This document shows positions 1-64,000 of a DNA stretch of 64,000 nt, one piece after another. The notes under the pieces are model-generated. The model was not told where the DNA came from, searched no databases, and saw only the letters and a program-made list of their open reading frames with translations. Location of the stretch: positions 64,001 through 128,000 of IMG/VR virus record IMGVR_UViG_3300037851_000542. One strand, written 5' to 3'. Source of the stretch: a virus. Its lineage: Duplodnaviria > Caudoviricetes. Numbering within the stretch: position 1 is the first letter of the stretch; every line of letters starts with the position of its first letter. The translations under genes were made by a program, and so were the position numbers.

Positions 1-1
1 A

Positions 2-142
2 CATTGCATAAGAAGAATTTTCGAACTTTTTACTAGTATACCAGACAAGATCTATATTACTATCGGCAAAGTAAAATGTTTTATCCTTAGCAATAAATAA
101 CATAAAACATTCAAACAAAAGTTTTAATAATGAAATAAGCAT
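2..142 (-). CDS. hypothetical protein, runs off the left edge (partial)
   Basis: Read by hand: ATG at 142 gives MLISLLKLLFECFMLFIAKDKTFYFADSNIDLVWYTSKKFENSSYAM, open to the window edge and co-oriented with the neighbouring minus-strand genes. Not in the ORF track. Confidence 0.4.
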   Translation of the reverse strand, partial: MLISLLKLLFECFMLFIAKDKTFYFADSNIDLVWYTSKKFENSSYAM

Positions 143-176
143 TATAGTTATGTATGACGCTATAACGAATTTCAAA

Positions 177-545
177 TTAAAAACCTTTGATGAATATTAA
201 AGCTTCATTGATTTTACTTAGCAGTTCTTTTTTGCCCTCAATAAGAATACCGGAATCTCGATTAGCACTCTCCCCTTTTAAAGTTATTAATAAATAAGTA
301 GCTTTAAAAGATATGGTTTTTATGTCCCCTGTATTAAAGAGTTCAGATCTTATTGCGAAAGCTTGTCTCCCCTCAGGGTACTCCTCTAACTGAATAAAAC
401 CTCTTTGTAGTTTTTTTAATGACCAAAAAGCTGGTAAATCGGAGTAAGTATTGTGATAAAATCCTGCTGAATCAGAAATATAAAGCGTTTTTGCATCATA
501 CCAGCAATTATATTGAATATAATAAGTAGGTTCTTCTTGTGCCAT
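177..545 (-). CDS. hypothetical protein
   Basis: 122 aa ORF, co-oriented with neighbours, no recognisable motif. Confidence 0.7.
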   Translation of the reverse strand: MAQEEPTYYIQYNCWYDAKTLYISDSAGFYHNTYSDLPAFWSLKKLQRGFIQLEEYPEGRQAFAIRSELFNTGDIKTISFKATYLLITLKGESANRDSGILIEGKKELLSKINEALIFIKGF

Positions 546-576
546 ATTAACTAACTCTAAATCTTTTTCAAACTAT

Positions 577-813
577 TCAAGGATTGCCTGTCCAAGCTGA
601 CTCTAACTCTAAGTCTTGTTCAAGCTCTTCTAACCTAGCCTCTAGTAATAATATTTTGTTAGCAGTTTCTACTCTCTTATCATTAAGAAGATCTAATACA
701 TTATTTAATCTATCTATGTAACCTTGTAATAAAGATTCTACTACTTGATTATCACTTTCCATTTGCCTGATTACATATTTTAACTGTCCTTCAATTTCCC
801 TAAATGATGCCAT
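577..813 (-). CDS. hypothetical coiled-coil protein
   Basis: 78 aa ORF with heptad-like Leu/Glu pattern; AAGGA upstream of ATG. Confidence 0.75.
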   Translation of the reverse strand: MASFREIEGQLKYVIRQMESDNQVVESLLQGYIDRLNNVLDLLNDKRVETANKILLLEARLEELEQDLELESAWTGNP

Positions 814-850
814 AATTTATCCTTTTTAATTATTTAATTATTTAATTAAC

Positions 851-867
851 CGATAATTATATTATCG
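851..867. promoter_or_regulatory. operator-like palindrome CGATAAT-tat-ATTATCG
   Basis: Perfect 7-bp inverted repeat in the intergenic gap upstream of 577..813; contains a minus-strand TATAAT. Confidence 0.3.
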
Positions 868-898
868 ACAGGATAATGTTTTTTCTTTAGGTATTTAT

Positions 899-1183
899 TT
901 AACTATGAGGCAAAGTGGATGAATAGATGTCTTTTAGTGCTGTAGCTTCTTGTAGAGTAAAATCAAGCAGTAACATAAAATATGCCAATCCTAGTACCGC
1001 CATAGTTGCTAACACAGTTACTACTGTATATTTTGCAGACTTAATAAAACAACAATCAAGAGATGTTAGTTCAATAATAGCACTAAACAAGGCAACTAAC
1101 CCACCACAAGCGCTAATAACCATCGCTGTCAATATAAAAACTCTAATAATTAAATAAATCACAAATTGTGTAAAAGCGTCCAT
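899..1183 (-). CDS. small membrane protein with two predicted TM segments
   Basis: 94 aa, two long hydrophobic stretches, AAGGA upstream. Confidence 0.7.
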   Translation of the reverse strand: MDAFTQFVIYLIIRVFILTAMVISACGGLVALFSAIIELTSLDCCFIKSAKYTVVTVLATMAVLGLAYFMLLLDFTLQEATALKDIYSSTLPHS

Positions 1184-1304
1184 ATTTTTATGCGTCCTTT
1201 AGTTTTTAAAATTACTACATACCTATCCCATAGTACTTGTTGAGAAATTAGTTATTCAACTAAATTACCACATTTTACGGTAGATTCACAATAGTACCAG
1301 ATAC

Positions 1305-1343
1305 AAAAAAACCTAGGTAGGTCCGATTGGACCTACCTAGGTT
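1305..1343 (-). terminator. Rho-independent terminator
   Basis: Perfect 15-bp stem AACCTAGGTAGGTCC-gatt-GGACCTACCTAGGTT (1310-1343) followed on the minus strand by a 7-T run; lies just downstream of 1371..2612. Confidence 0.85.
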
Positions 1344-1370
1344 AAAGGATTAACTAATGCGATTTAAGTA

Positions 1371-2612
1371 TTATTTATCAGCACATACCTTATTTTTACA
1401 CTTTTGGATCTCTTTTTGAAGTCTTTCTAGGTCTGATTTAGTCGCAGCAATTCCTGGTCCTTGTGTGTTGCAGTACTTGCGTGCTGCTCTTTGAGCTGGT
1501 GCGGCAAAGTCTACATATAACTTTACTGACAACTTTTTAAGTTTTCTAATTAAAGTCTTATTTTCTGTTACTACACATTCTCCTGGGCACAAGTACACTT
1601 CTGTGATTAAGGAATCTACTAGATTTTTAAATGCGTCCCATACTTGTTTAGACTTTTTAGTGTAATCTAGCTTTGGTGCCCCGCAACTTTCTGCTTTACT
1701 GCTGTAAATTTCAGTTTTGGTAACTAAAATTTTAGATTTTGAAAGTAGCGCACTTACGTCAGTTTTTGTATAGTAAGGTTCTGGTATACAACCTGCAACG
1801 GTAGGCTCTACAACTGGAATCTCTGTGGGCACTTCAGTAGGTACTTCAGTCTGTACGATTATTACTGTAGGCGCAATCGTAGGTTCAGATGTGGGTACAG
1901 TAGTAGGCGTTTCAGAGGGTATTGCGGTTGGTGTATTTGTAATCGCTACGGTTGGCGTTTTCGATGGAGTGCTAGACGGAGTACTTGTAACCACCTTAGT
2001 CGGAGTACGAGACGGCACTGTTGTAGGAGTACTTGTCGATACTTTAGTAGGTGTCTTAGACGGAGTGCTTGTTGGCGTACTTGTAACCACCTTAGTAGGA
2101 GTATTAGACGGTACTTTTGTTGGAGTGCTTGTAGGCACTTTTGTAGGCGTGGCGCTTGGAGCACAGACAGTAGGGGTATTTGTTGAAACCGCTGTAGGAG
2201 TGCTTGTTGGCGACTTAGTAGGAGTTTTTGAAGGTGTTCTAGTAGGAGTAGGAGTAGGAGTAGCACATACATTTGAGTTAGGGTTTGTAAACTGCTGCCC
2301 TAGTCCGTTTACAGTGCTGTTGCACCCGCTCTTAATAAAAACTGTAGTTATAGGTTTTTGAGTACTGTAAGTTTTAGTATAACCTGACAAGTTATCATAT
2401 TTAATTTCAGTGTCGTCGCAAAACCTAATAATAACATTGGACAATTCCTTATTAGAGCTAACCGTTACTGAGGTATTACTATTAAATATAGCCGAAGGGG
2501 TTGATAAGCAACTACTGTCTTCAAAAGTCTCCTGTGTTTGAGCCTGTAGAACAGGTTGCTCTATAATAAGAAGTAAAAGTAAACATAAGTATAAGATTCT
2601 ATTATTCATCAC
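1371..2612 (-). CDS. secreted Cys-containing protein with a long Pro/Thr-rich linker
   Basis: N-terminal signal peptide (RILYLCLLLLLII...LQA), small N-domain, about 155 aa of PT/PS repeats, and a Cys-containing C-domain. Confidence 0.85.
   Translation of the reverse strand: MMNNRILYLCLLLLLIIEQPVLQAQTQETFEDSSCLSTPSAIFNSNTSVTVSSNKELSNVIIRFCDDTEIKYDNLSGYTKTYSTQKPITTVFIKSGCNSTVNGLGQQFTNPNSNVCATPTPTPTRTPSKTPTKSPTSTPTAVSTNTPTVCAPSATPTKVPTSTPTKVPSNTPTKVVTSTPTSTPSKTPTKVSTSTPTTVPSRTPTKVVTSTPSSTPSKTPTVAITNTPTAIPSETPTTVPTSEPTIAPTVIIVQTEVPTEVPTEIPVVEPTVAGCIPEPYYTKTDVSALLSKSKILVTKTEIYSSKAESCGAPKLDYTKKSKQVWDAFKNLVDSLITEVYLCPGECVVTENKTLIRKLKKLSVKLYVDFAAPAQRAARKYCNTQGPGIAATKSDLERLQKEIQKCKNKVCADK
1795..2262 (-). 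repeat. coding low-complexity PTSTPTKV-type repeats
   Basis: Degenerate 8-aa units; exact 20-nt direct repeat gtacttgtaaccaccttagt at 1981-2000 and 2077-2096. Confidence 0.85.
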
Positions 2613-2652
2613 TGTGCCTTAAAATATTTAATTAAACAAAAAGTCCGATTTA

Positions 2653-2666
2653 AAGGTATTACGGCA
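2653..2666 (-). promoter_or_regulatory. candidate promoter motif TGCCG-N3-TAnnnT (copy 1)
   Basis: TGCCG-TAA-TACCTT upstream of 1371..2612; the same pattern occurs at 18625-18638 and 26117-26130. Confidence 0.35.
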
Positions 2667-2781
2667 TATATTTAAATAAACTTGAGTGAAAAATTAAAAA
2701 AATGCCTTGTTGAGTTGTTAGTTTTAACACTAAAATGGGCAAATAGCAACCTATTTGAGGAAAACAGACTATATCTTTTAA

Positions 2782-3162
2782 ATGGGAAAATTAAAATTAA
2801 AACACCTTACGCCAGAACAATATGAATTCTATAAGAAAAATATCTTTAACGGTGTGGGTACTAGTTTTGCTGGTATAAATCCTCCCGATTTTAAATTTGA
2901 AGAAGCAGCATTATATCACGATTTAGCCTATTGGGTTGGAGGTAATGAACTAGACAGGTTACAGGCTGACTTTATATTTTTTTATATAGGTGTAAAATGC
3001 ATTTTTAAATCACCTTGGTATATGTGGTTAGGGCTTTCAATAATTTTACCTATTTATAGTCTTTTTGTGTTATTATTCGGTTGGATCTCTTTTGAGTATG
3101 GTAAACCTTCTAAAAACTGGGAAGAACTTCTAGATAAATATAATAAATCTAAAACAAATTAA
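2782..3162 (+). CDS. prokaryotic/phage phospholipase A2-like protein with hydrophobic C-terminus
   Basis: NGVG...PDFKFEEAALYHDLAYWVGG...DRLQADFIF matches the NGCG...HD..Y..GG...R..AD pattern of sPLA2-like proteins. Confidence 0.55.
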   Translation: MGKLKLKHLTPEQYEFYKKNIFNGVGTSFAGINPPDFKFEEAALYHDLAYWVGGNELDRLQADFIFFYIGVKCIFKSPWYMWLGLSIILPIYSLFVLLFGWISFEYGKPSKNWEELLDKYNKSKTN

Positions 3163-3167
3163 AGCAC

Positions 3168-3196
3168 TTGTAACTTAAAAAAACTTAGTATATACT
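3168..3196 (+). promoter_or_regulatory. sigma70-type promoter upstream of the small ORF and uS2 unit
   Basis: TTGTAA (3168-3173), 17-nt spacer, TATACT (3191-3196). Confidence 0.6.
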
Positions 3197-3266
3197 GTTG
3201 TATATAAGCAAGAATTGCTTTACCATACTATCTAAATGTATAATTTTTAACTTGGATATCTAAAAT

Positions 3267-3368
3267 ATGATGTATTTTGTTATAGGATTTGTTACAGGAC
3301 TTGTTTTTCATAAATATAAAGATAAGCTATTAACTAAAGCTATATCCTTTTTAAAAAAGGATGAATAA
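3267..3368 (+). CDS. 33-aa single-pass membrane peptide coupled to uS2
   Basis: Read by hand: MMYFVIGFVTGLVFHKYKDKLLTKAISFLKKDE*; its TAA (3366-3368) overlaps the uS2 ATG (3368). Too short for the ORF track. Confidence 0.6.
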   Translation: MMYFVIGFVTGLVFHKYKDKLLTKAISFLKKDE

Positions 3369-4297
3369 TGGAACTTAGCAATAGTAACGAAAACGAGAAT
3401 AAAATTAGTAATTTATCTGAAATACCAGTATTTGAGGTAGGATTTCAATCCCTATTGGACGCTAAAGCCTTTTATGGTACCTCGTGTGATGACTGGAATC
3501 CTAAAAGTGCCCCTTTTATCCTGTGTACAAAAACCAATAGACAGCCTAAAAGAAAGGGAAGATCAAAACATACTTATTTAATTGATTTAAGTATAACATT
3601 AAAGTCTTGGAACCGCGCCAAACAGTTTATTGAAAATACCGCATCTGCGGGTGGCAATTTTATGTTTGTAGGTACCCAACCAGAAGCAGGCAAGCTAATA
3701 CGAAGATGCGCTGAACAAGTGGAGGCGCTTCATGTGACAAAAAAGTGGAAGGGAGGAACTCTAACTAATTTAAAAATAACTCTAAACTCTATAAAAAGAT
3801 TAGCTAATCTAGAAAAACTTATTAAAAAACTAGACGATGCCGAAGCAGAAGGTACTTCAATCAATAAGAAAGAATTAAATTTATTAAAAAAAGAACAAAT
3901 TAAACTAGATGAACAGTATGGTGGAATAAGAAAGTTAAAAAAACTACCTAGTGCTTTAATAGTTTTTAACATGCTAGAACATAAAACAGCAATATATGAA
4001 GCTAAAAAATTAGGAATACCTGTTATTTGCGTATCTGATACTTTGGGTAATCCTGAACTCTCTGAATATTTTATAGCCTGTAATACTTCCTCTACCTCAG
4101 CTTTAAGACTCTTTATTATAAATATGTTTTCTGCTATTGAAACGGGATACAGAAAAAGAGACTTTAAACTATCCCAAGAAAATTTAATTAAAGAATTTGA
4201 TACCTTAGAAGAAGATACTAATATGGTAGTGAGTATTACAGCTACTGATATTCCAGTGGTGTACAAAAATAACAAAAACAGCTTGACTGTTAAGTAA
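3368..4297 (+). CDS. rpsB: 30S ribosomal protein uS2 homologue (divergent)
   Basis: Collinear uS2 motifs: LLDAKAFYG...WNPK, LIDL..T, GGNFMFVGT, KWKGGTLTN, IKRL..LE, KKE...L.KE..KL....GGI, LPSAL, AIYEAKKLGIPVI.VSDT..NP. Confidence 0.9.
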   Translation: MELSNSNENENKISNLSEIPVFEVGFQSLLDAKAFYGTSCDDWNPKSAPFILCTKTNRQPKRKGRSKHTYLIDLSITLKSWNRAKQFIENTASAGGNFMFVGTQPEAGKLIRRCAEQVEALHVTKKWKGGTLTNLKITLNSIKRLANLEKLIKKLDDAEAEGTSINKKELNLLKKEQIKLDEQYGGIRKLKKLPSALIVFNMLEHKTAIYEAKKLGIPVICVSDTLGNPELSEYFIACNTSSTSALRLFIINMFSAIETGYRKRDFKLSQENLIKEFDTLEEDTNMVVSITATDIPVVYKNNKNSLTVK

Positions 4298-4363
4298 TTA
4301 CTTTATATAATTAAATAAACAATTAGTGTTTAATTAATGTAAATTAAAATTTTAAGGTAAATT

Positions 4364-4585
4364 ATGCAACAAGAAGAACTCCAAATGCAACTAAGAACGT
4401 TTGTTGAATCGCAATCAGAGCCTGTAACTAAGTCTATGTTTAGCAGAGAATTACGAAGGTTAACAAAAAACCCTAGAGTAGATTCTGGGGCTATTTTGCT
4501 TGAACTGGCTGACATTTTTGAAGTTGAAAAAGTAAGAAATACACCTAAAGGTAGACCTACTGAAGTAGTTAGACTAAGGTCTTAA
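4364..4585 (+). CDS. small basic protein, possibly winged-helix DNA/RNA-binding
   Basis: 73 aa; helical N-part and a wing-like TPKGRPTEVVRL end; AAGG upstream. Confidence 0.55.
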   Translation: MQQEELQMQLRTFVESQSEPVTKSMFSRELRRLTKNPRVDSGAILLELADIFEVEKVRNTPKGRPTEVVRLRS

Positions 4586-4627
4586 TACTACCAACAAGGC
4601 TACATTAGCCCAATCCTCTTGATACTA

Positions 4628-4661
4628 TTTATACTATAGGAAGATTGACCTATAGTATAAA
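4628..4661. promoter_or_regulatory. 13-bp inverted repeat carrying the ATACTATA motif on both strands
   Basis: TTTATACTATAGG-aagattga-CCTATAGTATAAA, 20 nt upstream of the tail fibre start. Confidence 0.5.
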
Positions 4662-4681
4662 ATATTTAAGGGGATTTTTTT

Positions 4682-6943
4682 ATGATTACATTACCTAGTG
4701 GATCAATTCTAGTACAAAGGGTTATAAACAATGATTTTATTGATACTAAACTAGAATCTGATTTAATTCCAGTTTCTGTAACAGGAATTAATTATATCAC
4801 TGCTGGTATTTCAGGTTCAAACTTGCAGGAACTTCTAGACGACATTGTAATCACTTTAGCAACCAGCGGAAATCTAACAGCATACTCCGGTTATGCTGAA
4901 ACCAATTTTGTTACAGTAACTGGAACTCAAAACGTAACAGGTGCAAAAACATTTACCAACACACTAACATTTAGTGGCAATGTGCTTCCCGCCACTTCCG
5001 GAACTTTAAATATAGGATCTGATACTCTTGCAACTGCTAGTGTATTTACAAGAAATGTTTCAAGTGATGTAGGACAAAGTTTAACCCTTAAGACCGGCAG
5101 TGCTGGTGCTTTATGGGTTATATCCACAGATTCTATTGGAGTAAAATCATCCTTAAGTAGCTCTAACCAGGTTGGAGTAATAGGTCTAAATACTACTGAC
5201 GGTTCTGATAATGGCAGGTTAGAGTTAAGAGGTTATAGTGCTGATGGTTTTCCTAGCCCTTCTACAAGAGGAGGGGCTATATATTTAAACGGTAATGAAA
5301 ATAGCGGTACTGTCGGTATACTAGCAGGATCGTCTGGAAATATAGAATTTAGCACAGATAATACTGAAAGATGGAGAATTGCTACTAACGGGACACTGAT
5401 CAACCCGCAATCTGGTATATCAGCAATTCAATGGAGCGCTGCTAGTTCAGTTGGTAGAATTTTAGGGGCAACAAACAACACTGGACGGTTACAAATTGCC
5501 TCTGCTTCTTTGCCTGATAATACTTTGGGACCTTATATTGATATGAATGCAGCCACAGGGGACTGTAGTATTGTTGGTAAGACTGGGTTTGGAGTTGTGC
5601 TAAACACAGCAGGTGGAAACACGCTTACCGCGAACAGCAATGGGACTGTTAGTATAAACACTACTAATAACTCTGACGTGTTAAACGTACAAACCAATTC
5701 GCCCGATCAAGGAATAACAATAGACGGTTTTGGTAGTGGTACAAGAGCCCAACTTACTTTAAAATCTACAGGTACTACACAGGCTTGGATATCTTGTGAC
5801 AATGGGGCTTTTGCAACCGGGTATAATGGGGCTCTGATTTGTGCATCGACATCAGCAATAGTCTTATTTTCGAACGGTGCAAGTAGGTGGGTTGTTGATC
5901 CTTCTGGAAACGTTCTGCCATACGCCAATACTACTTATGATATCGGTAGTGGTAGTAATGCTTGCCGAATAGTACATACAAGAAATTTAATTAGTGATAC
6001 CGGACAAAACTTGGGTATCGAAGGAAAAAGTGAAATTTACTTTTACACAGGAGGAAGCTCTTCTATTAGGTGGGCATTTTCATCAGCTGGTCATTTTGTG
6101 CCTATCCTAAACCAAGGTTATAATATAGGAGTAGGCGGATCAAACGCTGTGGGATCTATTTTTGCTGTAAACTATTTTGGACCATCAGATATAAACAGAA
6201 AGAGAGATATATCTTCTTCTGATTATGGACTAAATGTTTTAAAACAAATTACACCTATAAAATACAAATATAAGAAGTTTAAATTAAAAACAGTTGACAA
6301 CAAACAGGTAGAAGACTTAGAAGATGAAGATACTCAAGGGGTCTCTAATAAACCACTACAGTTGGGGCTGAGTGCACAAGAAGTAAAAAATTTAATACCT
6401 GAGGCTGTAGTAGGAGATGAAGAAGATTTTAGCCTTTCTATCGACTATACTAAATTAATACCTGTATTAATTAAAGCAATTCAAGAGTTGGACTGTGAAC
6501 ATAAGCCAGTATTTCCTTGTCATTCTGGTTATAGTCCTGTTTTAAATGATATTGTTACTTTGAACTCTGAACTTAAAATTATTGCAAGTACTGAAGCACA
6601 ATCAACTACATCCTTGGGGCTTGTAGGAGAAATTTTAGGTGTAATGCCTTCAGGTACTACTATTGTAGATGCGTTTAATAATAGTTATATATACAACGGG
6701 GTAGTATCTTATAACCTCTGCTCATTAAACTTAAATGGTATTGTTAATAATATCAAAGTATCATCAGAGGGAGGTAACATTGTAGAAGGAGACCTTTTGT
6801 GTACCTCTAGTGTTAGCGGATGTCTTATGAGACAGTCTACAGATTCAGTAAAATCATATTCAATTGCACGGGCTCTAGTTCCAGTTACTTTTAGCGGTGG
6901 GGTCACAGTAATTTCAGGAGTAACAGCTAAAATGTTTAATTAA
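4682..6943 (+). CDS. tail fibre protein with intramolecular chaperone (peptidase S74) domain
   Basis: Gly/Ser/Thr/Asn-rich beta-repeat shaft; PSDINRKRDI...GLSAQEV...IDYTKLIPVLIKAIQEL (about 6185-6490) plus about 150 aa of extra C-terminus; AGGGG RBS. Confidence 0.85.
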   Translation: MITLPSGSILVQRVINNDFIDTKLESDLIPVSVTGINYITAGISGSNLQELLDDIVITLATSGNLTAYSGYAETNFVTVTGTQNVTGAKTFTNTLTFSGNVLPATSGTLNIGSDTLATASVFTRNVSSDVGQSLTLKTGSAGALWVISTDSIGVKSSLSSSNQVGVIGLNTTDGSDNGRLELRGYSADGFPSPSTRGGAIYLNGNENSGTVGILAGSSGNIEFSTDNTERWRIATNGTLINPQSGISAIQWSAASSVGRILGATNNTGRLQIASASLPDNTLGPYIDMNAATGDCSIVGKTGFGVVLNTAGGNTLTANSNGTVSINTTNNSDVLNVQTNSPDQGITIDGFGSGTRAQLTLKSTGTTQAWISCDNGAFATGYNGALICASTSAIVLFSNGASRWVVDPSGNVLPYANTTYDIGSGSNACRIVHTRNLISDTGQNLGIEGKSEIYFYTGGSSSIRWAFSSAGHFVPILNQGYNIGVGGSNAVGSIFAVNYFGPSDINRKRDISSSDYGLNVLKQITPIKYKYKKFKLKTVDNKQVEDLEDEDTQGVSNKPLQLGLSAQEVKNLIPEAVVGDEEDFSLSIDYTKLIPVLIKAIQELDCEHKPVFPCHSGYSPVLNDIVTLNSELKIIASTEAQSTTSLGLVGEILGVMPSGTTIVDAFNNSYIYNGVVSYNLCSLNLNGIVNNIKVSSEGGNIVEGDLLCTSSVSGCLMRQSTDSVKSYSIARALVPVTFSGGVTVISGVTAKMFN

Positions 6944-6945
6944 GT

Positions 6946-6979
6946 TAAAATAGCATAGCCCAAAGGCTATGCTATTTTA
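6946..6979. terminator. bidirectional intrinsic terminator
   Basis: Perfect 15-bp stem TAAAATAGCATAGCC-caaa-GGCTATGCTATTTTA between the convergent tail fibre and ssb genes. Confidence 0.85.
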
Positions 6980-6982
6980 CAC

Positions 6983-7465
6983 CTAAAATGGGGCATCCAC
7001 TTCCCAATGCTCATTATTAGATTCTGTATGATTTATTGGACCTTTTACAGTAGCAGTTCGATTCTCAAAAGGATTAATCTGCTGTGTGTCTGAATTACTA
7101 TTAACCTTCTTTTTTAAACTTTTAACTTCAAAATCAATATCAAAAGCTACAATCTCTACTCTTCTAATACTAGTTTCTTCTATTGCTCCGGTTTTAGTGT
7201 TTAGTGCATTAATTTTATAATTATAAGAGCTAAGTTTCCCTCTTAGTGTAATTTGATCACCTTTTGATAACAAGTTAGAAACTCTATCTGCTTGACTACC
7301 ATATACTACAATATTATGCCACTCAGTAGATTCTTGTTTAGAATCACTATTATATTCATTAGTTGCTAGTGTAAATGCTGCATAAGAAGTACCTTTAGCA
7401 GTTTCTTTGCGTACAGGATCTTTTCCTATACGTCCTGATAGTATTACAAAATTCATATTTCCCAT
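6983..7465 (-). CDS. ssb: single-stranded DNA-binding protein
   Basis: MNFVILSGRIGKDP...AAFTLATNE...TEWHNIVVYG...GDQITLRGKL OB-fold and acidic tail ending EVDAPF. True start is probably 7465 or 7456 rather than the TTG at 7528. Confidence 0.92.
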   Translation of the reverse strand: MGNMNFVILSGRIGKDPVRKETAKGTSYAAFTLATNEYNSDSKQESTEWHNIVVYGSQADRVSNLLSKGDQITLRGKLSSYNYKINALNTKTGAIEETSIRRVEIVAFDIDFEVKSLKKKVNSNSDTQQINPFENRTATVKGPINHTESNNEHWEVDAPF

Positions 7466-7499
7466 TTTGCTGCCTATAAAAAAACAAGTTAATATAGGA

Positions 7500-7528
7500 A
7501 TTATATACGGATGTTTAGTTAACAGCAA
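7500..7528 (-). promoter_or_regulatory. sigma70-type promoter of ssb
   Basis: TTGCTG (7528-7523), 17-nt spacer, TATAAT (7505-7500). Confidence 0.6.
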
Positions 7529-7555
7529 GTGCTAATTTTGAATTAAATATACTAT

Positions 7556-8230
7556 ATGATTAACATGTCTATATTATTACAAAAAATTATTCAATTATTT
7601 AAAACAGTTTTTAGTATTACCACTGCTGCTGATCAGGAAGATACTGTAGGAACTGAGCAAGTTGGCATAGATATGCAACTAATTTATGCTCAATTTCCTT
7701 ATGCTAAAAAAGAAGATATAGACTTAAACTACCCTCTTTTAGTTAAAGCATTAAATAAACATGGAATTTTTAGTAGAGAAATGCTTATTTATGCGTTAGC
7801 TACTGTATCTGTTGAAGTTCCTAAATTTAAACCAGTAAAAGAAATACCTTCAAAATACTCTACTAAAAATAAACTAAAACCGTATGATTTTTCAGGATAC
7901 GTTGGAAGAATGGGAAATAAGGATCTTGAAATGGCTACAAAATACTCAGGAAAAGGACTTATTCAACTTACCGGCTATAATAACTACTGTGATCTTGATA
8001 AAAAACTTTTATTAAATGGTGAGTTAGTACAAAATCCAGATTTAGCCTTGGACGCTAAAATCTCAGCAGAGGTGTTAGCTATATACTTTAAAGACAGAAT
8101 TGACAGGGTAAAACAGGCGCTAATTAATAAAGATTTTGCTGAGTTAAGAAAAATAGTAAATGGTGGTTTTCACGGTCTTGATAAATTTGTAGCAAAATTT
8201 AAAGAATTAGATCAAGTTTTTCCTAAATAG
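7556..8230 (+). CDS. glycoside hydrolase family 19 endolysin
   Basis: YALATVSVE..., MGN, YSGKGLIQLTG..NY, NPDL, IVNGG..GL motifs of GH19 phage lysins. Start may be the second ATG at 7565. Confidence 0.88.
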   Translation: MINMSILLQKIIQLFKTVFSITTAADQEDTVGTEQVGIDMQLIYAQFPYAKKEDIDLNYPLLVKALNKHGIFSREMLIYALATVSVEVPKFKPVKEIPSKYSTKNKLKPYDFSGYVGRMGNKDLEMATKYSGKGLIQLTGYNNYCDLDKKLLLNGELVQNPDLALDAKISAEVLAIYFKDRIDRVKQALINKDFAELRKIVNGGFHGLDKFVAKFKELDQVFPK

Positions 8231-8277
8231 CCTTTAGTATATCTTTCTAGTTTTAAAAATGCTATCATACTTATATT

Positions 8278-8640
8278 ATGAGCTTTGACCAAATTCCTTA
8301 CAAATTTATTAAAGAATTAAACTCTTTAGAGGATTGTTTTACCAAGCAATGGGTCATTAATTTCTATAACCATATAAAAAAATTAAACCTTTTATGGGTC
8401 TCACCTCATATAACTTTCGACGAGGATAATAATTCTTGTTTAGAATGGTGGTACAATAATAGAAAAGTTACAATATACTTAGAGTTAGAAAATAAACAAA
8501 TTACTGTGTTATTTTATGAAGAACCTGACCAAGATGCTATTTTAAAGTTGGATAAAATTACTGATTTAGTTTTACCTTTAAGCAATTTACAAGAAGTTAC
8601 TAGGATATGGTGTTGGTTTACATGTAAGTATAGGATTTAA
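8278..8640 (+). CDS. hypothetical protein
   Basis: 120 aa ORF; no Shine-Dalgarno; a -10-like hexamer lies immediately upstream. Confidence 0.7.
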   Translation: MSFDQIPYKFIKELNSLEDCFTKQWVINFYNHIKKLNLLWVSPHITFDEDNNSCLEWWYNNRKVTIYLELENKQITVLFYEEPDQDAILKLDKITDLVLPLSNLQEVTRIWCWFTCKYRI

Positions 8641-8651
8641 ATATACTATAT
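8639..8651 (+). promoter_or_regulatory. candidate late-promoter motif AAATATACTATAT
   Basis: The 12-mer AATATACTATAT also occurs at 7546-7557 and on the minus strand at 56928-56939; the core ATACTATA also occurs at 4631 and 11428. Confidence 0.45.
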
Positions 8652-8685
8652 ACTATTAAGTATATAATTATAATGGGGTTTTTAT

Positions 8686-9363
8686 TTGATGTCTGTAGAC
8701 GACCGTGTAAATCTTCAAAAAGCTCTTTACACTATATCACATGAGTTTAAAAATGACATTATAACCCTGCAAGGTTTAATAACTATTCTTGCCCAAAAAT
8801 ATGAAAAAACCTGGGACGAAGACGATAAGGAAAATATAGACTTGTTATTTGAGTCTATTAAACACCAAGAATCATATATTCAAAGTTTGCTAGATTATTC
8901 TAGAGTCAATACTAGAGGCAGACCAAGCTCTATAAAGTCCATACAAGAGCTTATAGCCATAGCGTTAAAGTCTATAAACAACGAACAAGTTAAAATTGAA
9001 TGTAACTGTAATACTAAATTAAAGCTGGACAATGCTCAATTTACAAAAGCTCTAAGTTGTATAATTATTAACTCTATTCAGTACTCTAACTGTAACCCCG
9101 TTATTATTAACTTTAATTGTGATTCTAAAGAAAATGACTATATATTAAAAATTAAAGATAACGGTACTGGTATAGATGATAAGTTTAAAGATCAGATATT
9201 CTCTGTGTTCTCTCCTGGTAAGAATTCGGTATCAGGAATAGGTATGGGACTTGCCACGGTAAAAAAGATAGTAGAGAGGCAAGGAGGTTCTATTTCTTAT
9301 GATTTTAGTACCAAAGAGTTTATAATAATTTTACCAATTGCATTGTGTTACCAAGATGTCTAA
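8686..9363 (+). CDS. sensor-less histidine kinase (HisKA + HATPase_c)
   Basis: H-box SHEFKN, N-box IINSIQYS, G1 KDNGTGI, F-box IFSVF, G2 GIGMGLA. Confidence 0.88.
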   Translation: MMSVDDRVNLQKALYTISHEFKNDIITLQGLITILAQKYEKTWDEDDKENIDLLFESIKHQESYIQSLLDYSRVNTRGRPSSIKSIQELIAIALKSINNEQVKIECNCNTKLKLDNAQFTKALSCIIINSIQYSNCNPVIINFNCDSKENDYILKIKDNGTGIDDKFKDQIFSVFSPGKNSVSGIGMGLATVKKIVERQGGSISYDFSTKEFIIILPIALCYQDV

Positions 9364-9796
9364 TGATTTAATAAATATCTTAATGGTAGAAGACAGCAAA
9401 GCACATGTAAAGCTTACTCAAGAAGCTTTAAAAAGGGCTAAACTTATAGCTAATTTTTACTATGCTAAAGACGGAGAGGAAGCATTAAATTTTATTTATA
9501 AAAAAGGCAATTATTCAAATGCCCCTACACCAAATTTAATACTACTTGATTTAAAGTTACCTAAGTACAGTGGTAAAGAAATATTAAAAATACTAAAAGA
9601 GGATGAAGATTTAAAGTCTATACCTGTAATTATTTTAACTACTTCATCGGCTATACTAGACATAGACGAGTCTTATAAAAGCCACGCTAATAGTTATATT
9701 ATAAAACCTATATCTTTTGAAGGATTGATTCAAACCTTAATGGGTCTAAATAATTTCTGGTTTGTTTTATCTACAAAACCACCAGTTAATGATTAA
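9356..9796 (+). CDS. single-domain response regulator (Rcp1/CheY-like)
   Basis: ILMVEDS, DGEEAL, P.LILLDLKLP (phospho-Asp), IPVIILTTS, ANSYIIKP. Probable ATG at 9356 overlaps the upstream gene. Confidence 0.93.
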   Translation: MSNDLINILMVEDSKAHVKLTQEALKRAKLIANFYYAKDGEEALNFIYKKGNYSNAPTPNLILLDLKLPKYSGKEILKILKEDEDLKSIPVIILTTSSAILDIDESYKSHANSYIIKPISFEGLIQTLMGLNNFWFVLSTKPPVND

Positions 9797-10982
9797 TTAC
9801 ATAATATTTGTATCTTTACTATTATGCTTGCTGTCATACAGGTCAGGTTATAAAAAAGGACTAGACTTAAAAAATAAAACACTAAGTGAGAATCGTCTCT
9901 TAATAGAGGAATTGAATTTTAGGTTAAATTTAATCTTAAATGTTTCTAAAGTAGGTATATGGGTACTAGACATAAAAACCAGAGAATTAAATTGGAACAA
10001 GGAAATGTTTGCAATTTATGAACTAGACCCTAATGAATCCGCTTGTCAAAGTAGATGGTCAGCATCTCTTCTTCCTGATGATTTAGTATTAACATTAGCT
10101 CAGTTAGAAGACAGCATAGCTAATACAAAAGAATTCAATACTTCTTTTAGAATTGTTACAAAAACTGAAGGAATCAGGCATATAAAAGCAATTGGAAATT
10201 TTCTCATAGACGATGATGGACTAGCTTATAAAATGGTAGGTATCAACTACGACAATACAAGTGAAGAAGTATTTAAAAGTAATATTTTATCTTTAAACAG
10301 GGAACTTTTAGATTTTACCTCGATTTTGAGCCACGATCTTCAACAACCTACAACAATAGCTTCTATGTACTTGGATCTTTTGGGCGCTAAAAACCCATAT
10401 TTAGACCCAGACAGTCAGGAGTATTTTAATTATGTTAAAACTTCTTTGAACGAGATAAGTTGCATTTTAAAGGATCTAATAGATCTTATACGTGTAGATA
10501 ACTTAGAAAAAAACCAAGAAGTTAACAAGTCAGAATTATTAAATTTAATAAATTTTAAAGAGATCTTAGAATCTTTAAATTACAACAAGAATTTGATTGA
10601 AATAGTTCTACCCAAAGAAGATTGTTACTTAAGTATGTGCAATAGAGATATTAAATCTCTTTTTACTAACTTAATATCTAACGCTATAAAGTTTTCTGAC
10701 CATAATAGAAAAAACACAATAACAATTACCTCTGATTGTTTAGATAATGGTAAAGTTTTTACAGTATCAGATAAAGGCATAGGTATAGACTCTAGGCATT
10801 TAAATGAGGTAATTAAGCCTTTTTTTAGAGTATACAGTTCTGAGGACTATCCAGGTACAGGGTTAGGTTTAGCTTTATGTGATAAAATAGCAAAAAAATA
10901 CGGAGGTACCTTAAGAATTGAATCTAAATTAGGAGTAGGTACAGATATAATTATAAAATTTCCTTGTCAAGGTACTATATAG
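9789..10982 (+). CDS. membrane-anchored PAS-domain histidine kinase
   Basis: N-terminal TM segment, PAS/PAC (GIWVLDI...PDD...FRIV...GINYD), H-box SHDLQQP, NLISNAIKF, DKGIGI, GTGLGLA. Probable ATG at 9789 overlaps the RR stop. Confidence 0.92.
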   Translation: MINYIIFVSLLLCLLSYRSGYKKGLDLKNKTLSENRLLIEELNFRLNLILNVSKVGIWVLDIKTRELNWNKEMFAIYELDPNESACQSRWSASLLPDDLVLTLAQLEDSIANTKEFNTSFRIVTKTEGIRHIKAIGNFLIDDDGLAYKMVGINYDNTSEEVFKSNILSLNRELLDFTSILSHDLQQPTTIASMYLDLLGAKNPYLDPDSQEYFNYVKTSLNEISCILKDLIDLIRVDNLEKNQEVNKSELLNLINFKEILESLNYNKNLIEIVLPKEDCYLSMCNRDIKSLFTNLISNAIKFSDHNRKNTITITSDCLDNGKVFTVSDKGIGIDSRHLNEVIKPFFRVYSSEDYPGTGLGLALCDKIAKKYGGTLRIESKLGVGTDIIIKFPCQGTI

Positions 10983-10987
10983 AGATA

Positions 10988-11407
10988 ATGCCTAACTCTG
11001 ATTTAAACTCTAAAGATAAGATAGCACTAGCTCGATTAGAAGAGAAGTTTAAAAACCTATCTGAATCTCATAAAGATTTAAAAGAGAGGTATAAACTAAC
11101 TCAAGAAGATCTTATTAAGAAATCAGAAGAAATATCTGAGGCTCATATACAAAATAAACTTTTAGAAAAAGAATTAAAAAGAAATGTAGAGCTGCTGTAC
11201 AAAGATTTTGATGCATTTCTAGATAATATGCAGAAAATAGAGTTAAGTCATAACCTGTTTGAAAAAAAAGTAACAGAAGAACTAAAAACAATAAAAGAAA
11301 AGGGATCTGAAACATTTCTCCTATATGGAAAAATGGCTATGTATTTTATAGGCGGGGTTTTTGCAACAGTGTCTACATTTATAGGTATAGGTATTCTTAA
11401 ATTCTAG
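10988..11407 (+). CDS. coiled-coil protein with C-terminal TM helix (holin/XhlA-like)
   Basis: Long coiled coil plus hydrophobic C-terminus MAMYFIGGVFATVSTFIGIGILKF; lies in the lysis region. Probable start 10988. Confidence 0.55.
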   Translation: MPNSDLNSKDKIALARLEEKFKNLSESHKDLKERYKLTQEDLIKKSEEISEAHIQNKLLEKELKRNVELLYKDFDAFLDNMQKIELSHNLFEKKVTEELKTIKEKGSETFLLYGKMAMYFIGGVFATVSTFIGIGILKF

Positions 11408-11482
11408 AGTGGTTTTGGTGAGATTAAATACTATAGAAACGGTATCTATTCACACTTTTAACCACTTTTAGAGGTCTTTATA

Positions 11483-13519
11483 ATGATTCAATTAAACCCT
11501 GTTTTAACCTCCCAGAATGGAAAGCTTTTAGTTGGGGATACCAATAGTACTGGAAAATTTACAAATTTAAGTTATTCAGAATCAGGTAGTAATTCTAACT
11601 TAATATCTTCTGGAACTTTTTTATTAGGTACCACAGGATCTAATGAGTTCAGAATACAAACTAATGGATCTTTAAAATGGTCTGTTGGGTCAAATGGTGC
11701 GCTTAGTGCTGCGGTCGCTGCCAATATAACGACTGGAGGTAGCGTTCAAAGTCCTACTTTAGAAAACATTGGATTCACAGACTTAAACTTAAACTCTAAT
11801 AATGCTGGTATAAAATTCTATACGTCCAACACTAGCCGTTGGGAAATGAGTAGCGCTGGTAATTTACTCCCTGCTACTTCTGGGACTTTAAATATTGGAT
11901 CTTCGTCTAATCCTATTCAAGTTATTACGGGTAACAATTTAAGTTCTTCTCCAGCACAGCAATTAAATCTTCAAATTGGTGGATCTACAAGGTGGATAGT
12001 AGAACCTAATAGCGGAAATCTTCAGCCCAATGGTGCTAATACTTACGGTATTGGAGGAGGATCAAGACCTTGTAATCAGGTGTGGACAAGAGTACTAACC
12101 TCTGATGCTGGGCAGAATCTAGTTTTAGCTGAAAACGGTGCTGCTAGGTGGACACTAGAGGCAGGTGGAAACAACTTAACTGCTGTCGGAGGGGCTGTAA
12201 TTAAATCTAGCAATAGTAATTTATCTTTACAAGGAAACTACTCATTTGGTTCTACAGGGGCTGCTATAGAACTTTTAAATAATGGACCTTTAAATTTAGT
12301 AGCTCAAGATGTAATCAGCATTTATAATGCGGGCGGGCTTAGATGGACTTTTAATACCTCTGGTGATATTGTACCTGCTAGTGGTTCTCAAAGTATTGGT
12401 ACAAATTCTTCTGCAATACTTTCAACTTATACTAGAAATGTATCCTCCGACGGCACTAATAATTTAAATTTACAAGTAGGAGGGAGCACAAAAGTATACA
12501 TAACTAATGCTGGAGATCTCATTGCAGGTGGAATTAGCACTACTTATTTAAATATAGATAACACTTTAACCTTAAACGATAATAATTTAACCTCAACTGG
12601 AGATTTAATTTTTAATAATGGGCAGTGGTTAAGATTATACGCTAGCGGTACAGAACGCTGGAGAATGTTTGGTAATGGAGAACTTTTAGCAGTACAAGAA
12701 TCTGTGAATCATTTTTTTGGTACTTTTAGCAATACGTCCTTATTCTTTAGAACAAACAATCAAAACAGGCTTTATTTAGAAGCAAACGCTAGTAACTTAG
12801 TAGGGGTAGGTTCTGTAGGTTTAGCTAGTAATGGTGGGGTAGTTACACTAGGATCAACAAATGATGGTAATCAGGATCCAAATAGCGCTACTATTATTAT
12901 AACTGGATTTGGAGGACCTTCTCCTAAAACTTTAGCTAGATTTACAAAAAATTCAATCAATCTTCAATGTCCTGATCGGGCTGGATTTAGCGGAGATCGC
13001 TTTTGGCTTAAAATTTATCACGGTGCTCAAGAGATGTGGGCATTTTATAACGCTATTGATGATTCATTAGCTGATGGAATGTTTGCCCCTCCGGTAACAA
13101 ACGCTTTTAATATTGGTCACCCTTCTCACAGAGTTAGAGATATACATACACAAGCAATAACAATATACTCTGACGAAAGAGGTAAAAATACAATACAACC
13201 TTCTACATTAGGGTTAGACTTTATTAATTCATTAAATCCAGTATCATATAAAATGAATGTTGGTAGGAATCAAACACTTGAAGAAGAAGATGGTACTCCT
13301 ATAATAGTGCCAATATCTGGAGTAAGAACACACTGGGGATTACTAGCCCAAGAAGTTAAAGCTGTAATTCCAAGTGGTGTAGATTTTGCGGGATGGGTAC
13401 TAGCAGATCTTGAAGACCCGGATAGTCAACAGTCTTTACGGTATTATCAATTTATTTGTCCTTTAATTAAAGCAATTCAGGAGCTGACCGCAAGAGTAGA
13501 GTCTTTAGAAAATCCTTAA
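11483..13519 (+). CDS. second tail fibre protein with C-terminal S74 chaperone domain
   Basis: Beta-repeat shaft sharing motifs with fibre 1; YSDERGKNTI...HWGLLAQEV...LRYYQFICPLIKAIQEL; GAGGT RBS. Confidence 0.88.
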   Translation: MIQLNPVLTSQNGKLLVGDTNSTGKFTNLSYSESGSNSNLISSGTFLLGTTGSNEFRIQTNGSLKWSVGSNGALSAAVAANITTGGSVQSPTLENIGFTDLNLNSNNAGIKFYTSNTSRWEMSSAGNLLPATSGTLNIGSSSNPIQVITGNNLSSSPAQQLNLQIGGSTRWIVEPNSGNLQPNGANTYGIGGGSRPCNQVWTRVLTSDAGQNLVLAENGAARWTLEAGGNNLTAVGGAVIKSSNSNLSLQGNYSFGSTGAAIELLNNGPLNLVAQDVISIYNAGGLRWTFNTSGDIVPASGSQSIGTNSSAILSTYTRNVSSDGTNNLNLQVGGSTKVYITNAGDLIAGGISTTYLNIDNTLTLNDNNLTSTGDLIFNNGQWLRLYASGTERWRMFGNGELLAVQESVNHFFGTFSNTSLFFRTNNQNRLYLEANASNLVGVGSVGLASNGGVVTLGSTNDGNQDPNSATIIITGFGGPSPKTLARFTKNSINLQCPDRAGFSGDRFWLKIYHGAQEMWAFYNAIDDSLADGMFAPPVTNAFNIGHPSHRVRDIHTQAITIYSDERGKNTIQPSTLGLDFINSLNPVSYKMNVGRNQTLEEEDGTPIIVPISGVRTHWGLLAQEVKAVIPSGVDFAGWVLADLEDPDSQQSLRYYQFICPLIKAIQELTARVESLENP

Positions 13520-13522
13520 CTT

Positions 13523-13903
13523 TTACCAAATCCCAGTATAGATTATTTTATACTGGGATTTAATAGAAGTTAGTGCAAAAGTTAAAACCTCAAATTCTTC
13601 TGATACAATATCGTCCGGCTCTATTTTAAATTTTGCTTTTACTTTAGTAATTTCAGTTAATCCCTCATCTACTCTACAAAAGCTTTTTAAATCGGAGTAA
13701 TTATTATAGTTATCTGGTATCCACAGTTGACCTTTTACAGTAGATATACCTAACCTTGTATAGCCGCTGTCATTACCTATATCCCACAAGGTTCCATCAA
13801 CTTCAGCATTCCAAGTTAGCACTCTAAATCCTGGAATTGCAGCCTCAGCAAGAGGATTTAAAGGTTTTGCTTTTAAGTTGTTATAAATAAAAAACAGATC
13901 CAT
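13523..13903 (-). CDS. hypothetical protein
   Basis: 126 aa ORF convergent with tail fibre 2. Confidence 0.65.
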   Translation of the reverse strand: MDLFFIYNNLKAKPLNPLAEAAIPGFRVLTWNAEVDGTLWDIGNDSGYTRLGISTVKGQLWIPDNYNNYSDLKSFCRVDEGLTEITKVKAKFKIEPDDIVSEEFEVLTFALTSIKSQYKIIYTGIW

Positions 13904-13906
13904 ATG

Positions 13907-14185
13907 CTATGTCAACATTTCTAGAGCAATACCACATATAACTTTATCCTCTGCATCAAATTTGGTAATTAGTTGCTTATTGTTAGTTAGATAAGCAGAT
14001 ATAAAGTTTATTAAATGATCTAATACTATCCTAGCTAATGCTTTTGTACTGGCTTTTAAATTAGCATTATTACCAAACTCAGAAATCCACAGCAAGACCA
14101 TATCTCGACGGGTTTCGAGTTCCTTTAACTTATCAAATCTAGCGGTCGTTAGAATCAATTCCATACTTATAATATAGTATGCCAT
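13907..14185 (-). CDS. hypothetical protein
   Basis: 92 aa helical ORF in tandem with 13523..13903. Confidence 0.65.
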   Translation of the reverse strand: MAYYIISMELILTTARFDKLKELETRRDMVLLWISEFGNNANLKASTKALARIVLDHLINFISAYLTNNKQLITKFDAEDKVICGIALEMLT

Positions 14186-14216
14186 TTGATTAAATTAATC
14201 TATATAAATTACATAG

Positions 14217-14245
14217 TTGCATTAAAAATAAAAATATGTTAATAT
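14217..14245 (+). promoter_or_regulatory. sigma70-type promoter upstream of the sigma-factor gene
   Basis: TTGCAT (14217-14222), 17-nt spacer, TAATAT (14240-14245). Confidence 0.45.
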
Positions 14246-14287
14246 TATTAAATAGTTATCTATTATAAAAAATAACGAGGAACATGA

Positions 14288-15259
14288 GTGACAAAAGAAT
14301 ACAAATTTAAAAACTACTATGAATCTGAACCTCAAGTAGATAAAATACTTTATGACGAATCTAAAGAAAAAGTATTAAAAGCTTTTGCTAACATTAGTCA
14401 AACCTATGCAAGAAAACACGTTAGACCAGGTATTGACTATGAAGATCTGTATAATGAAGCCCAACTTGGAGTTTTAGAAGCTATTGAGTACTTTTCTGAT
14501 CCAAGTAAGGTAGAAAAAAAATATCCATTCAAGCAATATGTTCTTTACAAAATTAGGGAAAGAACTTATCAGTACTGCTTGCGTAATGCTATAAAAATAA
14601 AAACTCCTTATTATATTCAGCGCGGTTCAAAACATGTAGCTCAGATTACAACTTTATTAAAAAATGCTCCGGTTGCTTTTCAAATTCTTGGTAAAGAGGA
14701 CGTTAGTGATAGTGATATTAGAGAGTTTTTATATAATGAGAATGAAAGGTTACCTTTAAAATCTGATGAGTTTATTCGTGCTCAAATAAATAAAAATCTA
14801 ACTACAGATCAGTTTAATCAGGTTTATGATAACGTAGTAAATCATAAAAGAGGAAGTGCTCATTCTTTTGTAAAGAAAAACTTAACTGATGTTGGTAAAA
14901 TATTACATATAAAAGAAAAGATCTGGTATAATGCTACAAGTAACAATATGCCATTTAGTAGAGTAATATCTTTAATATTAGAGGCTCGTAGTGCCAGATC
15001 CAGCCACGATTCTGTTTTTTGTGGGACTATAAATGGGCTCTCAGAAAAAAATATTATTTTTGCAGAAATGGTAAAACGGGGCAGGGAAGTTTGTGGGACT
15101 AAAAATTTTGATATATTTTTATCAAATAAATACTTAAATAAAACCTATAAAGAAATCTCAGTACTTTATAACGTCCCTAAGAATGATATAACTGAAATTA
15201 TAAAAAGGTGTATAAAAAGTCTAAAAGAAGACGACATAATAAACGAATTTAACGATTAA
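14288..15259 (+). CDS. phage-encoded sigma70-family RNA polymerase sigma factor
   Basis: Region 2: EDLYNEAQLGVLEAIEYF.DP...PFKQYVLYKIR...IKTP; region 4 HTH: NKTYKEISVLYNVPKNDITEIIKRCIKSL; GAGGA RBS with GTG start. Confidence 0.82.
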   Translation: MTKEYKFKNYYESEPQVDKILYDESKEKVLKAFANISQTYARKHVRPGIDYEDLYNEAQLGVLEAIEYFSDPSKVEKKYPFKQYVLYKIRERTYQYCLRNAIKIKTPYYIQRGSKHVAQITTLLKNAPVAFQILGKEDVSDSDIREFLYNENERLPLKSDEFIRAQINKNLTTDQFNQVYDNVVNHKRGSAHSFVKKNLTDVGKILHIKEKIWYNATSNNMPFSRVISLILEARSARSSHDSVFCGTINGLSEKNIIFAEMVKRGREVCGTKNFDIFLSNKYLNKTYKEISVLYNVPKNDITEIIKRCIKSLKEDDIINEFND

Positions 15260-15263
15260 TGCT

Positions 15264-16061
15264 ATGGCACTGGAAATAGGAGATAAAGCAGTACCCAAGT
15301 CTGATGTACAGGTTTTAAACGCTACATATAGAACAGGCGGGATAGAAGGTTTAGTACTAAATAGAAAACTAATAACTATTAACTCAGAAAATCAGGACAT
15401 TTTTACCTATCAAGTAAGTTTTCCTTCACCTATTACTGGGACTACGACTAGTGGTACTGAAGCAGATGTTCAAAGTTTGTTTTGGTTTTCCTCTGAGGAG
15501 CTTGGACAAGAGGGTATTCTAATAGAAGAATACGATTATAATAAAATTAACTCTGATCTAAACAATGCTAGATCTACATCGGCGCAAGCACTAAGTATTG
15601 TAGGATCTATAGAAAACGAGGTAGTACCTACTGATTTATTTTCAGAGTCTATTTATACAATTGCAAAGTCTGTACAAGAAAATAATAACACATTGGCTGA
15701 AGCGTCTTTTAACAGTAATGATTCTAAAGTAAGAGAACAAGAAGCAAGTAAAGTAGGATTTGACTCCCTTGGATTAGAGGTTAATCAGGCAGTTTTACAG
15801 GAAATAGCTGAAAATATGTCTAATTTTAATAGCTTACAGTCACAAACACAAGCAGAGATTGACAGGCAAGGTCAACAGACAGCAGAACAAGTCAAACTTT
15901 ACAATACCTCAAAGGAAGAGGACCACTTGGCGTATACAGAAGCTTTAGTAGAAACTGGACAGAGGCTCCCTCAGGGTTCTATTTATAAATTAAGAACAAC
16001 TGACTGGGAGACTGCTCTAACCCCACCTCTGACTGTAAATATTACGCCAGAAGTGGAGTAG
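15264..16061 (+). CDS. hypothetical protein, possibly structural
   Basis: 265 aa acidic ORF with a Ser/Gln-rich helical region. Confidence 0.7.
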   Translation: MALEIGDKAVPKSDVQVLNATYRTGGIEGLVLNRKLITINSENQDIFTYQVSFPSPITGTTTSGTEADVQSLFWFSSEELGQEGILIEEYDYNKINSDLNNARSTSAQALSIVGSIENEVVPTDLFSESIYTIAKSVQENNNTLAEASFNSNDSKVREQEASKVGFDSLGLEVNQAVLQEIAENMSNFNSLQSQTQAEIDRQGQQTAEQVKLYNTSKEEDHLAYTEALVETGQRLPQGSIYKLRTTDWETALTPPLTVNITPEVE

Positions 16062-16077
16062 AAGCTTTAAACTAAGA

Positions 16078-16974
16078 TTACCAAGTGGATAAAGAAAATC
16101 TCTTCCAGCTGTTAGTATTTACTGCATAGTAACCATAATCATCAGCAAATATAAAAGTACCTTTAACCCCTGATGTAGTTGTTGTAGGAGGCTCAGAAGC
16201 TGAGCTTAAAAGCAATAAGTTTCCAGAAACTGTAAGGTTATTTAAAACACTAAGGTTTCCTGTTACTTCTAAATTTCCTCCAACATAACCTGCAGTATTA
16301 CCCTGTACTCCTCCTGGAACATTGTCCACGTAAAGACCTACTAACGAAATATCGTTGTTTAATGAGTCCGACAGCCCACTTCTGCTTATATTAAACGATC
16401 CAATAAAAGGAGCAGACCCCGATGAAAAGTTACTAGCAGGTATGCTAAAGTTAACCAATTTTAGCTGCTCTAAAGAGTTTGTACTTATTGTGAGGGTTTG
16501 AGGTGTGCTATAAGAAAAAGCACCGGGCGTTAAATCTGCATTGGTATTTTGGTTAAATAAGTTATAACTCATGTTAAAATCGGCATCACCTGTGCCACTA
16601 CCTCTGACAGTGCAAAGCATTCTAACTACTACTGGAGACACAGGTTGTGCCCCTAAAGTTAGCTGAAATCCTGCTGTAGACACAATACCATCTGGAAATG
16701 AAACTACTGCTAAATCTCCAACATTGTCAGAAGTTAGCCCTGACACATTTATTATATCATATATTTCTACAACACCACTTGCCGCCGAAAATTGTAAACC
16801 CGAAAATACATTATCTACTGTTTTAAAAACATCCTGTGAATTGTCGCCGGATATTACTACAAACGTGGAGTCATCTATTGTTATCATAGATCCGTCTAAT
16901 TTAGATTGCACGAACCCACCAGAAGCACTATAAAACCGATCTACTGAAACTTCACCGTCATCAAATGTTATCAT
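16078..16974 (-). CDS. putative virion structural/fibre-associated protein
   Basis: Ser/Gly/Asn-rich; C-terminal PPTTTTSGVKG...DDYGYYAVNTNSWKRFSLSTW resembles a motif common in tail-fibre-associated proteins; GGAG RBS. Confidence 0.6.
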   Translation of the reverse strand: MITFDDGEVSVDRFYSASGGFVQSKLDGSMITIDDSTFVVISGDNSQDVFKTVDNVFSGLQFSAASGVVEIYDIINVSGLTSDNVGDLAVVSFPDGIVSTAGFQLTLGAQPVSPVVVRMLCTVRGSGTGDADFNMSYNLFNQNTNADLTPGAFSYSTPQTLTISTNSLEQLKLVNFSIPASNFSSGSAPFIGSFNISRSGLSDSLNNDISLVGLYVDNVPGGVQGNTAGYVGGNLEVTGNLSVLNNLTVSGNLLLLSSASEPPTTTTSGVKGTFIFADDYGYYAVNTNSWKRFSLSTW

Positions 16975-17046
16975 TTTTTAATTACTCCAAAGGTCTGTAT
17001 TTTATATAAGTGTGTTACTGTAGCACATTCTTATTTAAAAATTTAC

Positions 17047-17075
17047 TTGACAATACCTTAACAATAGTATATATT
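17047..17075 (+). promoter_or_regulatory. sigma70 consensus promoter
   Basis: TTGACA (17047-17052), 17-nt spacer, TATATT (17070-17075). Confidence 0.65.
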
Positions 17076-17125
17076 TATTATTTTAATTTAAAAATTACCA
17101 ACATAAATTACCAACATTTGAAAGA

Positions 17126-17680
17126 ATGGTAGGCACTTATATACCACCTGAGCTATCTTTACTTCTAAGATCTGACCTAGAAGAAATAATAACTGAAAAG
17201 TTTGCGGAGCACTACTCAGTAAATATTAATAACTGGATTATACCGGATTTATATTATAATCAGTCTCTTAAAAAACTAATTTATAATAAAAAACCTGCTA
17301 ATGGTATGTACTGCTTATTAGGTAAAATAAACTACGGTAGTCCTGATAAAAGAAGTAAACATACTGTCTTTCAATTTAATCTTGCTAGCATAAATCTTGC
17401 TGAAACAGTTTGGGCAGATTCATTTTTACCCTATCCAAATATAACAGGTGAGGTCAAAGAAAACTTATACTTTCCTCTATTTAAAGTAGGACCATATTCA
17501 AAATATAAAAGGTACTTTGATATTTATCACTCTGAGTTAAATGCTTCTTTTACTCTAGATGCTTTAAAAGATAAAATCAATTATATGCAGTTTAGAGACC
17601 CAGATAAAGATGTAGTAAAAATAAGGATATATAAACTGAGACTAGCGCTCCAGAGGATGATAGATTTAGAAAAAGTTTAA
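17126..17680 (+). CDS. hypothetical protein
   Basis: 184 aa ORF downstream of the consensus promoter. Confidence 0.7.
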   Translation: MVGTYIPPELSLLLRSDLEEIITEKFAEHYSVNINNWIIPDLYYNQSLKKLIYNKKPANGMYCLLGKINYGSPDKRSKHTVFQFNLASINLAETVWADSFLPYPNITGEVKENLYFPLFKVGPYSKYKRYFDIYHSELNASFTLDALKDKINYMQFRDPDKDVVKIRIYKLRLALQRMIDLEKV

Positions 17681-17686
17681 TTACTG

Positions 17687-17715
17687 TTGATTTTACCTAA
17701 AGCTGCCTGTATACT
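17687..17715 (+). promoter_or_regulatory. sigma70-type promoter
   Basis: TTGATT (17687-17692), 17-nt spacer, TATACT (17710-17715). Confidence 0.55.
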
Positions 17716-17755
17716 AATTAAACATATTTAACTTAAACTTATTAACTGCAGAACT

Positions 17756-18001
17756 ATGGCTAGTAAATTAAAAATATTCACTGTAAAACAACTTGGTCAG
17801 AAGGATGACTATTCAGATCCGAAAAACCCTACAATCATCCCTGCTGAGACGGAAGAAGACCTGATGTTAAAAATTCAAGCAGTTATAGATGACGCTGGTA
17901 TTGCGCCTGGCGCTTTGACTAACTGGAGCATTGTGAAGTTAGAGCGTATTATAAAAGGCTCTGGGGATGCTAGTTATTGGGTAGTAGTTGAGGGCGACTA
18001 A
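17756..18001 (+). CDS. hypothetical protein
   Basis: 81 aa ORF with its own candidate promoter. Confidence 0.7.
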   Translation: MASKLKIFTVKQLGQKDDYSDPKNPTIIPAETEEDLMLKIQAVIDDAGIAPGALTNWSIVKLERIIKGSGDASYWVVVEGD

Positions 18002-18618
18002 CCTTCGGAAGTATTAGCAGCTGCTTCGGACAAAGAGTTAAAATAATCTTGGACTGTAATAATTCTTATAGGATAGGTTATTTTTGACCTTTTTGCCCAG
18101 CTCTTTAGCTTATCCTCGTCCTCAATGCCTTTTTTCGAGCAATTAATCTTTCTACACACAGGTATTAGGGTCGGAGTATTTAAGTCTGAGAGATTATACT
18201 CTAACTGAAAAGCATCGCTAGCCTTGTAATTATGACATTGCAGAGGTATCTTGGAGTAGGCACATCTCCACCCATACCTATCTAAAAGGGTCTCAATATC
18301 AAGATCGTCAAACTCTATACTATTTAGGGTTTTATAGCCCTTTTTTCCAACAGGATGCCTTTTTTCCCCTACCAATAGGTTGAATTTATTCCATTGATCA
18401 TTATATAACCTATGTGTTATTGATAGTCTTCTGTAACATGATCTGCACAACCCTTTAGCCCAGTGAGATTTATTACCTTCTGGGTTCTTAGTCTTACATA
18501 ACTTGCAGCATACGTAGCTGCTTGTATCCCAAGGACCTTTATGGTAAGATGAGCCGTGGAAGTAAACTTCGCCTGGCAGGAATTGCTGTAAACTATTTAA
18601 ATTATCAAAATGTCCCAT
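17998..18618 (-). CDS. Zn-finger plus degenerate HNH-like protein
   Basis: CKLC...GLCRSC zinc finger; RYGWRCAYSKIPL...QLEY...LIPVCRKINCSK resembles HNH folds with the DH replaced by EY. Probable start 18618 (MGHFD); the track gives 18639. Confidence 0.5.
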   Translation of the reverse strand: MGHFDNLNSLQQFLPGEVYFHGSSYHKGPWDTSSYVCCKLCKTKNPEGNKSHWAKGLCRSCYRRLSITHRLYNDQWNKFNLLVGEKRHPVGKKGYKTLNSIEFDDLDIETLLDRYGWRCAYSKIPLQCHNYKASDAFQLEYNLSDLNTPTLIPVCRKINCSKKGIEDEDKLKSWAKRSKITYPIRIITVQDYFNSLSEAAANTSEG

Positions 18619-18633
18619 ACTCAAAATATAGTA

Positions 18634-19760
18634 CGGCATCCATTATTTATTTTAGTAAATAATTTCCCCTGATGGGCTCTCATGCCCGAGAGCGAAAATA
18701 AGAATATTCTTTGCCGCGTTTACATCTCTTTGATGCTGACTTCCACAAGAGGAACACTCCCATTCTCTTACCCCTAACGCACTTAGTCCACTCGGTCCTG
18801 TTTTTTGAAGACAATGCGAGCAAGTTACGGTAGAGTATTTTTCGTTGGTTACTCGGAAGTCAATACCAAGCTTTAGAGCTTTATATGCAAGCATTGATTT
18901 AAATCGCCCCCAACTGGCGTCTAAAACGGACTTTGCCATTTTAGTTTTTACAAGTTTAAGGGCATTTACGTCTCCAACGAAAATTTGTTTATTCTCCTGC
19001 GCTAATTTAGTGGTAGCTTTATGCAGGAAATCTTTACGCACGTTCTTAATTTTGGCGTAGATTTTAGTGACTTGTTTTTTCTTTCTAGCTCTTTGGGCTT
19101 TAGCGAGTTTTTCTGCGTATTTTGACAAAACTTTGGGATTTTCTATTGTACTACCATCCGAGCATGTTGCTAAGGTCTTAAGACCTAGATCAATCCCTAT
19201 GACTCCTTGCCCTAAATGCTTAGCCTGAGGTTCAACTTCACAGTTTAGGTTTATGTACCATTTTCCCTCGGAGTCCTAATTAAAAGAGGCTGTCTTAAGT
19301 TTTCCTTGAACCTCTCTGGACTTCCAGAATTTAAATTTACGTTTAAGGTAAACTACCGAGTCACCTTTAAGTTGAATACCTTTTGAGTTAACAGGTATCC
19401 ATCCTAAGTTTCTTTTGTGACTTCTCCATCTTAACTTAGGCTTCTTTAAATTGTTTCTCTTAGCTATAAATTCTCTAGCTATCTCATTGATAGTAGTGGA
19501 GCTAAGTCCTAATTCTTTAGAAGATCCTACTGTTAGATAATTTAAATCGTATTCCGATATCCATCTTTTATTTCCACCTGCAGATCTTCGATCAGCGGAT
19601 TTTTTAGATACCTCATTGCAGTAATTCCATACAAAGTTCACTGATTTTGCCTTACAATTGAGCAGGTTTAAATGCGTAGAATCTTTTATTCGGAATTTGT
19701 AAGTAATCATTGCTTTCGCCATTCGGTTAGTTTATACTTTTTAAATGAAACTTTCAAGTT
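18634..19760 (-). mobile_element. tnpB-only IS200/IS605-type element (no tnpA); ends approximate
   Basis: tnpB with a 3' hairpin ATTATTTA-ctaaaa-TAAATAAT followed by GGATGCCG, at the position where the right-end hairpin and GGATGTCA-like motif usually lie. Left end not defined. Confidence 0.5.
18652..19722 (-). pseudogene. tnpB: IS200/IS605-family TnpB interrupted by one in-frame TAG
   Basis: ORFs 19276..19722 and 18652..19128 are in the same frame. Reading through TAG (19278-19276) gives SFN*DSEGKWYINL...GIDLGLK (RuvC-I), IFVGDV (RuvC-II), CSHC/CSSC zinc finger and RDVNAAKNI (RuvC-III); 356 codons in total. Confidence 0.9.
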
Positions 19761-19805
19761 TAAAAACATTATCAGAATCAAACAGCGGGTTTTGAGCTTA
19801 ATTTT

Positions 19806-20639
19806 ATGAATAATTATAAACTAAAGCCCTTCTTTAAATGTCCTGGTGGTAAAACTAAATTGCTAGCAGAGCTGCACAGTAATTTGCCCAAAGACTACCA
19901 AGATCATAAATATGTTGAATTATTCCTTGGAGGTGGGGCTTTATTTTTAAGCCTTTTACAAAGCGAGATGTCAGAATTTTATATAAATGATTATAATTTT
20001 GATACTTTTAACTTATGGAGTACTTTAATAAATGATCCTAGTAAACTTAACTATACAGAAGAACAGGATTATTATAAAAACAGATTAAAATTAAATACAG
20101 TCACCTTGTCGCCAGAGGAAAGAGCAAGTACCTTTTTATATTTAAATAAAAATTGCTTTAACGGTCTTATAAGGTATAACTCCTCTGGAAAATTTAATTC
20201 CCCAGCAGGTAAGTACGCCCGAATTCAAATGCCTAATATGCAACTTATTAACGATTTGAGCCAAGCTATCAACTCTAAATTAGTCCATTTATCAAACTCG
20301 GACTTTAAGGGATATTTTGATACACATTTTAGTTCTAAATCTTGCTTAAACGGGTGGTTTTTTTACTTTGACCCTCCTTATATTCCTATTTCTTCTACTT
20401 CTAATTTTACCGATTATACTCAACAAGGATTTAATATAGAAGGTCAACTTAAACTTGTAGAATGTATGAATAAAATTAATGAACTAGGAGGTAAGTTCTT
20501 ATTATCTAACTCATCTTCCCCTATTGCTTTAGACCTGTATAAAGATTACAATATAGTTAATATAAAAGCCTTAAGAACTATAAACAGTAAGGTTCAGAAT
20601 AGAGGACCTATATTAGAAATTTTAGTAAAAAATTATTAA
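19806..20639 (+). CDS. dam: Dam-family DNA adenine methyltransferase
   Basis: KPFFKCPGGK, YVELFLGGGALF (motif I), YLNKNCFNGL.RYN..G.FN.P.G, FYFDPPY (motif IV). Confidence 0.92.
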   Translation: MNNYKLKPFFKCPGGKTKLLAELHSNLPKDYQDHKYVELFLGGGALFLSLLQSEMSEFYINDYNFDTFNLWSTLINDPSKLNYTEEQDYYKNRLKLNTVTLSPEERASTFLYLNKNCFNGLIRYNSSGKFNSPAGKYARIQMPNMQLINDLSQAINSKLVHLSNSDFKGYFDTHFSSKSCLNGWFFYFDPPYIPISSTSNFTDYTQQGFNIEGQLKLVECMNKINELGGKFLLSNSSSPIALDLYKDYNIVNIKALRTINSKVQNRGPILEILVKNY

Positions 20640-20657
20640 AGGGGAAGAAAACTAAAA

Positions 20658-20855
20658 ATGTTATCAGAGTTTATAAACTACATCTTATCTTTGATTTCTA
20701 GTGTTTCGGGTGAAAATTTACAGAATTTAGCCCTGCTGGTACTGGCTATATCTGTCTGGATTTTAGCACTGCGAGTAAAAGCTATAAGTAAATTAAATGG
20801 TATACGGGATCTTTTGGCTGCGAAGAAGTTAAACCGTAAAAACAAAAAACAATAG
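20658..20855 (+). CDS. small membrane protein
   Basis: 65 aa with a hydrophobic segment and a basic C-terminus. Confidence 0.6.
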   Translation: MLSEFINYILSLISSVSGENLQNLALLVLAISVWILALRVKAISKLNGIRDLLAAKKLNRKNKKQ

Positions 20856-22240
20856 TGACTAAGTGTAGTAATAATATTCTAGGAAAAGTTGGATTTAGTA
20901 TAACTCAGCAAACTATAAAAGAACTGTGTTATAACCTATCAGCTTATTCTGTAATTAATCTATACCCCAGTGTTGTATTAGGTTACAATGGATCTTACTG
21001 GTCTAAAGAATTTTATAATGAACTTATTAGGCAATTTACTGAGCTTAATATTGATTTAGTATTAATCGACCGCCCGACTACCTTGTATGAGACCTGTTGG
21101 CTCTCTAAAGAGTTAAAAACGCAACCACTGGTTGTTTATCTTACTGAGACAATGCAAGGTCCAGAATACATAAGTATCTCTCTTTTTAAAAGAGATTTAG
21201 AACCTTTAACTACTGATGAGTTAAAAGATTTAAAACTTGAATCTAACAGTACCTCTAAAGGTAACATAGATACGGTAAATATAAAGGGCTTAGTTAAATA
21301 CCTACAGGACTCTAAAGTTTCAGATTTAAGCGGGCTGTCCGAATTTAAACTGTATATCGACTCTATGTTTGGTGCAGGTGAGTACATCTTTAGGGACTTA
21401 AATCAGCAGAAGCTTATAGATGTTTCTTTCTTTAACCCTCAATCTTCACCTACAAGAATAGTAAATTATACCTCTAACCCTACTGGACAATTTCTTAGCA
21501 ATTACGCAAAGGTATGTTTAAATCCTGACTTTAAGACTTTATTTTTTGGTCTAGGTCCTGATGGCGAGAAAATAGGTCTTTATGACTTAAAACAAGATAC
21601 CGAAATTAGCTCTTCTAGTGTTATAGCGTTACTGGCATATTATTATGCTAAAATACGTAAAAAAAAGGGAACTGTTATTCTAACACCTCTTACTGGAAGT
21701 AAAACTTTAGAAGTCATAAACAAATTAGATTTAAGTTATGAAATCGTTGATTGTGGGGCTCAGGCTTTTTATGAAAGCATACATAAAAAACGAAGAAGAC
21801 CTGCATTATTTTATGCGAATGAGTATGGTAATATATGGTTTAAAGGGGATATAAATGCTTGTAATAATGTATTAGCTGTATTGGCTATAACTAATTTATG
21901 TAAAGAAATGTCCAGGTCCCCCGGAGAAATATTAGATATAATTCATACTTCGTTTTTACAAAATAATTATTTACATTTTAATTATGCTGTTATCAAAGAT
22001 GTAATAAGTGTAGAAGAATTTGAATTTATAATGAAAGATTATATAAATGATAAGAAAAATTATAATAATAGTTCCGTATACTTATTAAATAACTCATCTA
22101 GGCTTGCACTAAAAGATAATTTAAATTATAATAGATTAGAGATAAGTGTAGAATCCACTAATCAAGAAGATTTAAAGAATATTGCTATATTTTTACAAGA
22201 GGAAATAGGTAAAAAATGTTTAGAGGTATATGCTCCTTAG
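20855..22240 (+). CDS. alpha-D-phosphohexomutase (PMM/PGM)-like protein with degenerate active site
   Basis: 461 aa with collinear degenerate motifs: VVLGYN, LTETMQGPEY (for TASHNP), LGPDGEK (for DxDxDR), DCGAQAF (for VGFK), ANEYG (for GEESG). Confidence 0.7.
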   Translation: MTKCSNNILGKVGFSITQQTIKELCYNLSAYSVINLYPSVVLGYNGSYWSKEFYNELIRQFTELNIDLVLIDRPTTLYETCWLSKELKTQPLVVYLTETMQGPEYISISLFKRDLEPLTTDELKDLKLESNSTSKGNIDTVNIKGLVKYLQDSKVSDLSGLSEFKLYIDSMFGAGEYIFRDLNQQKLIDVSFFNPQSSPTRIVNYTSNPTGQFLSNYAKVCLNPDFKTLFFGLGPDGEKIGLYDLKQDTEISSSSVIALLAYYYAKIRKKKGTVILTPLTGSKTLEVINKLDLSYEIVDCGAQAFYESIHKKRRRPALFYANEYGNIWFKGDINACNNVLAVLAITNLCKEMSRSPGEILDIIHTSFLQNNYLHFNYAVIKDVISVEEFEFIMKDYINDKKNYNNSSVYLLNNSSRLALKDNLNYNRLEISVESTNQEDLKNIAIFLQEEIGKKCLEVYAP

Positions 22241-22713
22241 TATTGTTATTACTTACTTTCACTCCTACTGCCGATACGGAATGTAGAGAGAATTATAACA
22301 TAAAGGAGCATTTTAGAGGATCCCAATTATTTATAGCATCATCTGTTGATACTTTACCTTCTGCTACAGATATTACTTGTATATTGTTAGAAACTATCAG
22401 CCTTAAGTCTAAAAATCTCCCTACGGATTTTATTATAGCAATCTCTGATTTAAATAATATAGGTGGGGCTATTTTGAGAGTCTCTGTAAAAGATAATCTT
22501 TTTATATTAATGGATTTTGCTAAATCTGATAGTAATAATTATACAATTACAGCTATTACATATCCAGACCCTTTAAAGAGGATTCAAGAGGTATTAAGTA
22601 AAAAAAGATTACCTACTACTTCCGATTTAACTACTTATGAGCTTTTAAAGTATAAAGCTTTAAAGTCTTCAATTACAAGTACTGAGCTACTAGAGGTAAT
22701 AGGAAAACAATGA
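22216..22713 (+). CDS. hypothetical protein, possibly exported
   Basis: 165 aa with a hydrophobic N-terminus (ICSLVLLLLTFTPTA). Confidence 0.65.
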   Translation: MFRGICSLVLLLLTFTPTADTECRENYNIKEHFRGSQLFIASSVDTLPSATDITCILLETISLKSKNLPTDFIIAISDLNNIGGAILRVSVKDNLFILMDFAKSDSNNYTITAITYPDPLKRIQEVLSKKRLPTTSDLTTYELLKYKALKSSITSTELLEVIGKQ

Positions 22714-23387
22714 TAAAATATAATTCCGATAACGAAGTTTTAGAAGCTTTAAAAAAAGAATTTAGTAGAGACTCCGAAAAGGTTTTATCTATTGGGTATG
22801 GCAAAGGTAAGAAAGATTTAGTTTACTTGTCCGTTGAAAGTGTAAGAGCACGTTTAGATGACGTTCTTGGTTTAAACTGGAATTGGGAAACTATTGAAAC
22901 TGTTTATTCTCAGTTTATAAAAGCCCCATCTAAACAGAAGCTGGACGACGGTTCCTACGGTGTTCCTGCCGGAGCAGGTCCTGTCTCGATACCTACAGTA
23001 TCTGTTACAGGCAGACTCACCTTACACTTACCTTCAGGGATTGCTGTATTTAGAGACGGTAACGGTGGAAGCTCTTTAGACAAAGGTACTGGACCTGGTG
23101 ACCCTGAGAAAATTGCAGCTAGTGATGCTTTTAAGAGAGCTGCCTGGTTTTTTGGTATAGGGGCATACTTAAGAAACGGTACTGCTTCTATAGATAATAC
23201 TTCAGTTATGGACTCAAGCAGACAGGGTTTTATTCCTCAGGTGCCAAACCAGCAGCAGCAGAATTGGAACCGAAATACAACAGTAGGAGGAGTTGTTCCC
23301 CACAATAACACTTTTACTGGACCTACGAATCATCAACAAGAACCTATAATTCACCAGACAGGTGGGTTAAAACCGGGCAGACCATAA
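22710..23387 (+). CDS. Rad52/Rad22-family single-strand annealing protein (Sak-like)
   Basis: YLSVESVRARLDDVLGLNWNWE...VTGRLTL...DG.G...EKIAASDAFKRAAWFFGIGAYL, plus a disordered Gln-rich tail. Confidence 0.88.
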   Translation: MIKYNSDNEVLEALKKEFSRDSEKVLSIGYGKGKKDLVYLSVESVRARLDDVLGLNWNWETIETVYSQFIKAPSKQKLDDGSYGVPAGAGPVSIPTVSVTGRLTLHLPSGIAVFRDGNGGSSLDKGTGPGDPEKIAASDAFKRAAWFFGIGAYLRNGTASIDNTSVMDSSRQGFIPQVPNQQQQNWNRNTTVGGVVPHNNTFTGPTNHQQEPIIHQTGGLKPGRP

Positions 23388-25228
23388 TGGAAATAAAACC
23401 TGTTTATATTAAAGATCTTTATAGTAAGATAAATATAATTGTTTTAAATAAAAGAGAAAGCGTAAATGAGTTAAAAAAGGTTAGTGTAAAGATAACAGAA
23501 GAGGACTACAAGCTGTGGGTATTAAATACCTGTGTTATAGGTATAAATAATATATCCTCTTATTTAAAGGACGGGACTGCTTCTTTAATATCCCAACTAC
23601 AGGAAGCTAATGAGGATATTTATAAAAGAGTAATAGCACTAAATGAATTTTTAGATCCTAAAAACTTGTTTATTAGCAACAAACGTGAACTTACGCACAA
23701 CAATACCAAACACCTTTTAACAAAGACTAAAAACTGGTCAAAAGAAGGTACATATAAAGAGATAACTACTGTAGATTTTCAGAACTTTTTAGATATATGC
23801 TCTGCATCTAGTTTGATGGAGTACACTCAAGTACCTGAAACCTTTAAAGATTTAAATTTAATTGTAAATATAAGATCTTTTTCTGAGAATGATCTCACTG
23901 CTCTTGTAAACTTAATGGATCTGGAAACAGACAGTCATTTAAAGTACTCAGTACTAGCAGAATGTATAGATAACTTCTCAGAAATTATTACGTTAATTAT
24001 AGACGAGGTAAATAAAAGTAGACTGGATATGGTTAAAACTGTATCCAGTCTTTACAGTTTATGCATCAAGCATAACTCTTTTCTTTATTTAAATTTAAAT
24101 GAAGCAAAGTATTTAAAGAAAGAACAGATAACTTCGTCATTTTCACAGACTAGTTCTGCTTTTAATAGCTTGTTTGAAAAATTAGAAGCTGACGAAGAAG
24201 AGGAAGAATTAAAAACTAAACCACTTAAAAGTGTACCACTAGCGCAGGTAACTGAACTAGAAGATAAACTAAAAAGTAGCATTTATGGGCAGGATGATGC
24301 AATTAAAGCTATTTACAATTCCGTAAAGCGTGCGCATATGGGTTTAAAACCTCAAAACAGACCTATAGCTGCGTTTTTATTCTATGGTCCTACTTCTACT
24401 GGTAAAACGGAGCTAGCTAAGGTTCTAGCCGAGTGTTTAAGGGGTTCTGCGTCAGAAGGTCTTGTAAAAATACCTTGTGGTACTGTCTTGAATGAATCTC
24501 ATACTATACAAACTTTAATTGGTGCGCCCCCTAGCTACGTAGGGCACGAATCTAAAAGTCTATTTGGAGCGCATTTTTCTAAGGATCCTAATTTAAAAAT
24601 TATATTATTTGATGAGATAGACAAAGCACATCCTAAAGTTTTTGATTTCTTGTTAGAAGCAATGGATGAAGGTAATATGATGGATAGTAAAGGTAACTGT
24701 TTAAACTTAAGAGATTCCATATTAATCTTTACTTGTAATACTGGACAAAAAGAGGCTATAAAAGCATCTAAAGCCGCAGGTTTTACATTAAATACTAGCA
24801 ATGAGAGCCATCAACATACAGTAGAAGAAATATATAAAACCACTATAGACAATAAATTAGTAGCTGAATTTAGAGCTAGACTTAACGGGCAATTCTTCTT
24901 CCGGAGGTTAAGTGAGAGTGAACTAATACTCACAGGTAAAAAATACCTTAATGACTTTTTTAAGGTCTGGGAAAAAGAAAATAAATCTATAGTGAATGTT
25001 TCTGAAGAAGTTTATAACTTTATGCTAAAAAAATGTATAAGCAGTCAGAAAGATTGTCACGCTAGACATTTAAATCACTTTATTGACGATCAGATTATAG
25101 ATAAGTTAGGAGATTTGCTAATAGATAAAAATATTACCCCATCTTCTATAAAGTCAATAGACATTACTATAGAAAATGATTTAATTGACTTTCATATAAT
25201 AGAAAAAAAGAAAAAGCTAAAAAAGTAG
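23387..25228 (+). CDS. ClpA/ClpB-like AAA+ ATPase with only the D2 module
   Basis: IYGQDDAI, RPIAAFLFYGPTSTGKTELAK, LIGAPPSYVG, IILFDEIDKAHP, DEG...D.KG, FRARL; about 270 aa of unrelated N-terminus. Confidence 0.88.
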   Translation: MEIKPVYIKDLYSKINIIVLNKRESVNELKKVSVKITEEDYKLWVLNTCVIGINNISSYLKDGTASLISQLQEANEDIYKRVIALNEFLDPKNLFISNKRELTHNNTKHLLTKTKNWSKEGTYKEITTVDFQNFLDICSASSLMEYTQVPETFKDLNLIVNIRSFSENDLTALVNLMDLETDSHLKYSVLAECIDNFSEIITLIIDEVNKSRLDMVKTVSSLYSLCIKHNSFLYLNLNEAKYLKKEQITSSFSQTSSAFNSLFEKLEADEEEEELKTKPLKSVPLAQVTELEDKLKSSIYGQDDAIKAIYNSVKRAHMGLKPQNRPIAAFLFYGPTSTGKTELAKVLAECLRGSASEGLVKIPCGTVLNESHTIQTLIGAPPSYVGHESKSLFGAHFSKDPNLKIILFDEIDKAHPKVFDFLLEAMDEGNMMDSKGNCLNLRDSILIFTCNTGQKEAIKASKAAGFTLNTSNESHQHTVEEIYKTTIDNKLVAEFRARLNGQFFFRRLSESELILTGKKYLNDFFKVWEKENKSIVNVSEEVYNFMLKKCISSQKDCHARHLNHFIDDQIIDKLGDLLIDKNITPSSIKSIDITIENDLIDFHIIEKKKKLKK

Positions 25229-25564
25229 TCAGTGTTTTCTAGTTCTAAGTCTTCTTTTCCTCTGTCCTAAAGCTATAACTGAAGTTGAGTTATCTGTTTT
25301 TCTAGTCTTTAAAACAGACTTAACTCCTTGAAAAAATCTGCAATAAGGTATATCTAAGTGCTCACATATGCTTCTGTAAGCATACAGATAACTATCGTTA
25401 TCACTTTCAAACCAACCTTTAGCCTCCTCGTGTCTTGTAATATCTTCGGATAAAAAATCATTAACTGCCGAAATTAAAACGTGCTGCATCAAGTCCTTTT
25501 CGTGGTAAGCAGGATCTGTTACATCAAGAAAGTCAGCATCTAATACTGGTCTATTTTGAGACAT
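25229..25564 (-). CDS. hypothetical protein
   Basis: 111 aa ORF with an Arg-rich C-terminus. Confidence 0.7.
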   Translation of the reverse strand: MSQNRPVLDADFLDVTDPAYHEKDLMQHVLISAVNDFLSEDITRHEEAKGWFESDNDSYLYAYRSICEHLDIPYCRFFQGVKSVLKTRKTDNSTSVIALGQRKRRLRTRKH

Positions 25565-25773
25565 TACTTGTCTCCGAGTTTATTAAAGTAATCTTTAATT
25601 ACAACTCCGCTTGAAGTTTCTTTCTTTAAAACCAAGTCTCCATTATAGACGTAAAACTCCCATCCATCGTTAAACAACTCATCTAGCGTCTGCTCTTGTG
25701 CAGGCTTAAATATAAGACTACAAGATGATAAAAATAAAGTTATAAGTACGAATATTAGTTTATTGATCTGCAT
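25564..25773 (-). CDS. small lipoprotein
   Basis: MQINKLIFVLITLFLSSC lipobox; probable start 25773. Confidence 0.65.
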   Translation of the reverse strand: MQINKLIFVLITLFLSSCSLIFKPAQEQTLDELFNDGWEFYVYNGDLVLKKETSSGVVIKDYFNKLGDK

Positions 25774-26083
25774 TGGTCCTCTTTCCAAATATAACTGTAG
25801 AACACTCTATAACTAGCTCGTCGTCTGTTTTGCTCCTGACTGTTCCTACGAAAATTCCAGGTTCTAGTGATCTTTGTTTAAGAACATTAACCTTATCTTG
25901 CTCATAAACATTTAACTTGGCTTTAATTTTAAAATTAAGTTCTACTTCTACTTTACCAGGTGTATCATTTATAAACTTGGTAATCATACCGTATATTGGA
26001 TACGACTTGCCTACCTCTACCTCGCCCTCTTGAACTTCTAGTCCAAACTTTTCAAAAAAGTTCTCTGCTTTGCTATCTTCCAT
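25760..26083 (-). CDS. hypothetical protein
   Basis: 107 aa ORF with a strong AGGAG RBS. Confidence 0.8.
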   Translation of the reverse strand: MEDSKAENFFEKFGLEVQEGEVEVGKSYPIYGMITKFINDTPGKVEVELNFKIKAKLNVYEQDKVNVLKQRSLEPGIFVGTVRSKTDDELVIECSTVIFGKRTNADQ

Positions 26084-26116
26084 TTATCTCCTGAAGTTAT
26101 TAAAAGTTTACTCACA

Positions 26117-26130
26117 ATTGTATATCGGCA
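26117..26130 (-). promoter_or_regulatory. candidate promoter motif TGCCG-ATA-TACAAT
   Basis: 34 nt upstream of the ATG at 26083; same pattern as 2653-2666 and 18625-18638. Confidence 0.4.
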
Positions 26131-26246
26131 AGGTAGGTTCAATACTTTAGTAGTTATTTGAATAAAATTAAAGCTTGAAGTCTTTAAACAGATATAGTAA
26201 CATTATATCATTAAATTTAATATAATATCTATAGATTTTTTACAGT

Positions 26247-26909
26247 ATGAAAGTTTTAGCACTAAGTGATACTCACGAAAAAGAACATCTGTTACTTAAC
26301 GATCCTATATATTTAGATTATTATGATCTAGTACTTGTTGGAGGGGATGTTACAGGAGACGGGTGCCTATTTAAATATGAGCAGTTCCTAAAGTGGTTAA
26401 ATACTATCTGTGCTACCCATAAAATAATTATAGCGGGTAACCACGATTTTCAATTTTACCTACCTTCTAAAAGAAAGGAAGCATTAGAATTAACAAAACA
26501 ATATAACTGCATTTATCTTGAAGATCAATTAATTGAAATTGATGGTAAAAGAATATATGGATTCCCTTGGACTCCTGTATTTTTTAACTGGGCTTTTATG
26601 TTAGAGAGAAAAGGGGAACAAATGCAAAGAAATGTTAATTTTATACCAGAAAACTTAGATATATTACTAACACACGGTCCTTGTTATAGCATACTAGACT
26701 CTAATAAAGCGGGGCACCTTTGTGGTTGTGAAACTTTAAAAGAGCGTGTAGAACTGATAAAGCCTAAATATCATCTTTTTGGGCACATACATAGTTATAA
26801 TAAGGAGGTCCCAAGAGAGTATATAACTGCCTCTACTACTTATTATAACATCTCTATATGTGATGAGAGAAATAAGCCAATAAGCCAGCCTAGGGTTTTT
26901 GATATCTAG
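26247..26909 (+). CDS. calcineurin-like metallophosphoesterase (MPPED-like)
   Basis: LSDTH, GGDVT, IAGNHD, LLTHGP, FGHIH motifs. Confidence 0.9.
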   Translation: MKVLALSDTHEKEHLLLNDPIYLDYYDLVLVGGDVTGDGCLFKYEQFLKWLNTICATHKIIIAGNHDFQFYLPSKRKEALELTKQYNCIYLEDQLIEIDGKRIYGFPWTPVFFNWAFMLERKGEQMQRNVNFIPENLDILLTHGPCYSILDSNKAGHLCGCETLKERVELIKPKYHLFGHIHSYNKEVPREYITASTTYYNISICDERNKPISQPRVFDI

Positions 26910-26937
26910 AAATACCCTTCTATACTATTTACTTGGT

Positions 26938-27297
26938 ATGGAAGATAAATTGTACTTTTACAAAGCTTTTTGCTATAACTGTGTAGACGGCGACACTATA
27001 GATGTTAATATAGACCTAGGTTTTAATTTATCTAGTCAAAATACAAGAATTCGGCTTCTACACATTAATACACCAGAAAAGAATAGAAAATCAAGTAAAA
27101 AAGCAGGGTTAGAAGCAAAGGCTTTTTTAGAAGAACAAATTTTAAATAAAGAAATATATGTACACTCCACAAAGTGGGACCACTTTGGTAGAGTGTTAGC
27201 AGACGTTTGGACTTTAGAAGGTCAAAGTATAAACACCCTATTAATAGAAAAGGGTTATGCTGTTGCGTTGGACCCTAATGATAAGAAATCCAAGTAA
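26938..27297 (+). CDS. thermonuclease (SNase-like)
   Basis: VDGDTIDV..DLGF, IRLLHINTPE, DHFGRVLAD, INTLLIEKGYA. Probable ATG at 26938. Confidence 0.88.
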   Translation: MEDKLYFYKAFCYNCVDGDTIDVNIDLGFNLSSQNTRIRLLHINTPEKNRKSSKKAGLEAKAFLEEQILNKEIYVHSTKWDHFGRVLADVWTLEGQSINTLLIEKGYAVALDPNDKKSK

Positions 27298-28043
27298 TCC
27301 CTAACAGTATTTCTTGAAATACCTAGCTCCTCAGAAATTTGATAAACGCTCAAACCATCTTCATCTAGGTCGTTTACAGCAATCTTTAGAAATTCAACCC
27401 TAGAAAGTCTTCTATCTGCCTTTATTTTGTTTCTTTGAGATAGATTTTGTAAGTTAGTCTTTCGTCTATGGTTACGAGCAATGCCTTTATAGAGCCAGCT
27501 GTATAGGCTAGGAGCTTGTGAACTAGATACCCATACTCTGTGTACTACGGTACCAAAATCTCGCTCCTCTGCCCCATAGGTAGCCTCTATACCGTTAGCT
27601 TTAAGCAGTTTAATTAAACTTTCGGCAAATACCTTAGAAGGTACTGTAAATCTTGGTCTGTCGCTTGGTGTTACATAACCGTGTCTCTCATAGAATCCCC
27701 TAACAAAAGAAGATTGCAGCTCTTTCTTAATTACGGGCAAAACTTTAGCACTCTCTTTAGCAAAGTACCATTTTTCTAGGGTCTCTGAAAGACCTTCAGA
27801 AGATGCTACTAGTCTAAAGCTTAAGGTCTGAGTATTAGTATTGATCTTAGGAGAAATCTTAGTATTGACCCTAAAAAGGTTTTTAATAGTGTTTAAATCT
27901 GACTTTTCTGTAGCAAGGACTTGAATCGCAAACTTATCAAATGTAGTATCTCTTCCACCCGCCCAAGCTAGATACCCTAATACGTAAGCAGTCTCTGCAT
28001 CTTTTATGTTCGATAACTTATCTAGATTAATATGCTTATTCAT
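27255..28043 (-). CDS. LAGLIDADG-fold protein with C-terminal HTH; catalytic acidic residues absent
   Basis: Motif 1 AYVLGYLAWAGG and motif 2 FVRGFYERHG, neither with the terminal Asp; C-terminal GLSVYQISEELGISRNTVRDYL HTH. Confidence 0.75.
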   Translation of the reverse strand: MNKHINLDKLSNIKDAETAYVLGYLAWAGGRDTTFDKFAIQVLATEKSDLNTIKNLFRVNTKISPKINTNTQTLSFRLVASSEGLSETLEKWYFAKESAKVLPVIKKELQSSFVRGFYERHGYVTPSDRPRFTVPSKVFAESLIKLLKANGIEATYGAEERDFGTVVHRVWVSSSQAPSLYSWLYKGIARNHRRKTNLQNLSQRNKIKADRRLSRVEFLKIAVNDLDEDGLSVYQISEELGISRNTVRDYLDFLSLGSNATA

Positions 28044-28059
28044 TTTTTCCTATCTAAAT

Positions 28060-30033
28060 TTAAATACTAGTTTGAGTCATTTTTAAAGATTCCATTTCTA
28101 AATCATAATCTACCATTTCTTTAACTAAACTGTCAAATGAAATTTTAGGTTCCCAACCTAATACTGTTTTAGCTTTAGTTGGATCTCCTATAAGTAAATC
28201 TACCTCTGCTGGTCTAAAAAAGGCAGGATCTACAACTACATACTCTTCCCAATTAAGCCCAACATGTTCAAACGCAATCTTTACAAATTCCCTAACGGAA
28301 TGGGTTTCGCCAGTGGCGACTACATAATCGTCTGCTTGTGGTTGTTGCATCATTAAATACATAGCTTCACAATTACCAATCACATTTATAGTACCAGAAT
28401 CTCTAGTAATCATGGTGCCGTTCTTTGTAGTTATACACCATGTTTCACTTACACCGTCGTTATAAACTTTACTTTCCGTAATATAATTATATCTTTTTCT
28501 AGCAGATATAACATAAACAATCCACATATTGTTTGAATTTTCCACTAACTGAGTTGTATTATATCCTGAAAGATGAGCTATAGATTGAAAATCGGCGGCA
28601 AGTTCCGATTTCTTGGAGTGGTAAGAAAGAGAACCCCATGACCCATCCCCATCCATCATTGCCTCAAAGACAATATGAGCTTGTCTTCTACTTAAAGAGT
28701 AGAAGTATTTTGGAACTCTATGTACATTTGGAGTATCAAACCAAGTTAAAATTTTTCTACTATCTTCAGCGTTAAAAATCCACTCACAAAGTCCGTCATT
28801 TCGCACCCGTTCTCTTGGAGAAAATGATAAAAGTTCTAGTGTAGAAAGTATTTTATTATAAACTTTTTTATTCTGAATTTTAGATTGTGATAGGGATACA
28901 CTTACTCCGTTTCCAGGTCTTTCAGAATTACCTGAATCCAAGCAACCTTCTGCCAATAACATGCCTATTAAATATAATTGAGGATCTATCACACCTTCTA
29001 AATCTGGCTGTTGATACCCAAAAAAATCTGGTAAAGCACAGCTATACTTAACACTATGGGATTTATTATGAACCATTTGATGAAACTCTAAAGCTGTACA
29101 AAATCTCCACTCAGAGTAATTTTTCTTGTGTCTGTAAACCTTTTTATACAGAATTCTATGGTCCGGTGTAACATTTATGTAAGAGTTTCTACCTTTTAAT
29201 AATACTTTTTCCCCATTGGTACGGTTTTCAATTTTATTGATTACAATATCTCTTTCTATGTTACCAGTATGTGTATTAAAATTAATTACCTCATCTCCTA
29301 TATTTAGGTCAGAATAAAACTTCCAACCATTGGGGGTAAGTACAGGAACATCTTTATTTATACAATAATCTTTCGCATGTCCCCAATCTCGCTGTGCATC
29401 TAAATTACCTAGTCTTAACTCTGATTGTAATCCTAATTTTATTCTAGCTACAGCATTACTTATTTTTCTTGTAACAAATTCTAGACCCCTCCTCGGACCC
29501 TCGTGGTTAAAAAGTATACCCGAAGTACAGAACATACCATAGCTTTCTCTATAATTGATCGTCATGTAGTGAGCAAACACTTTAGCTACTCCGTATGGTG
29601 ACCTGGGATGTAGAACAGTATCTTCTTTTTGTGGTACCTCATGTACTTTACCAAACATTTCAGAAGAAGAAGCTTGATAAAACTTAGCGGTAGGCTTTAC
29701 TTCTTTAAGTGCTTGTAGAAAGTTTAAACAACCTATACCTGTTATTTGGCTCGTTAATTCTGGCTGTTTCCAAGATAATCCAACAAAAGACTGCGCTGCT
29801 AAATTATAAACCTCATCTGGATCTGATACTCTTATGGCTTCCCTCAAAGAGGAAGGATCAGTAAGATCGGCTTCTAAAATAGTAACCTTATCTAGGACGT
29901 GTTTAATCCTAGAGAAGTTAGGATTAGCTGAGTGCCTTACAATACAGAAAACTTTATAGTTTTTTTCTAATAACAGTTCTATTAAATAACTACCGTCTTG
30001 TCCTGTAGCGCCACTTATTAATGCGGTTTTCAT
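28060..30033 (-). CDS. gmd: GDP-mannose 4,6-dehydratase containing an intein
   Basis: MKTALISGATGQDGSYL, YNLAAQSFV, FYQASSSEMFG, PRSPYGVAK, GILFNHE.PRRG..FVTRKI, LGNLDAQRDWGHAKDY, FRPAEVDLLIGD. Start 30033. Confidence 0.95.
   Translation of the reverse strand: MKTALISGATGQDGSYLIELLLEKNYKVFCIVRHSANPNFSRIKHVLDKVTILEADLTDPSSLREAIRVSDPDEVYNLAAQSFVGLSWKQPELTSQITGIGCLNFLQALKEVKPTAKFYQASSSEMFGKVHEVPQKEDTVLHPRSPYGVAKVFAHYMTINYRESYGMFCTSGILFNHEGPRRGLEFVTRKISNAVARIKLGLQSELRLGNLDAQRDWGHAKDYCINKDVPVLTPNGWKFYSDLNIGDEVINFNTHTGNIERDIVINKIENRTNGEKVLLKGRNSYINVTPDHRILYKKVYRHKKNYSEWRFCTALEFHQMVHNKSHSVKYSCALPDFFGYQQPDLEGVIDPQLYLIGMLLAEGCLDSGNSERPGNGVSVSLSQSKIQNKKVYNKILSTLELLSFSPRERVRNDGLCEWIFNAEDSRKILTWFDTPNVHRVPKYFYSLSRRQAHIVFEAMMDGDGSWGSLSYHSKKSELAADFQSIAHLSGYNTTQLVENSNNMWIVYVISARKRYNYITESKVYNDGVSETWCITTKNGTMITRDSGTINVIGNCEAMYLMMQQPQADDYVVATGETHSVREFVKIAFEHVGLNWEEYVVVDPAFFRPAEVDLLIGDPTKAKTVLGWEPKISFDSLVKEMVDYDLEMESLKMTQTSI
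28372..29364 (-). mobile_element. 331-aa intein with LAGLIDADG homing endonuclease inside gmd
   Basis: C1 in CINKDVPVLT.NGW, block B VTPDH, endonuclease motifs GMLLAEG and AMMDGDG, end TWCITT.NG...VIGN, +1 Cys. Removal restores DWGHAKDY-CEAMYLMMQQ. Confidence 0.92.
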
Positions 30034-30037
30034 ACTT

Positions 30038-30532
30038 TTAAACTCCTGTACTTCCAAAGCCTTTATCTTCTCTTTGAGTTTGATTTAACTCTTCAACTTC
30101 CTCTAGCGCAAAATCATTATTAAAGCTTCTTAAAATAATAGCTTGTGCTATTTTTTCACCTTTCTTTATAAAATAACCTGATATACCTGTACCTACTAAT
30201 CTGGAATTAGGATCTTGTTTGTAGATATCGGAAGTATTAAACTGGCTCCCATTTGTTACACGTAATGAAACTAGAATTTCACCTGTGTAACCTTGATCTA
30301 CTATACCTGCATTGGTCTCATAGAACAAGGCTTTTGATGACCTATCTTTTATCATTAACCAAAATCCTTTTGGGGGCTGTAGAGCTATACCAGTACTTAT
30401 TCTTGCTGAGTACCCGTTACAAATAAAAACAGACTCTGCTGCATAAAGATCTATACCTACATCCTCACTAGGTATAGACATTTCAACATTTTCTGGAAAG
30501 TTACTGAACTTTTTTATCTTTAAAGTATTCAC
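30038..30532 (-). CDS. dut: trimeric dUTPase
   Basis: GIDL, STGIA, DRSS, AGIVDQGYTGEI, IAQ, GFGSTG motifs. Confidence 0.92.
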   Translation of the reverse strand: MNTLKIKKFSNFPENVEMSIPSEDVGIDLYAAESVFICNGYSARISTGIALQPPKGFWLMIKDRSSKALFYETNAGIVDQGYTGEILVSLRVTNGSQFNTSDIYKQDPNSRLVGTGISGYFIKKGEKIAQAIILRSFNNDFALEEVEELNQTQREDKGFGSTGV

Positions 30533-30906
30533 AGACTGTCTCTCAAAATTAAAATTGAACCAATACCAATAAGTGAATTGTCAAATAAATCTTTTGATAC
30601 CTCTAAAGCGTATCTATACCACGAATTACCTGCACACACCTTCGACTTATCGCCTGCCCTCAGATGAATAAAATCTGAAACTGCACCTACTTTTCCATAC
30701 ATATCTTCTATAAGAAGGACTGTAATATTTTCATTAACCCCTGTATTATGAAACGATAATGGCATTTTAGTTTTAAAGTCAAATAAAATAGAATGAGTAT
30801 TACCTAAAGGGGGTACTAATTTAGCGCCCCCCTTATACTCAGAGATTGTATTAGGTACATAAGCTACTAATGAAATATTATTTAATGTTATAAGTATTTC
30901 ATTCAT
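30529..30906 (-). CDS. hypothetical protein, weak DUF192-like resemblance
   Basis: ILFDF...SFHNTGV...YALEV loosely recalls DUF192; unverified. Confidence 0.5.
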   Translation of the reverse strand: MNEILITLNNISLVAYVPNTISEYKGGAKLVPPLGNTHSILFDFKTKMPLSFHNTGVNENITVLLIEDMYGKVGAVSDFIHLRAGDKSKVCAGNSWYRYALEVSKDLFDNSLIGIGSILILRDSL

Positions 30907-30907
30907 A

Positions 30908-31258
30908 CTAACGTATTGAAACCCTAGGTAATGCTCTAGTTATTTGATCTAGTACTTTTACAATTTCATCATTTTTAGCGTTAACTGCATCGCCAACTGC
31001 TATAAGCTGAGTTAATCTAGTTTGACCTAATTTAATTGTAGTTAATAGAAACTCTAAATCAGTATAGCTTATGTTAACATCTTTAAAGTCTGCTGATTCA
31101 CTAGAATTCCTTAAGTTCTCTACTATACTTAGAGCTTTAGAAAATCTAACATTCTCTTTTTCAAATAAACTCTTCTCTTGCACAACTGGGGAAACGCTTT
31201 GAGCTTCGTTTAGTGCTTCTTCTACTTCTGGGTTTATTTTTTGTAACATAGTATTCAT
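30908..31258 (-). CDS. hypothetical coiled-coil protein
   Basis: 116 aa ORF in a tight operon. Confidence 0.7.
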   Translation of the reverse strand: MNTMLQKINPEVEEALNEAQSVSPVVQEKSLFEKENVRFSKALSIVENLRNSSESADFKDVNISYTDLEFLLTTIKLGQTRLTQLIAVGDAVNAKNDEIVKVLDQITRALPRVSIR

Positions 31259-31716
31259 TATTTTCTCCTAACTTTTTTATTACGTCTCTTTCCTATTTTT
31301 AAACTCTCTCTAACTTTTAAAACCTTTTCTTGTCTTTCAGTATTAAGTCTCTGAGAAAATTCATTAGCTATATCTGGGAACTTTTTTAGAAAAAACTCAA
31401 ACCTTGTGCCGTCCAAGATGTAGTCCTCTAAAGACATATTATGATTGCCTGGTTTTTGACATAGCTTTAAAACTCTATTAATTAAGGTTTCATCTTGAGC
31501 TATCCTTAGCGATATTTCAACTAATGCCCATTTTTTAGCGCTAGGTTTTTCTGTAATGTTACCATCTAAGTCCATCACAGTTTCTGTTTTAATATTACTT
31601 ATTTCAAAACTTGACTGCTCTCCTGTTGCTGTTGCAACCCTAGTAAGAGCTTCAGCCATCTCACTTTCCATTGATCCAGTTAATCCAGAAACATCTGAAG
31701 GACTTGTTGTATCCAT
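31258..31716 (-). CDS. hypothetical protein
   Basis: 152 aa ORF, AAGGA RBS, basic C-terminus. Confidence 0.72.
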   Translation of the reverse strand: MDTTSPSDVSGLTGSMESEMAEALTRVATATGEQSSFEISNIKTETVMDLDGNITEKPSAKKWALVEISLRIAQDETLINRVLKLCQKPGNHNMSLEDYILDGTRFEFFLKKFPDIANEFSQRLNTERQEKVLKVRESLKIGKRRNKKVRRK

Positions 31717-31736
31717 TATTTTCCTTATGAGTAGTT

Positions 31737-32771
31737 TTAATAATCAAAACACAGTTCTTTTAAATCTTTTAACTCTAAGTATCCTATCATAGATCCTTTA
31801 CTATATCTAGATATTTTATAACTAATTGGTTCATTATTTTTATTAACAAAGACGCTAAGCAGTAATCCAGTTTTTAGATTAATTTTAGGCAACCTGTGTG
31901 GCATCTTTTCAGATTTGGTAGTATGTACAGAAAGCATAATACTTTCAAAAGTATCCCTATTAATTAACCTGAAAACGTCCCCCTTAAGTCTTAAGACAGT
32001 TACATTATTAAAAATCTTGTCGGTTACTGGGCAATCTTGATTTAAAGTACTTATAAAACCTTCTGCTACCTCGGTGTACCATTTTCTTGTGGATTGTGGT
32101 ATAGAAAGATATTCCTTTAAAATATAATCTAGGTTGCAAGACTTATAATGCTGTAGGTTATGTTTGACTAGTTTTGTTTCTAGCTGTACTGCTTTATTGT
32201 TTAAACTTTTTATAGTTTGATTATTACTTAGGTGTGCAGGATCGTCTATATGACTATGTATCTTAGTTAAGGTAGTATTAGTTTCTACCTTTAAGCCTAA
32301 CTCTGCTATCTTAGAAAATAATAACTTAACCCATTTTTTCAAAGCAGGTTTACCTAGGGCTTCAAACCATTGATTACTATGGTTTACTACTCCTATTGTA
32401 TTTAAGTCGCCTATGTCAAAAATAACAACATTATACTGACTTCTTAATACACTTATCCTTGCTCTATGCCTATTATCTAAATATGCATAAGAAGTTGGCA
32501 GTATCAACAAGTACACAGGTTTATTATCTACTTTAAAAGAGTTTAACTGGGCTGTAACTATATAACTGTTATGAGATTTTAATTCTAACTCATCTATTGT
32601 GTTTTTACCTTTTTTTACAGTAAACTTGCTTGCTAAATTTAATTTAATATCGTGTTTAAATGGTATATTGCATAAATATAAAAACTTATACAGAACTAGT
32701 TTACTGTCCTTAAATCTTAAAAAGGGATCAGCATTACTTTTGACTACATCTGGTCTATCTAAGTTAGTCAT
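31737..32771 (-). CDS. hypothetical protein
   Basis: 344 aa basic ORF coupled to the DNA polymerase stop. Confidence 0.72.
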   Translation of the reverse strand: MTNLDRPDVVKSNADPFLRFKDSKLVLYKFLYLCNIPFKHDIKLNLASKFTVKKGKNTIDELELKSHNSYIVTAQLNSFKVDNKPVYLLILPTSYAYLDNRHRARISVLRSQYNVVIFDIGDLNTIGVVNHSNQWFEALGKPALKKWVKLLFSKIAELGLKVETNTTLTKIHSHIDDPAHLSNNQTIKSLNNKAVQLETKLVKHNLQHYKSCNLDYILKEYLSIPQSTRKWYTEVAEGFISTLNQDCPVTDKIFNNVTVLRLKGDVFRLINRDTFESIMLSVHTTKSEKMPHRLPKINLKTGLLLSVFVNKNNEPISYKISRYSKGSMIGYLELKDLKELCFDY

Positions 32772-35020
32772 TATTTCATCCAGTGTGGGTTAATATGTCC
32801 TTCTACTTTACCTTTAACAAAAGGGCAGTATTCTTTAAACGCACTAATCATACACTTTTCTACCATAGTTTTGCAGTCCTCTGCTGAGGAGTCTATTACT
32901 TCTACTACCATCTCATCGTGCACTAGTGCTACTATTCTGGCATCCATTTTTGTGTCTCTTATAGTTTGAAACACATTGTTTGCCGCTTTTTTTAACATAT
33001 CTCCTGCGGTACCTTGAATTACGTGGTTACCTGCTTGTCTATCAATTCTTCTTTTTATACTTTTAGTTATTTTTTCCTTAACAAGATCTATATTTTCTGG
33101 GGTTATTGGTAGAAGGTATTCATAGTTCTTCTTGGCTTCTTCTGTTAACTCAGCAACTCCTAGACTTCTTATATGTCTTATGTATCTATAAGGCTCAGAA
33201 TATAACCTTCGTCGTCCTAGTACTGTATTGGAGTATAAACTTTTGTGAGATTTTTTAGAAAAAAGTGGCATTACTTTTGCCAAATAAGGATATGCTTGCC
33301 AGTATTTATCTAATATGACCTGTGCATCAACATCTGTTATTCTTAACTGTTGGGCTAAGTTATAAGCACTAGAACCGTAAAGAGAGGCAAATGACGCTAC
33401 TTTAGCTCCAGTTCTTTTTTCAACCCACTCTTTATCTTCTTCTACTTTACACTTTTGAAAAACCTGTTCATACGAAATCTTTTCCATCAAACTGACTGTA
33501 TAACAATGAAGATCTTTATCTTCATTAATGGCACTAAGCATAAAAGGGTCTTGACTAACGCACGCGGCAATACATAGCTCCTGCGCACTATAATCTAAAA
33601 TTACAAACTTATAACCCTCTCTAGCTACAAAACATTCCCTCAACCCGTATCTATTTTTAGAAGCTTCTTTATCTGCCCAAGGTACTTTTCTAGGGATTTG
33701 TTGAATATTAGGGTTTTTTACTGATATACGTCCAGTGTCAACCATTTGATTTATATTTGGATATAACCTAGACGTATCCTCGTTAACAAGTGCAGTAAGG
33801 CTAGTTCCAAAAGCAGAGTTTAATTTAGATATTTTTCTATATTTAGATAGGGCAGTTAATATTTGCCCATTATAGATATATTTATCCCTTTCACTTTGAG
33901 GGATGTTTTTAGTCGCAGCTAACATCTTCAGATCCATCTCTAGGTTTTCTAGCTCCATAGCATCCGTGGATTTAATGCCTAAGAATCCTACATTATACAA
34001 GGCTCTTAGTAGCTGCTCTGGTGACTCTAGGTTAATTGCCGCCACACCTAATAAAGTTTTTTGACTGCTAGAAGGACTTAATAATTTTAAAACCTCGTGT
34101 TTAAGGCTTTTATGATCGGCACATAAATTTTCTATAACTTCTGCGTGCCTATCTAGATCAAAAGATATACCGTTTAACTCCATATCAATTACAACTTCTA
34201 GAAAGTCAAACTCAAGTTTAGCTGTAGGCCATAAACTTAGTTCGGGAGGAAATACTCTTAAATATTCCTTTCTTTCTTCCTCTGTACTTAGTTGTCTAAC
34301 TACTTGCTCGTTAAAAATAATATTAGCACTGCACTTCTTTAGTTCTTCATACTGCTGTTTTGCTATTTTAAATACAGTATCGTAGGCTACATCTTGCGAT
34401 GCGTAAGCTAACTGAGCTGGTGACAATTGATCTCCTGGTTGCATACCTTCAAAAGATCTTTGCATTCTTTTCTTAGCATTTTCTACCTTAATTTCCGAAT
34501 CAAAAGAGGATGAGCCTAAGTCGTTTCCTACAAACTTTAGCTCTCTTCCTAGTCTACGTTGTATAACGGCGTCCAATGAAAGAGGTGTTCTATTCTGATT
34601 ACCCAGATACAATAATTTTTCTGCCACAAAAGTGTCAAAGAAATTAGTAAGAGTTATTTTATAATGATAATTAATAAATTTAGCATCAAACTTTAAGTTA
34701 TGTCCTAATTTCCAAAAAGGTTTTAAGAGAAATTTTCTAATTATATCTCTGTCTACCCTTGAGGTGTCAAATATAAATTGCTCGTTTTTAGATGTTCCTA
34801 ACTGCAAGGATAGTATCTCTGAATCAAAGTGACTTAAACCTGTGGTTTCTATGTCGAGCCCTATTAAACATTGGGGATTAGACAACATAGGGTCTAAGTA
34901 GTCAAATACTTCTAATGCTAATTTATCATTATCTACTTGGAGATAGTTAACAGTACAAGGTAAAATTAGGGTTTCACCCCCGTCCAGATGAATTTCTGAT
35001 ATTGTCGTAAACTCGAACAT
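32771..35020 (-). CDS. polA: family A DNA polymerase with 3'-5' exonuclease
   Basis: Exo I DIETTG, Exo II GHNLKFD, Exo III YASQD; TGRIS..NPNIQQIP; motif A DYSAQEL; motif B R..AK...F...YG; motif C VHDEMV. Confidence 0.94.
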   Translation of the reverse strand: MFEFTTISEIHLDGGETLILPCTVNYLQVDNDKLALEVFDYLDPMLSNPQCLIGLDIETTGLSHFDSEILSLQLGTSKNEQFIFDTSRVDRDIIRKFLLKPFWKLGHNLKFDAKFINYHYKITLTNFFDTFVAEKLLYLGNQNRTPLSLDAVIQRRLGRELKFVGNDLGSSSFDSEIKVENAKKRMQRSFEGMQPGDQLSPAQLAYASQDVAYDTVFKIAKQQYEELKKCSANIIFNEQVVRQLSTEEERKEYLRVFPPELSLWPTAKLEFDFLEVVIDMELNGISFDLDRHAEVIENLCADHKSLKHEVLKLLSPSSSQKTLLGVAAINLESPEQLLRALYNVGFLGIKSTDAMELENLEMDLKMLAATKNIPQSERDKYIYNGQILTALSKYRKISKLNSAFGTSLTALVNEDTSRLYPNINQMVDTGRISVKNPNIQQIPRKVPWADKEASKNRYGLRECFVAREGYKFVILDYSAQELCIAACVSQDPFMLSAINEDKDLHCYTVSLMEKISYEQVFQKCKVEEDKEWVEKRTGAKVASFASLYGSSAYNLAQQLRITDVDAQVILDKYWQAYPYLAKVMPLFSKKSHKSLYSNTVLGRRRLYSEPYRYIRHIRSLGVAELTEEAKKNYEYLLPITPENIDLVKEKITKSIKRRIDRQAGNHVIQGTAGDMLKKAANNVFQTIRDTKMDARIVALVHDEMVVEVIDSSAEDCKTMVEKCMISAFKEYCPFVKGKVEGHINPHWMK

Positions 35021-36301
35021 CTATTTATCCTTTAACAGTTTTAAATATTGCTCTCTAGATTCTGGGATTAGAATTTTATTAGCTTCTGGGTCTTCTAACA
35101 ATCTTTTTGTGCGGTCTTGGAAGGTACCATAATCTATTTTGGAAAATTCTGCTCCGGCTACATCCATTATTTTCTTTGTTTCTAAAAGTCTTTTTTCCTT
35201 TCTTTTTCTAAACGCTTCTTTGGCTCCGTAGGCTGTCGGGTCAATAATATAATCCTCTGATAAAATCTGAGCTATTGCCATTTGATTAGCAACCTCGTAT
35301 CTTCTGACTTTAATATAGTCAGTCAAGAAACTATCTAAATTGTAATTACCCTCATATGGAACAAGCGAATGGGCTATATCTGCATTTAAAAGCTTCGGTT
35401 TTATTTTTAAGCGTTTTGTATATTTAAAATTAGTCTCACTTTCTGGAAGTATATTTTTAATTTTTTGTGAAATTTCTCTAAGAGTGAATATTTGATCTCC
35501 TGCTAAATTGTATGTACCCGTCCTTCTTTTATTTATACTATCGGACATAAACTTAGTTACGTAATTAACATGTACAAAGTCATAAGGTGTGTCGGCAGAG
35601 TATAATTCAACTTCTTTTTCCATCCTGACAGTCAAATCTACATATAGGGGTAAAAAACCAATCCATTTTCCTTTATTTATTTCATTAATATCTGTATCTG
35701 ACTTTCTGCCAAACACTTCAGGAAGTCTTAAAATTGAGTAATCATTTTCATTAGTTTCACAGTAATGTTTTACCAAATCTTCGGCTGCCAGCGCTAGACA
35801 CCCTGAGTAGTGGTTTGGTTTTAATTTTTCAGACTCTTTGCATATCTGACTACTGGAATTCTCATAGACCGAAGAGGATGATAGATATAAAAAGTAAGGT
35901 TTCCTTTGTATAGACGGGGTTCTTACTCTAACCAGTCCAGATAGGGTATGTGTCAAAGATTTTAAAGCATTAATTTCATTTAAATGGTTATCTGAAATAC
36001 CTACAGTAGGGCTATACGCGCCTGCACAGTAGACGACAACATCTATGTTTGAAGATATCAAAAAGTTATTAACTGTGTCTACAGCAGTAACGTCCATTGA
36101 TATCTGATTTAGGTTAAACTTCGCAGTTTCTGGAATATGGATAAAGTTTGAGGATATATTTTTATCTAAAGAATATATGGTGATGTTTTCTTTATTTAAA
36201 AATCTATAAATAAAGTGCCTACCTATAAACCCATTACCGCCTATTACGGCAATACGAATTCTTTGATTTAAAGTATGAGGGTTAAGTATAGAACTAGTCA
36301 T
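35021..36301 (-). CDS. NAD-dependent epimerase/dehydratase-like (extended SDR) protein with C-terminal extension
   Basis: IAVIGGNGFIG, DVVVYCAG, YLSSSSVY, ILRLPEVFG; the YxxxK Lys appears to be missing (YSGCLALAAE). Confidence 0.78.
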   Translation of the reverse strand: MTSSILNPHTLNQRIRIAVIGGNGFIGRHFIYRFLNKENITIYSLDKNISSNFIHIPETAKFNLNQISMDVTAVDTVNNFLISSNIDVVVYCAGAYSPTVGISDNHLNEINALKSLTHTLSGLVRVRTPSIQRKPYFLYLSSSSVYENSSSQICKESEKLKPNHYSGCLALAAEDLVKHYCETNENDYSILRLPEVFGRKSDTDINEINKGKWIGFLPLYVDLTVRMEKEVELYSADTPYDFVHVNYVTKFMSDSINKRRTGTYNLAGDQIFTLREISQKIKNILPESETNFKYTKRLKIKPKLLNADIAHSLVPYEGNYNLDSFLTDYIKVRRYEVANQMAIAQILSEDYIIDPTAYGAKEAFRKRKEKRLLETKKIMDVAGAEFSKIDYGTFQDRTKRLLEDPEANKILIPESREQYLKLLKDK

Positions 36302-36596
36302 TGAAATTAAAATAAAATTTATTAGACCTTACATAGCTTTTTAGTTTTAATATAGTGGAATATTTACTTATTAAGCTTCTATTGTATTGGGTCAGCAGAT
36401 CTCCTATGACATAAAGGTGATCAGAATTAACTATAAAATCTGAATCTATCTTATTTGTAACTTTGTAAATGGTAGACTCTAGTGTTTTGTTATTATACTT
36501 ATAATCGTAAATAATGTGCCCTAAAAGATTGTCTAATTCGGTATCGTTTACATTATTGTTCATATTATTTTTTAGGGAAAGTCTTATATTTCTCAA
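36294..36596 (-). CDS. hypothetical protein
   Basis: 100 aa ORF in an operon. Confidence 0.6.
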   Translation of the reverse strand: MRNIRLSLKNNMNNNVNDTELDNLLGHIIYDYKYNNKTLESTIYKVTNKIDSDFIVNSDHLYVIGDLLTQYNRSLISKYSTILKLKSYVRSNKFYFNFND

Positions 36597-36786
36597 TAAT
36601 TACATTGCTATTACCGTCTGTAACTGAAAATTTATATTTCATAGTACAGCAACTTTTACTTATAAACTCTACTTGAATATCAACTTGACACACCTTACAT
36701 TTTATCACTTTTGGGCTATTTATACTAATACTTTTATAATCAAAAGTGTTTATATTATTGCAACTTAAGCAGGAATAAATTTTCAT
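36565..36786 (-). CDS. small zinc-ribbon protein
   Basis: CLSC...CKVC pairs. Confidence 0.65.
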   Translation of the reverse strand: MKIYSCLSCNNINTFDYKSISINSPKVIKCKVCQVDIQVEFISKSCCTMKYKFSVTDGNSNVIIEKYKTFPKK

Positions 36787-37586
36787 TTTAGACCTTTTAG
36801 TAGCGTTCTAGTTTTAAGATAATAATTTTCCAAAGATTTTTGTCTTTCTTTTTTAGTAGGGTTTAGTTTCCAACTATCAATTCCCTCACTATTAAGATTT
36901 ATAATATGTATTTTATCACTCTCTTTTATTTGACTTAATACGCTTTTTTCATATAATTTTTGTACGCATAGAAAGCTTCTAGAGATTACTTTTGCAGGTG
37001 AATTTAAAAAAGTAAAGTCTTTAGTTGAAGGTTCGGGTGTGCAGCTCACTGCAAATGTTGGAAATCTACTTTTATGATTATCTTTAAAATATAGATAAGG
37101 TGTAGCTTGCCACACTGCCCCATCTACTAAATAATCACTACCGTGCTTTATTGGTTTAAATAATACTGGGATAGCACAAGAAGCTTGAACAATCTTTGAT
37201 AGATCTTCTTTATCTGGATTTTTAAATATTACGGGGTCTCCTGTTAGTATACTACATGTAACTATGTGAAGGTTTCTAACCCTATCTAAGTTTTTTACCT
37301 TTAAAGATATATCTTTTCCTAGCTTATCTAAGTTGTATATACCATTCTTTAAAAAGCCAACCTTATTAAAAGATCTATATTCATAGAAATTTTGATTTAA
37401 AGCGTACTCAACTAAAGCGTCAAAATCATAATTATATGACAACAGGCTAGCTATAATGGAGCCTGCTGAAACGCCACAAACATTGGCTATTTCCCAATCG
37501 TCTTCGAGCAGAGCTTTTATAGTACCCAGTTGTCCAATGGCTTTAGCTCCACCTGCGCCTAGTATTAAATTACATTTCTTTTTCAC
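36783..37586 (-). CDS. patatin-like phospholipase
   Basis: LILGAGGAK (oxyanion loop), GVSAG (nucleophile elbow), ASCAIP.LF.P, LVDGA (catalytic Asp). Confidence 0.9.
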   Translation of the reverse strand: MKKKCNLILGAGGAKAIGQLGTIKALLEDDWEIANVCGVSAGSIIASLLSYNYDFDALVEYALNQNFYEYRSFNKVGFLKNGIYNLDKLGKDISLKVKNLDRVRNLHIVTCSILTGDPVIFKNPDKEDLSKIVQASCAIPVLFKPIKHGSDYLVDGAVWQATPYLYFKDNHKSRFPTFAVSCTPEPSTKDFTFLNSPAKVISRSFLCVQKLYEKSVLSQIKESDKIHIINLNSEGIDSWKLNPTKKERQKSLENYYLKTRTLLKGLK

Positions 37587-37904
37587 TTAGATTATTCTAG
37601 CCTTTATTTCAGCTATAGTATTTAAAAGTTCATTTATTTTTTTAACACTTTTGCTGTACTCAGAATCTACTGCGGATTGTAGTTGGTTTTGTTCGGGCTT
37701 GCGTAAGTTAAATTTGTATTCTTTACCCAGAGCTAAAGATATACCTTTAGGGTGAGGAACTTTAGATATGACCCCGACCCTTAACTTGCTAGTTAGTTTT
37801 CTGCTAAATTTTAAATATCTATGATAAATTAAATAGTTATTTAACTCTTCTCTGACAAGTGCTAACTCAGTATGTAATTTCCGTTGCTCGGCTGTTAAGA
37901 CCAT
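37587..37904 (-). CDS. hypothetical protein
   Basis: 105 aa basic ORF with AAGGT RBS. Confidence 0.68.
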   Translation of the reverse strand: MVLTAEQRKLHTELALVREELNNYLIYHRYLKFSRKLTSKLRVGVISKVPHPKGISLALGKEYKFNLRKPEQNQLQSAVDSEYSKSVKKINELLNTIAEIKARII

Positions 37905-38005
37905 AAATTACCTTAAAATTAAATATTAAAATTTAAACTACCTACTATAAGCAGTATCGGACAATTTTTAAATTAACTTTAGTTAAAAAATAATTTATTT
38001 TAATT

Positions 38006-39499
38006 TTACAAACTTTGCTGTGCTAACTTTCTCTGGTTTAAAATCTCTTGCTCTCTTTTATTTTTTAGATTATAAGCATAAGAGAAAACTTGATCAAACA
38101 TTGGTACAACATTAGTGTTCCAGTTTATAGTAGATGTCACCCAATTATAGGCATTGTCTTCTATTTTAGCTTTTACCTGAGGATTATTATAAATGAAGAG
38201 CATTTTTTGTAACATATCTTCCACGTTTGGTAAAGGACGTATAACATCATTATCATTAGGAAATACACATTTTAAGGACAATGTATTTCCAGATGCATAC
38301 AGAACCCCCCTAACTTTTTCTATGTCGTTTTGATCACCGCACAGCTCGGTATGAGACGTATTAGCAGGGGCTATAACGCAGGTTTTGGTAGCAAAAGCCT
38401 GTGTTAGAGCAAATTCCCATCCACCTCCTGTAGCAGAGGTCAATAGTAAATCAGCAGTATTAAATACTTGGTTGAGTTCGGAAATAGATAGCCCGACTTG
38501 CACATTAAAATTTGGAGGAAAAATAACATCCTTGCCTATTACCAATCCAAGACTGTTACAAACTTCAGGAAGATTCCATCCGACATCTACAGGTTTCATA
38601 TTCATATACAAGAAGGTATTATCGCCTACTGCTTTCTTGAACTCTGCAAAAGCCATTAAAGTAGCAGGTAACATTTTTCTTGGTTGATTTCTATTTACGT
38701 TTAAGCACATAAATTTATCAACAAAAGCATCCCCAAACATTACTCTTCTGAATCTTCTGGACTCCTCTTTAGAGATAGGAAAGAATTCCTTTGTATTAAT
38801 ACCGTGGGGAATAGAACTTAGTTTTTTCTCTATATCTGGACAGGCTTCTATAGACAACTGTCTACCAAAATTTAAGTATGTTATCGGGAACTCTACTTTG
38901 TTTATTTGATTTAACCACGCTGCTTTTGGGATACCGTCTATAGGAAAATAAGCTACGATAGGAACGTGTCCTAATCCTCTGGAGTTTAGGATATCCTTGA
39001 TCTTGTCTATAAATCCATCGTTAGATCCTAGTATATTACCACCAATCAGGAACGGATCTTCAAACAAAAAAACAGTGTCAATTAACCTTGGATCGATTGA
39101 GCTTAATAATTGTAAAAACTTATGTTGTCCATATTGGTGAACAGGTGCGCTAGTATGCGCCTGCATAGCAGGCCACTGCTGGTAAATGCCGTTAGAAGGT
39201 GAACCTACTATTTGGTTAGGATCAAATGCATCTCCAAAGTAGTTTATACCAACCTGTCTTACTTCATATTTTCCAGCATAATTATTAAATAAATTAGTAA
39301 GTATTTCCTTCATTACCACACCAAATCCAGTAATCACTAATGGACTAGCGCCCCAGGCTAATATCTTTATGGTCTGTTTATTAGCTACAGGCTGTAACTG
39401 TACTTGTTGGTTTGTTTGCATACTTTGCCTTATTTGATTTATTTGATTTAGAGCCTGTGGTGCATTAGAAGATGTGTTTTTATATTTTTTCTTACTCAT
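38006..39499 (-). CDS. GT-B fold glycosyltransferase (GT4-like, phage type)
   Basis: TGFGVV, YFPIDG, IPHGINT..F.P, VNRNQPRK, LNQVFNTADLLLTSATGGGWEFALTQA (GEG.GL..LEA-like). Confidence 0.85.
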   Translation of the reverse strand: MSKKKYKNTSSNAPQALNQINQIRQSMQTNQQVQLQPVANKQTIKILAWGASPLVITGFGVVMKEILTNLFNNYAGKYEVRQVGINYFGDAFDPNQIVGSPSNGIYQQWPAMQAHTSAPVHQYGQHKFLQLLSSIDPRLIDTVFLFEDPFLIGGNILGSNDGFIDKIKDILNSRGLGHVPIVAYFPIDGIPKAAWLNQINKVEFPITYLNFGRQLSIEACPDIEKKLSSIPHGINTKEFFPISKEESRRFRRVMFGDAFVDKFMCLNVNRNQPRKMLPATLMAFAEFKKAVGDNTFLYMNMKPVDVGWNLPEVCNSLGLVIGKDVIFPPNFNVQVGLSISELNQVFNTADLLLTSATGGGWEFALTQAFATKTCVIAPANTSHTELCGDQNDIEKVRGVLYASGNTLSLKCVFPNDNDVIRPLPNVEDMLQKMLFIYNNPQVKAKIEDNAYNWVTSTINWNTNVVPMFDQVFSYAYNLKNKREQEILNQRKLAQQSL

Positions 39500-39500
39500 T

Positions 39501-40748
39501 TCACTTAACCTTTCTAGTTCTAATTTGAGGAGATTGTAATCTATATTGTGCTGATTGTTGTATTTGGGCTACTACATCAGAAGGTAAAGTAGCTAATATA
39601 TCGTCTAGTTTGCTGTTACTGACATCCACGCAATCAAGTAAAGTATTTAAATCTATATAATTGGCTAATATCTTAGCGTTATAAGTCCTATTTGAATTAC
39701 TTAATGTGTAAACTTCCTCTGTGCCATTTGTTATTTTAGAGTTATTTTCATTATCCAGGTGTATCAGAGCCCACTTAGTTAAATCTCTTTTTAACTGTTC
39801 TAGCTCTGTTATTGTATTTTTAATATCTTTATAAATACCTAAAAAAGAACTAGGGGTAACTTCTGGAATTTTAAATGTGCTTCCTACCTGTATTAAACTA
39901 TCATTATAAGTAGTACAAGAATGCTTGAACTGACACCAAGAACAGAATGTACTTAACTTTCCTTCTGGCAAGTAACCGTCTTCGCTATTTTGAATACTTT
40001 CAACAAATTTTAATAATCCATTTCTAACTGAAAACAGCTGTTGCCTAAAACTATAACGCTGAGTATCTGTTCTAGTACTAGTAACAGTTTTTTTAAGGCG
40101 TAAGTAGTTCAACTCAACCACGCGATTAGGAAACTGAGGAAACAAATAGAAGGCAGCTAAATCGTACATAGACAGCTGTTCATCTGTTCTAGCGTCCTGC
40201 CAAGACATAGCAGTATTTGATGTCTTATAATCTATAATTTTAATTGTGGTATCGTCTAACTGTACAATTTTATCAATAAAGCCATTTATTCTAACTCCTT
40301 CTGGAAACTCAATATCAAATTCTTGCTCTACTGCGATTATTTTTTCTGGAACTAAATCTGCACGTCTTCTGTCTAGTTCTTCTTTGATTAACCTTTCACC
40401 TTCTTCGAATAGAGCAACATTATGTATAATAGAGCTGTTGTCTACCACCCTAGACATGTAATCTCTAAATGCTTGATAAGCCTCTTCATAATCTGTAAGA
40501 CTGACAGGGCATCCTGTTTCCATTACCTTTCTGGCTATTACTTCAAGTCCGTGATGAACAGCGCTACCAAAGGTAAAAATTTCAGTATCTTGTCTGGGAA
40601 GCTTATCTATATAAGAGTAATAAAACTTCCTAGGGCACTCTAAAAAAGTTTTATACTTCGATGCAGACATCTTAGTATAAATGGACTTTATCTCCTCTGG
40701 AGTTTTGCCTGTCAATGGATTGGGTCTTAGAGCTATATTATTATTCAT
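39501..40748 (-). CDS. PD-(D/E)XK RecB/AddB/Cas4-like exonuclease with Fe-S staple
   Basis: SASKYKTFLECPRKFYY, GSAVH..LE, EQEF, GFIDKI, IIDYKT, QLSMY, CSWCQFKHSC. Confidence 0.88.
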   Translation of the reverse strand: MNNNIALRPNPLTGKTPEEIKSIYTKMSASKYKTFLECPRKFYYSYIDKLPRQDTEIFTFGSAVHHGLEVIARKVMETGCPVSLTDYEEAYQAFRDYMSRVVDNSSIIHNVALFEEGERLIKEELDRRRADLVPEKIIAVEQEFDIEFPEGVRINGFIDKIVQLDDTTIKIIDYKTSNTAMSWQDARTDEQLSMYDLAAFYLFPQFPNRVVELNYLRLKKTVTSTRTDTQRYSFRQQLFSVRNGLLKFVESIQNSEDGYLPEGKLSTFCSWCQFKHSCTTYNDSLIQVGSTFKIPEVTPSSFLGIYKDIKNTITELEQLKRDLTKWALIHLDNENNSKITNGTEEVYTLSNSNRTYNAKILANYIDLNTLLDCVDVSNSKLDDILATLPSDVVAQIQQSAQYRLQSPQIRTRKVK

Positions 40749-40749
40749 A

Positions 40750-41280
40750 CTATTTAGTATAATTTAGGAGAAACCATTTTGCAAGTATAATCGCGTCGGT
40801 AGTATCATTATCTTTTTCAAAACTAAAATCATTTAGTGAGTATTCTTCTACAGCCCAATTATAAGCCCTTAATTTTTTTGCTGATTTTTTAGGGTGAGTT
40901 TCTTCTTTGGCTTTATTTTTAGTTCCTGCTTTAACTTTGTATCCTGCTGGAATTACAAGGGCTCTTGCCTTTGATGCCTCTACTGACTCATAGCGAATAG
41001 TATTAACTATTGCTTCTATGACTACCCCACGATACTGATTTAATAAGGCTGTTGTTTTAACATTCCTATCGTGATAAACACCTTCTAAAACTACAACATT
41101 TGGTTTTAAATCACTAATAAGAGAAAGTACTTCTTTTCTTAACTCTTTAAATCTTTTCCTATGATCGTGTTTAGGATTAAGCTGTATAGCCCCATAGGAT
41201 ATTAAAGAATCCCCAACAATAAAAGCATAACCCGTTTTAGTGGCAATGTCTAACCCTAGTACTCTGTATTTTTTTGTCAT
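40750..41280 (-). CDS. RuvC-like Holliday junction resolvase
   Basis: VLGLDIATKTGYA, VVVLEG, DTTDAIILA. Confidence 0.82.
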   Translation of the reverse strand: MTKKYRVLGLDIATKTGYAFIVGDSLISYGAIQLNPKHDHRKRFKELRKEVLSLISDLKPNVVVLEGVYHDRNVKTTALLNQYRGVVIEAIVNTIRYESVEASKARALVIPAGYKVKAGTKNKAKEETHPKKSAKKLRAYNWAVEEYSLNDFSFEKDNDTTDAIILAKWFLLNYTK

Positions 41281-42068
41281 ATTTTACTTAGGAGATTTTT
41301 TAAACTTTGCATCTCTGAAATTGATAAGTTGTTTAACCTTGGTCTGATAAGCTTTGGTATGATATATAAATTAGAAGAATTCGTCAGGTGCCCTTTGTGC
41401 CCTTTTCCCTTAAATAAAACTGGTTTATTGAATTCAAAACCACTTGGAAATCTCCATTTTATTGTTTGCTCTTCGTCTTCTAAAAGGGTATTTTTACAGG
41501 ATGTGCAGGATCCAGAGCGATTGTACCCAGATCCTTTACAATAGTTACATACCTTTACCTGCTTATGCATACCGAAAGGTGTTGGTACTTGGGTTTCAAT
41601 AGTTCCATAACCGTCGCACTGTCTGCATTGACTAAAATATGAAGAATCTACTAGACATATACTACACGGCTTCTTGGTTACAATTTTAAAAGTTAAAAAT
41701 TCTTCATACAAGTACTGGTATAAGGAGACTTGTAACTCTAACTTTATATCATTAACTTTTATTGGTCTTAGTTTTGGATGGGCTTGATGAGCCCTGTTAA
41801 CTGACGTTTCTCTAAAAAATGCTTTAAAAAAATCATTAAACTCGCCAAACCCACCTTGTTCATCAAATTTTAGCCCTGCCACAGTCTCTGTTTTTTGAGT
41901 TAAGACTGAGTAAGCCTCTGTAATTTCTTTAAATTTAGCCTCGGCTCCTTGCTCCTTATTTACATCAGGATGATACTGTTTTGCTAGCTTCCGATAAGCA
42001 GCTTTTATATCATCGTCAGACGAATCTCTAGACAATCCTAGGATTTTTAGGGCTTCTGCTCTAATCAT
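41277..42068 (-). CDS. dnaJ: DnaJ-type co-chaperone (J-domain plus zinc finger)
   Basis: ILGL...DIKAAYRKLAKQYHPDVNK...AEAKFKEITEAYSVL; CRQCDGYG, CNYCKGSG and two degenerate CxxC motifs. Confidence 0.9.
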   Translation of the reverse strand: MIRAEALKILGLSRDSSDDDIKAAYRKLAKQYHPDVNKEQGAEAKFKEITEAYSVLTQKTETVAGLKFDEQGGFGEFNDFFKAFFRETSVNRAHQAHPKLRPIKVNDIKLELQVSLYQYLYEEFLTFKIVTKKPCSICLVDSSYFSQCRQCDGYGTIETQVPTPFGMHKQVKVCNYCKGSGYNRSGSCTSCKNTLLEDEEQTIKWRFPSGFEFNKPVLFKGKGHKGHLTNSSNLYIIPKLIRPRLNNLSISEMQSLKNLLSKI

Positions 42069-43149
42069 ATTTAAACTTTGTATATGGATTGTTTAAGAAT
42101 TCTTTAATATTGATTAAAGTAGGATTATCTAGTAAACTTTCCAATTCTAAAAAAGGAGCTTCATCTGGATCTTTATCCGGTAATTCTGCATAGCTTACTG
42201 TAATTATACCAGACTTATCTAACTTTTCCAATGTTTTTATAAATCCTTGCCTTGCGGCGGCGCCCCTTTCTATAAGAAAAAACAGATCTAAGCTACAAGA
42301 AGCTGCTAATGTTATCTGTTTTTGACTTAAAGTATTTCCTAGGCAAGCTACTGAGTTAGTCCACCCATAGAAATTTAACCTTATACAACTAAACTCACCT
42401 TCTACTATTATTAGTGACCTTTTGCCGTTTTTTAAATCTACATTGTTTAAGTTAAACAAAGCATTTTCTTTTTTATAACCTGGTGTAATCCAATACTTTG
42501 GGCAGTCCCCGTATTGGAGTATGCCATCTAACCTACGTGCATTTACCCCCACCAGTGTCCCCTCCTTACTATAAGAAGGTATTCCTACTCTCAACTGTTT
42601 ATAACTATCTAAAAAAGGATAAAGATTATATTTACTTATGCTTTGAAGTCCTGGATAATTCCTTAATTGAATATATTTTTCTACGTATTCAAATCCTACT
42701 GGGTGATTATAAAAATTAGGAAACTCTTGTAAACCTGCAAGTTCTGCCACTCTAGCTCTATCTTGTTCTGCATTGGATTTAATTATAGATATTAACTTTT
42801 GATAATCTTCTAAGTTTGAAACTTGATCATCCTTTTCCAAGTTAAAATTGCACAATTCGGCTAATCTTTCTACTGCCTGGTTGAAACTACAATTAAGTTT
42901 TAATTTAATAAAACCATATACATCGTGGGCTTCATTTCCTCCACAACTCTTAGTAAAGCATTGCCACCCATCATACTTCTTACTCCAAGAAAAACCTTCT
43001 TTAGTGTCCCCTCCGTGAAGAGGGCAAGGGCACCTTACTTCAGTTTCCCTATTGCATATTTCAGAATAAGGAACTCCTCCAATACTTACAAGTACTTGTA
43101 CAGGATCTGCCAGTGCTTTAAGTGTGTCAATTGTTTGTTTGCTGTACAT
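42061..43149 (-). CDS. DnaG-type DNA primase
   Basis: CPCPLHGGD...WQCF..SC zinc-binding domain; TOPRIM IIVEGEF, ACLGN, DKDPDE. Confidence 0.88.
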   Translation of the reverse strand: MYSKQTIDTLKALADPVQVLVSIGGVPYSEICNRETEVRCPCPLHGGDTKEGFSWSKKYDGWQCFTKSCGGNEAHDVYGFIKLKLNCSFNQAVERLAELCNFNLEKDDQVSNLEDYQKLISIIKSNAEQDRARVAELAGLQEFPNFYNHPVGFEYVEKYIQLRNYPGLQSISKYNLYPFLDSYKQLRVGIPSYSKEGTLVGVNARRLDGILQYGDCPKYWITPGYKKENALFNLNNVDLKNGKRSLIIVEGEFSCIRLNFYGWTNSVACLGNTLSQKQITLAASCSLDLFFLIERGAAARQGFIKTLEKLDKSGIITVSYAELPDKDPDEAPFLELESLLDNPTLINIKEFLNNPYTKFKYD

Positions 43150-43159
43150 GACAATCTAG

Positions 43160-44782
43160 TTAAAATAGTGGATCTTCGTCTTCCTCAGGAGTAACTTGAG
43201 AAACATAGGTGGTAAGATCTTCTATATCTCTTTGGTTATTATTTGACAGCTTATCATTTTTAACCTTATTTATCCAGATATCATTACTACTGGAACTTCT
43301 TCCGTTTTTAGAAAGTGTATTTAGTTTATAATTTATTTTAGCTTTTCTGCCGTCTTCATTATCTTCATCCTCTTCTTGCTTTGTATCAGCCTCTATTGTT
43401 TTTAATATAGATTTATAAAAAGTTACTGGTATTCTTTTTGCAGAACCTCCTCCTCTGGACTCTTTAACAGTTAGCCAGTGGGTTCCGTATTTCTTAACAT
43501 CCTCTTCAAAAGTGTCGCTATCAATATCAAACTCTTTATCACTCTTAGGATCAAATCTTATCAAGGTATTACAGTATCTAATGAGCCTATCACTATCAGC
43601 CACATTGTTTGTTCTAGTATTTATTTGGCAACCTGTGACAACTGGTATATCTAAAGTTCCGGCTGATATTTTTAGTGCATTTGTTATATCTCCGAGTATT
43701 TGATCTTCTCTTATATCTTTACTATTTTCTGCTACTGTCTCCATTTTTATATAATCAAAAACAGCCAACCCTATACCATATTTTAATTTAGCTCTTCTAA
43801 TTCTATTGGTTATAATTTTAGAATTAAACTGAGGTAAGTACTCGTAATATAAATTAAATTCATTTTTAATTTTAAATATAGCAGCTTCAACCCTTTCTTG
43901 GTCCCTTTTATCTTCTTTAAACTTACCACTAATAATCGCACGCTCGTCTACTTCGCTAATTTGAGCAAGTAATCTGGAAAGATCCTCTTTATAACTCATT
44001 TCTGTACTAAGGTATAACACTGGAATTTTATGATGTTCTATAACATGTCTAGCTATGTTTAGCATTAAAGTAGATTTACCACCCTTTGGTGGACCTGCAA
44101 AAATAGTTAATGTTCCAGCCCTTAATCCATTTATTGCTTGATCTAAACTTTTAAATCCAGTTTCTAATCCTATTAGGTCATTACCTCTACTGTTTATTTC
44201 TTCTACAAAATCGTCAATTACTTCAGACATAGATACTGTTTCATCCCTATCCTGTCCAGCCTCAATTAGACTTAACTCGGCTAGAAACTTTTCTGTAAGC
44301 TCCTCACCATTAGGATTAGTACTCAGGTCCTGTCTGAATGAAAAAACCTCGTTTTGCATTCTAGACGCAGCAGTATAGAGTTTATACTTTTTATAGGAAT
44401 TTTTTAATTTATCAACATAAAAATCGTAATTAGATTCATCTGGTGATGTGGAGCTAATAATAATAAAATATTGGTCCAGTACTCCTGTAGATTCTATTCC
44501 CAAACTTTTGCTTGCTTGTATAAGCAGAGGTAAATCAATTTTTTCTACTTTTGGATCGTTTTGTAATAAACTCAAAGCTAAAAATACAATCTTATTATGT
44601 TGGGATAGAAAATATTCTTCAGTCACGTCCCCCATTAATTCCACTAACTTAGTCTCGCTATGAAAACAAATTGATAGTAATAGTCTTTCGTACTCAGTGG
44701 CAAAACTGTTACTAGAATGGTTAGTACTTTCAACGGAACTTAAGTTGGTGTTTGATTTTTTTGCCAGAGTTTTATACATCAA
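43160..44782 (-). CDS. DnaB-like replicative helicase
   Basis: GLETGFKSLDQAINGL, GPPKGGKST, YLSTEM, AVFDYI, GCQIN. Confidence 0.92.
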   Translation of the reverse strand: MMYKTLAKKSNTNLSSVESTNHSSNSFATEYERLLLSICFHSETKLVELMGDVTEEYFLSQHNKIVFLALSLLQNDPKVEKIDLPLLIQASKSLGIESTGVLDQYFIIISSTSPDESNYDFYVDKLKNSYKKYKLYTAASRMQNEVFSFRQDLSTNPNGEELTEKFLAELSLIEAGQDRDETVSMSEVIDDFVEEINSRGNDLIGLETGFKSLDQAINGLRAGTLTIFAGPPKGGKSTLMLNIARHVIEHHKIPVLYLSTEMSYKEDLSRLLAQISEVDERAIISGKFKEDKRDQERVEAAIFKIKNEFNLYYEYLPQFNSKIITNRIRRAKLKYGIGLAVFDYIKMETVAENSKDIREDQILGDITNALKISAGTLDIPVVTGCQINTRTNNVADSDRLIRYCNTLIRFDPKSDKEFDIDSDTFEEDVKKYGTHWLTVKESRGGGSAKRIPVTFYKSILKTIEADTKQEEDEDNEDGRKAKINYKLNTLSKNGRSSSSNDIWINKVKNDKLSNNNQRDIEDLTTYVSQVTPEEDEDPLF

Positions 44783-45252
44783 GATCCTAAGTTTCTTTCA
44801 AATGTTGTCTGTCGTCTTTGCAATTCTTTTTTTAGAGCGTTTGTTAGCTCCATTAACATTTCAGGCAAATTATGTAGAATATTAACACTTATTTCAAGTT
44901 GCTTCAATGTTTGATCCTGCTCTGACAGCGCACTATTTTGAGACAATGCATATACTGATTTTTCTTTTATAGTCTTTCCCTCTTTAATATTACTGCAAAA
45001 CCTTATAAGTGCTTGCTCGTGCTCTTTCTTTAAATATATTAAATTAGCATTAACTTGATTATAATACAACTGCACATACATCATATACCTAGCAGTATTA
45101 AAAATAGTTTCAGATAATTTTGTTGGCGACATATTTGTAATGTCCGAGCCTGAAAGTTTTAAAAGTTTAGTAGTTTCAGAATTTAACTCTGATGAGGATA
45201 TTAAATCTAATCCAGTGGCTTTTAAAGTAAACTCTACTTGCTCATCAAACAT
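44779..45252 (-). CDS. coiled-coil protein, possibly a UvsY-like recombination mediator
   Basis: All-helical 157 aa protein between recA and the helicase; the UvsY call rests on context and architecture only. Confidence 0.45.
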   Translation of the reverse strand: MFDEQVEFTLKATGLDLISSSELNSETTKLLKLSGSDITNMSPTKLSETIFNTARYMMYVQLYYNQVNANLIYLKKEHEQALIRFCSNIKEGKTIKEKSVYALSQNSALSEQDQTLKQLEISVNILHNLPEMLMELTNALKKELQRRQTTFERNLGS

Positions 45253-45599
45253 TACTTTACACCGTTAATAATGGTTTTTTTAAATACCGCTGTTGTCATT
45301 TTACTTAATTCTTTATCTGTTATACTACAAAAAGAAGCTCCTTCCAGCTCACACCACTCTTCTTTTAAACTATCTCGTCTTTTTTGTTTTTTAAAGTCTA
45401 ACTCACTTTCATAAAAAAAACTATTAAAAGTAAAGTGTTGCTGACCTTGTACCTCTACATATAAATTTAAACTTGGTATAAAGAAATCAAACCTTAAGAT
45501 CTGCCCATTATATTTTATTTGTTTCTGCTTAACAAGTCTTGTACGCGGAAACGCAGCTTTAAATAGCTTTTCAAAAGCTCTTTCGTTAGAACTACTCAT
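45252..45599 (-). CDS. small PD-(D/E)XK (Vsr/DUF559-like) endonuclease
   Basis: LRFDFFIP.LNLYVEVQGQQHF...QKRRD..KEEWC. Probable ATG at 45599 overlaps the recA stop. Confidence 0.8.
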   Translation of the reverse strand: MSSSNERAFEKLFKAAFPRTRLVKQKQIKYNGQILRFDFFIPSLNLYVEVQGQQHFTFNSFFYESELDFKKQKRRDSLKEEWCELEGASFCSITDKELSKMTTAVFKKTIINGVK

Positions 45600-46692
45600 C
45601 TTTAATAAAAGGATTAAAGATTTTAACATTAGGGCTGTAAACAATTCCTAATTTTTCTATAACCTGTTGTCTTAAAGTTTTGTACATTTCTTTATCTTGA
45701 AATAACAGTTCATACAGATTATTTATTCCATTAGCTTTTAGATCGTTAAAATAGTACCAAGCCCCACTACGTTCTATCAACTTCTCCTGTATTGCTAAGT
45801 CTGCTACTTCCATAAAAGGATTAACTCCTTGCCCTAATATTATTGGAATCTGTATTGATTTCATAGGAACGTCTAATTTATTTTTTTCTGATTTTACAGT
45901 AACTTGTTGCCCAATTACTTTATCACCAGGTCCTAGTATCTGAGCTGATTTAGATCTAGCTGTCCCACTCAAGTGTAGTAATGTACTTATGTGATGCTCT
46001 ACAGCTTTTAATTCGTATCTTTTAGTATCTGCACCATAGCCTGACATATTTGCTCTTACTTGATTCAGTATTACAAAGATACAGTTAGCGTCGTAACAGT
46101 AATCATTTAGAATTGGTATTATTTGTGATAAAAATAGTGCCTTTTCCGCCATTTTAGGTTTAGTTATATCAGGGTCTGCTTCATTCTTTTTACCCTCTGG
46201 TTGAGGATTCCAAGAAGGAAGAGAATCCAGTACAATAATACCTATTTCGTTAGTAGGAAGCATCTTACTTAAAAGATTTGCTTGTTCTCTTGGATCCCCT
46301 TTAATTAGAATGTTAAACATGCCTTTTTTGTCAGGAGTATTGAGTCCCATATTTACTGCCATACTTTTTTGGAAAGCTTTTTCAGCATCAATAAATACTG
46401 CCTTTTTTCCGTTTGCAATCACGTTGGCACACAGCTGCAAAGCTAGTGTAGTCTTCCCAGTAGAGTAATCTCCATAAATCTCTAGTAATCTGCCTGCCTC
46501 CATACCTCCCATCGGGGCGCTTATCACGTAGTCTAACCCTATGCTACCGGTACTGTAAACAATAGAGGGTCTCTCAACCATTTCCTCCAGCGTCTCAATA
46601 AACTTTATATTGTATTTATCACCAGCCGTTTTGATTATTTTGTCTAGTAGACTTTCATCGCCGGTTTCTGAATTTTTTGATTTTTTACTCAT
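45592..46692 (-). CDS. recA: RecA/UvsX-like recombinase
   Basis: STGSIGLD, GRLLEIYGDYSTGKTTLAL, FIDAE, IIVLDS, ILNQVR, KNK. Confidence 0.92.
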   Translation of the reverse strand: MSKKSKNSETGDESLLDKIIKTAGDKYNIKFIETLEEMVERPSIVYSTGSIGLDYVISAPMGGMEAGRLLEIYGDYSTGKTTLALQLCANVIANGKKAVFIDAEKAFQKSMAVNMGLNTPDKKGMFNILIKGDPREQANLLSKMLPTNEIGIIVLDSLPSWNPQPEGKKNEADPDITKPKMAEKALFLSQIIPILNDYCYDANCIFVILNQVRANMSGYGADTKRYELKAVEHHISTLLHLSGTARSKSAQILGPGDKVIGQQVTVKSEKNKLDVPMKSIQIPIILGQGVNPFMEVADLAIQEKLIERSGAWYYFNDLKANGINNLYELLFQDKEMYKTLRQQVIEKLGIVYSPNVKIFNPFIKDE

Positions 46693-47147
46693 TTTCTCTC
46701 TATGGTTAATGCGCTCTGTATTAAAAAGTCTAAATAATCCGGTGAATAGTTAACAGCTACTTTTCTAAGTACCCACGAACCTTTATCACTTAAAAGCCAA
46801 TTAAAAGATTTTAAATCTGTAAGCTGCAATTTATTAAAATTATCAAACATCTTTTTTAGAACAAACATTAAATCTCTATTAAAGTGATATTTATCTATTC
46901 CTTTTGCCTCGGCTTTTAATTGACACTGTTTCAGCGCTTTTAAATCGTCTGATTTTAAAGAACTTGGTAAAAATGTAAAAGACGATCCGCAAATCCTTGA
47001 AAGTTTAAAATAAAAAAAATCTATAAGTTGACTGTCTGTAATTCTTTTACTTAGTTTAACGGGCTTCAATACAGTGTAGTTTAAACTTTTAAGAAAGTCT
47101 ATAGCTGTTCTTTCGGTAAGTACCTCTATTTTATCTTTTTTTATCAT
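46689..47147 (-). CDS. hypothetical protein
   Basis: 152 aa ORF in the replication operon. Confidence 0.7.
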   Translation of the reverse strand: MIKKDKIEVLTERTAIDFLKSLNYTVLKPVKLSKRITDSQLIDFFYFKLSRICGSSFTFLPSSLKSDDLKALKQCQLKAEAKGIDKYHFNRDLMFVLKKMFDNFNKLQLTDLKSFNWLLSDKGSWVLRKVAVNYSPDYLDFLIQSALTIERK

Positions 47148-47157
47148 TTCAATTTCT

Positions 47158-48321
47158 CTAAGACATACCTTGTACCAAGAAGGTCAGGTTAGTTTCTCTT
47201 AATTGTAAACACCAAAGATTTCTTTCTGTATCAAACCCGATATTAATTGTGTCTTTTTTATCTATTTTGCTTAACACGTTCGTTAGTAGATAGGCATCTA
47301 CTAGACCTGTTATATCTTTGTTCAGGTTAATAGGTATATTAGATATCTTTCCATCTGCGCTTGATAAGTTTAACACGTCTTTGGCGGATTTGCCGTCTAA
47401 CTTTAATTTAAAAAACTTAGTTTTAGAATTGCTTATAAGACTTTTAATGCTTTCAGTAAGGGGTTCCAAATCTATCTCCCCTAGCACTTCAGGCAAAGTA
47501 TCAAACAATTCCATATAAGGTTCTAGATCTTGTTCTCCTGATGAGACTGGAAAGATCATAAAACTATTCTCAACTCTAACAAACACTTTCTTATTTTTTA
47601 CATAGAATAGTAATTCATCTGCTGATTTTAATATAAAAGACTCTAATATTTTTAGACACCCTGCGTTTACAGCTAGACTTATTTCCTCTACCTTTTCGCT
47701 ATTTAGAACTGTATTTACAACTTTAGCTGCAGTGGTAGAGTCAGTACTTAGAGTTAAAAACTCGTTGTTGCTGACTTTTAATAGAATATTATTAGCTTGT
47801 TTAGTTGTAGCATCTGAAGAGTATATATTTATTAACTTCAGGGTATTGGATATACCGCTACACTGCACCCTTACTGCTTGAGAAAAGTCTAAATTACTAA
47901 ACTCTTTAAATTCGTTTTTTTTCTTAGGTTCCGCAGAGGTAAGTAGTTCGAGGGAATAGACACTAGGTTTACTCTCAGCTTTCCATTGATGAATATAAGT
48001 TAGAATTAATTTGGATTCTTCTATATCAATTGTAATATCATTAGAAGATAGTGTGTCTTTCTTGGAAGAACTTGGCAACTTAACATTTATAAGCTCGGAT
48101 ACAGGCAAATAAACTGTAGTTTTTATTGAACTTTCTATTTCTATAACTTCTGAAAAGATAATTTTCAGACCAGTTTTATCTACTTGATTTTTATAATAAA
48201 CAGTTAGCTTATTTTGTTCAATATTTAACAGCATAAGTTCTGAATTATTGCCTCTAGTGAGTAAGGTTACCTTGTTAAGTAACTTTATAAAATCCAATAA
48301 CTTGATCTTAAAACTTTGCAT
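47158..48321 (-). CDS. probable DNA polymerase sliding clamp (beta/DnaN-like)
   Basis: 387 aa with a three-fold alpha/beta periodicity (e.g. LLTLSTDSTTAAK, VDAYLLTNVL..I...TINIGF, TFLVQGM end) and replication context; motifs are weak. Confidence 0.55.
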   Translation of the reverse strand: MQSFKIKLLDFIKLLNKVTLLTRGNNSELMLLNIEQNKLTVYYKNQVDKTGLKIIFSEVIEIESSIKTTVYLPVSELINVKLPSSSKKDTLSSNDITIDIEESKLILTYIHQWKAESKPSVYSLELLTSAEPKKKNEFKEFSNLDFSQAVRVQCSGISNTLKLINIYSSDATTKQANNILLKVSNNEFLTLSTDSTTAAKVVNTVLNSEKVEEISLAVNAGCLKILESFILKSADELLFYVKNKKVFVRVENSFMIFPVSSGEQDLEPYMELFDTLPEVLGEIDLEPLTESIKSLISNSKTKFFKLKLDGKSAKDVLNLSSADGKISNIPINLNKDITGLVDAYLLTNVLSKIDKKDTINIGFDTERNLWCLQLRETNLTFLVQGMS

Positions 48322-50717
48322 TATACTCCAGAAATTGTTGCTGCTAAATTTTGAATACCTATTCCTACAATATAGACATTTAAATCAGGAGCTAGGGTAC
48401 CTGATAGTGTACCACTAGCAGTAAGAGGTGTCAAATATATATTAAGATCGCTAAAACTAACAGTACCGCTTATAGTTGCTTCTAGATCCGGTACATATGT
48501 AACACCATTATAGCTCATATTTAAATCGTAAGAGGGTGTATCCTCTGCTATTATTTCTGCAGTTAGATCATTTAACCCGCCAATTGCAGTAATAGACGCT
48601 GAGAGATTTGTGCCAAAAGTAGCCACAGCACACTCTATCCCAAACTTTATAGCTTCATCTATACTGCTAAATCTCTCTAGATTATCTATAATACACGAAT
48701 TTGTATTTTGTTTTGCGTATAATAGTGTCCCGTCGTCTTCTAAATTATTGTAACTCTCTACAACAACTACCATTTTATTAAAAGGGTCTAATGTAAAAAC
48801 TTTATTAGCGTCTTCAGAGTAATAATATGTCAAATTGTCACCTTCGAAATAGATTCTTACTGATTTAACTTCACCTGTAAGAGTATTGACCCAATTTATT
48901 ATTGGTGTGCCTCCGTAGGAAGTAGTTGGGTTGCTGTAATATAGTGATTTAATTTCAGCATTTAGATCTGAGCTTAATTGAACACCTTCAATTTCTGCGT
49001 GTAAATCTAGTATTGGACTAGTCACTAAATCTATTCTGGCTTTATTATAGGTTATTGCTGGATCTGTGAGTAAAATAGGTAACCAGTTCTGATACTTATT
49101 AGTCAAGTTCCTAGTTATAGAAATTCTATTAGACGCAACGGTATACTGACCTTGCACTGCAACTATTTTAGCCTGTAAATCTCCTGCCTGTTGAGCACTG
49201 ATAAACACTGCTAAATCTTCAAAATCACTCCTACTATAACAGGTATTGGCATTAATCCTGGCTCTTAAATCTCTTACTGCAAAAGTGTTAATTAAAATAC
49301 TAGACTCGATAAAATAATATTTAGGTTTTATAGTAGCACTTAAATCCACAGGACTTATAGCTGCTATTTCCGCATTAAGCGGTGAGTTTACAGTCAAATC
49401 ATAGCTAGCGGTTAAGTCTAGTCCACTTTGTGTAGTATAACTTGCGCCTAGTGACAAGACTCTTGTACCGGTGCTATCTATTTCAGCATATAAGTCTAGA
49501 ACTTTATCAGACTCTATGGTTGCAAATAAATCACTACTTATAGTACCCTCAATTGTTGAAGTAAGGTCTAGTTGTCCTTGTGTATTTGAGGTTATATATG
49601 TGGATAAGTTTGTATAAGACCCTGTAGATGTTATAGTAGCTAACAAACCTCCTGAAAATAAATACCCTGAGATCGTAGCTGATAAATCATTGCTGGTAGT
49701 TGCAGAATAACTAGCATATAAACTTGAAGGGATTATAGCAGAGTAAGTAGCCGGTAAATCAATGGGAAAGTTTGTTACATATCTAGCATTTAAACCCTGT
49801 AAACCGCTATTGCTTGGAATTATTATACCACCTAGGTCTTCTGTATAATTCACGCCAAGGTTTCCTTCTATATGTGCATTTAGATTATTAAGCCCAGAGC
49901 CTAATCCTGTATAAATGGCATACAAATCCTTTTGAAAAACCCCATCTATACTTCCAGAAAGGTCTGAGGTGTTTACCCCTTCTATGTTTGCATATAAATC
50001 CTCTACAGATAATCCAAGAATATTTGCACTTAAAGTGATACCTTCAATAGGAGATATATACCCAGAAAGCTCGGCATATTGAAAAGCTTGATACTCAGCG
50101 TACAGATCAACTGGAGGTGATGGCTCTATGAACCCGTTTAAATCACCGTACCTTGACTGTAACGCCCTGTAAAAACCATTAAGGTCCTGTAGTGCTATAC
50201 CTTCAACAGAGGCTCCTAGGTCAAAATAGGAGCTTAAGGTAGGACGTATAAACGCTAATAAAGAAGAACTTGATGCTATAGTTGGCTGAATGTAAGCTAA
50301 TAGGTCTTGGGTGGACCTTTTTGGCACACCGTCGATACTCGCCTCTAAGTCTGGTAAAGTACGAGTATCTATTAAAAAAGCAGAGCCGTTTCCAAAAATA
50401 GAAGAACCTTGCGAGGTCTGTGACGCAAAGTTTGACCTAATATACGCACTCAGATTATACTCACTTGGTGGGATAAAAATTACTGCGTCAATAGCTGCAT
50501 TTAAATCCGGTAAAGAATTAGAATTAAGTAAAAAAGTAGATCCTATCCCAAAAATAGAGGATCCCTTATCTGTATTAGTATTGAAATTACTAGTTATGTA
50601 AGCGTTAAGATTCTCAGTTTGTAACTCACGACTAATACCATTTATATAAACACTTAGACTTCCAGTTACAGAAGACGTTGTTATAAAATTACTGTCTGCG
50701 TAGACTCCAGTAATCAC
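48321..50717 (-). CDS. repetitive virion structural protein
   Basis: 798 aa with about 40 copies of a (D/N)L-x-(A/G)-x-(I/Y) motif; AGGT RBS with GTG start. Confidence 0.75.
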   Translation of the reverse strand: MITGVYADSNFITTSSVTGSLSVYINGISRELQTENLNAYITSNFNTNTDKGSSIFGIGSTFLLNSNSLPDLNAAIDAVIFIPPSEYNLSAYIRSNFASQTSQGSSIFGNGSAFLIDTRTLPDLEASIDGVPKRSTQDLLAYIQPTIASSSSLLAFIRPTLSSYFDLGASVEGIALQDLNGFYRALQSRYGDLNGFIEPSPPVDLYAEYQAFQYAELSGYISPIEGITLSANILGLSVEDLYANIEGVNTSDLSGSIDGVFQKDLYAIYTGLGSGLNNLNAHIEGNLGVNYTEDLGGIIIPSNSGLQGLNARYVTNFPIDLPATYSAIIPSSLYASYSATTSNDLSATISGYLFSGGLLATITSTGSYTNLSTYITSNTQGQLDLTSTIEGTISSDLFATIESDKVLDLYAEIDSTGTRVLSLGASYTTQSGLDLTASYDLTVNSPLNAEIAAISPVDLSATIKPKYYFIESSILINTFAVRDLRARINANTCYSRSDFEDLAVFISAQQAGDLQAKIVAVQGQYTVASNRISITRNLTNKYQNWLPILLTDPAITYNKARIDLVTSPILDLHAEIEGVQLSSDLNAEIKSLYYSNPTTSYGGTPIINWVNTLTGEVKSVRIYFEGDNLTYYYSEDANKVFTLDPFNKMVVVVESYNNLEDDGTLLYAKQNTNSCIIDNLERFSSIDEAIKFGIECAVATFGTNLSASITAIGGLNDLTAEIIAEDTPSYDLNMSYNGVTYVPDLEATISGTVSFSDLNIYLTPLTASGTLSGTLAPDLNVYIVGIGIQNLAATISGV

Positions 50718-50730
50718 TGGGTTAATTTAC

Positions 50731-51966
50731 CTACCTAATACCTATGTTCTTAGCACCAGATACTGCTAAGCCTACTCTTTTCAGTCTGAGGTCTACCCCA
50801 CCTGACGTAAAAGTAGAGGTGATTGTATTTGTTTGTAAATCTAGCTGTTGTATCACTCCACTAAAAGTGTTTAAATCATATGTTGAAAAGAATAAAGTAC
50901 CGGATGTAAATGTAGAACCTGTAGTCACTTCTATACTAGCTATATCTAATGATGAGCCTGATATAGTTTCTAATTGAAAAGTCTTCACACTGCTTAATGA
51001 TATGTTGCTCCTGTTTTCATCCATTACACTTATTCCGGAATTGGTAGCCATAATTATTAAATAACTACTGCTGGTTGGAATAACTTCTAAATCGTTAATT
51101 GTATTTCCTGATATACTTGGAGTGGAGGTATTATTTATAAAATAATCTGGAGAAGTCCAGTTGCCAGAAGGAGTGTACTTAACGTATAAACCGCTTCCTG
51201 TTGGAGAGTAATAAACATCTCCTTCATTATTTAATTTAAGAGAAGTATTTCCTATCGCTGATCCATACTGAGTATAGCTCCTGATTTGAGTATCGCCTGT
51301 AATGAAATCCACTCCTGAAATAGATCCTAATGCTAAATCATTACTATAATTTTTACTAACTTTGTTTATATTGTTAGAAAGGATATTTGGAACTTGCCTA
51401 AAAGTAACTAGTGAAGATGCTGATATAGCAGCCGGACTTTCTGATGTAAAGTCATATAAATAAATCCCACTATTAGGTACAGATAGATAAACAGTTTGAT
51501 CTCCGCATATCTCCCTACAGACGCCAACATCAAGCAAGCCACCGGAGATTTTTAAATAACTTCTACTGGTTATACTATTACTATCAATAATATCTAATCC
51601 ATTGTCGGTTATTATAAACGCATCACAAGGTGTAGTAATAAGCCCACTCACTGTCCAGGATGTTTTCAACGGTGTATCAAAAAAGTCAATAGATTCAGTA
51701 GGTGTAATATAAGCTTTAGGTTTTACATATAAATCTATATTATCTAAATACCTTTCTAAAGTCCTTGTATAACCTACATAACCAGAAAGACTAGGGTAGT
51801 AAATTATTAAACTGTCTGTGCCGCTTACTGTAGGACAATTCCAAGTACCACTACTTGATGTAATACCTGACGCTAACGCACCGGAAGTTACAGTACCGAG
51901 TATTATAACATTTACTCCAGATACTGGAACATCGTTTAAATAGTTTAATACTTTACCACTAACCAT
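50731..51966 (-). CDS. virion structural protein (Ig-like N-terminus plus beta-propeller-like region)
   Basis: PVSGVNVII...TSSSGTW prealbumin-like start; NNINKV, TINDL.V, IMATNSGISV two-component-propeller-like blades. Confidence 0.65.
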   Translation of the reverse strand: MVSGKVLNYLNDVPVSGVNVIILGTVTSGALASGITSSSGTWNCPTVSGTDSLIIYYPSLSGYVGYTRTLERYLDNIDLYVKPKAYITPTESIDFFDTPLKTSWTVSGLITTPCDAFIITDNGLDIIDSNSITSRSYLKISGGLLDVGVCREICGDQTVYLSVPNSGIYLYDFTSESPAAISASSLVTFRQVPNILSNNINKVSKNYSNDLALGSISGVDFITGDTQIRSYTQYGSAIGNTSLKLNNEGDVYYSPTGSGLYVKYTPSGNWTSPDYFINNTSTPSISGNTINDLEVIPTSSSYLIIMATNSGISVMDENRSNISLSSVKTFQLETISGSSLDIASIEVTTGSTFTSGTLFFSTYDLNTFSGVIQQLDLQTNTITSTFTSGGVDLRLKRVGLAVSGAKNIGIR

Positions 51967-53860
51967 TCTTTCTAACGCCTATCCAGTTAATACGCGGTCC
52001 TTTGAAGTCTTCTGCTGATATCATTACAGCTATGCGCTCAGGGGCATTTAATAATGGACTTGATGAGTCTGTGTATGTCATTAGGCTTACAAAATTTGGA
52101 TAAATTGACAACGGGCTATCAAATGTAACACCAGAAATATCTGCATCACCTCGCAGTACTTCAAATTCTACTAAATTACTGTTTGAATTACTTTTCCATC
52201 TAAACTCTAACCAGACTGGATATTCATAAGCTCCAACTGTAACATTTGAACTAGTGACTAAAGTAGATATAGTAGTTGGGAAGGTGTGCTTATAAAGCCT
52301 AGTAACAAGTGTAGTAGATCCAAAAGAGTGTATTGTAAATTTATAACAACTATTATTTGTTATCGACCCTGTTCTATTAATTACAAGTTCAAACTGCTTT
52401 CTGTCTGGTGTGTCTGCACCAGAGCCGAAATTAGATAAATTTCTAAATAATACTCTTACTGCACCGTGTGTTACATTTTCTGAATTTTTAATATAGTATC
52501 TTAATTGCCTAAATTTTGAAGGTCCAGTAATACTGGCTTGACCTAAAAATCCTTTAACAGGAACATTAAAATAGTCTTTAGAAGAATTATTTAAAAAGTT
52601 ATAATGTCGAATTATAGGATTAGAAATGGCACTATCCCAAAGAGGTTGAAATAAGTTTCCTTCTATAGATCCTGATGCAGTATAACTTCCAACATTAGGG
52701 TTTATAATAGCTGCAAAAGTTGTAAAATCAGTATTTAAATCTAAATGAGAGGCGTTTGCTATGTTGCTATTATCATATACAATTTGATTAGAGTGTAATC
52801 CACTTGTTGGTTTAACTTCACTAAACTTTTCAAGACTTATGTTGTCAATTAAAGTAGCGTCACTAGATAGGTTATCATCTACTAATATGAAACTTGGTTT
52901 AAATGAATTATTAAAACTATTCCAATTAGAGGTGCCAGATGGGGTATAAATGGCACTTTGAATAATTTGATACGCTTTATTTTTAAATGTATCTAAAGTA
53001 TCCCCACTTTCATAAGGTTTTGAGTATAAAGTAGTAACAACTACTGGCAGCCCAACGTCAGTATCTCTATATTCCCAATCTAACCCCCACCATCTCAGTG
53101 CTTGGTCCGAGGCAGTGGTGGAATTAGTATATATCAACCTGAGAGAATCGTTAGTAAAAGCATTACTAAATTGTAGAGGTACGCCAGAATAAGCTTGATA
53201 GTAAGGTTGCTTTACAAAGTCTACACTGTGCCTATTAGAGTTATTTCTTTTAATTCTAATTGCATAGGTGTTTAGATCGATGTCTTGTGCAAATGCAAAT
53301 AACAACGCCGATGTATTGTTTGCAGTTAAGGGTACTCTATGAAGCCAAGACGCTCTACCTATTTTAATACCAGAAGCTCCTGCAACATTAGTCTCTACGT
53401 AAAGCCTAGCCTCAGAAGTACCGCTAACTCCTAATGAAAAAGATCCTAGGAGCCCTGGTGTAAGCCTGCCTGATGAACTAATAGAGCCCAGACCAGATAT
53501 GGTAAAGTTATTTAATGAGTCTGCGGTTTCAAAATTAATATTATTTAAAAGTGTTTCCCCAGTAATATTTAAATCAAAACCGGAAGGTGTAGGCAGTTGA
53601 AAGTCCATTGTCAAAAGATCGTTAGTGTTATCTTTTGTGTAATTAAATGCTGTTGAAGTAAAATTATTAGCAGCTGGAATTAACTTTAAATTATTTGAAA
53701 AAGAAAATGCATCATCGCTTATTGAATTTATACTTAACAACCCGCTTGTTATGGTATAAGGTCCTTGAAACAAGTTATTGTTATCTATGTAAACTGTGCC
53801 TGATCCGATAACAGGATACTGTCCACTTAGTGTGCTTGAAAAGTTAAATAATGGTGACAT
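51959..53860 (-). CDS. virion structural protein
   Basis: 633 aa Ser/Thr/Asn-rich, beta-rich ORF coupled to both neighbours. Confidence 0.7.
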   Translation of the reverse strand: MSPLFNFSSTLSGQYPVIGSGTVYIDNNNLFQGPYTITSGLLSINSISDDAFSFSNNLKLIPAANNFTSTAFNYTKDNTNDLLTMDFQLPTPSGFDLNITGETLLNNINFETADSLNNFTISGLGSISSSGRLTPGLLGSFSLGVSGTSEARLYVETNVAGASGIKIGRASWLHRVPLTANNTSALLFAFAQDIDLNTYAIRIKRNNSNRHSVDFVKQPYYQAYSGVPLQFSNAFTNDSLRLIYTNSTTASDQALRWWGLDWEYRDTDVGLPVVVTTLYSKPYESGDTLDTFKNKAYQIIQSAIYTPSGTSNWNSFNNSFKPSFILVDDNLSSDATLIDNISLEKFSEVKPTSGLHSNQIVYDNSNIANASHLDLNTDFTTFAAIINPNVGSYTASGSIEGNLFQPLWDSAISNPIIRHYNFLNNSSKDYFNVPVKGFLGQASITGPSKFRQLRYYIKNSENVTHGAVRVLFRNLSNFGSGADTPDRKQFELVINRTGSITNNSCYKFTIHSFGSTTLVTRLYKHTFPTTISTLVTSSNVTVGAYEYPVWLEFRWKSNSNSNLVEFEVLRGDADISGVTFDSPLSIYPNFVSLMTYTDSSSPLLNAPERIAVMISAEDFKGPRINWIGVRKNG

Positions 53861-56694
53861 TACTGTTTATCTGTTCTCATCCATGTTTTTAAATATATAG
53901 TACTGCTACCTGTCTGATTAGATGGTGGAAAAGTATACCTTAAATATACAGACTTAGTATCTCCTGGTTGGGTGTCTTTTAATACTAAAGTATACGGAAA
54001 TTTAACACCTTGGATTATAGCCTGATCTTGTCCAGTACCGTCTGATTTTAAAGTAAATTTAAACTGAGTAAAATCTGTCTTTGGTAATACTATACCATTT
54101 AAAGTATTTATATTCCAAGGAGTACCTGGCACTCCATAGAAAGTATCATCCCTAAATATAGGTGTATAATTAACAACACTGGATGGTATATTTCCAGCCC
54201 TGCTTATAGATAAAGCTTTGTATTTCTCATTTGCTGATACTGTCTGACAAGCGCTAAAAATTTCATAAGTATGGTTTGGTGCCAGTTTTTGAATCTGTAT
54301 GGCTGGAATAACCCCACTTAATATCAACACGCTATTTAAATATAGTCTATACGTTGCGTTAGCCCAATCTATAATTAAACTTACTGGATAGAAATTACCA
54401 GTAGTTAATGAAACTGTGGCACTGCTACTTACAGAACCGTTAAAAAACTTAATAGCCTTTAAAACGCCTCCGGAATCGGTAGAAGCTCCAAACTCAATAT
54501 AAACAGAGTCGTTATCCGTCCTAACCAGAGAGTCTCCATTCCTCTTAGGAGCGTCACCGGATACAAGAGAATCTACGTAAGGGGCTATGTAAAACCTAGA
54601 ATAGTGAGTTGAGTTTAATTGACGGTTGGATGCAGGATTATAAAAGAAATTATACTGCATTACCCCTTGAGTAGAAAATGGAAATTGAAAAGTAGATACA
54701 GCAGAATTAAATGTATTCCCTACATTCTGATGTGATAAAATTAAGGAATTACCACTGACTGAAATACTACTTCCTCCTGTTGTTAAGTTCAAAAACTCTG
54801 TAGTACTTAACGGTACGTTAAAAAGCTGTAAACTGTTTTGACCAGTTGGTTTTGTAGTAAAGCCTCTGACCTCAATGGTTTCTACCCCCAAACTATTAAC
54901 AGCATCTAATACAACCCCATCTTGCTTATCATATTGTATGTAAGGCTGCACAAATAAATTATTATCATCACTTGAGAGTTTGATTGGAGGAGAAGTCCAA
55001 GTACCACTTGTTACACCTAAACCGTTAAAAGTAATTTCATCTACTACTTTTAATATACCTGTTCTTACGCTTATGTTCTCATCAAAGTCTACAGCCAAAA
55101 CTGCCCCATTTTTGCAGACTCCTGCTGCCCCGCATCTCCAAAATGTGCCTAAACTCGGCACAGTAGCAATTGCTTCAGCATCTGTAATAATAGTGTACGA
55201 CGACCAACTTAAATTTGTAACATCGAACTTATAACCAGTATAATTTTCGTTTGGAGACGTACCTGCTGTGTGCAGTATAACCTGATTATGATCAGGGTCT
55301 GATGACAGTCCTCTAATACTAGCTGCATTTGAATTAAAAGCAGTGGCTAAGAATGTCCATAAATTGTTTGTAGGTTCATACTTTAAAAAAAATGGTTGTC
55401 CTGAACCGTCCCTTGTACTTACATATATAGTATTGTCATGACTTATCATTTGAGTTGCTGTTGAATCTGGTGCAATAGGACAGTTTGCTAATTGCGTAAT
55501 AACTGAAGTTATAATGTTTATTTTCCATAATTGGTTAAAGGGCGCTACATTGTAAGTAGTAGATCCTCCCAAAATGTAAAGATCGTTGTTAATTATAGCT
55601 ACTTGCCTAACAGTAGAATTAAAAAAGCCGGAAGTAGTAGCAAATGTAGAAAAACTATTTGCAGAGATTGAATATTTATAAACTAATTGCGTATTTTTTC
55701 CATTTAAAAAATAAATACTATCGTTTTTATCATAAGCTAAGCTGCTTCCATCTCTTTCTCCAGTTAAGACTGTATAAGGTGGTAATCCTGATACTCTTCT
55801 TGTATTAAATATTGGATCAAAAATCTGAATTGATTGATCTAAAAAATTGGCAGTAGCTAATTTTTGAATACCATCTATATCAGTAATTTCTACAATTTGC
55901 TTATTAGTATATGTGTAGTTGTCATTAAAAGAACCACTACTGTAACTTTTTAAACTACCAAGCCCTAATGTACTAAAGTCTACTGGATTATTAAACCATA
56001 GTGCGTTATCCTTTATTTTAAGATTCTTTAAATCTCCTAGTTCCCAAGGGATACTTTCTGGAACACTAATTAAATCATTAAACTGATAAAAAGTACCAGT
56101 AGGTGTAAGACTCAACTCTAGATTTTCTAATACTTCAAATTCTGTATCTGGATCTATGCACACAAAAATATCAGCTATTAAATTTCCACTGTTTGTTATA
56201 GGTATTTCTATAATCTCACTGGTAGAGGTTAATACATCTCCAACTAGAGTTAAATTATCTAAATTGCCGTTTGCTCCAAATCGGATCTCATCGTCAGTAT
56301 TAATAACATTGATTTGATTTACTTGTCCCGAAAACCCTAGGAAACTGTCTATTATTTGAATAAATCTAGGTTCGGTGTACCCTGACTGGGTAGGGCTTAC
56401 TACAACAAAACCCCCTGATACTGAAGGGGCTGCAGAATACATTGAATTTAATGTTCTACCATATTTTATTTGAACCCCTGTAGCAGTTAGTGGTGTATTT
56501 TTATACTGAATTTGATAAATACTAGATTGAGTGCCTAGATCTATGTCTACTCCAACCCTTTGATTAATTACAGGGATTACAGCGTCTGTCAGACTTAATA
56601 TATTGGAAATATCATTAGGTGTGAAGAAATACTGACTTCCAGTTAAAGTAGTATTATAAATTATAGAGCTATCTAGAAGATCAAATTTAGTCAT
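53860..56694 (-). CDS. virion structural protein with Kelch-like beta-propeller
   Basis: Repeats AYDKNDSIYFLNG, NNDLYILGG, DNTIYV, KYEPTNNLWTFLA. Confidence 0.75.
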   Translation of the reverse strand: MTKFDLLDSSIIYNTTLTGSQYFFTPNDISNILSLTDAVIPVINQRVGVDIDLGTQSSIYQIQYKNTPLTATGVQIKYGRTLNSMYSAAPSVSGGFVVVSPTQSGYTEPRFIQIIDSFLGFSGQVNQINVINTDDEIRFGANGNLDNLTLVGDVLTSTSEIIEIPITNSGNLIADIFVCIDPDTEFEVLENLELSLTPTGTFYQFNDLISVPESIPWELGDLKNLKIKDNALWFNNPVDFSTLGLGSLKSYSSGSFNDNYTYTNKQIVEITDIDGIQKLATANFLDQSIQIFDPIFNTRRVSGLPPYTVLTGERDGSSLAYDKNDSIYFLNGKNTQLVYKYSISANSFSTFATTSGFFNSTVRQVAIINNDLYILGGSTTYNVAPFNQLWKINIITSVITQLANCPIAPDSTATQMISHDNTIYVSTRDGSGQPFFLKYEPTNNLWTFLATAFNSNAASIRGLSSDPDHNQVILHTAGTSPNENYTGYKFDVTNLSWSSYTIITDAEAIATVPSLGTFWRCGAAGVCKNGAVLAVDFDENISVRTGILKVVDEITFNGLGVTSGTWTSPPIKLSSDDNNLFVQPYIQYDKQDGVVLDAVNSLGVETIEVRGFTTKPTGQNSLQLFNVPLSTTEFLNLTTGGSSISVSGNSLILSHQNVGNTFNSAVSTFQFPFSTQGVMQYNFFYNPASNRQLNSTHYSRFYIAPYVDSLVSGDAPKRNGDSLVRTDNDSVYIEFGASTDSGGVLKAIKFFNGSVSSSATVSLTTGNFYPVSLIIDWANATYRLYLNSVLILSGVIPAIQIQKLAPNHTYEIFSACQTVSANEKYKALSISRAGNIPSSVVNYTPIFRDDTFYGVPGTPWNINTLNGIVLPKTDFTQFKFTLKSDGTGQDQAIIQGVKFPYTLVLKDTQPGDTKSVYLRYTFPPSNQTGSSTIYLKTWMRTDKQ

Positions 56695-59600
56695 TATTTA
56701 AGCGTCCACCTAGTGGTTAAAAATAGCTCTCTTAATAAATTTTCACGATTTATAGGGAAATTTATTTTTATATATACAGTAACTTTTTCTCCCTGCTCTA
56801 TACCATAAAATTTAAATGGGATATTTAAATCATCTATATTATAAAACGTTACATTGTCTATTGATAATAATACATTATCTCTTATATGTCTAATTTTATT
56901 AAAATCTATCTTTTTAGGTATACTGGAATATAGTATATTCTCTATTCCACCAGTAAGGCTTTTAACCTCAGCGGAAAGGTATGTAGCAGTTATACCATTA
57001 TAGAAATCAGATGAGGAGAAGGACACACTGGAAAGAGGGGATATACCTCCTATAATAAGATTGCTATTTTTACTGTTTTCACTAAACCAAGGTTGATTAA
57101 AGTCCATAATAAACTCATCGTCTATATAAAAAATAACATTAGCTGAGTTTTTTATGTCGTTTATATTTCCATCAGCAGACCAAGACACTGCTAATTTAAA
57201 TGGTGTAAATGGTTTAATTTTATTTATATACCCTATATTATAGTTGTATTTTAAATCGGCGTTATTGGTAAACACAAATTTAAATCCAAAGCGAGAATGA
57301 TAAAATAGATTTAAAGATTCATTTAAATTATTAGCTATTGTAAATATTGTAAAGGCTTCTTCCTGTTTATATGTAGTCCTGCCCAGTTTATTCCAATCGG
57401 GTGTTACTATAGCTTCAAAGTAACCTTGATTTAAATTAACATTAGTTATTGGAAAAAATAACAGCTCAGAGTTATTTAAATACAAAGTTTTATTAAATTT
57501 ACTCTGAATGTTAAAGTCTTCTCTTACAATATTAAAGTTATCTATCCATACATTTATAGGGGCTGGTGTTGTAGACACAGGTTTTAATGCTATTTCAAAA
57601 TACTCTATAGGTCCTGTTTTAAAGTCGGTTGTGGTTTCTAAATCTATTACTGATGGTGTACTTAAATTTAAGTCTCCAAAAGATTGTTCGTCCGCTAATC
57701 TAAATTTTAACTTAACTAACTCAAAGCTATTTGTATTAATTCCACTAACTGAAGATAATGACCACTTATAGAATTCTTCTGAATTTTTACCTAATTTTAT
57801 ATAGGAGTTTGACCAGTCCATTAAATCGGAATCAGCTCTAATATAAAAAGACAGGTAATCCTGAAATGACCATAAAGGGTCATTGCTTATAGGAAAGGTA
57901 CCATAGCAACTAGCAATACCACTATTTAAGGTAGGGTAAGTTAATTTTAAAGACCTTCTTCCACCAACCCTATTAGCATAATCTGAGGATAAGGTTAATT
58001 TAGGAATAGCTTCGTCCGGTGCTTTAAATATTTTAAAGTTATTTAAAGTTATGCTGCTATTATCTGGATCTTGAGACTGTGACTCTGTTATTAATAGTCT
58101 TGCTCCTGACACTACTATAGGTTCTGTGAAGTAGTGAATATAGGGCAAAGAGTTATTAAAAAAGAATTCATTGTCAGTGCCTCCAGACGTTACCAGATCT
58201 GTTTCTGTAAAAAAATCAAGCCACGAAGTATTAGAGTTTGGGTCTTGTCCTGTAAGTGTTTGAAACTTTATAGTGTTAGGTAAGGACTCACTGCTCCCCT
58301 CTACCTGAAACTGGAAACCAATGATACTGACAGGATCATAGTTTATAGTTGTTGTAGAGGACGTAGTGATTAAATCGTACGGTACTCCATTTTCATTCTC
58401 AAATGTTTGAGATCCTGAGCTTACTATGCCACTCGGCGTTCCAAATACTCTCCATAGAAAACCAGTTGAGCCTGACATAGTAGTGTAGGTATTTTCCTCA
58501 CCATCAAACACCGCTAAAGGTGAACTGATCTCTTGTAAGACACTATCTGCGCCTGAAGTAGTACTGTAAAGTATTCCATTATAGTTTCGGTCTATGTCTT
58601 TTATAATTGCTATGTCTATTAGCTCAGGTGCGCCTGACACATTAAACCATTCTGGAAATTCTGTAAAATCTACCCTATCCGTATAAGTATAAAATCCGTC
58701 ACTACGCAAATCTAAGGTACTTGCTATAAACTGAGAAGCTTCATACTTAGGACTGTTTATAATACCCCCACTAACAGTAAAGTTTTCATTTTTAAAAGCG
58801 AACCATTTAGCCGTACTTATAACTTTAGAATCTTTATTGTAGTCTGACCATTGTCCCCACTCTATAAGGTTAGGATCTTCTTGCCAAGAATTTACTAGTA
58901 TATACTCTGAAGAGCCTCCCCATCCGGTAAAAGCATTAGAGCCTTTTTTAAATTCTACATTATTCTTATCAACTAGTTTATAGTCCCCTATGCTGAAAGA
59001 CTCTGCTAATCTTATAGATATTATAGGGTATTCTGTTTGTGTAATATAAGTATTTAAATTGTTATCTGACAGTATGTTGCCTAAATCTTTCCAAATTAAT
59101 GGGTTTTTATAAGGTAATGATATATCTGGGTATATTCGCAAAGCCTCTAAATATTTGATGCCTGTAGTGGTAGTAGGAGTCTCTTCAAATAAAACCCATC
59201 TAACTTTGTTTATTGTTGTGTTGCCCCAAGTAACCTGAGACACATCTGGTGTATCAGAATCAGAGAACTGTACTCTATTTTTGTCCCAAAGAAGTTTATT
59301 AGTATTACTATAAATATTTAAAATATCTAAAGAAGTCGTATTTTCAAGATCAATTGCAGCTACGGTAGTTTGTTGAGTAGGATACACAGATGAGTTTGTT
59401 ATATTAGTCTCACCATTGTTTCCAGTAAGATTAAAAGAGGGTTGAAAGTTTATAACTCTACTAGTTTCATAACTACTACTGCCCCCAAAAAAGAAATGCT
59501 TTATGTTAACGTTTGTAGCGGTACTGCTAGCAGTTCCATCCTTACTCCAAACATTTCCAACTACAATCTTTAATTGTCCAATTAAACTTAATGAGTTTAA

Positions 59601-62600
59601 ATCAATTTCATAAAATTCATTTCCTGCCCATTCTAGTTCGCCTTGTTTAGCTCCGTTGACAGCATCAGCATATGAAAACCTTAAAACATCAACACCACTT
59701 AGAGGATTAAATATTCTTTCTAAGTTTAAAGTATAGTCAGTTAAATTAGAACTAATTCCATCTTTAGTAATACCGTTTGGACAGTAAGTAGGACCGGATA
59801 AGCAGAACATTAACTCATTGTCTATTTCACCAGACAAACTATCTATAATCCTATAATGGTGCCAATTTCTGGTTATTGAGGCTGCAGACCAATAAGCCCT
59901 ATCGCTAATTATATAAATCATTCTTCCTGTAGAATCTGTAATGCCAACAAAAGACCCTATAGACCCTGAATCACTTCCAACATTGTAGTTGGCAATAATC
60001 CTTGCATTAAAACTTCCTGTTATGTGCCAATTAGACCTTAAAATTGCAAAAATAGGATTAGTAGGTGAGCCTGTCGGTCCTGGATCTGGTTCCAGTTTAA
60101 ATCCTGGTGCTGTACGCTTTATTCCTAACTGAGGATAGTTAGTGCCCAGTACCGTCCACTTTGATCCGTCTATAAAATTGTAAATAAAAGAATCAGATTC
60201 TGTTAGATATTCGTAGGCTTTGTATATTTTCTTATTTGCTGCTAAATTTATTAGTCCAAAAGTTTTAGCATTTATAGCCACATTGTCAGAAACATAAAGT
60301 GACTTATCTGAGTCCTTATACAGTATACCTGGTGGTCCTATTTCTGGAACTAATATGTCGTTTAAAGTATTAGCAGAAGTTTTTAACAAGATTGAGTCTG
60401 TTCTAAGATCTTTTCCTATGTTTATCTCTAAATCAGACGTATTACAAGTATTATTAACTATGTCTACTTCATATGTTTCAGAAAAGCCACTTATAATAGG
60501 CTCAATGTCTAACACATCTACGCACAGATTATCATTTTTATATAAAATTAAATCATCCAGTGGGGAAGCATATATGGAGCTAAGTTCCAGTGTGCTACTT
60601 GGAAAAGTCCTTAATCTTATATACTTAATAGGCTTATGTATTAAAAAGGAAACCGTATTATCTTCTAATACCTCATAAGGTGCTTTAAAAAATAACTGAT
60701 CTTCACCTGCTACAAAAAGCTCTAATACATCTTCTAAGTTTATATCTACTAACGTTTCTGCAAATAACTCTATCTCACTTATCTTTGTAGACTTGTGAGC
60801 TATACATCCAAAATTAAAAGCCGTTGTTTCAACTGGTGTAAATTCTTTTTCAAGTACATTATACGGAAATCTTCTATAGAACTCATAAGCAATGACCGCA
60901 TCTAGATCTTGATTGTTTAAAAAACCATCATAGGTTTTAAAAAAATGTCTATATAAAGCCTCGTTAGTATTTAAATTTTCTTTTAGTAATGTAGTTTTAT
61001 CTAGACTTACCTTAGTGTATTCTATTTTATCACCTAGTCCTATTATGTGAAACAAGTTGGAACTGCCATCCCCATTAAGTAAATTTGAGTCTAGATACTC
61101 AAAATAATAACCTTCACTGTGTGGAAACTCTTTAAAATAAATCTTAACTTTGGATATAGTTACTGGACTGTTCCAGTTAAAATTAAGTGAATAGGGATCG
61201 TCTTCAAATTCAGAAAGCTCTATATGCAAGATGTTAGAAGCAAACTCCTCTGTATCTACCCACTCACCGTCTCCGCTAATATAAAAATAAGTCGAGCTAT
61301 TAGAGTTTTGTTCAAAGCTACCTACTACCCCATTTGATGCATACTTATTACCGTCATAAATAGCATTTAAATTGTATCCAACATTATTATGCGTAAGTGT
61401 GAGGATATCCCCAGTGCTTGTATTTTCTACTCTGTGTTTATGCGTGCCAGAAACAGAAGCGCTAACATTCAGTCCGTTTCCTGCGGATGTTAAAAGATTA
61501 TAAGTTCTATTTTCAGATCTGTGTCTACCTTTTATTTCTATATTTTCTATGGCTGATTCTACTGGAAGTTCTAGGTCTATTACTGCTACATTTTGTATTT
61601 TACTGGATCTACCGTATAGACCAATACCAAAAATATTATTACCTTTCGGTATATTTAAAGAGTTAATAGTATCAGTTACTTCTCCTTGAACTTCCAAATA
61701 TGTGGCTTCTAAAAGGTATATATCATTAGCCCCTCCATATAGGGTACTAGGGTTATAGATACCTATCATATCACCTTTATTAAGGTACCAGTTAACTTCT
61801 AATCTATAGGTATCTGGTGAGGTTGTATACAAAACCCCGTTTTCTTGGACGCCTATTATCTGCTCATTAAGTAAAGTTAAATTACCACTAATGTTAGGTC
61901 TAAAGTGTTTTAATTTAGCTGTATTAGAGATAGAGTACTCTAAGTTACTAGCAAAAAATAAATTAACACTATCGTCTAAAAATATATCGTTTCCTACAAC
62001 CCTGTCAATTACATAAGTACCATTACTAACATAACCAGATGTGTTAATAATTAATAAATCACCCTTTACTATATTAACGCTAGTTATATCGGAGTTTGTA
62101 AGTGAAAATATGTTTGTATGTGCAAAGCCGTCCGATCCTTCTAGTTTCACTCCAATGGAGTTTGGAAGGACTCCGTGAAAATAAACTTCATCAATGAAAC
62201 CTTCACTGGTAGCTCTATTTAAAAAATCTACAAATGTTTTTCCAGACCCGTCTATCTCTACTCTTCTGCTTAGTGTTTCAGCAGAGGGGGACCCGATTTC
62301 TACGGAAGGTACTTGTGGACTTTGAATAAAATATGCATTTTTATCTTCTGAGGTTTTTTCTTTTTTTAAGTTTTCCAGTAAGTACGCTTTTTCCCTAAAG
62401 CTATTATTAAAATTAAATCCAGCAGCGTGAGGTCTTCCAACTTCGGCTACATAATTAGAAAAACCTAATTGATTACTCAATTGGGTAGGTTGTAATACTA
62501 CTGAACTTGTAGAACCATAAGTACCTGATTTTATTGTAAAAGTTCCATCTTTTAATATAACTTCTGCATTAACATAACCACCAAGATCGATACTAGATAT

Positions 62601-63929
62601 ATTAGTTTGTAATAGCGTCCTTAAATCATCTAAAGACAACGCTAAAGTTTGCGGTAATTTAAATACAGCGTCACCATAGTTATCTATGTTGACAACTAGT
62701 GTATCATTAATACCTTCTAAAATATCTAACCGATCAAAAGATAAGGGTTCTCCTGTAATATAACCTTGTTGACCTATTCCGGTACAGACATTAGCATCTA
62801 ATACTTCAATAATTAAAAAGTCATCGCAGTAGGTACTTGAACCTGTTTCTAAAGTCTCCAGTGAAAAACCCTCGATAGGTCCTGAATAAACCTTTGGTAC
62901 CTTATTATCTACCAATTCGCCATTGATTGTTACGGAAAAAACATTACTGGAAATATCTATATTTATAAAAATATCATACCATTTTCCGTATTCGTAGATG
63001 AATGGAACTTCGAAGTTTAAAAATGTATTTAAAATAGATTTATATTTTATGCGCAAATCCGAATCAAAGAGTAACTCTATTGCGGAGTAGCTACTAATAA
63101 CACTTGTTAAAAGTTTAAGCACTGACCTACCACTTTCTGGTCTTAACTTTGCAGAAAAGTATCCTTTAATTAATGGTTGAGGTAGTGTATAGACTGCTCT
63201 TGGTCCATTTAGTGAAGGGTGTGAGTTATTAAGCAAAACAGAGGCGTCTAATAAATTAGAAGGATTGTTTACTACCTTTACTGTTCTTTCTACACTTGAT
63301 AAGGCTAATGAAAACTCTGATGGACTATTGTTTAAATCAGCCAGTGAAAAGCTAGAGATATATCTGACTTCTTCTGTTTGATTTTCACAGCTATCCAAAC
63401 ATATGGTAAAACTAGAAGATTGTATTTTAATAAACTCTAGAAATATAGAATCGTTGTTACCTCCATCTATTGCAAAAAATAACTTTATATTAGATATTAA
63501 ACCTACCCAAGTTGATACAGGTCCCATATCGAGATTGTATGTATGCCAACTTCCATCCGAAATTAAGTCAAAGGTTATAGATTTTGTGTCAGTAAATGCT
63601 GGATCCGAGGTTGTTGTAAATTGTAACTTACCTAAAGAAGCAGAGGTACTATCATTATACTTACTATATTTATATCTAAAGGATACTTGGGTGTACTGTG
63701 CGGAATCAAAACTTACTAAGTTCTGTGACCTAGTTATAGAAGGAGAAAAACCAGACGAGTTTAAAAATAAAAATCTTCCAGATACACCGTACATTGATAC
63801 ATTTTCTAAAAAATCCCACCCTTTAAGGTCGCGTTCAGTATCAAAAATAGAATAATGTATTATATTCTCATTCTCTTTACATACGTTGGCGTTACGTATT
63901 ATTGCGTTACTTAATACGTTCTTTTTCAA
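56694..63929 (-). CDS. giant (2411 aa) virion structural protein with beta-sandwich/LamG-like domains
   Basis: Uninterrupted 7.2 kb ORF; N-terminal DGSWHTYNLDM...W.GLI..I carbohydrate-binding-like module; C-terminal QGYFEAIVTPDW...FKLAVSW...FYIDD...LIIGG LamG-like region. Confidence 0.8.
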   Translation of the reverse strand: MKKNVLSNAIIRNANVCKENENIIHYSIFDTERDLKGWDFLENVSMYGVSGRFLFLNSSGFSPSITRSQNLVSFDSAQYTQVSFRYKYSKYNDSTSASLGKLQFTTTSDPAFTDTKSITFDLISDGSWHTYNLDMGPVSTWVGLISNIKLFFAIDGGNNDSIFLEFIKIQSSSFTICLDSCENQTEEVRYISSFSLADLNNSPSEFSLALSSVERTVKVVNNPSNLLDASVLLNNSHPSLNGPRAVYTLPQPLIKGYFSAKLRPESGRSVLKLLTSVISSYSAIELLFDSDLRIKYKSILNTFLNFEVPFIYEYGKWYDIFINIDISSNVFSVTINGELVDNKVPKVYSGPIEGFSLETLETGSSTYCDDFLIIEVLDANVCTGIGQQGYITGEPLSFDRLDILEGINDTLVVNIDNYGDAVFKLPQTLALSLDDLRTLLQTNISSIDLGGYVNAEVILKDGTFTIKSGTYGSTSSVVLQPTQLSNQLGFSNYVAEVGRPHAAGFNFNNSFREKAYLLENLKKEKTSEDKNAYFIQSPQVPSVEIGSPSAETLSRRVEIDGSGKTFVDFLNRATSEGFIDEVYFHGVLPNSIGVKLEGSDGFAHTNIFSLTNSDITSVNIVKGDLLIINTSGYVSNGTYVIDRVVGNDIFLDDSVNLFFASNLEYSISNTAKLKHFRPNISGNLTLLNEQIIGVQENGVLYTTSPDTYRLEVNWYLNKGDMIGIYNPSTLYGGANDIYLLEATYLEVQGEVTDTINSLNIPKGNNIFGIGLYGRSSKIQNVAVIDLELPVESAIENIEIKGRHRSENRTYNLLTSAGNGLNVSASVSGTHKHRVENTSTGDILTLTHNNVGYNLNAIYDGNKYASNGVVGSFEQNSNSSTYFYISGDGEWVDTEEFASNILHIELSEFEDDPYSLNFNWNSPVTISKVKIYFKEFPHSEGYYFEYLDSNLLNGDGSSNLFHIIGLGDKIEYTKVSLDKTTLLKENLNTNEALYRHFFKTYDGFLNNQDLDAVIAYEFYRRFPYNVLEKEFTPVETTAFNFGCIAHKSTKISEIELFAETLVDINLEDVLELFVAGEDQLFFKAPYEVLEDNTVSFLIHKPIKYIRLRTFPSSTLELSSIYASPLDDLILYKNDNLCVDVLDIEPIISGFSETYEVDIVNNTCNTSDLEINIGKDLRTDSILLKTSANTLNDILVPEIGPPGILYKDSDKSLYVSDNVAINAKTFGLINLAANKKIYKAYEYLTESDSFIYNFIDGSKWTVLGTNYPQLGIKRTAPGFKLEPDPGPTGSPTNPIFAILRSNWHITGSFNARIIANYNVGSDSGSIGSFVGITDSTGRMIYIISDRAYWSAASITRNWHHYRIIDSLSGEIDNELMFCLSGPTYCPNGITKDGISSNLTDYTLNLERIFNPLSGVDVLRFSYADAVNGAKQGELEWAGNEFYEIDLNSLSLIGQLKIVVGNVWSKDGTASSTATNVNIKHFFFGGSSSYETSRVINFQPSFNLTGNNGETNITNSSVYPTQQTTVAAIDLENTTSLDILNIYSNTNKLLWDKNRVQFSDSDTPDVSQVTWGNTTINKVRWVLFEETPTTTTGIKYLEALRIYPDISLPYKNPLIWKDLGNILSDNNLNTYITQTEYPIISIRLAESFSIGDYKLVDKNNVEFKKGSNAFTGWGGSSEYILVNSWQEDPNLIEWGQWSDYNKDSKVISTAKWFAFKNENFTVSGGIINSPKYEASQFIASTLDLRSDGFYTYTDRVDFTEFPEWFNVSGAPELIDIAIIKDIDRNYNGILYSTTSGADSVLQEISSPLAVFDGEENTYTTMSGSTGFLWRVFGTPSGIVSSGSQTFENENGVPYDLITTSSTTTINYDPVSIIGFQFQVEGSSESLPNTIKFQTLTGQDPNSNTSWLDFFTETDLVTSGGTDNEFFFNNSLPYIHYFTEPIVVSGARLLITESQSQDPDNSSITLNNFKIFKAPDEAIPKLTLSSDYANRVGGRRSLKLTYPTLNSGIASCYGTFPISNDPLWSFQDYLSFYIRADSDLMDWSNSYIKLGKNSEEFYKWSLSSVSGINTNSFELVKLKFRLADEQSFGDLNLSTPSVIDLETTTDFKTGPIEYFEIALKPVSTTPAPINVWIDNFNIVREDFNIQSKFNKTLYLNNSELLFFPITNVNLNQGYFEAIVTPDWNKLGRTTYKQEEAFTIFTIANNLNESLNLFYHSRFGFKFVFTNNADLKYNYNIGYINKIKPFTPFKLAVSWSADGNINDIKNSANVIFYIDDEFIMDFNQPWFSENSKNSNLIIGGISPLSSVSFSSSDFYNGITATYLSAEVKSLTGGIENILYSSIPKKIDFNKIRHIRDNVLLSIDNVTFYNIDDLNIPFKFYGIEQGEKVTVYIKINFPINRENLLRELFLTTRWTLK

Positions 63930-63999
63930 TGTACTTGATTAAATCCTTTATTACAGGATTCTGCTCCAGATTTTTATTTTTTAAAACTTCTTCTATGTT
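63907..63999 (-). CDS. 3' end of a CDS entering from the right edge (partial)
   Basis: NIEEVLKNKNLEQNPVIKDLIKYIEKERIK*, stop at 63909-63907, overlapping the next gene's start. Confidence 0.5.
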   Translation of the reverse strand, partial: NIEEVLKNKNLEQNPVIKDLIKYIEKERIK

Positions 64000-64000
64000 C

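Follow-up and report, generated by a model that had tools for sequence, protein, structure and literature searches.

At positions 3368 to 4297 (+ strand) of the window, a stretch of 64,000 nucleotides from the genome of a freshwater tailed phage, lies an uninterrupted reading frame of 309 residues (P0001), which is a full-length, remodelled ribosomal protein uS2 of the bacterial type encoded by the phage. As claimed by the initial annotation, homology extends over the entire protein: in HMMER searches the Pfam profile PF00318 (Ribosomal_S2) is covered from end to end (positions 1-216 of 216; E 3.6e-51, 173.9 bits, cut-off 26.1) and the NCBIfam model TIGR01011 (rpsB_bact) is matched with 169.8 bits (cut-off 76.3); a family for the protein was not found in PHROGs. 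The AF2 model, with a pLDDT of 83.7 overall and above 90 over the core (residues 21-270), displays the two-domain uS2 fold, an alpha/beta globular domain and a coiled-coil hairpin built by helices 135-160 and 167-187, and upon structural comparison with Foldseek matches solved uS2 chains of at least seven species with TM scores of 0.92-0.95 and an rmsd of 2.0-3.1 A. With an isoelectric point of 9.2 and a net charge of +10, the phage protein differs from E. coli uS2 (6.6 and -1). An open reading frame on the opposite strand (3730-4275, - strand) is situated entirely within the uS2 gene and was taken as a shadow ORF.

Immediately upstream, a 33-codon open reading frame (3267-3368, + strand), read directly from the sequence, encodes a hydrophobic helix with a basic tail behind it; the ATG of the uS2 gene overlaps the TAA stop codon of this small frame (TAATG), and the two frames are predicted to be translationally coupled. 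The same arrangement occurs in the relatives L002 and L005, where the small frame had not been called, and, with 37 codons, in the distant L008 and L009, while it is missing from L007 and L010. Two promoter candidates precede this small frame. A consensus scan identified the sigma-70-like candidate TTGTAA-17-TATACT at 3168-3196 (+ strand; 9 of 12 matches), which is conserved in L002, a relative with 81% identity, and an extended -10-like candidate, TGTATAAT, is located at 3237-3244 (+ strand), 22 nt upstream of the small frame, and is identical in L002. A sigma-28-type motif was not found near the uS2 gene; the window holds three matches against 0.28 expected. A look-up of RNA data sets containing the uS2 gene listed none.

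The record of 259,994 bp is of jumbo-phage size, has a completeness of 95% according to CheckV and ends in a repeat, as its last 163 nt equal its first 163 nt with one mismatch. A large terminase subunit (TerL; 194856-197372 of the record, G000) and a major head protein (187495-188565) were identified by PHROGs, which did not identify a portal in the record, and two S74 tail fibres, a DNA polymerase, a DnaB helicase and an exonuclease are encoded as well. The uS2 locus is found in a genome with a virion and packaging module (TerL, head, tail fibres, end repeat); location in a genome with a coherent module of this kind is the standard demanded for virus-encoded ribosomal proteins in PMC13623518. 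Neighbours of the gene are tail fibres, a single-stranded DNA-binding protein, a lysin-like gene and a two-component cassette, with a 73-aa frame and a tail fibre following downstream, and this gene order is conserved in L007. The phage-like AT-rich composition noticed at the outset is borne out by a GC content of 33% throughout, and the absence of a neighbouring tsf extends to the whole 260-kb record, in which no EF-Ts gene was found. Equally, S1-domain, bS21 and tRNA genes were found nowhere in the record. The uS2 gene is not the sole translation gene of the phage, which also encodes release factor 1 outside the window; this protein is 59-65% identical to proteins from metagenome-assembled genomes labelled Deltaproteobacteria, Bdellovibrionales, Oligoflexia and Dadabacteria, which may serve as a weak hint at the host.

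Most matches to uS2 in phage databases resemble host flanks, which could raise the suspicion that also at this locus a fragment of a host rpsB has been stitched into a phage contig, or that a decaying passenger gene is observed. Scanning IMG/VR with peptide patterns derived from P0001 did not find a relative, and scanning it with the clade alignment recovered only nine distant matches of 28-35% identity, mostly at contig ends, which were read as host flanks. Among the INPHARED genomes, megablast with 25 kb of the window gave no match and tblastn gave matches of at most 35% identity in records resembling host DNA or contaminated entries. On the other hand, an independent Logan contig of 97.9 kb covers positions 1-9000 of the window without differences, which speaks against misassembly, relatives in further samples share the synteny on both sides of the uS2 gene, the GC content is that of the phage, all six lineages have an uninterrupted reading frame, with dN/dS values down to 0.05, and no cellular uS2 exceeds 39% identity, leaving neither host contamination nor near-identity to a host rpsB as a plausible source. 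An artefact is exceedingly improbable and was rejected on the basis of the spanning contig, the conserved synteny, the intact frame and the low cellular identity.

Orthologues have been identified in five further metagenomic lineages at 90, 63, 50 and about 34% identity, and four of the five contigs have synteny or further genes in common with this phage. Judged from sequence, the uS2 gene is conserved across a group of related jumbo phages. In a phylogeny with bacterial uS2, the six phage lineages form one clade (SH-aLRT 95). A dN/dS ratio of 0.054 against the 90%-identical orthologue and of 0.24 and 0.20 in other pairs, with dS near saturation, points to retention of the gene under purifying selection. 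The distance to cellular homologues is considerable. The best cellular identity is 31-39%, spread across many phyla, P0001 itself is 28-35% identical to the 16 cellular uS2 proteins compared, and the median identity of the clade to cellular uS2 is 28-34%, whereas the corresponding median for pairs of bacterial phyla is 51%. Matches in a scan of GTDB genomes (31-37%) are likewise distributed over Gamma- and Betaproteobacteria, Clostridia, Bacteroidota, Acidobacteriota and further groups, and therefore do not point to a particular donor. The nearest cellular sequences, P0006 and P0123, are followed by tsf, pyrH and frr in rpsB-tsf-pyrH-frr operons, unlike the phage gene. The best explanation for these observations is that rpsB was probably acquired long ago from a bacterium by a freshwater jumbo-phage lineage and has been kept since.

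Which parts of the protein have been kept can be assessed with the residue numbering of E. coli K-12 rpsB, an alignment of 118 sequences and HMMER alignments to solved uS2 chains. Of 54 near-invariant columns (at least 95% in cellular uS2), 32 are retained in the three closest phage copies, including W23, P25, W96, G98, G99, L101, T102, N103, K131, K132 and E133. The core motifs WNPK, W-GG-LTN and, at the tip of the coiled coil, KKE are present in P0001, as are most of the buried core residues. The near-invariant core positions G13, M27, K73 and T106 are also altered, and binding to the 30S subunit may therefore be weaker.

The changes at conserved sites, FGHQTRRWNPKM to YGTSCDDWNPKS, RWLGG to KWKGG, DTNxDP to DTLGNP and NDD to NTS, had been pointed out by the initial annotation and were recovered in both the HMMER alignments and the 118-sequence alignment. 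At the edge of beta1, F35-Y36-G37-T38 (3470-3481, + strand) stands in place of E. coli H15-F16-G17-H18, whereby H15 and H18, which all 116 cellular sequences keep unchanged, are phenylalanine and threonine in the phage copies. K126-W-K128-G-G (3746-3760, + strand) replaces RWLGG; the underlying exchange of L97 for lysine is common to all six clade members and the more canonical phage homologue P0012, and lysine occurs at this position in only 2% of cellular uS2. D224-T-L226 (4037-4045, + strand) replaces D188-T-N190, with leucine in the phage copies at the position of N190, a residue that none of the 118 cellular sequences varies, and with D188 exchanged for asparagine in P0003 and P0121. Finally, N239-T240-S241-S-T-S244 (4082-4099, + strand) is found in place of N203-D204-D205-A-I-R208; D204 and D205, again invariant in all 118 cellular sequences, are both replaced in the phage copies, and R208, arginine or lysine in 117 of 118, has become serine or alanine.

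In E. coli uS2, H18, D188, D204 and D205 are the ligands of a Zn2+ ion, and F32, R208, D188, D205, N203, F16 and H15 constitute the interface with the N-terminal domain of bS1, whereby F32 stacks on the N-terminal helix of bS1 and R208 is the salt-bridge arginine (PMC4288201). The zinc ligands are, according to the same authors, conserved only across Proteobacteria and Firmicutes (PMC4288201); in the present alignment all four are invariant wherever a cellular sequence has a residue at the position (116-118 of 118). At the tetrad, P0001 and P0002 carry T, D, T and S, whereas P0003 carries T, N, T and S. Among the docking residues, F32 has been replaced by leucine, H15 by phenylalanine and F16 by tyrosine, and N203 is the only one kept. 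Judged from the alignments, the altered conserved sites are not scattered but cluster at the Zn2+ site and at the residues published as bS1 contacts. Application of the E. coli bS1 contacts to the phage protein is an extrapolation. A complex prediction of P0001 (residues 18-285) with the N-terminal 90 residues of E. coli bS1 reached a score of 0.01, which speaks neither for nor against binding.

Besides the replaced residues, parts have been added. The proposed basic insertion of about 11 residues is visible as gaps in the HMMER alignments; it occupies the beta2-beta3 hairpin (residues 54-68; 3527-3571, + strand), which is 11 residues longer than in bacteria, begins directly after the residue equivalent to F32 and is modelled with a pLDDT of about 63-65. 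Seven of the 17 residues from 52 to 68 are lysine or arginine. All six clade members have an insertion of 10-26 residues at this site, and P0012 has none. Two terminal extensions had also been anticipated. The N-terminal one (about 20 residues; 3368-3427, + strand) is predicted to be disordered and is poorly conserved, with residues 1-17 at a pLDDT below 50 and variable among clade members. The long C-terminal one carries the clade-specific motif V-S-I-T-A-T-D-I-P-V-V-Y-K (4229-4267, + strand) followed by a basic end. This motif is predicted to be disordered in the AF2 model, keeps I290, A292, T293, D294 and V297 in all six clade members and was not found in cellular uS2 or P0012 upon sequence alignment.

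P0012 is encoded on a 170-kb metagenomic contig (L013) which, besides many reading frames without Pfam matches, holds a clamp loader, an NDK, an RNase T and a GroEL gene, several of them homologous to genes of this phage. With 41% identity to cellular uS2, P0012 shares the rare WKGG signature and an N-terminal extension with the six-member clade, and a single origin of both is not rejected (p-AU 0.53). Unlike the clade, it retains the zinc tetrad and H15, has tyrosine at the position of F32 and lysine at that of R208, and possesses neither the hairpin insertion nor the C-terminal motif, and in these features resembles an earlier step in this remodelling. The zinc pocket is intact in P0012 and in P0125 and P0126, two basal clade members in which all four ligands are kept with arm and tail already present, half lost in P0121 and lost in this phage, from which a stepwise loss of the site inside the clade can be read. 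As the two basal members keep the four ligands, loss of the pocket is not essential to the role of uS2 in the clade.

uS2 anchors bS1, which in Gram-negative ribosomes is the chief protein for recruiting mRNA. We consider replacement of host uS2 on the 30S subunit by the phage protein, with alteration of bS1 docking and mRNA recruitment, a reading with an even chance of being correct. Because the fold and the elements that hold uS2 on the rRNA are retained, namely the coiled-coil hairpin, whose KKE tip would contact h35-h37 of the head, and the globular core with WNPK and W-GG-LTN, we infer that the phage protein would take the place of uS2 on host 30S subunits. Cellular uS2 joins the subunit late, as a tertiary binder, and is required for bS1 docking, with the coiled coil directed to h35-h37 and the globular domain to h26 (PMC10931766), it dissociates readily (PMC7797042), it is lost upon purification and vitrification, and it lies on the solvent side (PMC7797042, PMC10931766, PMC10491246); since it binds late, is peripheral and comes off easily, entry of the phage copy during late assembly or by exchange would be possible. 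The solvent face then offered to bS1 would be a changed one, with the Zn2+ pocket dismantled, the stacking and salt-bridge residues replaced, a lysine- and arginine-rich beta-hairpin arm growing from the F32-equivalent spot and a new C-terminal peptide added. Such phage-marked 30S subunits would no longer dock bS1 canonically and might instead place the basic arm and the tail near the mRNA exit and anti-Shine-Dalgarno region, and the outcome could be either initiation biased to phage messages or translation independent of a host factor. Ribosomes deficient in uS2 have been reported to lose bS1 and bS21 and to favour a leaderless mRNA (PMC10491246). A crude genome-wide test did, however, not find an excess of leaderless-type promoters, which counts against this explanation: at a distance of 4-12 nt ahead of start codons, -10-like hexamers show no enrichment (4 and 13 per 4-nt bin versus 8-20 elsewhere). 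Weak Shine-Dalgarno motifs precede only about a fifth of the phage gene starts, and the two scans do not single out an obvious class of phage mRNAs set to profit from a remodelled subunit.

Two functions had been envisaged by the initial annotation, a swap into 30S subunits and an RNA-binding repressor or decoy of host translation genes; both are still proposals, with the residue data sharpening the former and weakening the latter. A regulator acting off the ribosome would repress the host rpsB-tsf operon, thereby starving the cell of uS2 and EF-Ts, or would bind phage or host mRNAs via arm and tail. Excess of E. coli uS2 indeed represses rpsB-tsf translation, and its expression from a plasmid slows growth by lowering EF-Ts (PMC10931766); the phage protein is far more basic than its E. 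coli counterpart, has acquired disordered extensions and has been uncoupled from tsf. The parts that have been kept, the coiled-coil tip and W-GG-LTN, are, however, those that hold uS2 on the rRNA, and at gathering thresholds the window gave no match to an Rfam leader or other RNA family. Repression via the rpsB leader is further weakened because this circuit is described as narrowly gamma-proteobacterial and as working via a uS2-bS1 complex (PMC10931766), and a decoy of bS1 because the bS1 contacts have been lost. We regard a regulator as unlikely.

A role outside translation, in which the uS2 fold is kept as a scaffold, for example for partnership with a phage protein via the new pocket and the C-terminal motif, would conform to an identity to cellular uS2 lower than that between bacterial phyla, to the rebuilt, active-site-like pocket with the new conserved C-terminal peptide, and to a neighbourhood of tail-fibre, lysin-like and two-component genes in an order conserved in L007. 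Nevertheless, retention of 32 of 54 near-invariant columns despite long divergence includes the surface of the coiled-coil tip, which has no obvious non-ribosomal role, and the more canonical P0012, encoded by a distantly related jumbo phage, speaks for a ribosomal function of the ancestral phage protein. This alternative seems quite unlikely. Extending the preferred replacement of host uS2 on the 30S subunit, one may tentatively and with some doubt propose that the phage swaps a universal, essential core ribosomal protein of its host for a version without bS1 site and zinc pocket but with basic arm and tail, creating a distinct class of phage-specialised 30S subunits with bS1-independent mRNA recruitment, and that the stepwise series of relatives records its evolution. 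If true, this series would lead from P0012 with a canonical pocket to P0125 and P0126 with arm and tail added, then to P0121 with the pocket half lost and to this phage with the pocket lost.

The well-supported viral ribosomal proteins are small, loosely bound accessory ones (bS21, bL12, bL9, HPF). In contrast, uS2 is a universal and essential protein of 25-35 kDa and the docking platform of bS1. It is not among the 14 proteins of the survey of Mizuno et al. 2019, although PF00318 was one of the 106 query profiles (PMC6375957), nor among the huge-phage proteins S4, S1, S21 and L7/L12 (PMC7162821). The published surveys of viral ribosomal proteins examined here contain no phage uS2. With virus-encoded ribosomal proteins described previously (PMC6375957, PMC7162821, PMC9723584), the present case has in common that a single gene of bacterial origin is fixed in a large phage genome under purifying selection and codes for a peripheral, late-binding subunit protein. 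The bS21 proteins of huge phages likewise possess additional basic extensions, for which a preference for phage mRNAs has been proposed; pelagiphage bS21, however, is 54% identical to that of its host, while the phage uS2 is far more diverged from its cellular homologues. Compared to bacterial uS2, the full-length profile match, the two-domain fold and the WNPK, W-GG-LTN and KKE motifs are shared, whereas the ligands H18, D204 and D205 (in two lineages also D188) are missing, H15, F32 and R208 are replaced, and the 11-residue hairpin insertion, the terminal extensions, the C-terminal motif, the putatively coupled 33-codon frame upstream and the lack of tsf downstream set the phage gene apart. 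A functional analogue might be seen in the uS2-deficient ribosomes of rpsB1 and rpsB11 E. coli, which lack canonical bS1 docking and have an altered mRNA initiation preference (PMC10491246; PMC3296737); in these mutants uS2 is missing, bS21 is lost and head dynamics are increased, whereas in the phage case the site would still be filled with a uS2 body.

The phage protein adds to the viral inventory a ribosomal protein sought but not found in the 2019 survey. The series within the clade, with the zinc pocket intact, half lost and lost, may inform the question of Byrgazov et al. about the purpose of this pocket in uS2. Equally, with its ribosome-binding parts kept and the face for bS1 and zinc rebuilt, the phage uS2 offers a testable handle on ribosome specialisation at the time of infection, and suggests that the phage may re-tool the mRNA-loading platform of the host ribosome.

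The gene at 3368–4297 (plus strand), open over 309 codons, encodes a protein (P0001) that matches the Pfam Ribosomal_S2 profile (PF00318) end to end in HMMER (E 3.6e-51) and scores 169.8 bits against the NCBIfam bacterial rpsB equivalog (cut-off 76.3), with bacterial uS2 chains as the closest PDB sequences (HMMER, E 2.5e-32 to 1e-25). An AlphaFold2 model resting on 117 homologues has a mean pLDDT of 83.7, with core residues 21–270 above 90, an inserted loop (51–67) at about 63–65 and both termini disordered; Foldseek aligns it with uS2 of E. coli, S. aureus, T. thermophilus, M. smegmatis and others at TM scores of 0.92–0.95 (on target). The full-length phage uS2 homologue proposed in the initial annotation is thus borne out by profiles and predicted fold alike, and the altered conserved motifs and the 11-residue insertion (nucleotides 3527–3571) described there can each be seen in the HMMER alignments and in an alignment made here with E. 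coli K-12 rpsB (L006) as the numbering reference.

Beyond two close relatives, P0001 finds matches of at most 39% identity among 5.8 billion clustered proteins, so that near-identity to a host rpsB is not observed; in a GTDB scan with one genome per species, uS2 proteins 31–37% identical to it are scattered over many phyla. In a single alignment, the median identity among 16 cellular uS2 of different phyla is 51% (minimum 41%), compared with 28–34% between these and the phage clade. The nearest cellular sequences in the tree (P0006, P0123) lie in rpsB-tsf-pyrH-frr-uppS-cdsA-dxr operons, whereas the whole phage record, when searched, contained no EF-Ts gene, as the initial annotation had noted for the surroundings of uS2, and no S1-domain gene, bS21 gene or tRNA. 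Given the low identity and a gene content unlike that of cellular rpsB operons, phage uS2 is neither contamination nor a recent capture.

The source record (259,994 bp, IMG/VR completeness 95%, the window being its bases 64001–128000) encodes a large terminase, a major head protein, two tail fibres with S74 chaperone domains, SSB, a family-A DNA polymerase, a DnaB-type helicase and an exonuclease; PHROGs recognised no portal in it. Its two ends, positions 1–163 and 259832–259994, carry the same 163 nt apart from a single G/A mismatch at position 37. The assembly therefore closes on itself, and the 'linear' record stands for a genome of about 259.8 kb that is either closed or terminally redundant. 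A gene inside a genome with a coherent virion and packaging module, as here, is what Chen (PMC13623518) requires before a ribosomal protein is called viral. GC content runs at 29–37% along the window with no break at the uS2 gene. One 97.9-kb Logan contig from a freshwater run spans window positions 1–9000 with zero differences and three Logan contigs from a second run tile the same interval; both runs may be source samples. Misassembly at the locus is not borne out by this contig, and contigs from other samples (L002–L004, 81% nucleotide identity) lend independent support, carrying a 90%-identical orthologue between matching flanking genes. Equally, on the 21.6-kb contig L007, whose orthologue is 50% identical, uS2 is followed further along by the same succession of kinase, receiver, PAS kinase, small ORF and S74 fibre. 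That phage uS2 is an artefact is hardly credible.

Several further features of these genomes can be recorded. The kinase/receiver/PAS-kinase cassette (8686–10982) adjoins a lysin-like gene, its order being kept at L007:10566–13324. In L002, some 260 bp (690–948) that separate the upstream gene from the uS2 region are 90% identical to positions 240040–240298 of the whole record, possibly a small mobile or repeated element. A 2411-codon ORF at 56694–63929 (minus strand) was assigned to no family here, and further long ORFs of 2542 and 1790 codons occur outside the window. The record also encodes, at 149065–150951 (minus strand; L029:9065–10951), a 628-aa protein with a strong PHROG homing/HNH endonuclease match (E 9e-107).

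An exhaustive profile-free search of 1.84 billion representatives added P0121 (50% identity) and P0125 and P0126 (about 34%) to the closest copies, P0001–P0003. In a phylogeny with bacterial uS2, these six sequences form one clade (SH-aLRT 95 in both IQ-TREE and FastTree). The P0125 contig shares with the phage an IMPDH/GMP-reductase-like gene (57–61% identity) and one more gene. A seventh uS2, P0012, lies on a 170-kb contig with many ORFs lacking a Pfam match, a clamp loader, NDK, RNase T and GroEL, several of its genes being homologous to genes of the uS2 phage; grouping all seven sequences is not rejected (p-AU 0.53). Nei-Gojobori dN/dS amounts to 0.054 against the 90% orthologue and 0.20–0.24 against a 63% one, approximate values with dS near saturation. 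In this group of phages the gene is functional and long established.

Of 54 columns whose conservation reaches 95% or more across 118 cellular uS2, 32 are unchanged in each of the three closest phage copies, including W23 and P25 (WNPK), W96, G98, G99, L101, T102 and N103, K131, K132 and E133 at the coiled-coil tip, and E140, L144 and G150. The coiled coil of uS2 contacts h35–h37 of the 16S head and its globular domain h26 (PMC10931766). Replaced positions are concentrated rather than spread: H15→F, F16→Y, H18→T and F32→L towards the N-terminus, N190→L, D204→T, D205→S and R208→S or A further on, and D188→N in P0003 and P0121; K73, T106 and D165 are likewise changed. In the E. coli S2–S1NTD crystal, H18, D188, D204 and D205 are the Zn2+ ligands; F32 makes stacking contacts with bS1 residues F5 and F9, R208 is paired with bS1 D39, bS1 K43 reaches D188, D205, N203 and F16, and H15 packs against bS1 F9 (Byrgazov et al., PMC4288201). 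Because the phage replacements coincide with these roles, three of the metal-binding residues are gone from phage uS2 and only one is left, and almost all of the bS1 contacts described in that work are lost as well. That it has become a neofunctionalised scaffold is distinctly unlikely in our judgement.

In the P0001 model, the positions of K73, D165, H18, D188, N190, D204 and D205 follow a predicted beta-strand (36–39, 98–101, 196–200, 219–223, 234–237) by at most three residues. The crossover edge of an alpha/beta fold is where such a pocket forms, and from this topology we infer that the changed strand-end residues lie there. Within the clade the H18/D188/D204/D205 pocket decays stepwise: P0012, P0125 and P0126 have it intact, P0121 has Y/N/D/N at these positions, and P0001–P0003 have T/D or N/T/S. 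Since H15 and R208 are replaced in all six members, some with the pocket still intact, the bS1-contact residues changed first and the metal site later.

Material has also been added. All six members carry a Lys/Arg-rich insertion of 10–26 residues between beta2 and beta3, starting directly after the F32 equivalent, and terminate in a common peptide, [VI]-S-I-x-A-T-D-[IV]-P-V-x-Y-K with basic residues added, which is absent from the cellular uS2 and P0012 sequences compared. L97→K (WKGG) occurs in 7/7 phage copies but in 2% of cellular uS2, and phage uS2 has a pI of 9.2 and a net charge of +10, in contrast to 6.6 and −1 in E. coli. That it acts as a free RNA-binding regulator seems unlikely to us.

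Upstream, a 33-codon ORF (3267–3368, plus strand) encodes a membrane-like peptide, a hydrophobic helix with a basic tail, and its TAATG end overlaps the start of uS2. This arrangement recurs in L002 and L005 and also in the distant L008/L009, where the peptide is another one of 37 codons; L007 and L010 lack it. Four of the six lineages therefore keep the arrangement, whether or not the peptide sequence is similar. Two elements, TTGTAA-17-TATACT and TGTATAAT, lie upstream of the small ORF and uS2 and are kept in L002. On our reading, uS2 would be transcribed by the host primary-sigma RNA polymerase and would be translationally coupled to the small ORF. A sigma-28-like motif (TAAA-N16-DYCGATA) occurs three times in the window, all on the minus strand (863–889, 26123–26149, 37955–37981), against 0.28 expected (0 of 100 shuffles reach three); the window scan found none near uS2. 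Upstream of P0126 uS2 (L010:1065–1228), three copies of GTTAGCGA surround a TTGACA/TATAAT-like promoter and may constitute an operator.

The phage has a second translation gene, a complete class-I release factor (record positions 42822–43907, plus strand; L026:2822–3907) about 20 kb before the window (PCRF E 1e-74, RF-1 E 4e-44). Its orthologues on short contigs, probably from related phages, are 73–90% identical; the nearest named cellular matches (59–65%) come from MAGs labelled Deltaproteobacteria, Bdellovibrionales, Oligoflexia and Dadabacteria, a weak hint at the host. SD-like motifs precede only about one fifth of phage starts, and leaderless-type promoters were not enriched when tested on the phage genes.

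Virus-encoded ribosomal proteins as a kind are known already. A search of 424,225 viral contigs with 106 profiles including PF00318 yielded 13–14 ribosomal proteins (Mizuno et al., PMC6375957), and S4, S1, S21 and L7/L12 were reported in huge phages (Al-Shayeb et al., PMC7162821); the absence of uS2 from both lists agrees with its initial description as atypical of viruses. A full-text literature search returned nothing relevant on phage-encoded uS2 or rpsB; as its coverage was limited, priority is not provable. Apparently new, to us, are phage uS2, the fact that a group of jumbo phages has conserved it, and the targeted way in which it has been remodelled.

The most economical reading, which we hold to be about evenly balanced, is that phage uS2 sits in the uS2 site of the subunit and alters docking there. 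What the protein has kept is the portion by which uS2 is held on the subunit, whereas the solvent face used by bS1 has been rebuilt; uS2 binds late (PMC10931766) and dissociates easily (PMC7797042; PMC10491246). Canonical bS1 anchoring would be lost or altered, and the basic arm and tail may replace it near the mRNA exit. In E. coli, ribosomes that have no uS2 are also devoid of bS1 and bS21, and they prefer a leaderless phage lambda mRNA (PMC10491246). The choice of mRNA can therefore be governed from this part of the subunit, and phage uS2 would change what docks there.

Follow-up and report, generated by a model that had tools for sequence, protein, structure and literature searches.

A phage-encoded uS2 ribosomal protein with replaced residues on the face that binds Zn2+ and bS1 in bacteria

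The uS2 gene and its phage genome

The window, the whole 64,000-nucleotide stretch of DNA analysed here, corresponds to bases 64001-128000 of a 259,994-bp IMG/VR record that CheckV rates as 95% complete. On its plus strand, positions 3368..4297 hold a complete coding sequence from the ORF list (309 aa plus stop), which starts with ATG and has AGGA 9-12 nt upstream. A first-pass annotation, made from the letters alone, described the product as a full-length homologue of ribosomal protein uS2 in an AT-rich phage context, with no neighbouring tsf, and the analysis bears this description out. The PF00318 profile (Ribosomal_S2), a comparison that the annotation had suggested, matches from end to end (1-216/216) with 173.9 bits (cut-off 26.1 bits), and TIGR01011 (rpsB_bact) matches with 169.8 bits (cut-off 76.3 bits), so that both curated models assign the protein to the uS2 family, bacterial type. 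The AF2 model (pLDDT 91.3, pTM 0.83) is predicted to adopt the two-domain uS2 fold, an alpha/beta globular domain with a protruding coiled-coil hairpin, and Foldseek aligns it to the ribosome-bound uS2 of E. coli, T. thermophilus, and S. aureus with TM 0.90-0.94 (normalised to the solved chains) and an rmsd of 2-3 Å. With a pI of 9.2 the protein is basic; PHROGs contains no family for it.

Around the coding sequence, scans for promoters and terminators gave nothing above shuffled expectation, and Rfam has no match anywhere in the 64-kb window. Directly upstream, at 2782..3162 (+), lies a gene for a 126-aa protein with a weak, below-cut-off match to DUF6787. By tblastn, it keeps its place in the contigs of two related uS2 genes (L016, the contig of P0003, and L020, the contig of P0121), and in a search for conserved partners it was the only neighbour common to the three clade members.

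The 260-kb record encodes TerL, portal, SSB, endolysin, DnaB, PolA, and an exonuclease, together with tail fibre/spike proteins that have S74 chaperone ends, and it is a real tailed phage. Its TerL and PolA share at most 27.5% identity with any deposited phage. No candidate was assigned when the genome was searched for a major capsid protein, and searches for S1 domains or bS1, for bS21, and for tRNAs found none of them in it. The leaders of its ORFs are A/U-rich, and a 4-mer Shine-Dalgarno core precedes about 27% of the crudely called ORFs, against a background of 9%. The uS2 gene is typical of this phage in composition and codon usage, with 32.4% GC, 23.5% GC3, and an RSCU correlation of r = 0.865, at the 52nd percentile of phage genes. 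The cellular comparators have tsf downstream of rpsB; the phage gene is not placed in such an operon, as tblastn detected no tsf across the 260-kb genome or in any phage-type contig.

Host rpsB can enter a viral record by misassembly, as a prophage flank, or with a non-viral contig that was misclassified, and such cases were met in the databases. A scan of IMG/VR with the phage uS2 protein alone gave no matches, and a scan with alignment A1 gave five uS2 loci, of which three (L027, L028, L029) are host flanks with rpsB followed by tsf and one is truncated. A tblastn search of GenBank phages returned 10 records with about 30% identity. Four of these were checked and rejected as phage uS2, since tsf lies directly downstream in all four, and three are flagged UNVERIFIED; the rejection covers these 4/10 records. 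For the present gene, an origin of this kind is extremely improbable and is rejected in view of the missing tsf, the terminase, portal, tail fibre, and endolysin genes, the phage-like composition and codon usage, the low identity to cellular uS2, and the recovery of the gene with its neighbours in an independent contig. The gene is thus part of a genuine viral genome rather than of a host flank, and the concern that it might be a near-identical host rpsB or contamination is answered.

A clade of phage uS2 genes under purifying selection

No cellular uS2 is more than 39% identical to the phage protein. A maximum-likelihood tree gathers all uS2 genes with a phage or phage-like context (11/11) into one 22-member group with support 84/92, separate from the cellular uS2 sampled. 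The phylogeny proposed in the first-pass annotation sets the phage copy apart from these cellular sequences, and the clade of phage uS2 genes to which it belongs has apparently not been described before. The nearest cellular branch is a freshwater Bdellovibrionota MAG, which can be regarded only as a possible donor lineage because its GC content (47-48%) is far from that of the phage contigs (24-39%).

Within the clade, both the gene and its surroundings are conserved. The gene order upstream gene, uS2, fibre, endolysin, HK, RR, HK, S74 fibre also occurs on a 21.6-kb phage contig whose uS2 is 50% identical; this synteny is seen in L020, an independent contig from another sample. One relative, P0002, is 90% identical, and four contigs carry it, drawn from separate samples in JGI, ENA, and Logan. 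Compared with the P0002 gene, dN/dS is 0.054 (Nei-Gojobori) at a dS of about 1.4, and more distant pairs give 0.17-0.31, with dS saturated there. The phage uS2 is under strong purifying selection, which has thus acted after transfer, as in other virus-encoded ribosomal proteins.

The well-studied ribosomal proteins encoded by viruses are small, bacteria-specific, and peripheral, for example bS21 and bL12. As the first-pass annotation held, uS2 does not count among the usual ones as far as the literature was searched, and no earlier report of a phage-encoded uS2 was found in it. PF00318 was among the models searched by Mizuno et al. (2019), and neither the main text nor the supplements consulted mention a detection of Ribosomal_S2 (PMC6375957). 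Al-Shayeb et al. (2020) list only S4, S1, S21, and L7/L12 as phage ribosomal proteins (PMC7162821).

Retained core and replaced docking residues

Most of the conserved core of uS2 is unchanged in the phage protein. Out of 43 columns with at least 90% conservation, 29 are retained, including W23, P25, W96, GG98-99, TN102-103, KKE131-133, P158, E175, and N203. The loop KWKGGTLTN (3743..3769, +), which corresponds to RWLGGMLTN in E. coli, keeps the Trp, Gly-Gly, and Thr-Asn and carries R95->K and L97->K; R95 is replaced in 17/22 members of the viral group versus 1/66 cellular sequences. Adjacent to it lies the coiled-coil helical hairpin (residues 135-187; 3770..3928, +), with helices H135-158 and H167-187 and a retained KKE tip (K131/K132/E133). 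In bacterial ribosomes, the coiled-coil domain of uS2 contacts 16S h35-h37 (PMC10931766). Within the 30S subunit, h26 is a further 16S contact of uS2. Judged from the alignment, the motifs likely to face rRNA are retained, and the changes map to the published bS1-docking/Zn2+ surface, not to the RNA-binding core. Two of the changes, K73Q and R95K, alter conserved basic positions that possibly point towards rRNA, and ribosome binding could therefore be weakened.

According to structural work, the Zn2+ ligands of uS2 are His18, Asp188, Asp204, and Asp205 (PMC4288201), and the residues that anchor bS1 are Phe32, His15, Asn203, and Arg208 (PMC4288201, PMC10123108). His18, reported to be invariant (100%) across Pfam PF00318, also stacks on bS1 Phe79, His15 packs against the N-terminal helix of bS1, Phe32 of E. 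coli pi-stacks with bS1 Phe5/Phe9, and Arg208 is a salt-bridge partner of bS1 (PMC4288201, PMC10123108). The anchoring residues are a feature of bacteria that use bS1, the protein that recruits mRNA, though they are conserved more widely.

In the phage protein, the four Zn2+ positions are occupied by Thr38, Asp224, Thr240, and Ser241, so that one of four ligands is retained, and the anchor positions are Leu52, Phe35, Asn239, and Ser244, with only Asn203 retained. Relative to E. coli, the substitutions at the interface are H15F, H18T, F32L, D204T, D205S, R208S, N190L, and D165N. The rewritten His motif KAFYGTSCDDWNPKS (3464..3508, +) combines G13->K33, H15->F35, H18->T38, and M27->S47; aligned to E. 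coli uS2, FGHQTRYWNPKM has become YGTSCDDWNPKS. Residue mapping places Leu52 (3521..3523, +) at the position of Phe32. DTLGNP (4037..4054, +; DTNSDP in E. coli) keeps the Zn2+ ligand Asp188 and carries N190->L, and the Asp188 position is Asn in P0003 and P0121. NTSSTS (4082..4099, +; NDDAIR in E. coli) keeps Asn203 and carries D204->T, D205->S, and R208->S. All altered motifs listed in the first-pass annotation, including RWLGG to KWKGG, DTNSDP to DTLGNP, and NDD to NTS, are found in the comparison with E. coli uS2. That annotation had not recognised the altered motifs as Zn2+ ligands and bS1 contacts, nor the wider clade of phage uS2.

The region after WNPK contains the basic insertion of about 11 aa noted at first pass, exactly as located there. 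The segment TKTNRQPKRKGRSKH (residues 54-68; 3527..3571, +) begins two residues past the Phe32 position and contains the 11 residues by which the beta1-beta2 hairpin is enlarged, to 18 residues compared with 7 in E. coli and in 64/66 cellular sequences sampled. The net charge of residues 53-67 is +7. AF2 models the enlarged hairpin as an extended beta-hairpin (E51-56/E68-72, pLDDT 93-98), and the segment is conserved in P0002, P0003, and P0121. The N- and C-terminal extensions were also seen at first pass and measure 23 and 48 residues, against 3 and 16 in E. coli; by themselves they are not unusual, because cellular uS2 has them too (P0006 has an N-extension of 52 residues). The N-terminal one (residues 1-23; 3368..3436, +) is acidic, Asn/Ser-rich, poorly conserved within the clade, and modelled with pLDDT 55-66. 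In the C-terminal one (4154..4294, +), the last helix runs to about residue 284 and is followed by a tail with the motif VSITATDIPVVYK (residues 288-300; 4229-4267, +), which is common to P0002, P0003, and P0121 and weaker in P0125 and P0126.

The substituted positions are conserved in 93-100% of cellular uS2, and P0006, among the nearest cellular relatives, keeps H15, H18, D188, N203, D204, and D205. His18 is replaced in 12/22 members of the phage group versus 1/66 cellular sequences, and a hairpin insertion is present in 10/22 versus 1/66, with at least four changes each by parsimony on the tree. Loss of the full pocket is found only in a four-member subclade; the other phage uS2 copies keep Asp188/204/205. 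A complex prediction of phage uS2 residues 21-290 (alignment A2) with residues 1-90 of E. coli bS1 yielded ipSAE 0.01 and gave no answer.

These patterns bear on whether the phage copy is simply a spare part, which would only sustain 30S assembly once host transcription has stopped or host rpsB-tsf has been repressed. The odd residues would then reflect long divergence, or fit to a host with a different bS1 docking, and ribosome behaviour would be unchanged. Such a role is conceivable, if rather unlikely. Bottleneck components are common in phage genomes, the core fold and the conserved motifs are retained here, and carrying uS2 does not require pocket loss, because the Asp pocket persists in the majority of the phage group. 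uS2 is also a late, limiting, and loosely bound 30S protein (PMC10931766). Nevertheless, the positions hit are precisely those that cellular uS2 conserves, in the nearest relatives as well, and the substitutions are fixed across a subclade under strong purifying selection. Moreover, His18 loss and basic hairpin insertions have each recurred at least four times within the phage group and are nearly absent in cells, and this recurrence suggests a directional, phage-specific pressure on the docking face.

The basic character of the protein, with its added +7 loop, would also suit an extraribosomal regulator or decoy that binds the host rpsB-tsf leader, shutting off uS2 and EF-Ts, or another RNA or host factor. 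Bacterial uS2 does repress rpsB-tsf autogenously, and its excess slows growth through lower EF-Ts, but in E. coli the repression needs bS1 as a companion, the contacts to which are replaced here, and rpsB leader structures are narrowly distributed (PMC10931766). No Rfam element lies near the gene, and the maintenance of the whole fold, coiled coil included, at dN/dS 0.05 exceeds the apparent need of a small RNA-binding decoy. This function is distinctly improbable and less likely than a swap into the 30S subunit; of the two functions considered in the first-pass annotation, the evidence thus favours the swap.

Proposed function and comparison with known systems

The most likely role, held at about even confidence, is that of a replacement uS2 that binds the host 30S subunit and alters bS1 docking and mRNA recruitment. 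The phage protein would occupy the uS2 site, which lies next to the mRNA exit channel where head and body hinge. Since uS2 binds late and comes off easily, the phage copy could either join new subunits late in their assembly or exchange with the copy already in place. Phage bS21 and bL12 are known to enter ribosomes when expressed (PMC6375957). The core that fastens uS2 to 16S rRNA is kept and the outward face, the Zn2+/bS1 face of bacteria, is rewritten, with the basic 11-residue loop added by the site of the bS1 helix. On such a face, Zn2+ binding would probably be lost or altered, and bS1 would be docked differently or not at all. The new positively charged loop would be displayed near the mRNA exit and, together with the altered docking, could shift which mRNAs are recruited at initiation.

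In E. coli, mRNAs with A/U-rich leaders like those of the phage ORFs depend on bS1, so that plain exclusion of bS1 would be of no obvious benefit to the phage. Only the four-member subclade shows full pocket loss, and the bS1-interface reading may therefore fall short as an account of why phages in general carry uS2. In a broader scenario, which we regard as fairly improbable, a diverse clade of large uncultured phages has kept its own uS2 since an early acquisition and builds "private" ribosomes with it by displacing the host protein from the 30S subunit, and in the present lineage Zn2+-dependent bS1 docking has been abolished and the basic hairpin and C-terminal motif recruit phage mRNAs or a phage factor. 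In that broader scenario, phage messages would take over from host messages at initiation by way of a universal ribosomal protein instead of a small accessory one.

What a group of large phages maintains here, under strong purifying selection, is a universal and essential 30S protein. The changed residues are the Zn2+ site and the bS1 anchor known from two structural studies, which offers a residue-level hypothesis for the reprogramming of initiation by phages. The natural variants, with His18 loss and basic hairpin insertions, could also reveal the purpose of the zinc pocket, which the structural authors left open.

With bacterial uS2 (rpsB), the phage copy shares the two-domain fold, WNPK, W-x-GG-x-LTN, KKE, P158, E175, and N203. 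It differs in having no tsf partner and no more than 39% identity, as well as in the replaced Zn2+/bS1 residues, the 11-residue basic insertion, and the conserved motif of the C-terminal tail. A mechanistic comparison, which does not imply homology, can be made with the E. coli rpsB11/rpsB1 mutants (PMC10491246). If the phage uS2 cannot anchor bS1, both would share the absence of bS1 at the uS2 site and an altered selectivity. The mutants lack both uS2 and bS21 and show increased head dynamics, whereas with the body of the phage uS2 in place the head-body bridge and bS21 binding might persist.

Ribosomal genes on a contig of jumbo-phage size have also been described for PhiMa05, with "six ribosomal proteins", a case challenged for its lack of a terminase and of a coherent virion module and for its bacterial-like genes (PMC13157829; rebuttal PMC13623518). 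In the present record, by contrast, a terminase gene is accompanied by genes for portal, tail fibres, and endolysin, and the uS2 is far from any cellular sequence and conserved in related phage contigs. Further parallels are bS21 and the other viral ribosomal proteins reported by Mizuno et al. (2019; PMC6375957), Al-Shayeb et al. (2020; PMC7162821), and Chen et al. (2022; PMC9723584), which likewise occur in large uncultured phages and are under purifying selection. Like bS21, uS2 is found on the mRNA-exit/initiation side of the 30S subunit and binds loosely and late, which makes substitution for the host copy plausible. bS21 is small and bacteria-specific, whereas uS2 is universal, essential, and about 25-35 kDa in size, and in the phage uS2, unlike in the other viral ribosomal proteins, a defined partner-binding interface is rewritten.

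Identity and phage origin of the uS2 gene

The gene at 3368-4297 (+) comprises 309 codons; it starts with ATG, and an AGGA motif lies 9-12 nt upstream. Its product matches Pfam Ribosomal_S2 (PF00318) across the entire profile (173.9 bits, 1-216/216), scores 169.8 bits against TIGR01011, the bacterial rpsB equivalog, and has bacterial uS2 chains as its closest solved structures (E about 1e-32). AlphaFold2, run on an alignment of 83 sequences, gave a confident model (mean pLDDT 91.3, pTM 0.83); its superposition on uS2 from the ribosomes of E. coli, T. thermophilus and S. aureus yields TM scores of 0.90-0.94 (normalised to the solved chains) at an rmsd of 2-3 Å. The first-pass annotation, which had read the gene as a full-length, remodelled uS2, is confirmed in its observation: all the motif changes that it named are found in the alignment, and the basic insertion TKTNRQPKRKGRSKH occupies residues 54-68 (nt 3527-3571), as it proposed.

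As the dispute over the jumbo phage PhiMa05 illustrates (PMC13157829 versus PMC13623518), when a contig taken for a "jumbo phage" carries a ribosomal protein, its viral nature has to be proved. The IMG/VR record of 259,994 bp, of which the window spans bases 64001-128000 (CheckV completeness of the record 95%, GC 33%, coding 91%), encodes a large terminase, an adjacent portal protein (ESM-Atlas features 0.96, structure TM 0.56-0.61 to portal clusters), DnaB, PolA, an exonuclease, RNR, PhoH and RtcB, and two S74-ended tail fibre/spike proteins, an SSB and an endolysin lie near uS2; a major capsid protein was not found in it. The uS2 gene is the single PF00318 match in the record, and its GC (32.4%), GC3 (23.5%) and codon usage (RSCU r = 0.865, 52nd percentile among phage genes) are indistinguishable from those of the remaining phage genes. 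No S1-domain protein, bS21 or tsf is encoded anywhere in the genome, which extends the earlier remark that tsf is missing beside uS2. The viral gene set, the phage-like composition and the absence of tsf together reject misassembly and host contamination, so that a host or misassembled rpsB taken for a phage gene is a very improbable explanation. TerL and PolA share no more than 27.5% identity with any deposited phage, too little to point to a host.

Many further ORFs, 400-950 aa long, match neither PHROG nor Pfam families, a sign of a highly divergent phage lineage; three others are very large (2411, 1790 and 2542 aa, at window 56694-63929 (-) and genome 128316-133688 and 168730-176358). The terminase (838 aa, genome 194856-197372, L009:6856-9372) and the RNR large subunit (925 aa, genome 216019-218796, L010:8019-10796) each show two separate family-matching stretches around a long unmatched middle, which may be an inserted element such as an intein or homing endonuclease; two free-standing HNH/homing endonuclease genes also occur in the genome. 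At 14288-15259 (+) a phage sigma-like factor is suggested by a weak Sigma70 region-2 match that falls below cut-off (E 3e-4), and 23387-25228 (+) encodes a 613-aa AAA_2 (Clp/Lon-like) ATPase, annotated in PHROGs as an ATP-dependent protease. An RtcB-type RNA ligase is found at genome 251411-252763 despite the lack of any ARAGORN tRNA gene in 260 kb, and RtcB or RNA ligase genes lie near uS2 in the loci L020, L026 and L033.

Only two close homologues emerged from 5.8 billion clustered proteins: P0002, which is 90% identical and occurs on four short contigs, each from a different sample, and P0003, at 63%. Exhaustive HMMER searching of 1.84 billion representatives brought in P0121 (50%). Cellular uS2 proteins are at most 39% identical in every case, and the gene is accordingly no near-copy of a cellular rpsB. 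The 21.6-kb contig of P0121 (L020) is syntenic with the window over the whole block, in the order 126-aa gene, uS2, fibre-like protein, endolysin (50% identity), histidine kinase, response regulator (62%), PAS-histidine kinase and S74 tail fibre, and from this synteny uS2 is judged a stable member of the lineage's gene set. Between the window gene and that of P0002, dN/dS is 0.054 at a dS of about 1.4 (Nei-Gojobori), which indicates strong purifying selection.

Several neighbours of the gene have counterparts in other uS2 loci. The two-component set at 8686-10982 (+), consisting of a HisKA/HATPase kinase of 225 aa, a receiver-only response regulator of 152 aa (9338-9796, +) and a PAS-HisKA-HATPase kinase of 406 aa, recurs in the same order in L020 at 39-62% identity. 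The gene directly upstream of uS2 (2782-3162, +) encodes 126 aa, of which the C-terminal half is hydrophobic; its sole match, to DUF6787, is weak and below cut-off. It keeps its place in L020 and in L016, the locus of P0003, and could be functionally linked to uS2. A 413-aa protein with no family match (1371-2612, -) carries an N-terminal hydrophobic leader and about 200 residues of Pro/Thr/Ser-rich repeats (TPTK/TPSK units); a 78%-identical fragment of it adjoins uS2 in L013.

The zinc pocket and the bS1 dock

The window protein retains 29 of the 43 alignment columns whose conservation reaches at least 90% in a set of 264 other uS2 sequences, including W23, P25, W96, GG98-99, L101, TN102-103, KKE131-133, G150, P158, E175, IP181-182, P193 and N203 (E. 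coli numbering), and changes 14. E. coli uS2 binds Zn2+ via His18, Asp188, Asp204 and Asp205, while Phe32 offers a stacking surface to the N-terminal helix of bS1 and His15 a packing contact, and bS1 Lys43 and Asp39 touch Asp188, Asp205, Asn203 and Arg208 (Byrgazov et al., PMC4288201). The same contacts were confirmed on the ribosome, where His18, conserved "100% of the time" in PF00318, stacks with bS1 Phe79 (D'Urso et al., PMC10123108).

Three of the four Zn2+ ligands are replaced in the window protein, namely His18 (Thr38), Asp204 (Thr240) and Asp205 (Ser241), which is also a contact of bS1 Lys43; Asp188 is kept as Asp224. The other bS1 contacts are likewise lost in three of four cases: Phe32, on which bS1 Phe5/Phe9 stack, becomes Leu52, His15 becomes Phe35, and Arg208, the salt-bridge partner of bS1 Asp39, becomes Ser244, with the Lys43 contact Asn203 retained as Asn239. 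Conserved neighbours are altered as well (N190L, D165N, K73Q). P0002 and P0003 share the pocket and dock substitutions, and P0121 has a slightly different version. The 11-residue basic insertion starts two residues past the Phe32 position and thus extends the hairpin bearing the bS1 helix site; residues 53-67 have a net charge of +7, and AlphaFold2 predicts a longer beta-hairpin with high confidence.

A wider group of phage uS2 proteins

The next-best matches to the window protein (E 1e-43 to 1e-33) are unlike ordinary bacterial sequences, and all those with retrievable context lie amid phage-like genes without tsf. They include L026, an IMG/VR contig of 153 kb that also encodes RtcB, a CCA-adding enzyme, a DUF932-like protein, a hybrid kinase, an RNA ligase and a sigma factor; P0012, whose 170-kb contig carries a clamp loader, NDK and GroEL; P0150, on a contig of 220,754 bp; and P0125, P0126, P0145, P0133 and P0139. 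The uS2 of L026 (9875-10759, 294 aa) is extended at its N-terminus by a strongly basic stretch, KKVNKKALRRKERERRQAEKRAKE, and keeps its His/Asp pocket intact; phage lineages appear to differ in how they have modified uS2.

In a tree of 88 sequences (IQ-TREE, LG+C20 PMSF), one 22-member group (UFboot 84 / SH-aLRT 92) contains all 11 uS2 sequences with phage or phage-like context, and the known cellular comparators (rpsB-tsf loci, Chlamydiota, Gammaproteobacteria, E. coli) all fall outside it. Its nearest cellular neighbours form a three-sequence branch (joint split 89/96) that includes P0006, an rpsB-tsf-pyrH-frr gene of a freshwater Bdellovibrionota MAG. Since the sample consists of best matches to the phage protein, branches are long, the bootstrap did not fully converge, and the MAG has 47-48% GC versus 24-39% in the phage contigs, Bdellovibrionota are taken for a possible donor, not for the host.

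His18 is replaced in 12/22 members of the phage group versus 1/66 cellular sequences, Arg95 in 17/22 versus 1/66, and an insertion in the same hairpin, usually basic, occurs in 10/22 versus 1/66. Parsimony requires at least four changes within the group for His18 and at least four for the insertion, whereas full pocket loss is confined to the window's four-member subclade. The retained core, and an Asp pocket kept in most phage copies, would suit a spare uS2 without functional change, but that explanation, which is somewhat unlikely, leaves recurrent, selected changes on one face unaccounted for.

Possible function and known viral ribosomal proteins

uS2 joins the 30S subunit among the last proteins, at the head-body hinge touching h35-h37 and h26, and bS1 cannot bind without it (PMC10931766). 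It also comes off readily (PMC7797042), and in its absence ribosomes are devoid of bS1 and bS21 too and show improved translation of leaderless mRNA (PMC10491246). Phage bS21 and bL12, once expressed, enter ribosomes (PMC6375957). A replacement uS2 is the best-supported reading of the window protein. It would take the normal uS2 site on host 30S subunits and present an outer face without the canonical zinc/bS1 dock, presumably binding neither, with an added basic loop and the conserved C-terminal motif VSITATDIPVVYK, which would alter mRNA recruitment at initiation. An extraribosomal repressor or decoy, the other role first proposed, is decidedly improbable, as autorepression in E. coli needs bS1 as a partner (PMC10931766) and the entire ribosome-binding architecture is conserved; ribosome substitution is favoured. 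The interpretation given in the first-pass annotation is supported in part: right about identity, tentative about function.

An SD core precedes only about 27% of the crudely called phage ORFs, and the phage leaders are A/U-rich. Messages of this A/U-rich, SD-poor type require bS1 in E. coli, which counts against a simple exclusion of bS1; the new loop or C-terminal tail may therefore substitute for a function, not merely remove one.

Although PF00318 was among the search models of Mizuno et al., their main text contains no uS2, and the "Ribosomal_S2" strings of their detection table are all Ribosomal_S21 (PMC6375957). The text of Al-Shayeb et al. names S4, S1, S21 and L7/L12; neither S2 nor rpsB nor PF00318 occurs in the first 200 of its supplementary files, which number 257 (PMC7162821). 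No report of a phage uS2 was found in the full text of open-access papers and bioRxiv, and an earlier mention elsewhere is possible. All four deposited "phage" matches checked (GenBank OQ572403.1, CAKLQF020000002.1, OR844988.1 and OR846595.1; L038-L041) carry host rpsB-tsf, in one case map-rpsB-tsf; three already bear the flag UNVERIFIED, and all four probably represent host contigs or contaminated assemblies. Three of five IMG/VR uS2 loci were likewise host rpsB-tsf. The phage uS2 genes form an apparently unnoticed clade, and the remodelled protein offers a specific, testable structural hypothesis within a kind already known, the virus-encoded ribosomal proteins.

Follow-up and report, generated by a model that had tools for sequence, protein, structure and literature searches.

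The window, by which we mean the whole stretch of 64,000 nucleotides that was analysed, belongs to a freshwater phage with a genome of 260 kb. Five genes in it begin at an ATG that is preceded, at a distance of exactly 9 nt, by the hexamer TACTAT. We treat this strict arrangement (TACTAT, exactly 9 nt, ATG) as a class and refer to it as TACTAT-N9-ATG. The members of the class, their boxes and the other relevant features of the window are as follows.

3368-4297, + strand: phage ribosomal protein uS2, 309 aa (PF00318), with the bS1-docking face replaced
4630-4637, + strand: TATACTAT box, 44 nt before a tail-fibre-like gene (4682-6943); an example with an ordinary leader
Divergent gap of about 90 nt between the SSB gene (- strand, real start ATG 7465) and the lysin gene, containing the box at 7550-7555
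7550-7555, + strand: TACTAT box within TATACTATA, 9 nt before ATG 7565
7565-8230, + strand: GH19-like endolysin, 221 aa, weak Pfam Glyco_hydro_19 match; class member, heads its unit
8278-8640, + strand: 120-aa ORF, 47 nt after the lysin gene, no Shine-Dalgarno (SD) site
10973-10978, + strand: TACTAT box, 9 nt before ATG 10988
10988-11407, + strand: protein of 139 aa, family unknown; class member inside an operon
13907-14164, - strand: protein of 85 aa, family unknown; class member, heads its unit
14174-14179, - strand: TACTAT box, 9 nt before ATG 14164, in a divergent gap opposite the sigma-like gene
14288-15259, + strand: sigma-like protein containing regions 2 and 4, of no assignable subfamily
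17998-18618, - strand: 206-aa protein; class member
18628-18633, - strand: TACTAT box, 9 nt before ATG 18618, its 3' half overlapped by TATATT
26123-26149, - strand: sigma-28-like promoter TAAA-N17-CCGATA, 39 nt before ATG 26083, which has a GGAG SD
26923-26928, + strand: TACTAT box within TATACTAT, 9 nt before ATG 26938
26938-27297, + strand: staphylococcal-nuclease-like (SNase) protein, 119 aa, Pfam SNase 4.8e-15; class member

The start codons of three members agree with independent gene calls or homologs. The public call for the endolysin (P0123) begins at 7565 and its orthologue P0124 (59% identity) aligns from Met1, while the SNase is 119 aa long both in the public call (P0138) and in its orthologue P0139 (66% identity). 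The 206-aa protein, described earlier as 'HNH-like', has no match in Pfam, NCBIfam or PHROG; it belongs to a real small family with five representatives, whose N-termini are co-linear with the start at 18618. Two boxes lie close to the end of an upstream gene: the stop codon of a PAS histidine kinase gene (10980-10982) falls within the N9 of the 10988 site, and the box at 26923-26928 lies 14 nt past the stop of a metallophosphatase gene.

Shine-Dalgarno sites and generic hexamers

A preliminary description of this DNA proposed that several genes are leaderless or nearly so, because they have no SD and carry a -10-like hexamer close to the ATG. The hexamers at all four of its sites are located correctly: TATACT at 7548-7553, 11 nt before ATG 7565 (with an additional in-frame ATG at 7556); TATACT at 26921-26926, 11 nt before ATG 26938; TATCAT (8263) or CATACT (8266), 6 nt, ATG 8278; and, on the minus strand, TATATT 6 nt before ATG 18618 (with an additional in-frame ATG at 18639). 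Its remark that many other genes have SD sites also holds: an SD core (AGGA, GGAG, GAGG or AAGG with a spacer of 3-13) precedes 37% of the 331 called starts and about 16% of internal ATGs.

The combination of a missing SD and a nearby -10-like hexamer, however, has no discriminating power. TAnnnT with a spacer of 5-12 is found before 40% of SD-less starts, compared with 37% and 32% at control spacers of 13-20 and 21-28, and it shows no positional peak before starts; a hexamer of this generic kind near an ATG is a chance occurrence. Sigma-70-like -35/-10 pairs between 7001 and 27000 number 82, against 83 +/- 9.7 in shuffled sequences. Moreover, 58% of SD-less genes sit no more than 30 nt downstream of a same-strand gene, so that most of them are internal to an operon and hence have a leader; a gene without an SD is not on that account leaderless here, and about 97% of the phage genes are leadered. 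These observations are what one would expect if there were nothing special about the proposed genes, i.e. if ordinary polycistronic or leadered messages were initiated without an SD in AU-rich RNA next to chance hexamers. That account is true of generic TAnnnT, of the sigma-70-like pairs and of the 8278 gene, and it also agrees with the 5' coding-region structure of class members, which does not differ from that of other genes.

A hexamer in fixed register with ATG

The account fails for one exact arrangement. TACTAT-N9-ATG, whose hexamer is offset by 2 nt relative to the TATACT originally reported, occurs 15 times genome-wide compared with 4.7 per other offset, and at nine of the 15 sites the ATG begins an ORF of 60 codons or more, compared with 0.6 per other offset. 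Among approximately 127,000 hexamer-by-offset tests before starts in the whole genome, TACTAT at offset 9 ranks first (9 observed versus 0.37 expected, P = 2.4e-10, or about 3e-5 after Bonferroni correction). Shifted registers of TACTAT hold 0-1 sites each. The start codon is exclusively ATG, as TACTAT-N9 followed by GTG, TTG or CTG opens no long ORF, and one-mismatch variants of the arrangement are not enriched. At -1, 12 of 13 cases have a pyrimidine, which together with the A of ATG makes up a Y-1/R+1 start-site pair. When 12 sites are aligned only TACTAT and ATG are invariant, and the sites are therefore not duplicated DNA.

The spacing is also conserved. In a relative (59-66% identity) the exact distance between box and ATG is kept in both of the two orthologues tested, even though the N9 and the flanks have diverged: TACTAT is found at 2070-2075 before ATG 2085 in the lysin locus (L002) and at 1106-1111 before ATG 1121 in the SNase locus (L006). 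The SNase gene of the relative heads a divergent unit and hence needs a promoter of its own. A homolog of the 18618 protein (56% identity), encoded on an unrelated short contig (L012), is not preceded by a TACTAT box. Given the spike at offset 9 and its conservation in the relative, we consider it highly improbable that chance hexamers before ordinary messages explain the class.

Thus the idea of a leaderless gene class survives on the strength of the exact arrangement, and not of the features by which it was first recognized. Three of the four original sites (7565, 26938 and 18618) are class members; the 8278 ORF was rejected, since it has no TACTAT-N9 and the ORF is absent from the relative. 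Beyond the window the class has four or five more members, one of which encodes a full-length TnpB. In nine of ten members the N9 contains no SD core, and the position of the box, from -15 to -10, leaves no space for one. AGGAG and a sigma-28-like promoter are both present at the tenth (genome position 18425), whose membership is probably coincidental. Six of the ten begin just 5-33 nt after a same-strand gene, so read-through transcripts carry them too.

The box as a putative promoter element

We suggest that about ten late genes of this phage are leaderless or near-leaderless by virtue of a TACTAT box at a fixed distance of 9 nt, a reading to which, judging from sequence, we assign a probability of roughly 0.55. 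Under this reading (TA)TACTAT(A) would be a phage-specific -10-type promoter element without a -35 partner. RNA polymerase would start 7-10 nt after the box, and the message would have either no leader, its first base being the A of ATG, or a leader of 1-3 nt, and would be translated without an SD. Both the promoter function of the box and the position of the transcription start are predicted. With sigma-70 in E. coli, a start at position 10 after the -10 hexamer is as distant as starts usually get; the 9-nt gap puts the A of ATG at this position, and leaders of 1-3 nt are thus as likely as none.

The same box is found as an upstream element elsewhere in the genome. Of 107 upstream regions without a sigma-28-like promoter, 24 contain ATACTAT, compared with 4.3 expected, and intergenic copies of TATACTAT point towards the gene in 19 cases and otherwise in 5. 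In most units (TA)TACTAT(A) is clustered 25-48 nt before SD-led starts, within a range of 25-140 nt. TTGACA-like hexamers are not enriched before TACTAT at any spacing from 8 to 30; the box has no -35 partner and lacks the -35 hexamer at 16-18 nt that characterizes sigma-70-type promoters. There are 291 copies of TACTAT within genes, and the hexamer by itself is therefore insufficient to define a promoter. The main promoter class of the phage is sigma-28-like, with leaders of 22-52 nt that mostly contain an SD. Some of these promoters have TACTAT 2-3 nt downstream of CCGATA; transcription would then start just past the box and leave a 9-nt leader, which counts against the leaderless reading. 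We could recognize no phage RNA polymerase, and the phage has a single sigma-like protein, the one encoded at 14288-15259, which is a candidate for recognizing one of its two promoter classes.

Two other functions of the box have to be considered. It might act on RNA, either as a translation signal that replaces the SD and is recognized by a phage factor or a remodelled ribosomal platform, or as an endoribonuclease site at which transcripts are trimmed to short leaders. Ribosome-binding signals typically keep a fixed distance from the start codon, the box occupies the place of the SD and is certainly present on the read-through RNA of the six members directly behind a same-strand gene, and the phage uS2 has gained a basic insert at the face it presents to the platform. 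Nevertheless, the orientation-biased copies 25-140 nt from SD-led starts fit a transcription signal, the spacing is exact to the base whereas SD spacings are normally loose, and the pyrimidine at -1 fits the choice of a transcription start site. In addition, the canonical 16S 3' tail, which may not be that of the host, has no complement to UACUAU. Overall, we regard an RNA signal as unlikely. Alternatively, the box could be an operator overlapping gene starts, bound by a regulator of the phage such as a late activator or repressor, in which case leader length would be unrelated to it. Inverted pairs of TATACTAT at two loci (4630/4659 in the window and 141653/141690 in the genome) are suggestive of this, and a hexamer that has to be exact, with no enrichment of one-mismatch variants, looks more like the site of a DNA-binding protein than like a -10 element. 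However, most TATACTAT sites are single and oriented (19:5), and an operator does not explain the exact 9-nt phasing, the restriction to ATG or the pyrimidine at -1, which makes it very unlikely. The promoter reading would define a second promoter class of the phage, independently of uS2.

Phage uS2 and comparison with known systems

The phage uS2 matches the PF00318 profile over its full length (174 bits, positions 1-216 of 216), and its best matches among solved structures have E = 2.5e-32. Translational coupling (TAATG) joins its gene to a conserved 33-aa ORF (3267-3368), 35 nt upstream of which lies a TACTAT box (3226-3231); a TACTAT box precedes the uS2 unit in the relative as well. In E. 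coli uS2 the determinants of bS1 docking are Phe32, the zinc pocket formed by His18, Asp188, Asp204 and Asp205, and Arg208 (PMC4288201), and the stacking contact of Phe32 is essential for S1 binding (PMC4288201, PMC3296737). The phage protein carries the substitutions H15F, H18T, F32L, D204T, D205S and R208S. It therefore lacks Phe32, Arg208 and three of the four zinc ligands, Asp188 being the only one kept, and has an 11-aa basic insert after position 32, at the platform face. The substitutions and the insert are confined to the phage clade P0001-P0003, and the relative keeps both the remodelled uS2 and the TACTAT-N9-ATG spacing.

Ribosomes of E. coli that are deficient in uS2, and with it depleted of bS1, translate the leaderless lambda cI message better (PMC10491246). 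The preliminary description had suggested that a divergent phage uS2 could bias ribosomes towards such transcripts. Ribosomes that carry the phage uS2 would lack bS1 and could favour leaderless messages late in infection. The link is coherent because the protein has lost the bS1-docking residues, and we consider it plausible. The comparison has a limit in that uS2 is absent in the E. coli case, whereas here it would be present and unable to bind bS1. With about 97% of genes leadered, moreover, replacing bS1-containing ribosomes wholesale by bS1-free ones would probably be harmful to the phage. A full two-part switch, in which uS2 of the phage enters host 30S subunits late in infection and the bS1-free ribosomes selectively translate some ten leaderless messages (for a lysis enzyme and nucleases among others), seems quite unlikely. 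In an even stranger variant, the basic arm of uS2 would itself recognize UACUAU at -15 to -10, so that a protein contact takes the place of the SD interaction.

The proposed element resembles the late promoter of T4, a -10-only box of 8 bp (TATAAATA) at which the core polymerase of the host works together with a sigma-like factor of the phage. Both are short AT-rich boxes without a -35 (TATACTAT here), and the box of the present phage, which has no recognizable polymerase of its own, precedes lysis and tail-fibre-like genes. The T4 system relies on a gp55-like sigma and a clamp-dependent co-activator. In this phage the single sigma-like gene has both region 2 and region 4, and none of the genes is assigned as a relative of gp55, gp33 or the clamp loader. 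We know of no fixed zero-length leader in T4 late messages.

Leaderless or near-leaderless mRNAs are operationally defined by a 5' UTR of less than 10 nt (PMC8244752), and many such genes are present in Actinobacteria and Deinococcus, as that paper relates from its reference 32. They and lambda cI (PRM) share with the phage class a -10-type box in fixed register, an ATG, no SD and a pyrimidine at -1. They have TAnnnT and a gap of about 6-7 nt, in contrast to the exact TACTAT, the 9-nt gap and the missing -35 of the phage-specific arrangement, and the phage class, recognized from sequence, comprises only about 3% of genes in an otherwise leadered genome. Phage-encoded ribosomal proteins include bS21 and bL12 (PMC6375957, PMC9723584; the term uS2 is absent from the main text of PMC6375957). 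Those proteins, too, are encoded by large phages, and an exchangeable small-subunit protein is proposed to bias initiation towards phage messages; for those cases no matching cis-signal in phage genes has been described.

Of two jumbo phages with mapped 5' ends, phiKZ has no leaderless transcripts and AR9 has UTRs of 26-491 nt; judged by these two, a leaderless class would be unusual in this group. At the level of annotation, TACTAT-N9-ATG corrects five start codons within the window. To our knowledge, no one has shown which messages are served by phage-encoded ribosomal proteins. This genome pairs a uS2 without a bS1-docking face with a small set of genes predicted to yield bS1-independent messages, and the general idea of specialized ribosomes favouring viral mRNAs thereby becomes testable in reporters with defined cis and trans parts.

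Gene starts and promoters of the phage

The record comes from freshwater metagenomes, is 259,994 bp long and has a G+C content of 33%. It carries no tRNA genes, and no recognizable phage RNA polymerase of the T7-like or multisubunit type was found in the genome, which has one sigma-like gene (14288-15259). An Rfam search of the window returned zero matches, as did a TnpB search of the genome_contigs collection conducted for host assignment. Most large proteins of the whole 260-kb record are without a PHROG match, including a protein of 2411 aa (window 56694-63929). Positions 6900-9400 of the window are present in only two freshwater DNA runs, possibly both from the source sample, with no RNA run among the runs listed.

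The single strong promoter class, the main class, is sigma-28-like: TAAA-N17-CCGATA occurs with invariant spacing at 41 sites genome-wide, and GCCGATA was observed 25 times in intergenic DNA versus about one expected. The sites in the window are:

26123-26149 (-), sigma-28-like promoter
37955-37981 (-), sigma-28-like promoter

CCGATA ends 22-52 nt upstream of the start codon in 33 of the 41 sites, and 25 of those 33 (76%) have a GGAG-type Shine-Dalgarno (SD) sequence; genes next to promoters of the main class therefore have ordinary SD leaders. Several of these promoters also carry TACTAT 2-3 nt past CCGATA or overlapping it (CCGATACTAT), and the juxtaposed elements may be tandem promoters.

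Statistics on gene starts were based on whole-record calls (331 genes, from a crude codon-usage caller). An SD core at a spacer of 3-13 nt precedes 37% of the called starts versus approximately 16% of internal ATGs, which agrees with the statement of the preliminary description that many genes have clear SD sites. The most enriched 4-mers before starts are AGGA and GGAG, with a G peak at -12 to -8. The phage therefore uses SD sequences, in a minority of genes only. Among SD-less first starts, 122 of 210 are located no more than 30 nt behind a same-strand gene and must be read from polycistronic RNA; in this phage, an absent SD is no evidence of an absent leader. At least 5-7 genes across the whole genome share a second position-specific start context, in which 2-3 nt separate ATAAGGTAAA from the ATG (offset 5 for TAAGGT and offset 3 for AGGTAA); this is an SD variant whose spacer is unusually short.

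The idea of leaderless genes had been built on -10-like hexamers close to the ATG of four genes: the lysin, the SNase, the 8278 gene and the ORF starting at 18618. All four hexamers and their spacings are present in the sequence. The generic pattern is no more frequent than by chance: TAnnnT at a spacer of 5-12 nt precedes 40% of SD-less starts, compared with 37% and 32% for the two 8-nt windows further out, and no positional peak of TAnnnT before starts was detected. Intergenic DNA shows no enrichment of TATAAT (134 copies versus 142 expected), and sigma-70-like -35/-10 pairs at 7001-27000 number 82 versus 83 +/- 9.7 in shuffled sequences, with no notable enrichment between genes.

The TACTAT box and its fixed register before ATG

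Of all hexamers scanned at all offsets from 0 to 30 upstream of 410 candidate start ATGs, TACTAT at offset 9 has the top rank (9 occurrences versus 0.37 expected; P = 2.4e-10, or roughly 3e-5 with Bonferroni correction), and all SD-type words rank below it. In the genome as a whole there are 15 occurrences of TACTAT-N9-ATG, compared with an average of 4.7 for each of the 30 other offsets. Nine of the 15 are starts of ORFs with 60 or more codons, versus a mean of 0.6 at other offsets. Shifted registers of TACTAT have 0-1 sites, variants with one mismatch show no enrichment, and GTG, TTG or CTG at this register never opens a long ORF. The nine members of the class and a tenth site start at:

Window 7565, ATG of the GH19-like lysin gene
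Window 10988, ORF
Window 14164 (-), ORF
Window 18618 (-), ORF
Window 26938, ATG of the SNase gene
Genome 137255, ORF
Genome 139329, ORF
Genome 166122, ORF
Genome 239176, full-length TnpB gene
Genome 18425, tenth site, with AGGAG inside N9 and a sigma-28-like promoter; probably a coincidence

Three of the four genes originally singled out thus belong to the class, while the 8278 gene falls outside it. The TATACT noted earlier is the TACTAT box read 2 nt leftward, and the TATATT at 18618 overlaps the 3' half of the box. Only TACTAT and ATG are invariant among the aligned sites, so these are not copies of one segment; a pyrimidine directly precedes the ATG in 12 of 13 sites. Folding over the initial 30-45 nt of the coding region does not set the class apart from all genes (P = 0.28 and 0.88) and is uninformative.

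Upstream in-frame alternative starts exist in three of the four genes: ATG 7556 (lysin), ATG 18639 (18618 ORF) and TTG 26899 (SNase). The first and last of these are ruled out by public gene calls and orthologue N-termini, and ATG 18639 by co-linear homologues. ATG 14185 as an alternative to 14164 was ruled out on the motif alone. No family supports the "HNH-like" label given earlier to the 18618 ORF (17998-18618). For the neighboring SSB gene (window 6983-7528, -), TTG 7528 is merely the ORF-opening codon; the real start is ATG 7465 (or 7456), with an N-terminus beginning MGNMNFVILSGRIGKDP, which makes the divergent SSB-lysin spacer approximately 90-100 nt, not 27.

TACTAT also occurs as an upstream box. 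When 107 upstream regions that have no sigma-28-like promoter were searched for words in an unbiased way, the top word was ATACTAT (24 regions versus 4.3 expected, P = 4e-11). Of 24 intergenic TATACTAT copies, 19 face the next gene. Distances from TACTAT to the start are concentrated between 25 and 48 nt, and an SD usually intervenes; a search for a -35 partner of TACTAT found none. Boxes in the window precede these genes:

Tail-fibre-like gene 4682, box 44 nt upstream
Lysin gene
Weakly tail-like gene 16974 (-), box 89 nt upstream

Of ten genes preceded by TRTACTAT boxes in other parts of the genome, PHROG annotation named only PhoH. Gene 4364-4585 and the tail-fibre-like gene are separated by a perfect 11-bp inverted repeat, TATACTATAGG-N8-CCTATAGTATA (window 4630-4659), which may represent either a hairpin or a pair of TATACTAT boxes in opposite orientations; at genome 141653/141690, a comparable opposed pair is located between divergent genes.

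A two-component cassette follows the lysin gene (window 8686-10982, +; histidine kinase, response-regulator receiver and PAS histidine kinase), with tandem TATACTATATACTAT directly upstream (8642-8656); its first kinase is conserved 3' of the lysin gene in a related phage (contig L002, 2758-3453). A LAGLIDADG-like/helix-turn-helix endonuclease-like gene (window 27255-28043, -) is convergent with the SNase gene, with a 43-nt overlap of 3' ends. TnpB (IS605 OrfB) in the window (18652-19128 and 19276-19722, both -) is split into an N-terminal ORF of 148 aa and a C-terminal ORF of 158 aa with RuvC and zinc ribbon, about 150 nt apart. The second TnpB is full-length (378 aa, genome 239176-240312, +, equal to L010:77-1213) and carries TACTAT-N9-ATG. 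Rfam identified no omega-RNA family.

Conservation in a relative and the leaderless reading

The related phage is represented by short contigs in run SRR20069374, with identities of 63% (uS2), 59% (lysin) and 66% (SNase). Both tested orthologues of class members keep the register: the lysin box is at L002 2070-2075 with ATG 2085, and the SNase box at L006 1106-1111 with ATG 1121. Five of the nine N9 positions of the lysin gene are changed and the remaining spacer is unalignable; spacing was taken directly from the sequences because a MAFFT alignment of the SSB-lysin spacers mis-registered the box. Protein alignments and public gene calls for lysin and SNase begin at the N9 ATG. Distant homologues of the 18618 protein are co-linear from residue 15-16, and the one homologous contig with upstream sequence, of unknown affinity, lacks the box. 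Scans of viral_contigs with uS2, lysin and a lysin alignment yielded no further relatives, and one metagenome scan yielded only a 30%-identical GH19, so conservation rests on one fragmented relative.

A -10-type box in a fixed register with an obligatory ATG, too little space for an SD, and a pyrimidine/purine junction together form a leaderless-gene signature. Bacterial polymerase usually starts 7-9 nt past the -10 hexamer, as known from start-site choice in E. coli. With a 9-nt gap, messages would begin at the ATG or with 1-3 extra bases. Even transcription starting right after the box would leave a 9-nt leader, still leaderless under the operational cut-off of <10 nt (PMC8244752). We estimate a probability of about 55% that TACTAT-N9-ATG genes are leaderless or near-leaderless. 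The main rival, that the box is an RNA-level signal or processing site, seems unlikely to us; it draws on six members located 5-33 nt behind a same-strand gene, where the box is certainly transcribed. The relative's SNase, in turn, heads a divergent unit (196-nt spacer) and requires its own promoter. A leaderless class would be unlike phiKZ and AR9, jumbo phages with mapped 5' ends, in which leaderless transcripts are absent. The preliminary observation is partly confirmed and its interpretation partly supported, on better grounds than it gave: the fixed register speaks for a leaderless class, the generic TAnnnT criterion does not.

Phage uS2 and the proposed leaderless class

The phage uS2 gene reported earlier is real (3368-4297, 309 aa; full-length Ribosomal_S2 match, 174 bits). 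GenBank phage matches share about 30% identity; they resemble host rpsB genes in records of poor curation and were left out of the analysis. The phage encodes neither bS1 nor bS21. In uS2, a stacking contact of Phe32 is essential for S1 binding, a zinc ion is held by His18, Asp188, Asp204 and Asp205, and salt bridges to S1 are contributed by Arg208, Asp188 and Asp205 (PMC4288201). At Phe32, His18, Asp188, Asp204, Asp205 and Arg208 the phage protein has Leu, Thr, Asp, Thr, Ser and Ser, respectively, with a basic 11-residue insert after position 32. These changes are limited to the phage uS2 clade (P0001-P0003); the nearest cellular uS2 proteins are canonical.

A conserved hydrophobic ORF of 33 aa (window 3267-3368, +; L003 2403-2501 in the relative) overlaps the uS2 start through TAATG in both phages, and uS2 is therefore apparently translationally coupled to a small membrane-like peptide. 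A TACTAT box lies upstream of this unit here and in the relative, so the uS2 unit may belong to the same temporal class as the TACTAT genes.

Approximately 97% of phage genes are leadered, many of them without an SD. In Gram-negative bacteria, SD-less leadered messages are the class most dependent on bS1, which speaks against a uS2 link. In E. coli, uS2-deficient ribosomes favor leaderless cI (PMC10491246). The putative link between phage uS2 and the leaderless class is a coherent idea, for which a defined set of targets now exists. Three of the named class products, the lysin, the nuclease and TnpB, are enzymes whose overproduction could do harm, and weak leaderless translation of such enzymes would be sensible even without a special ribosome.
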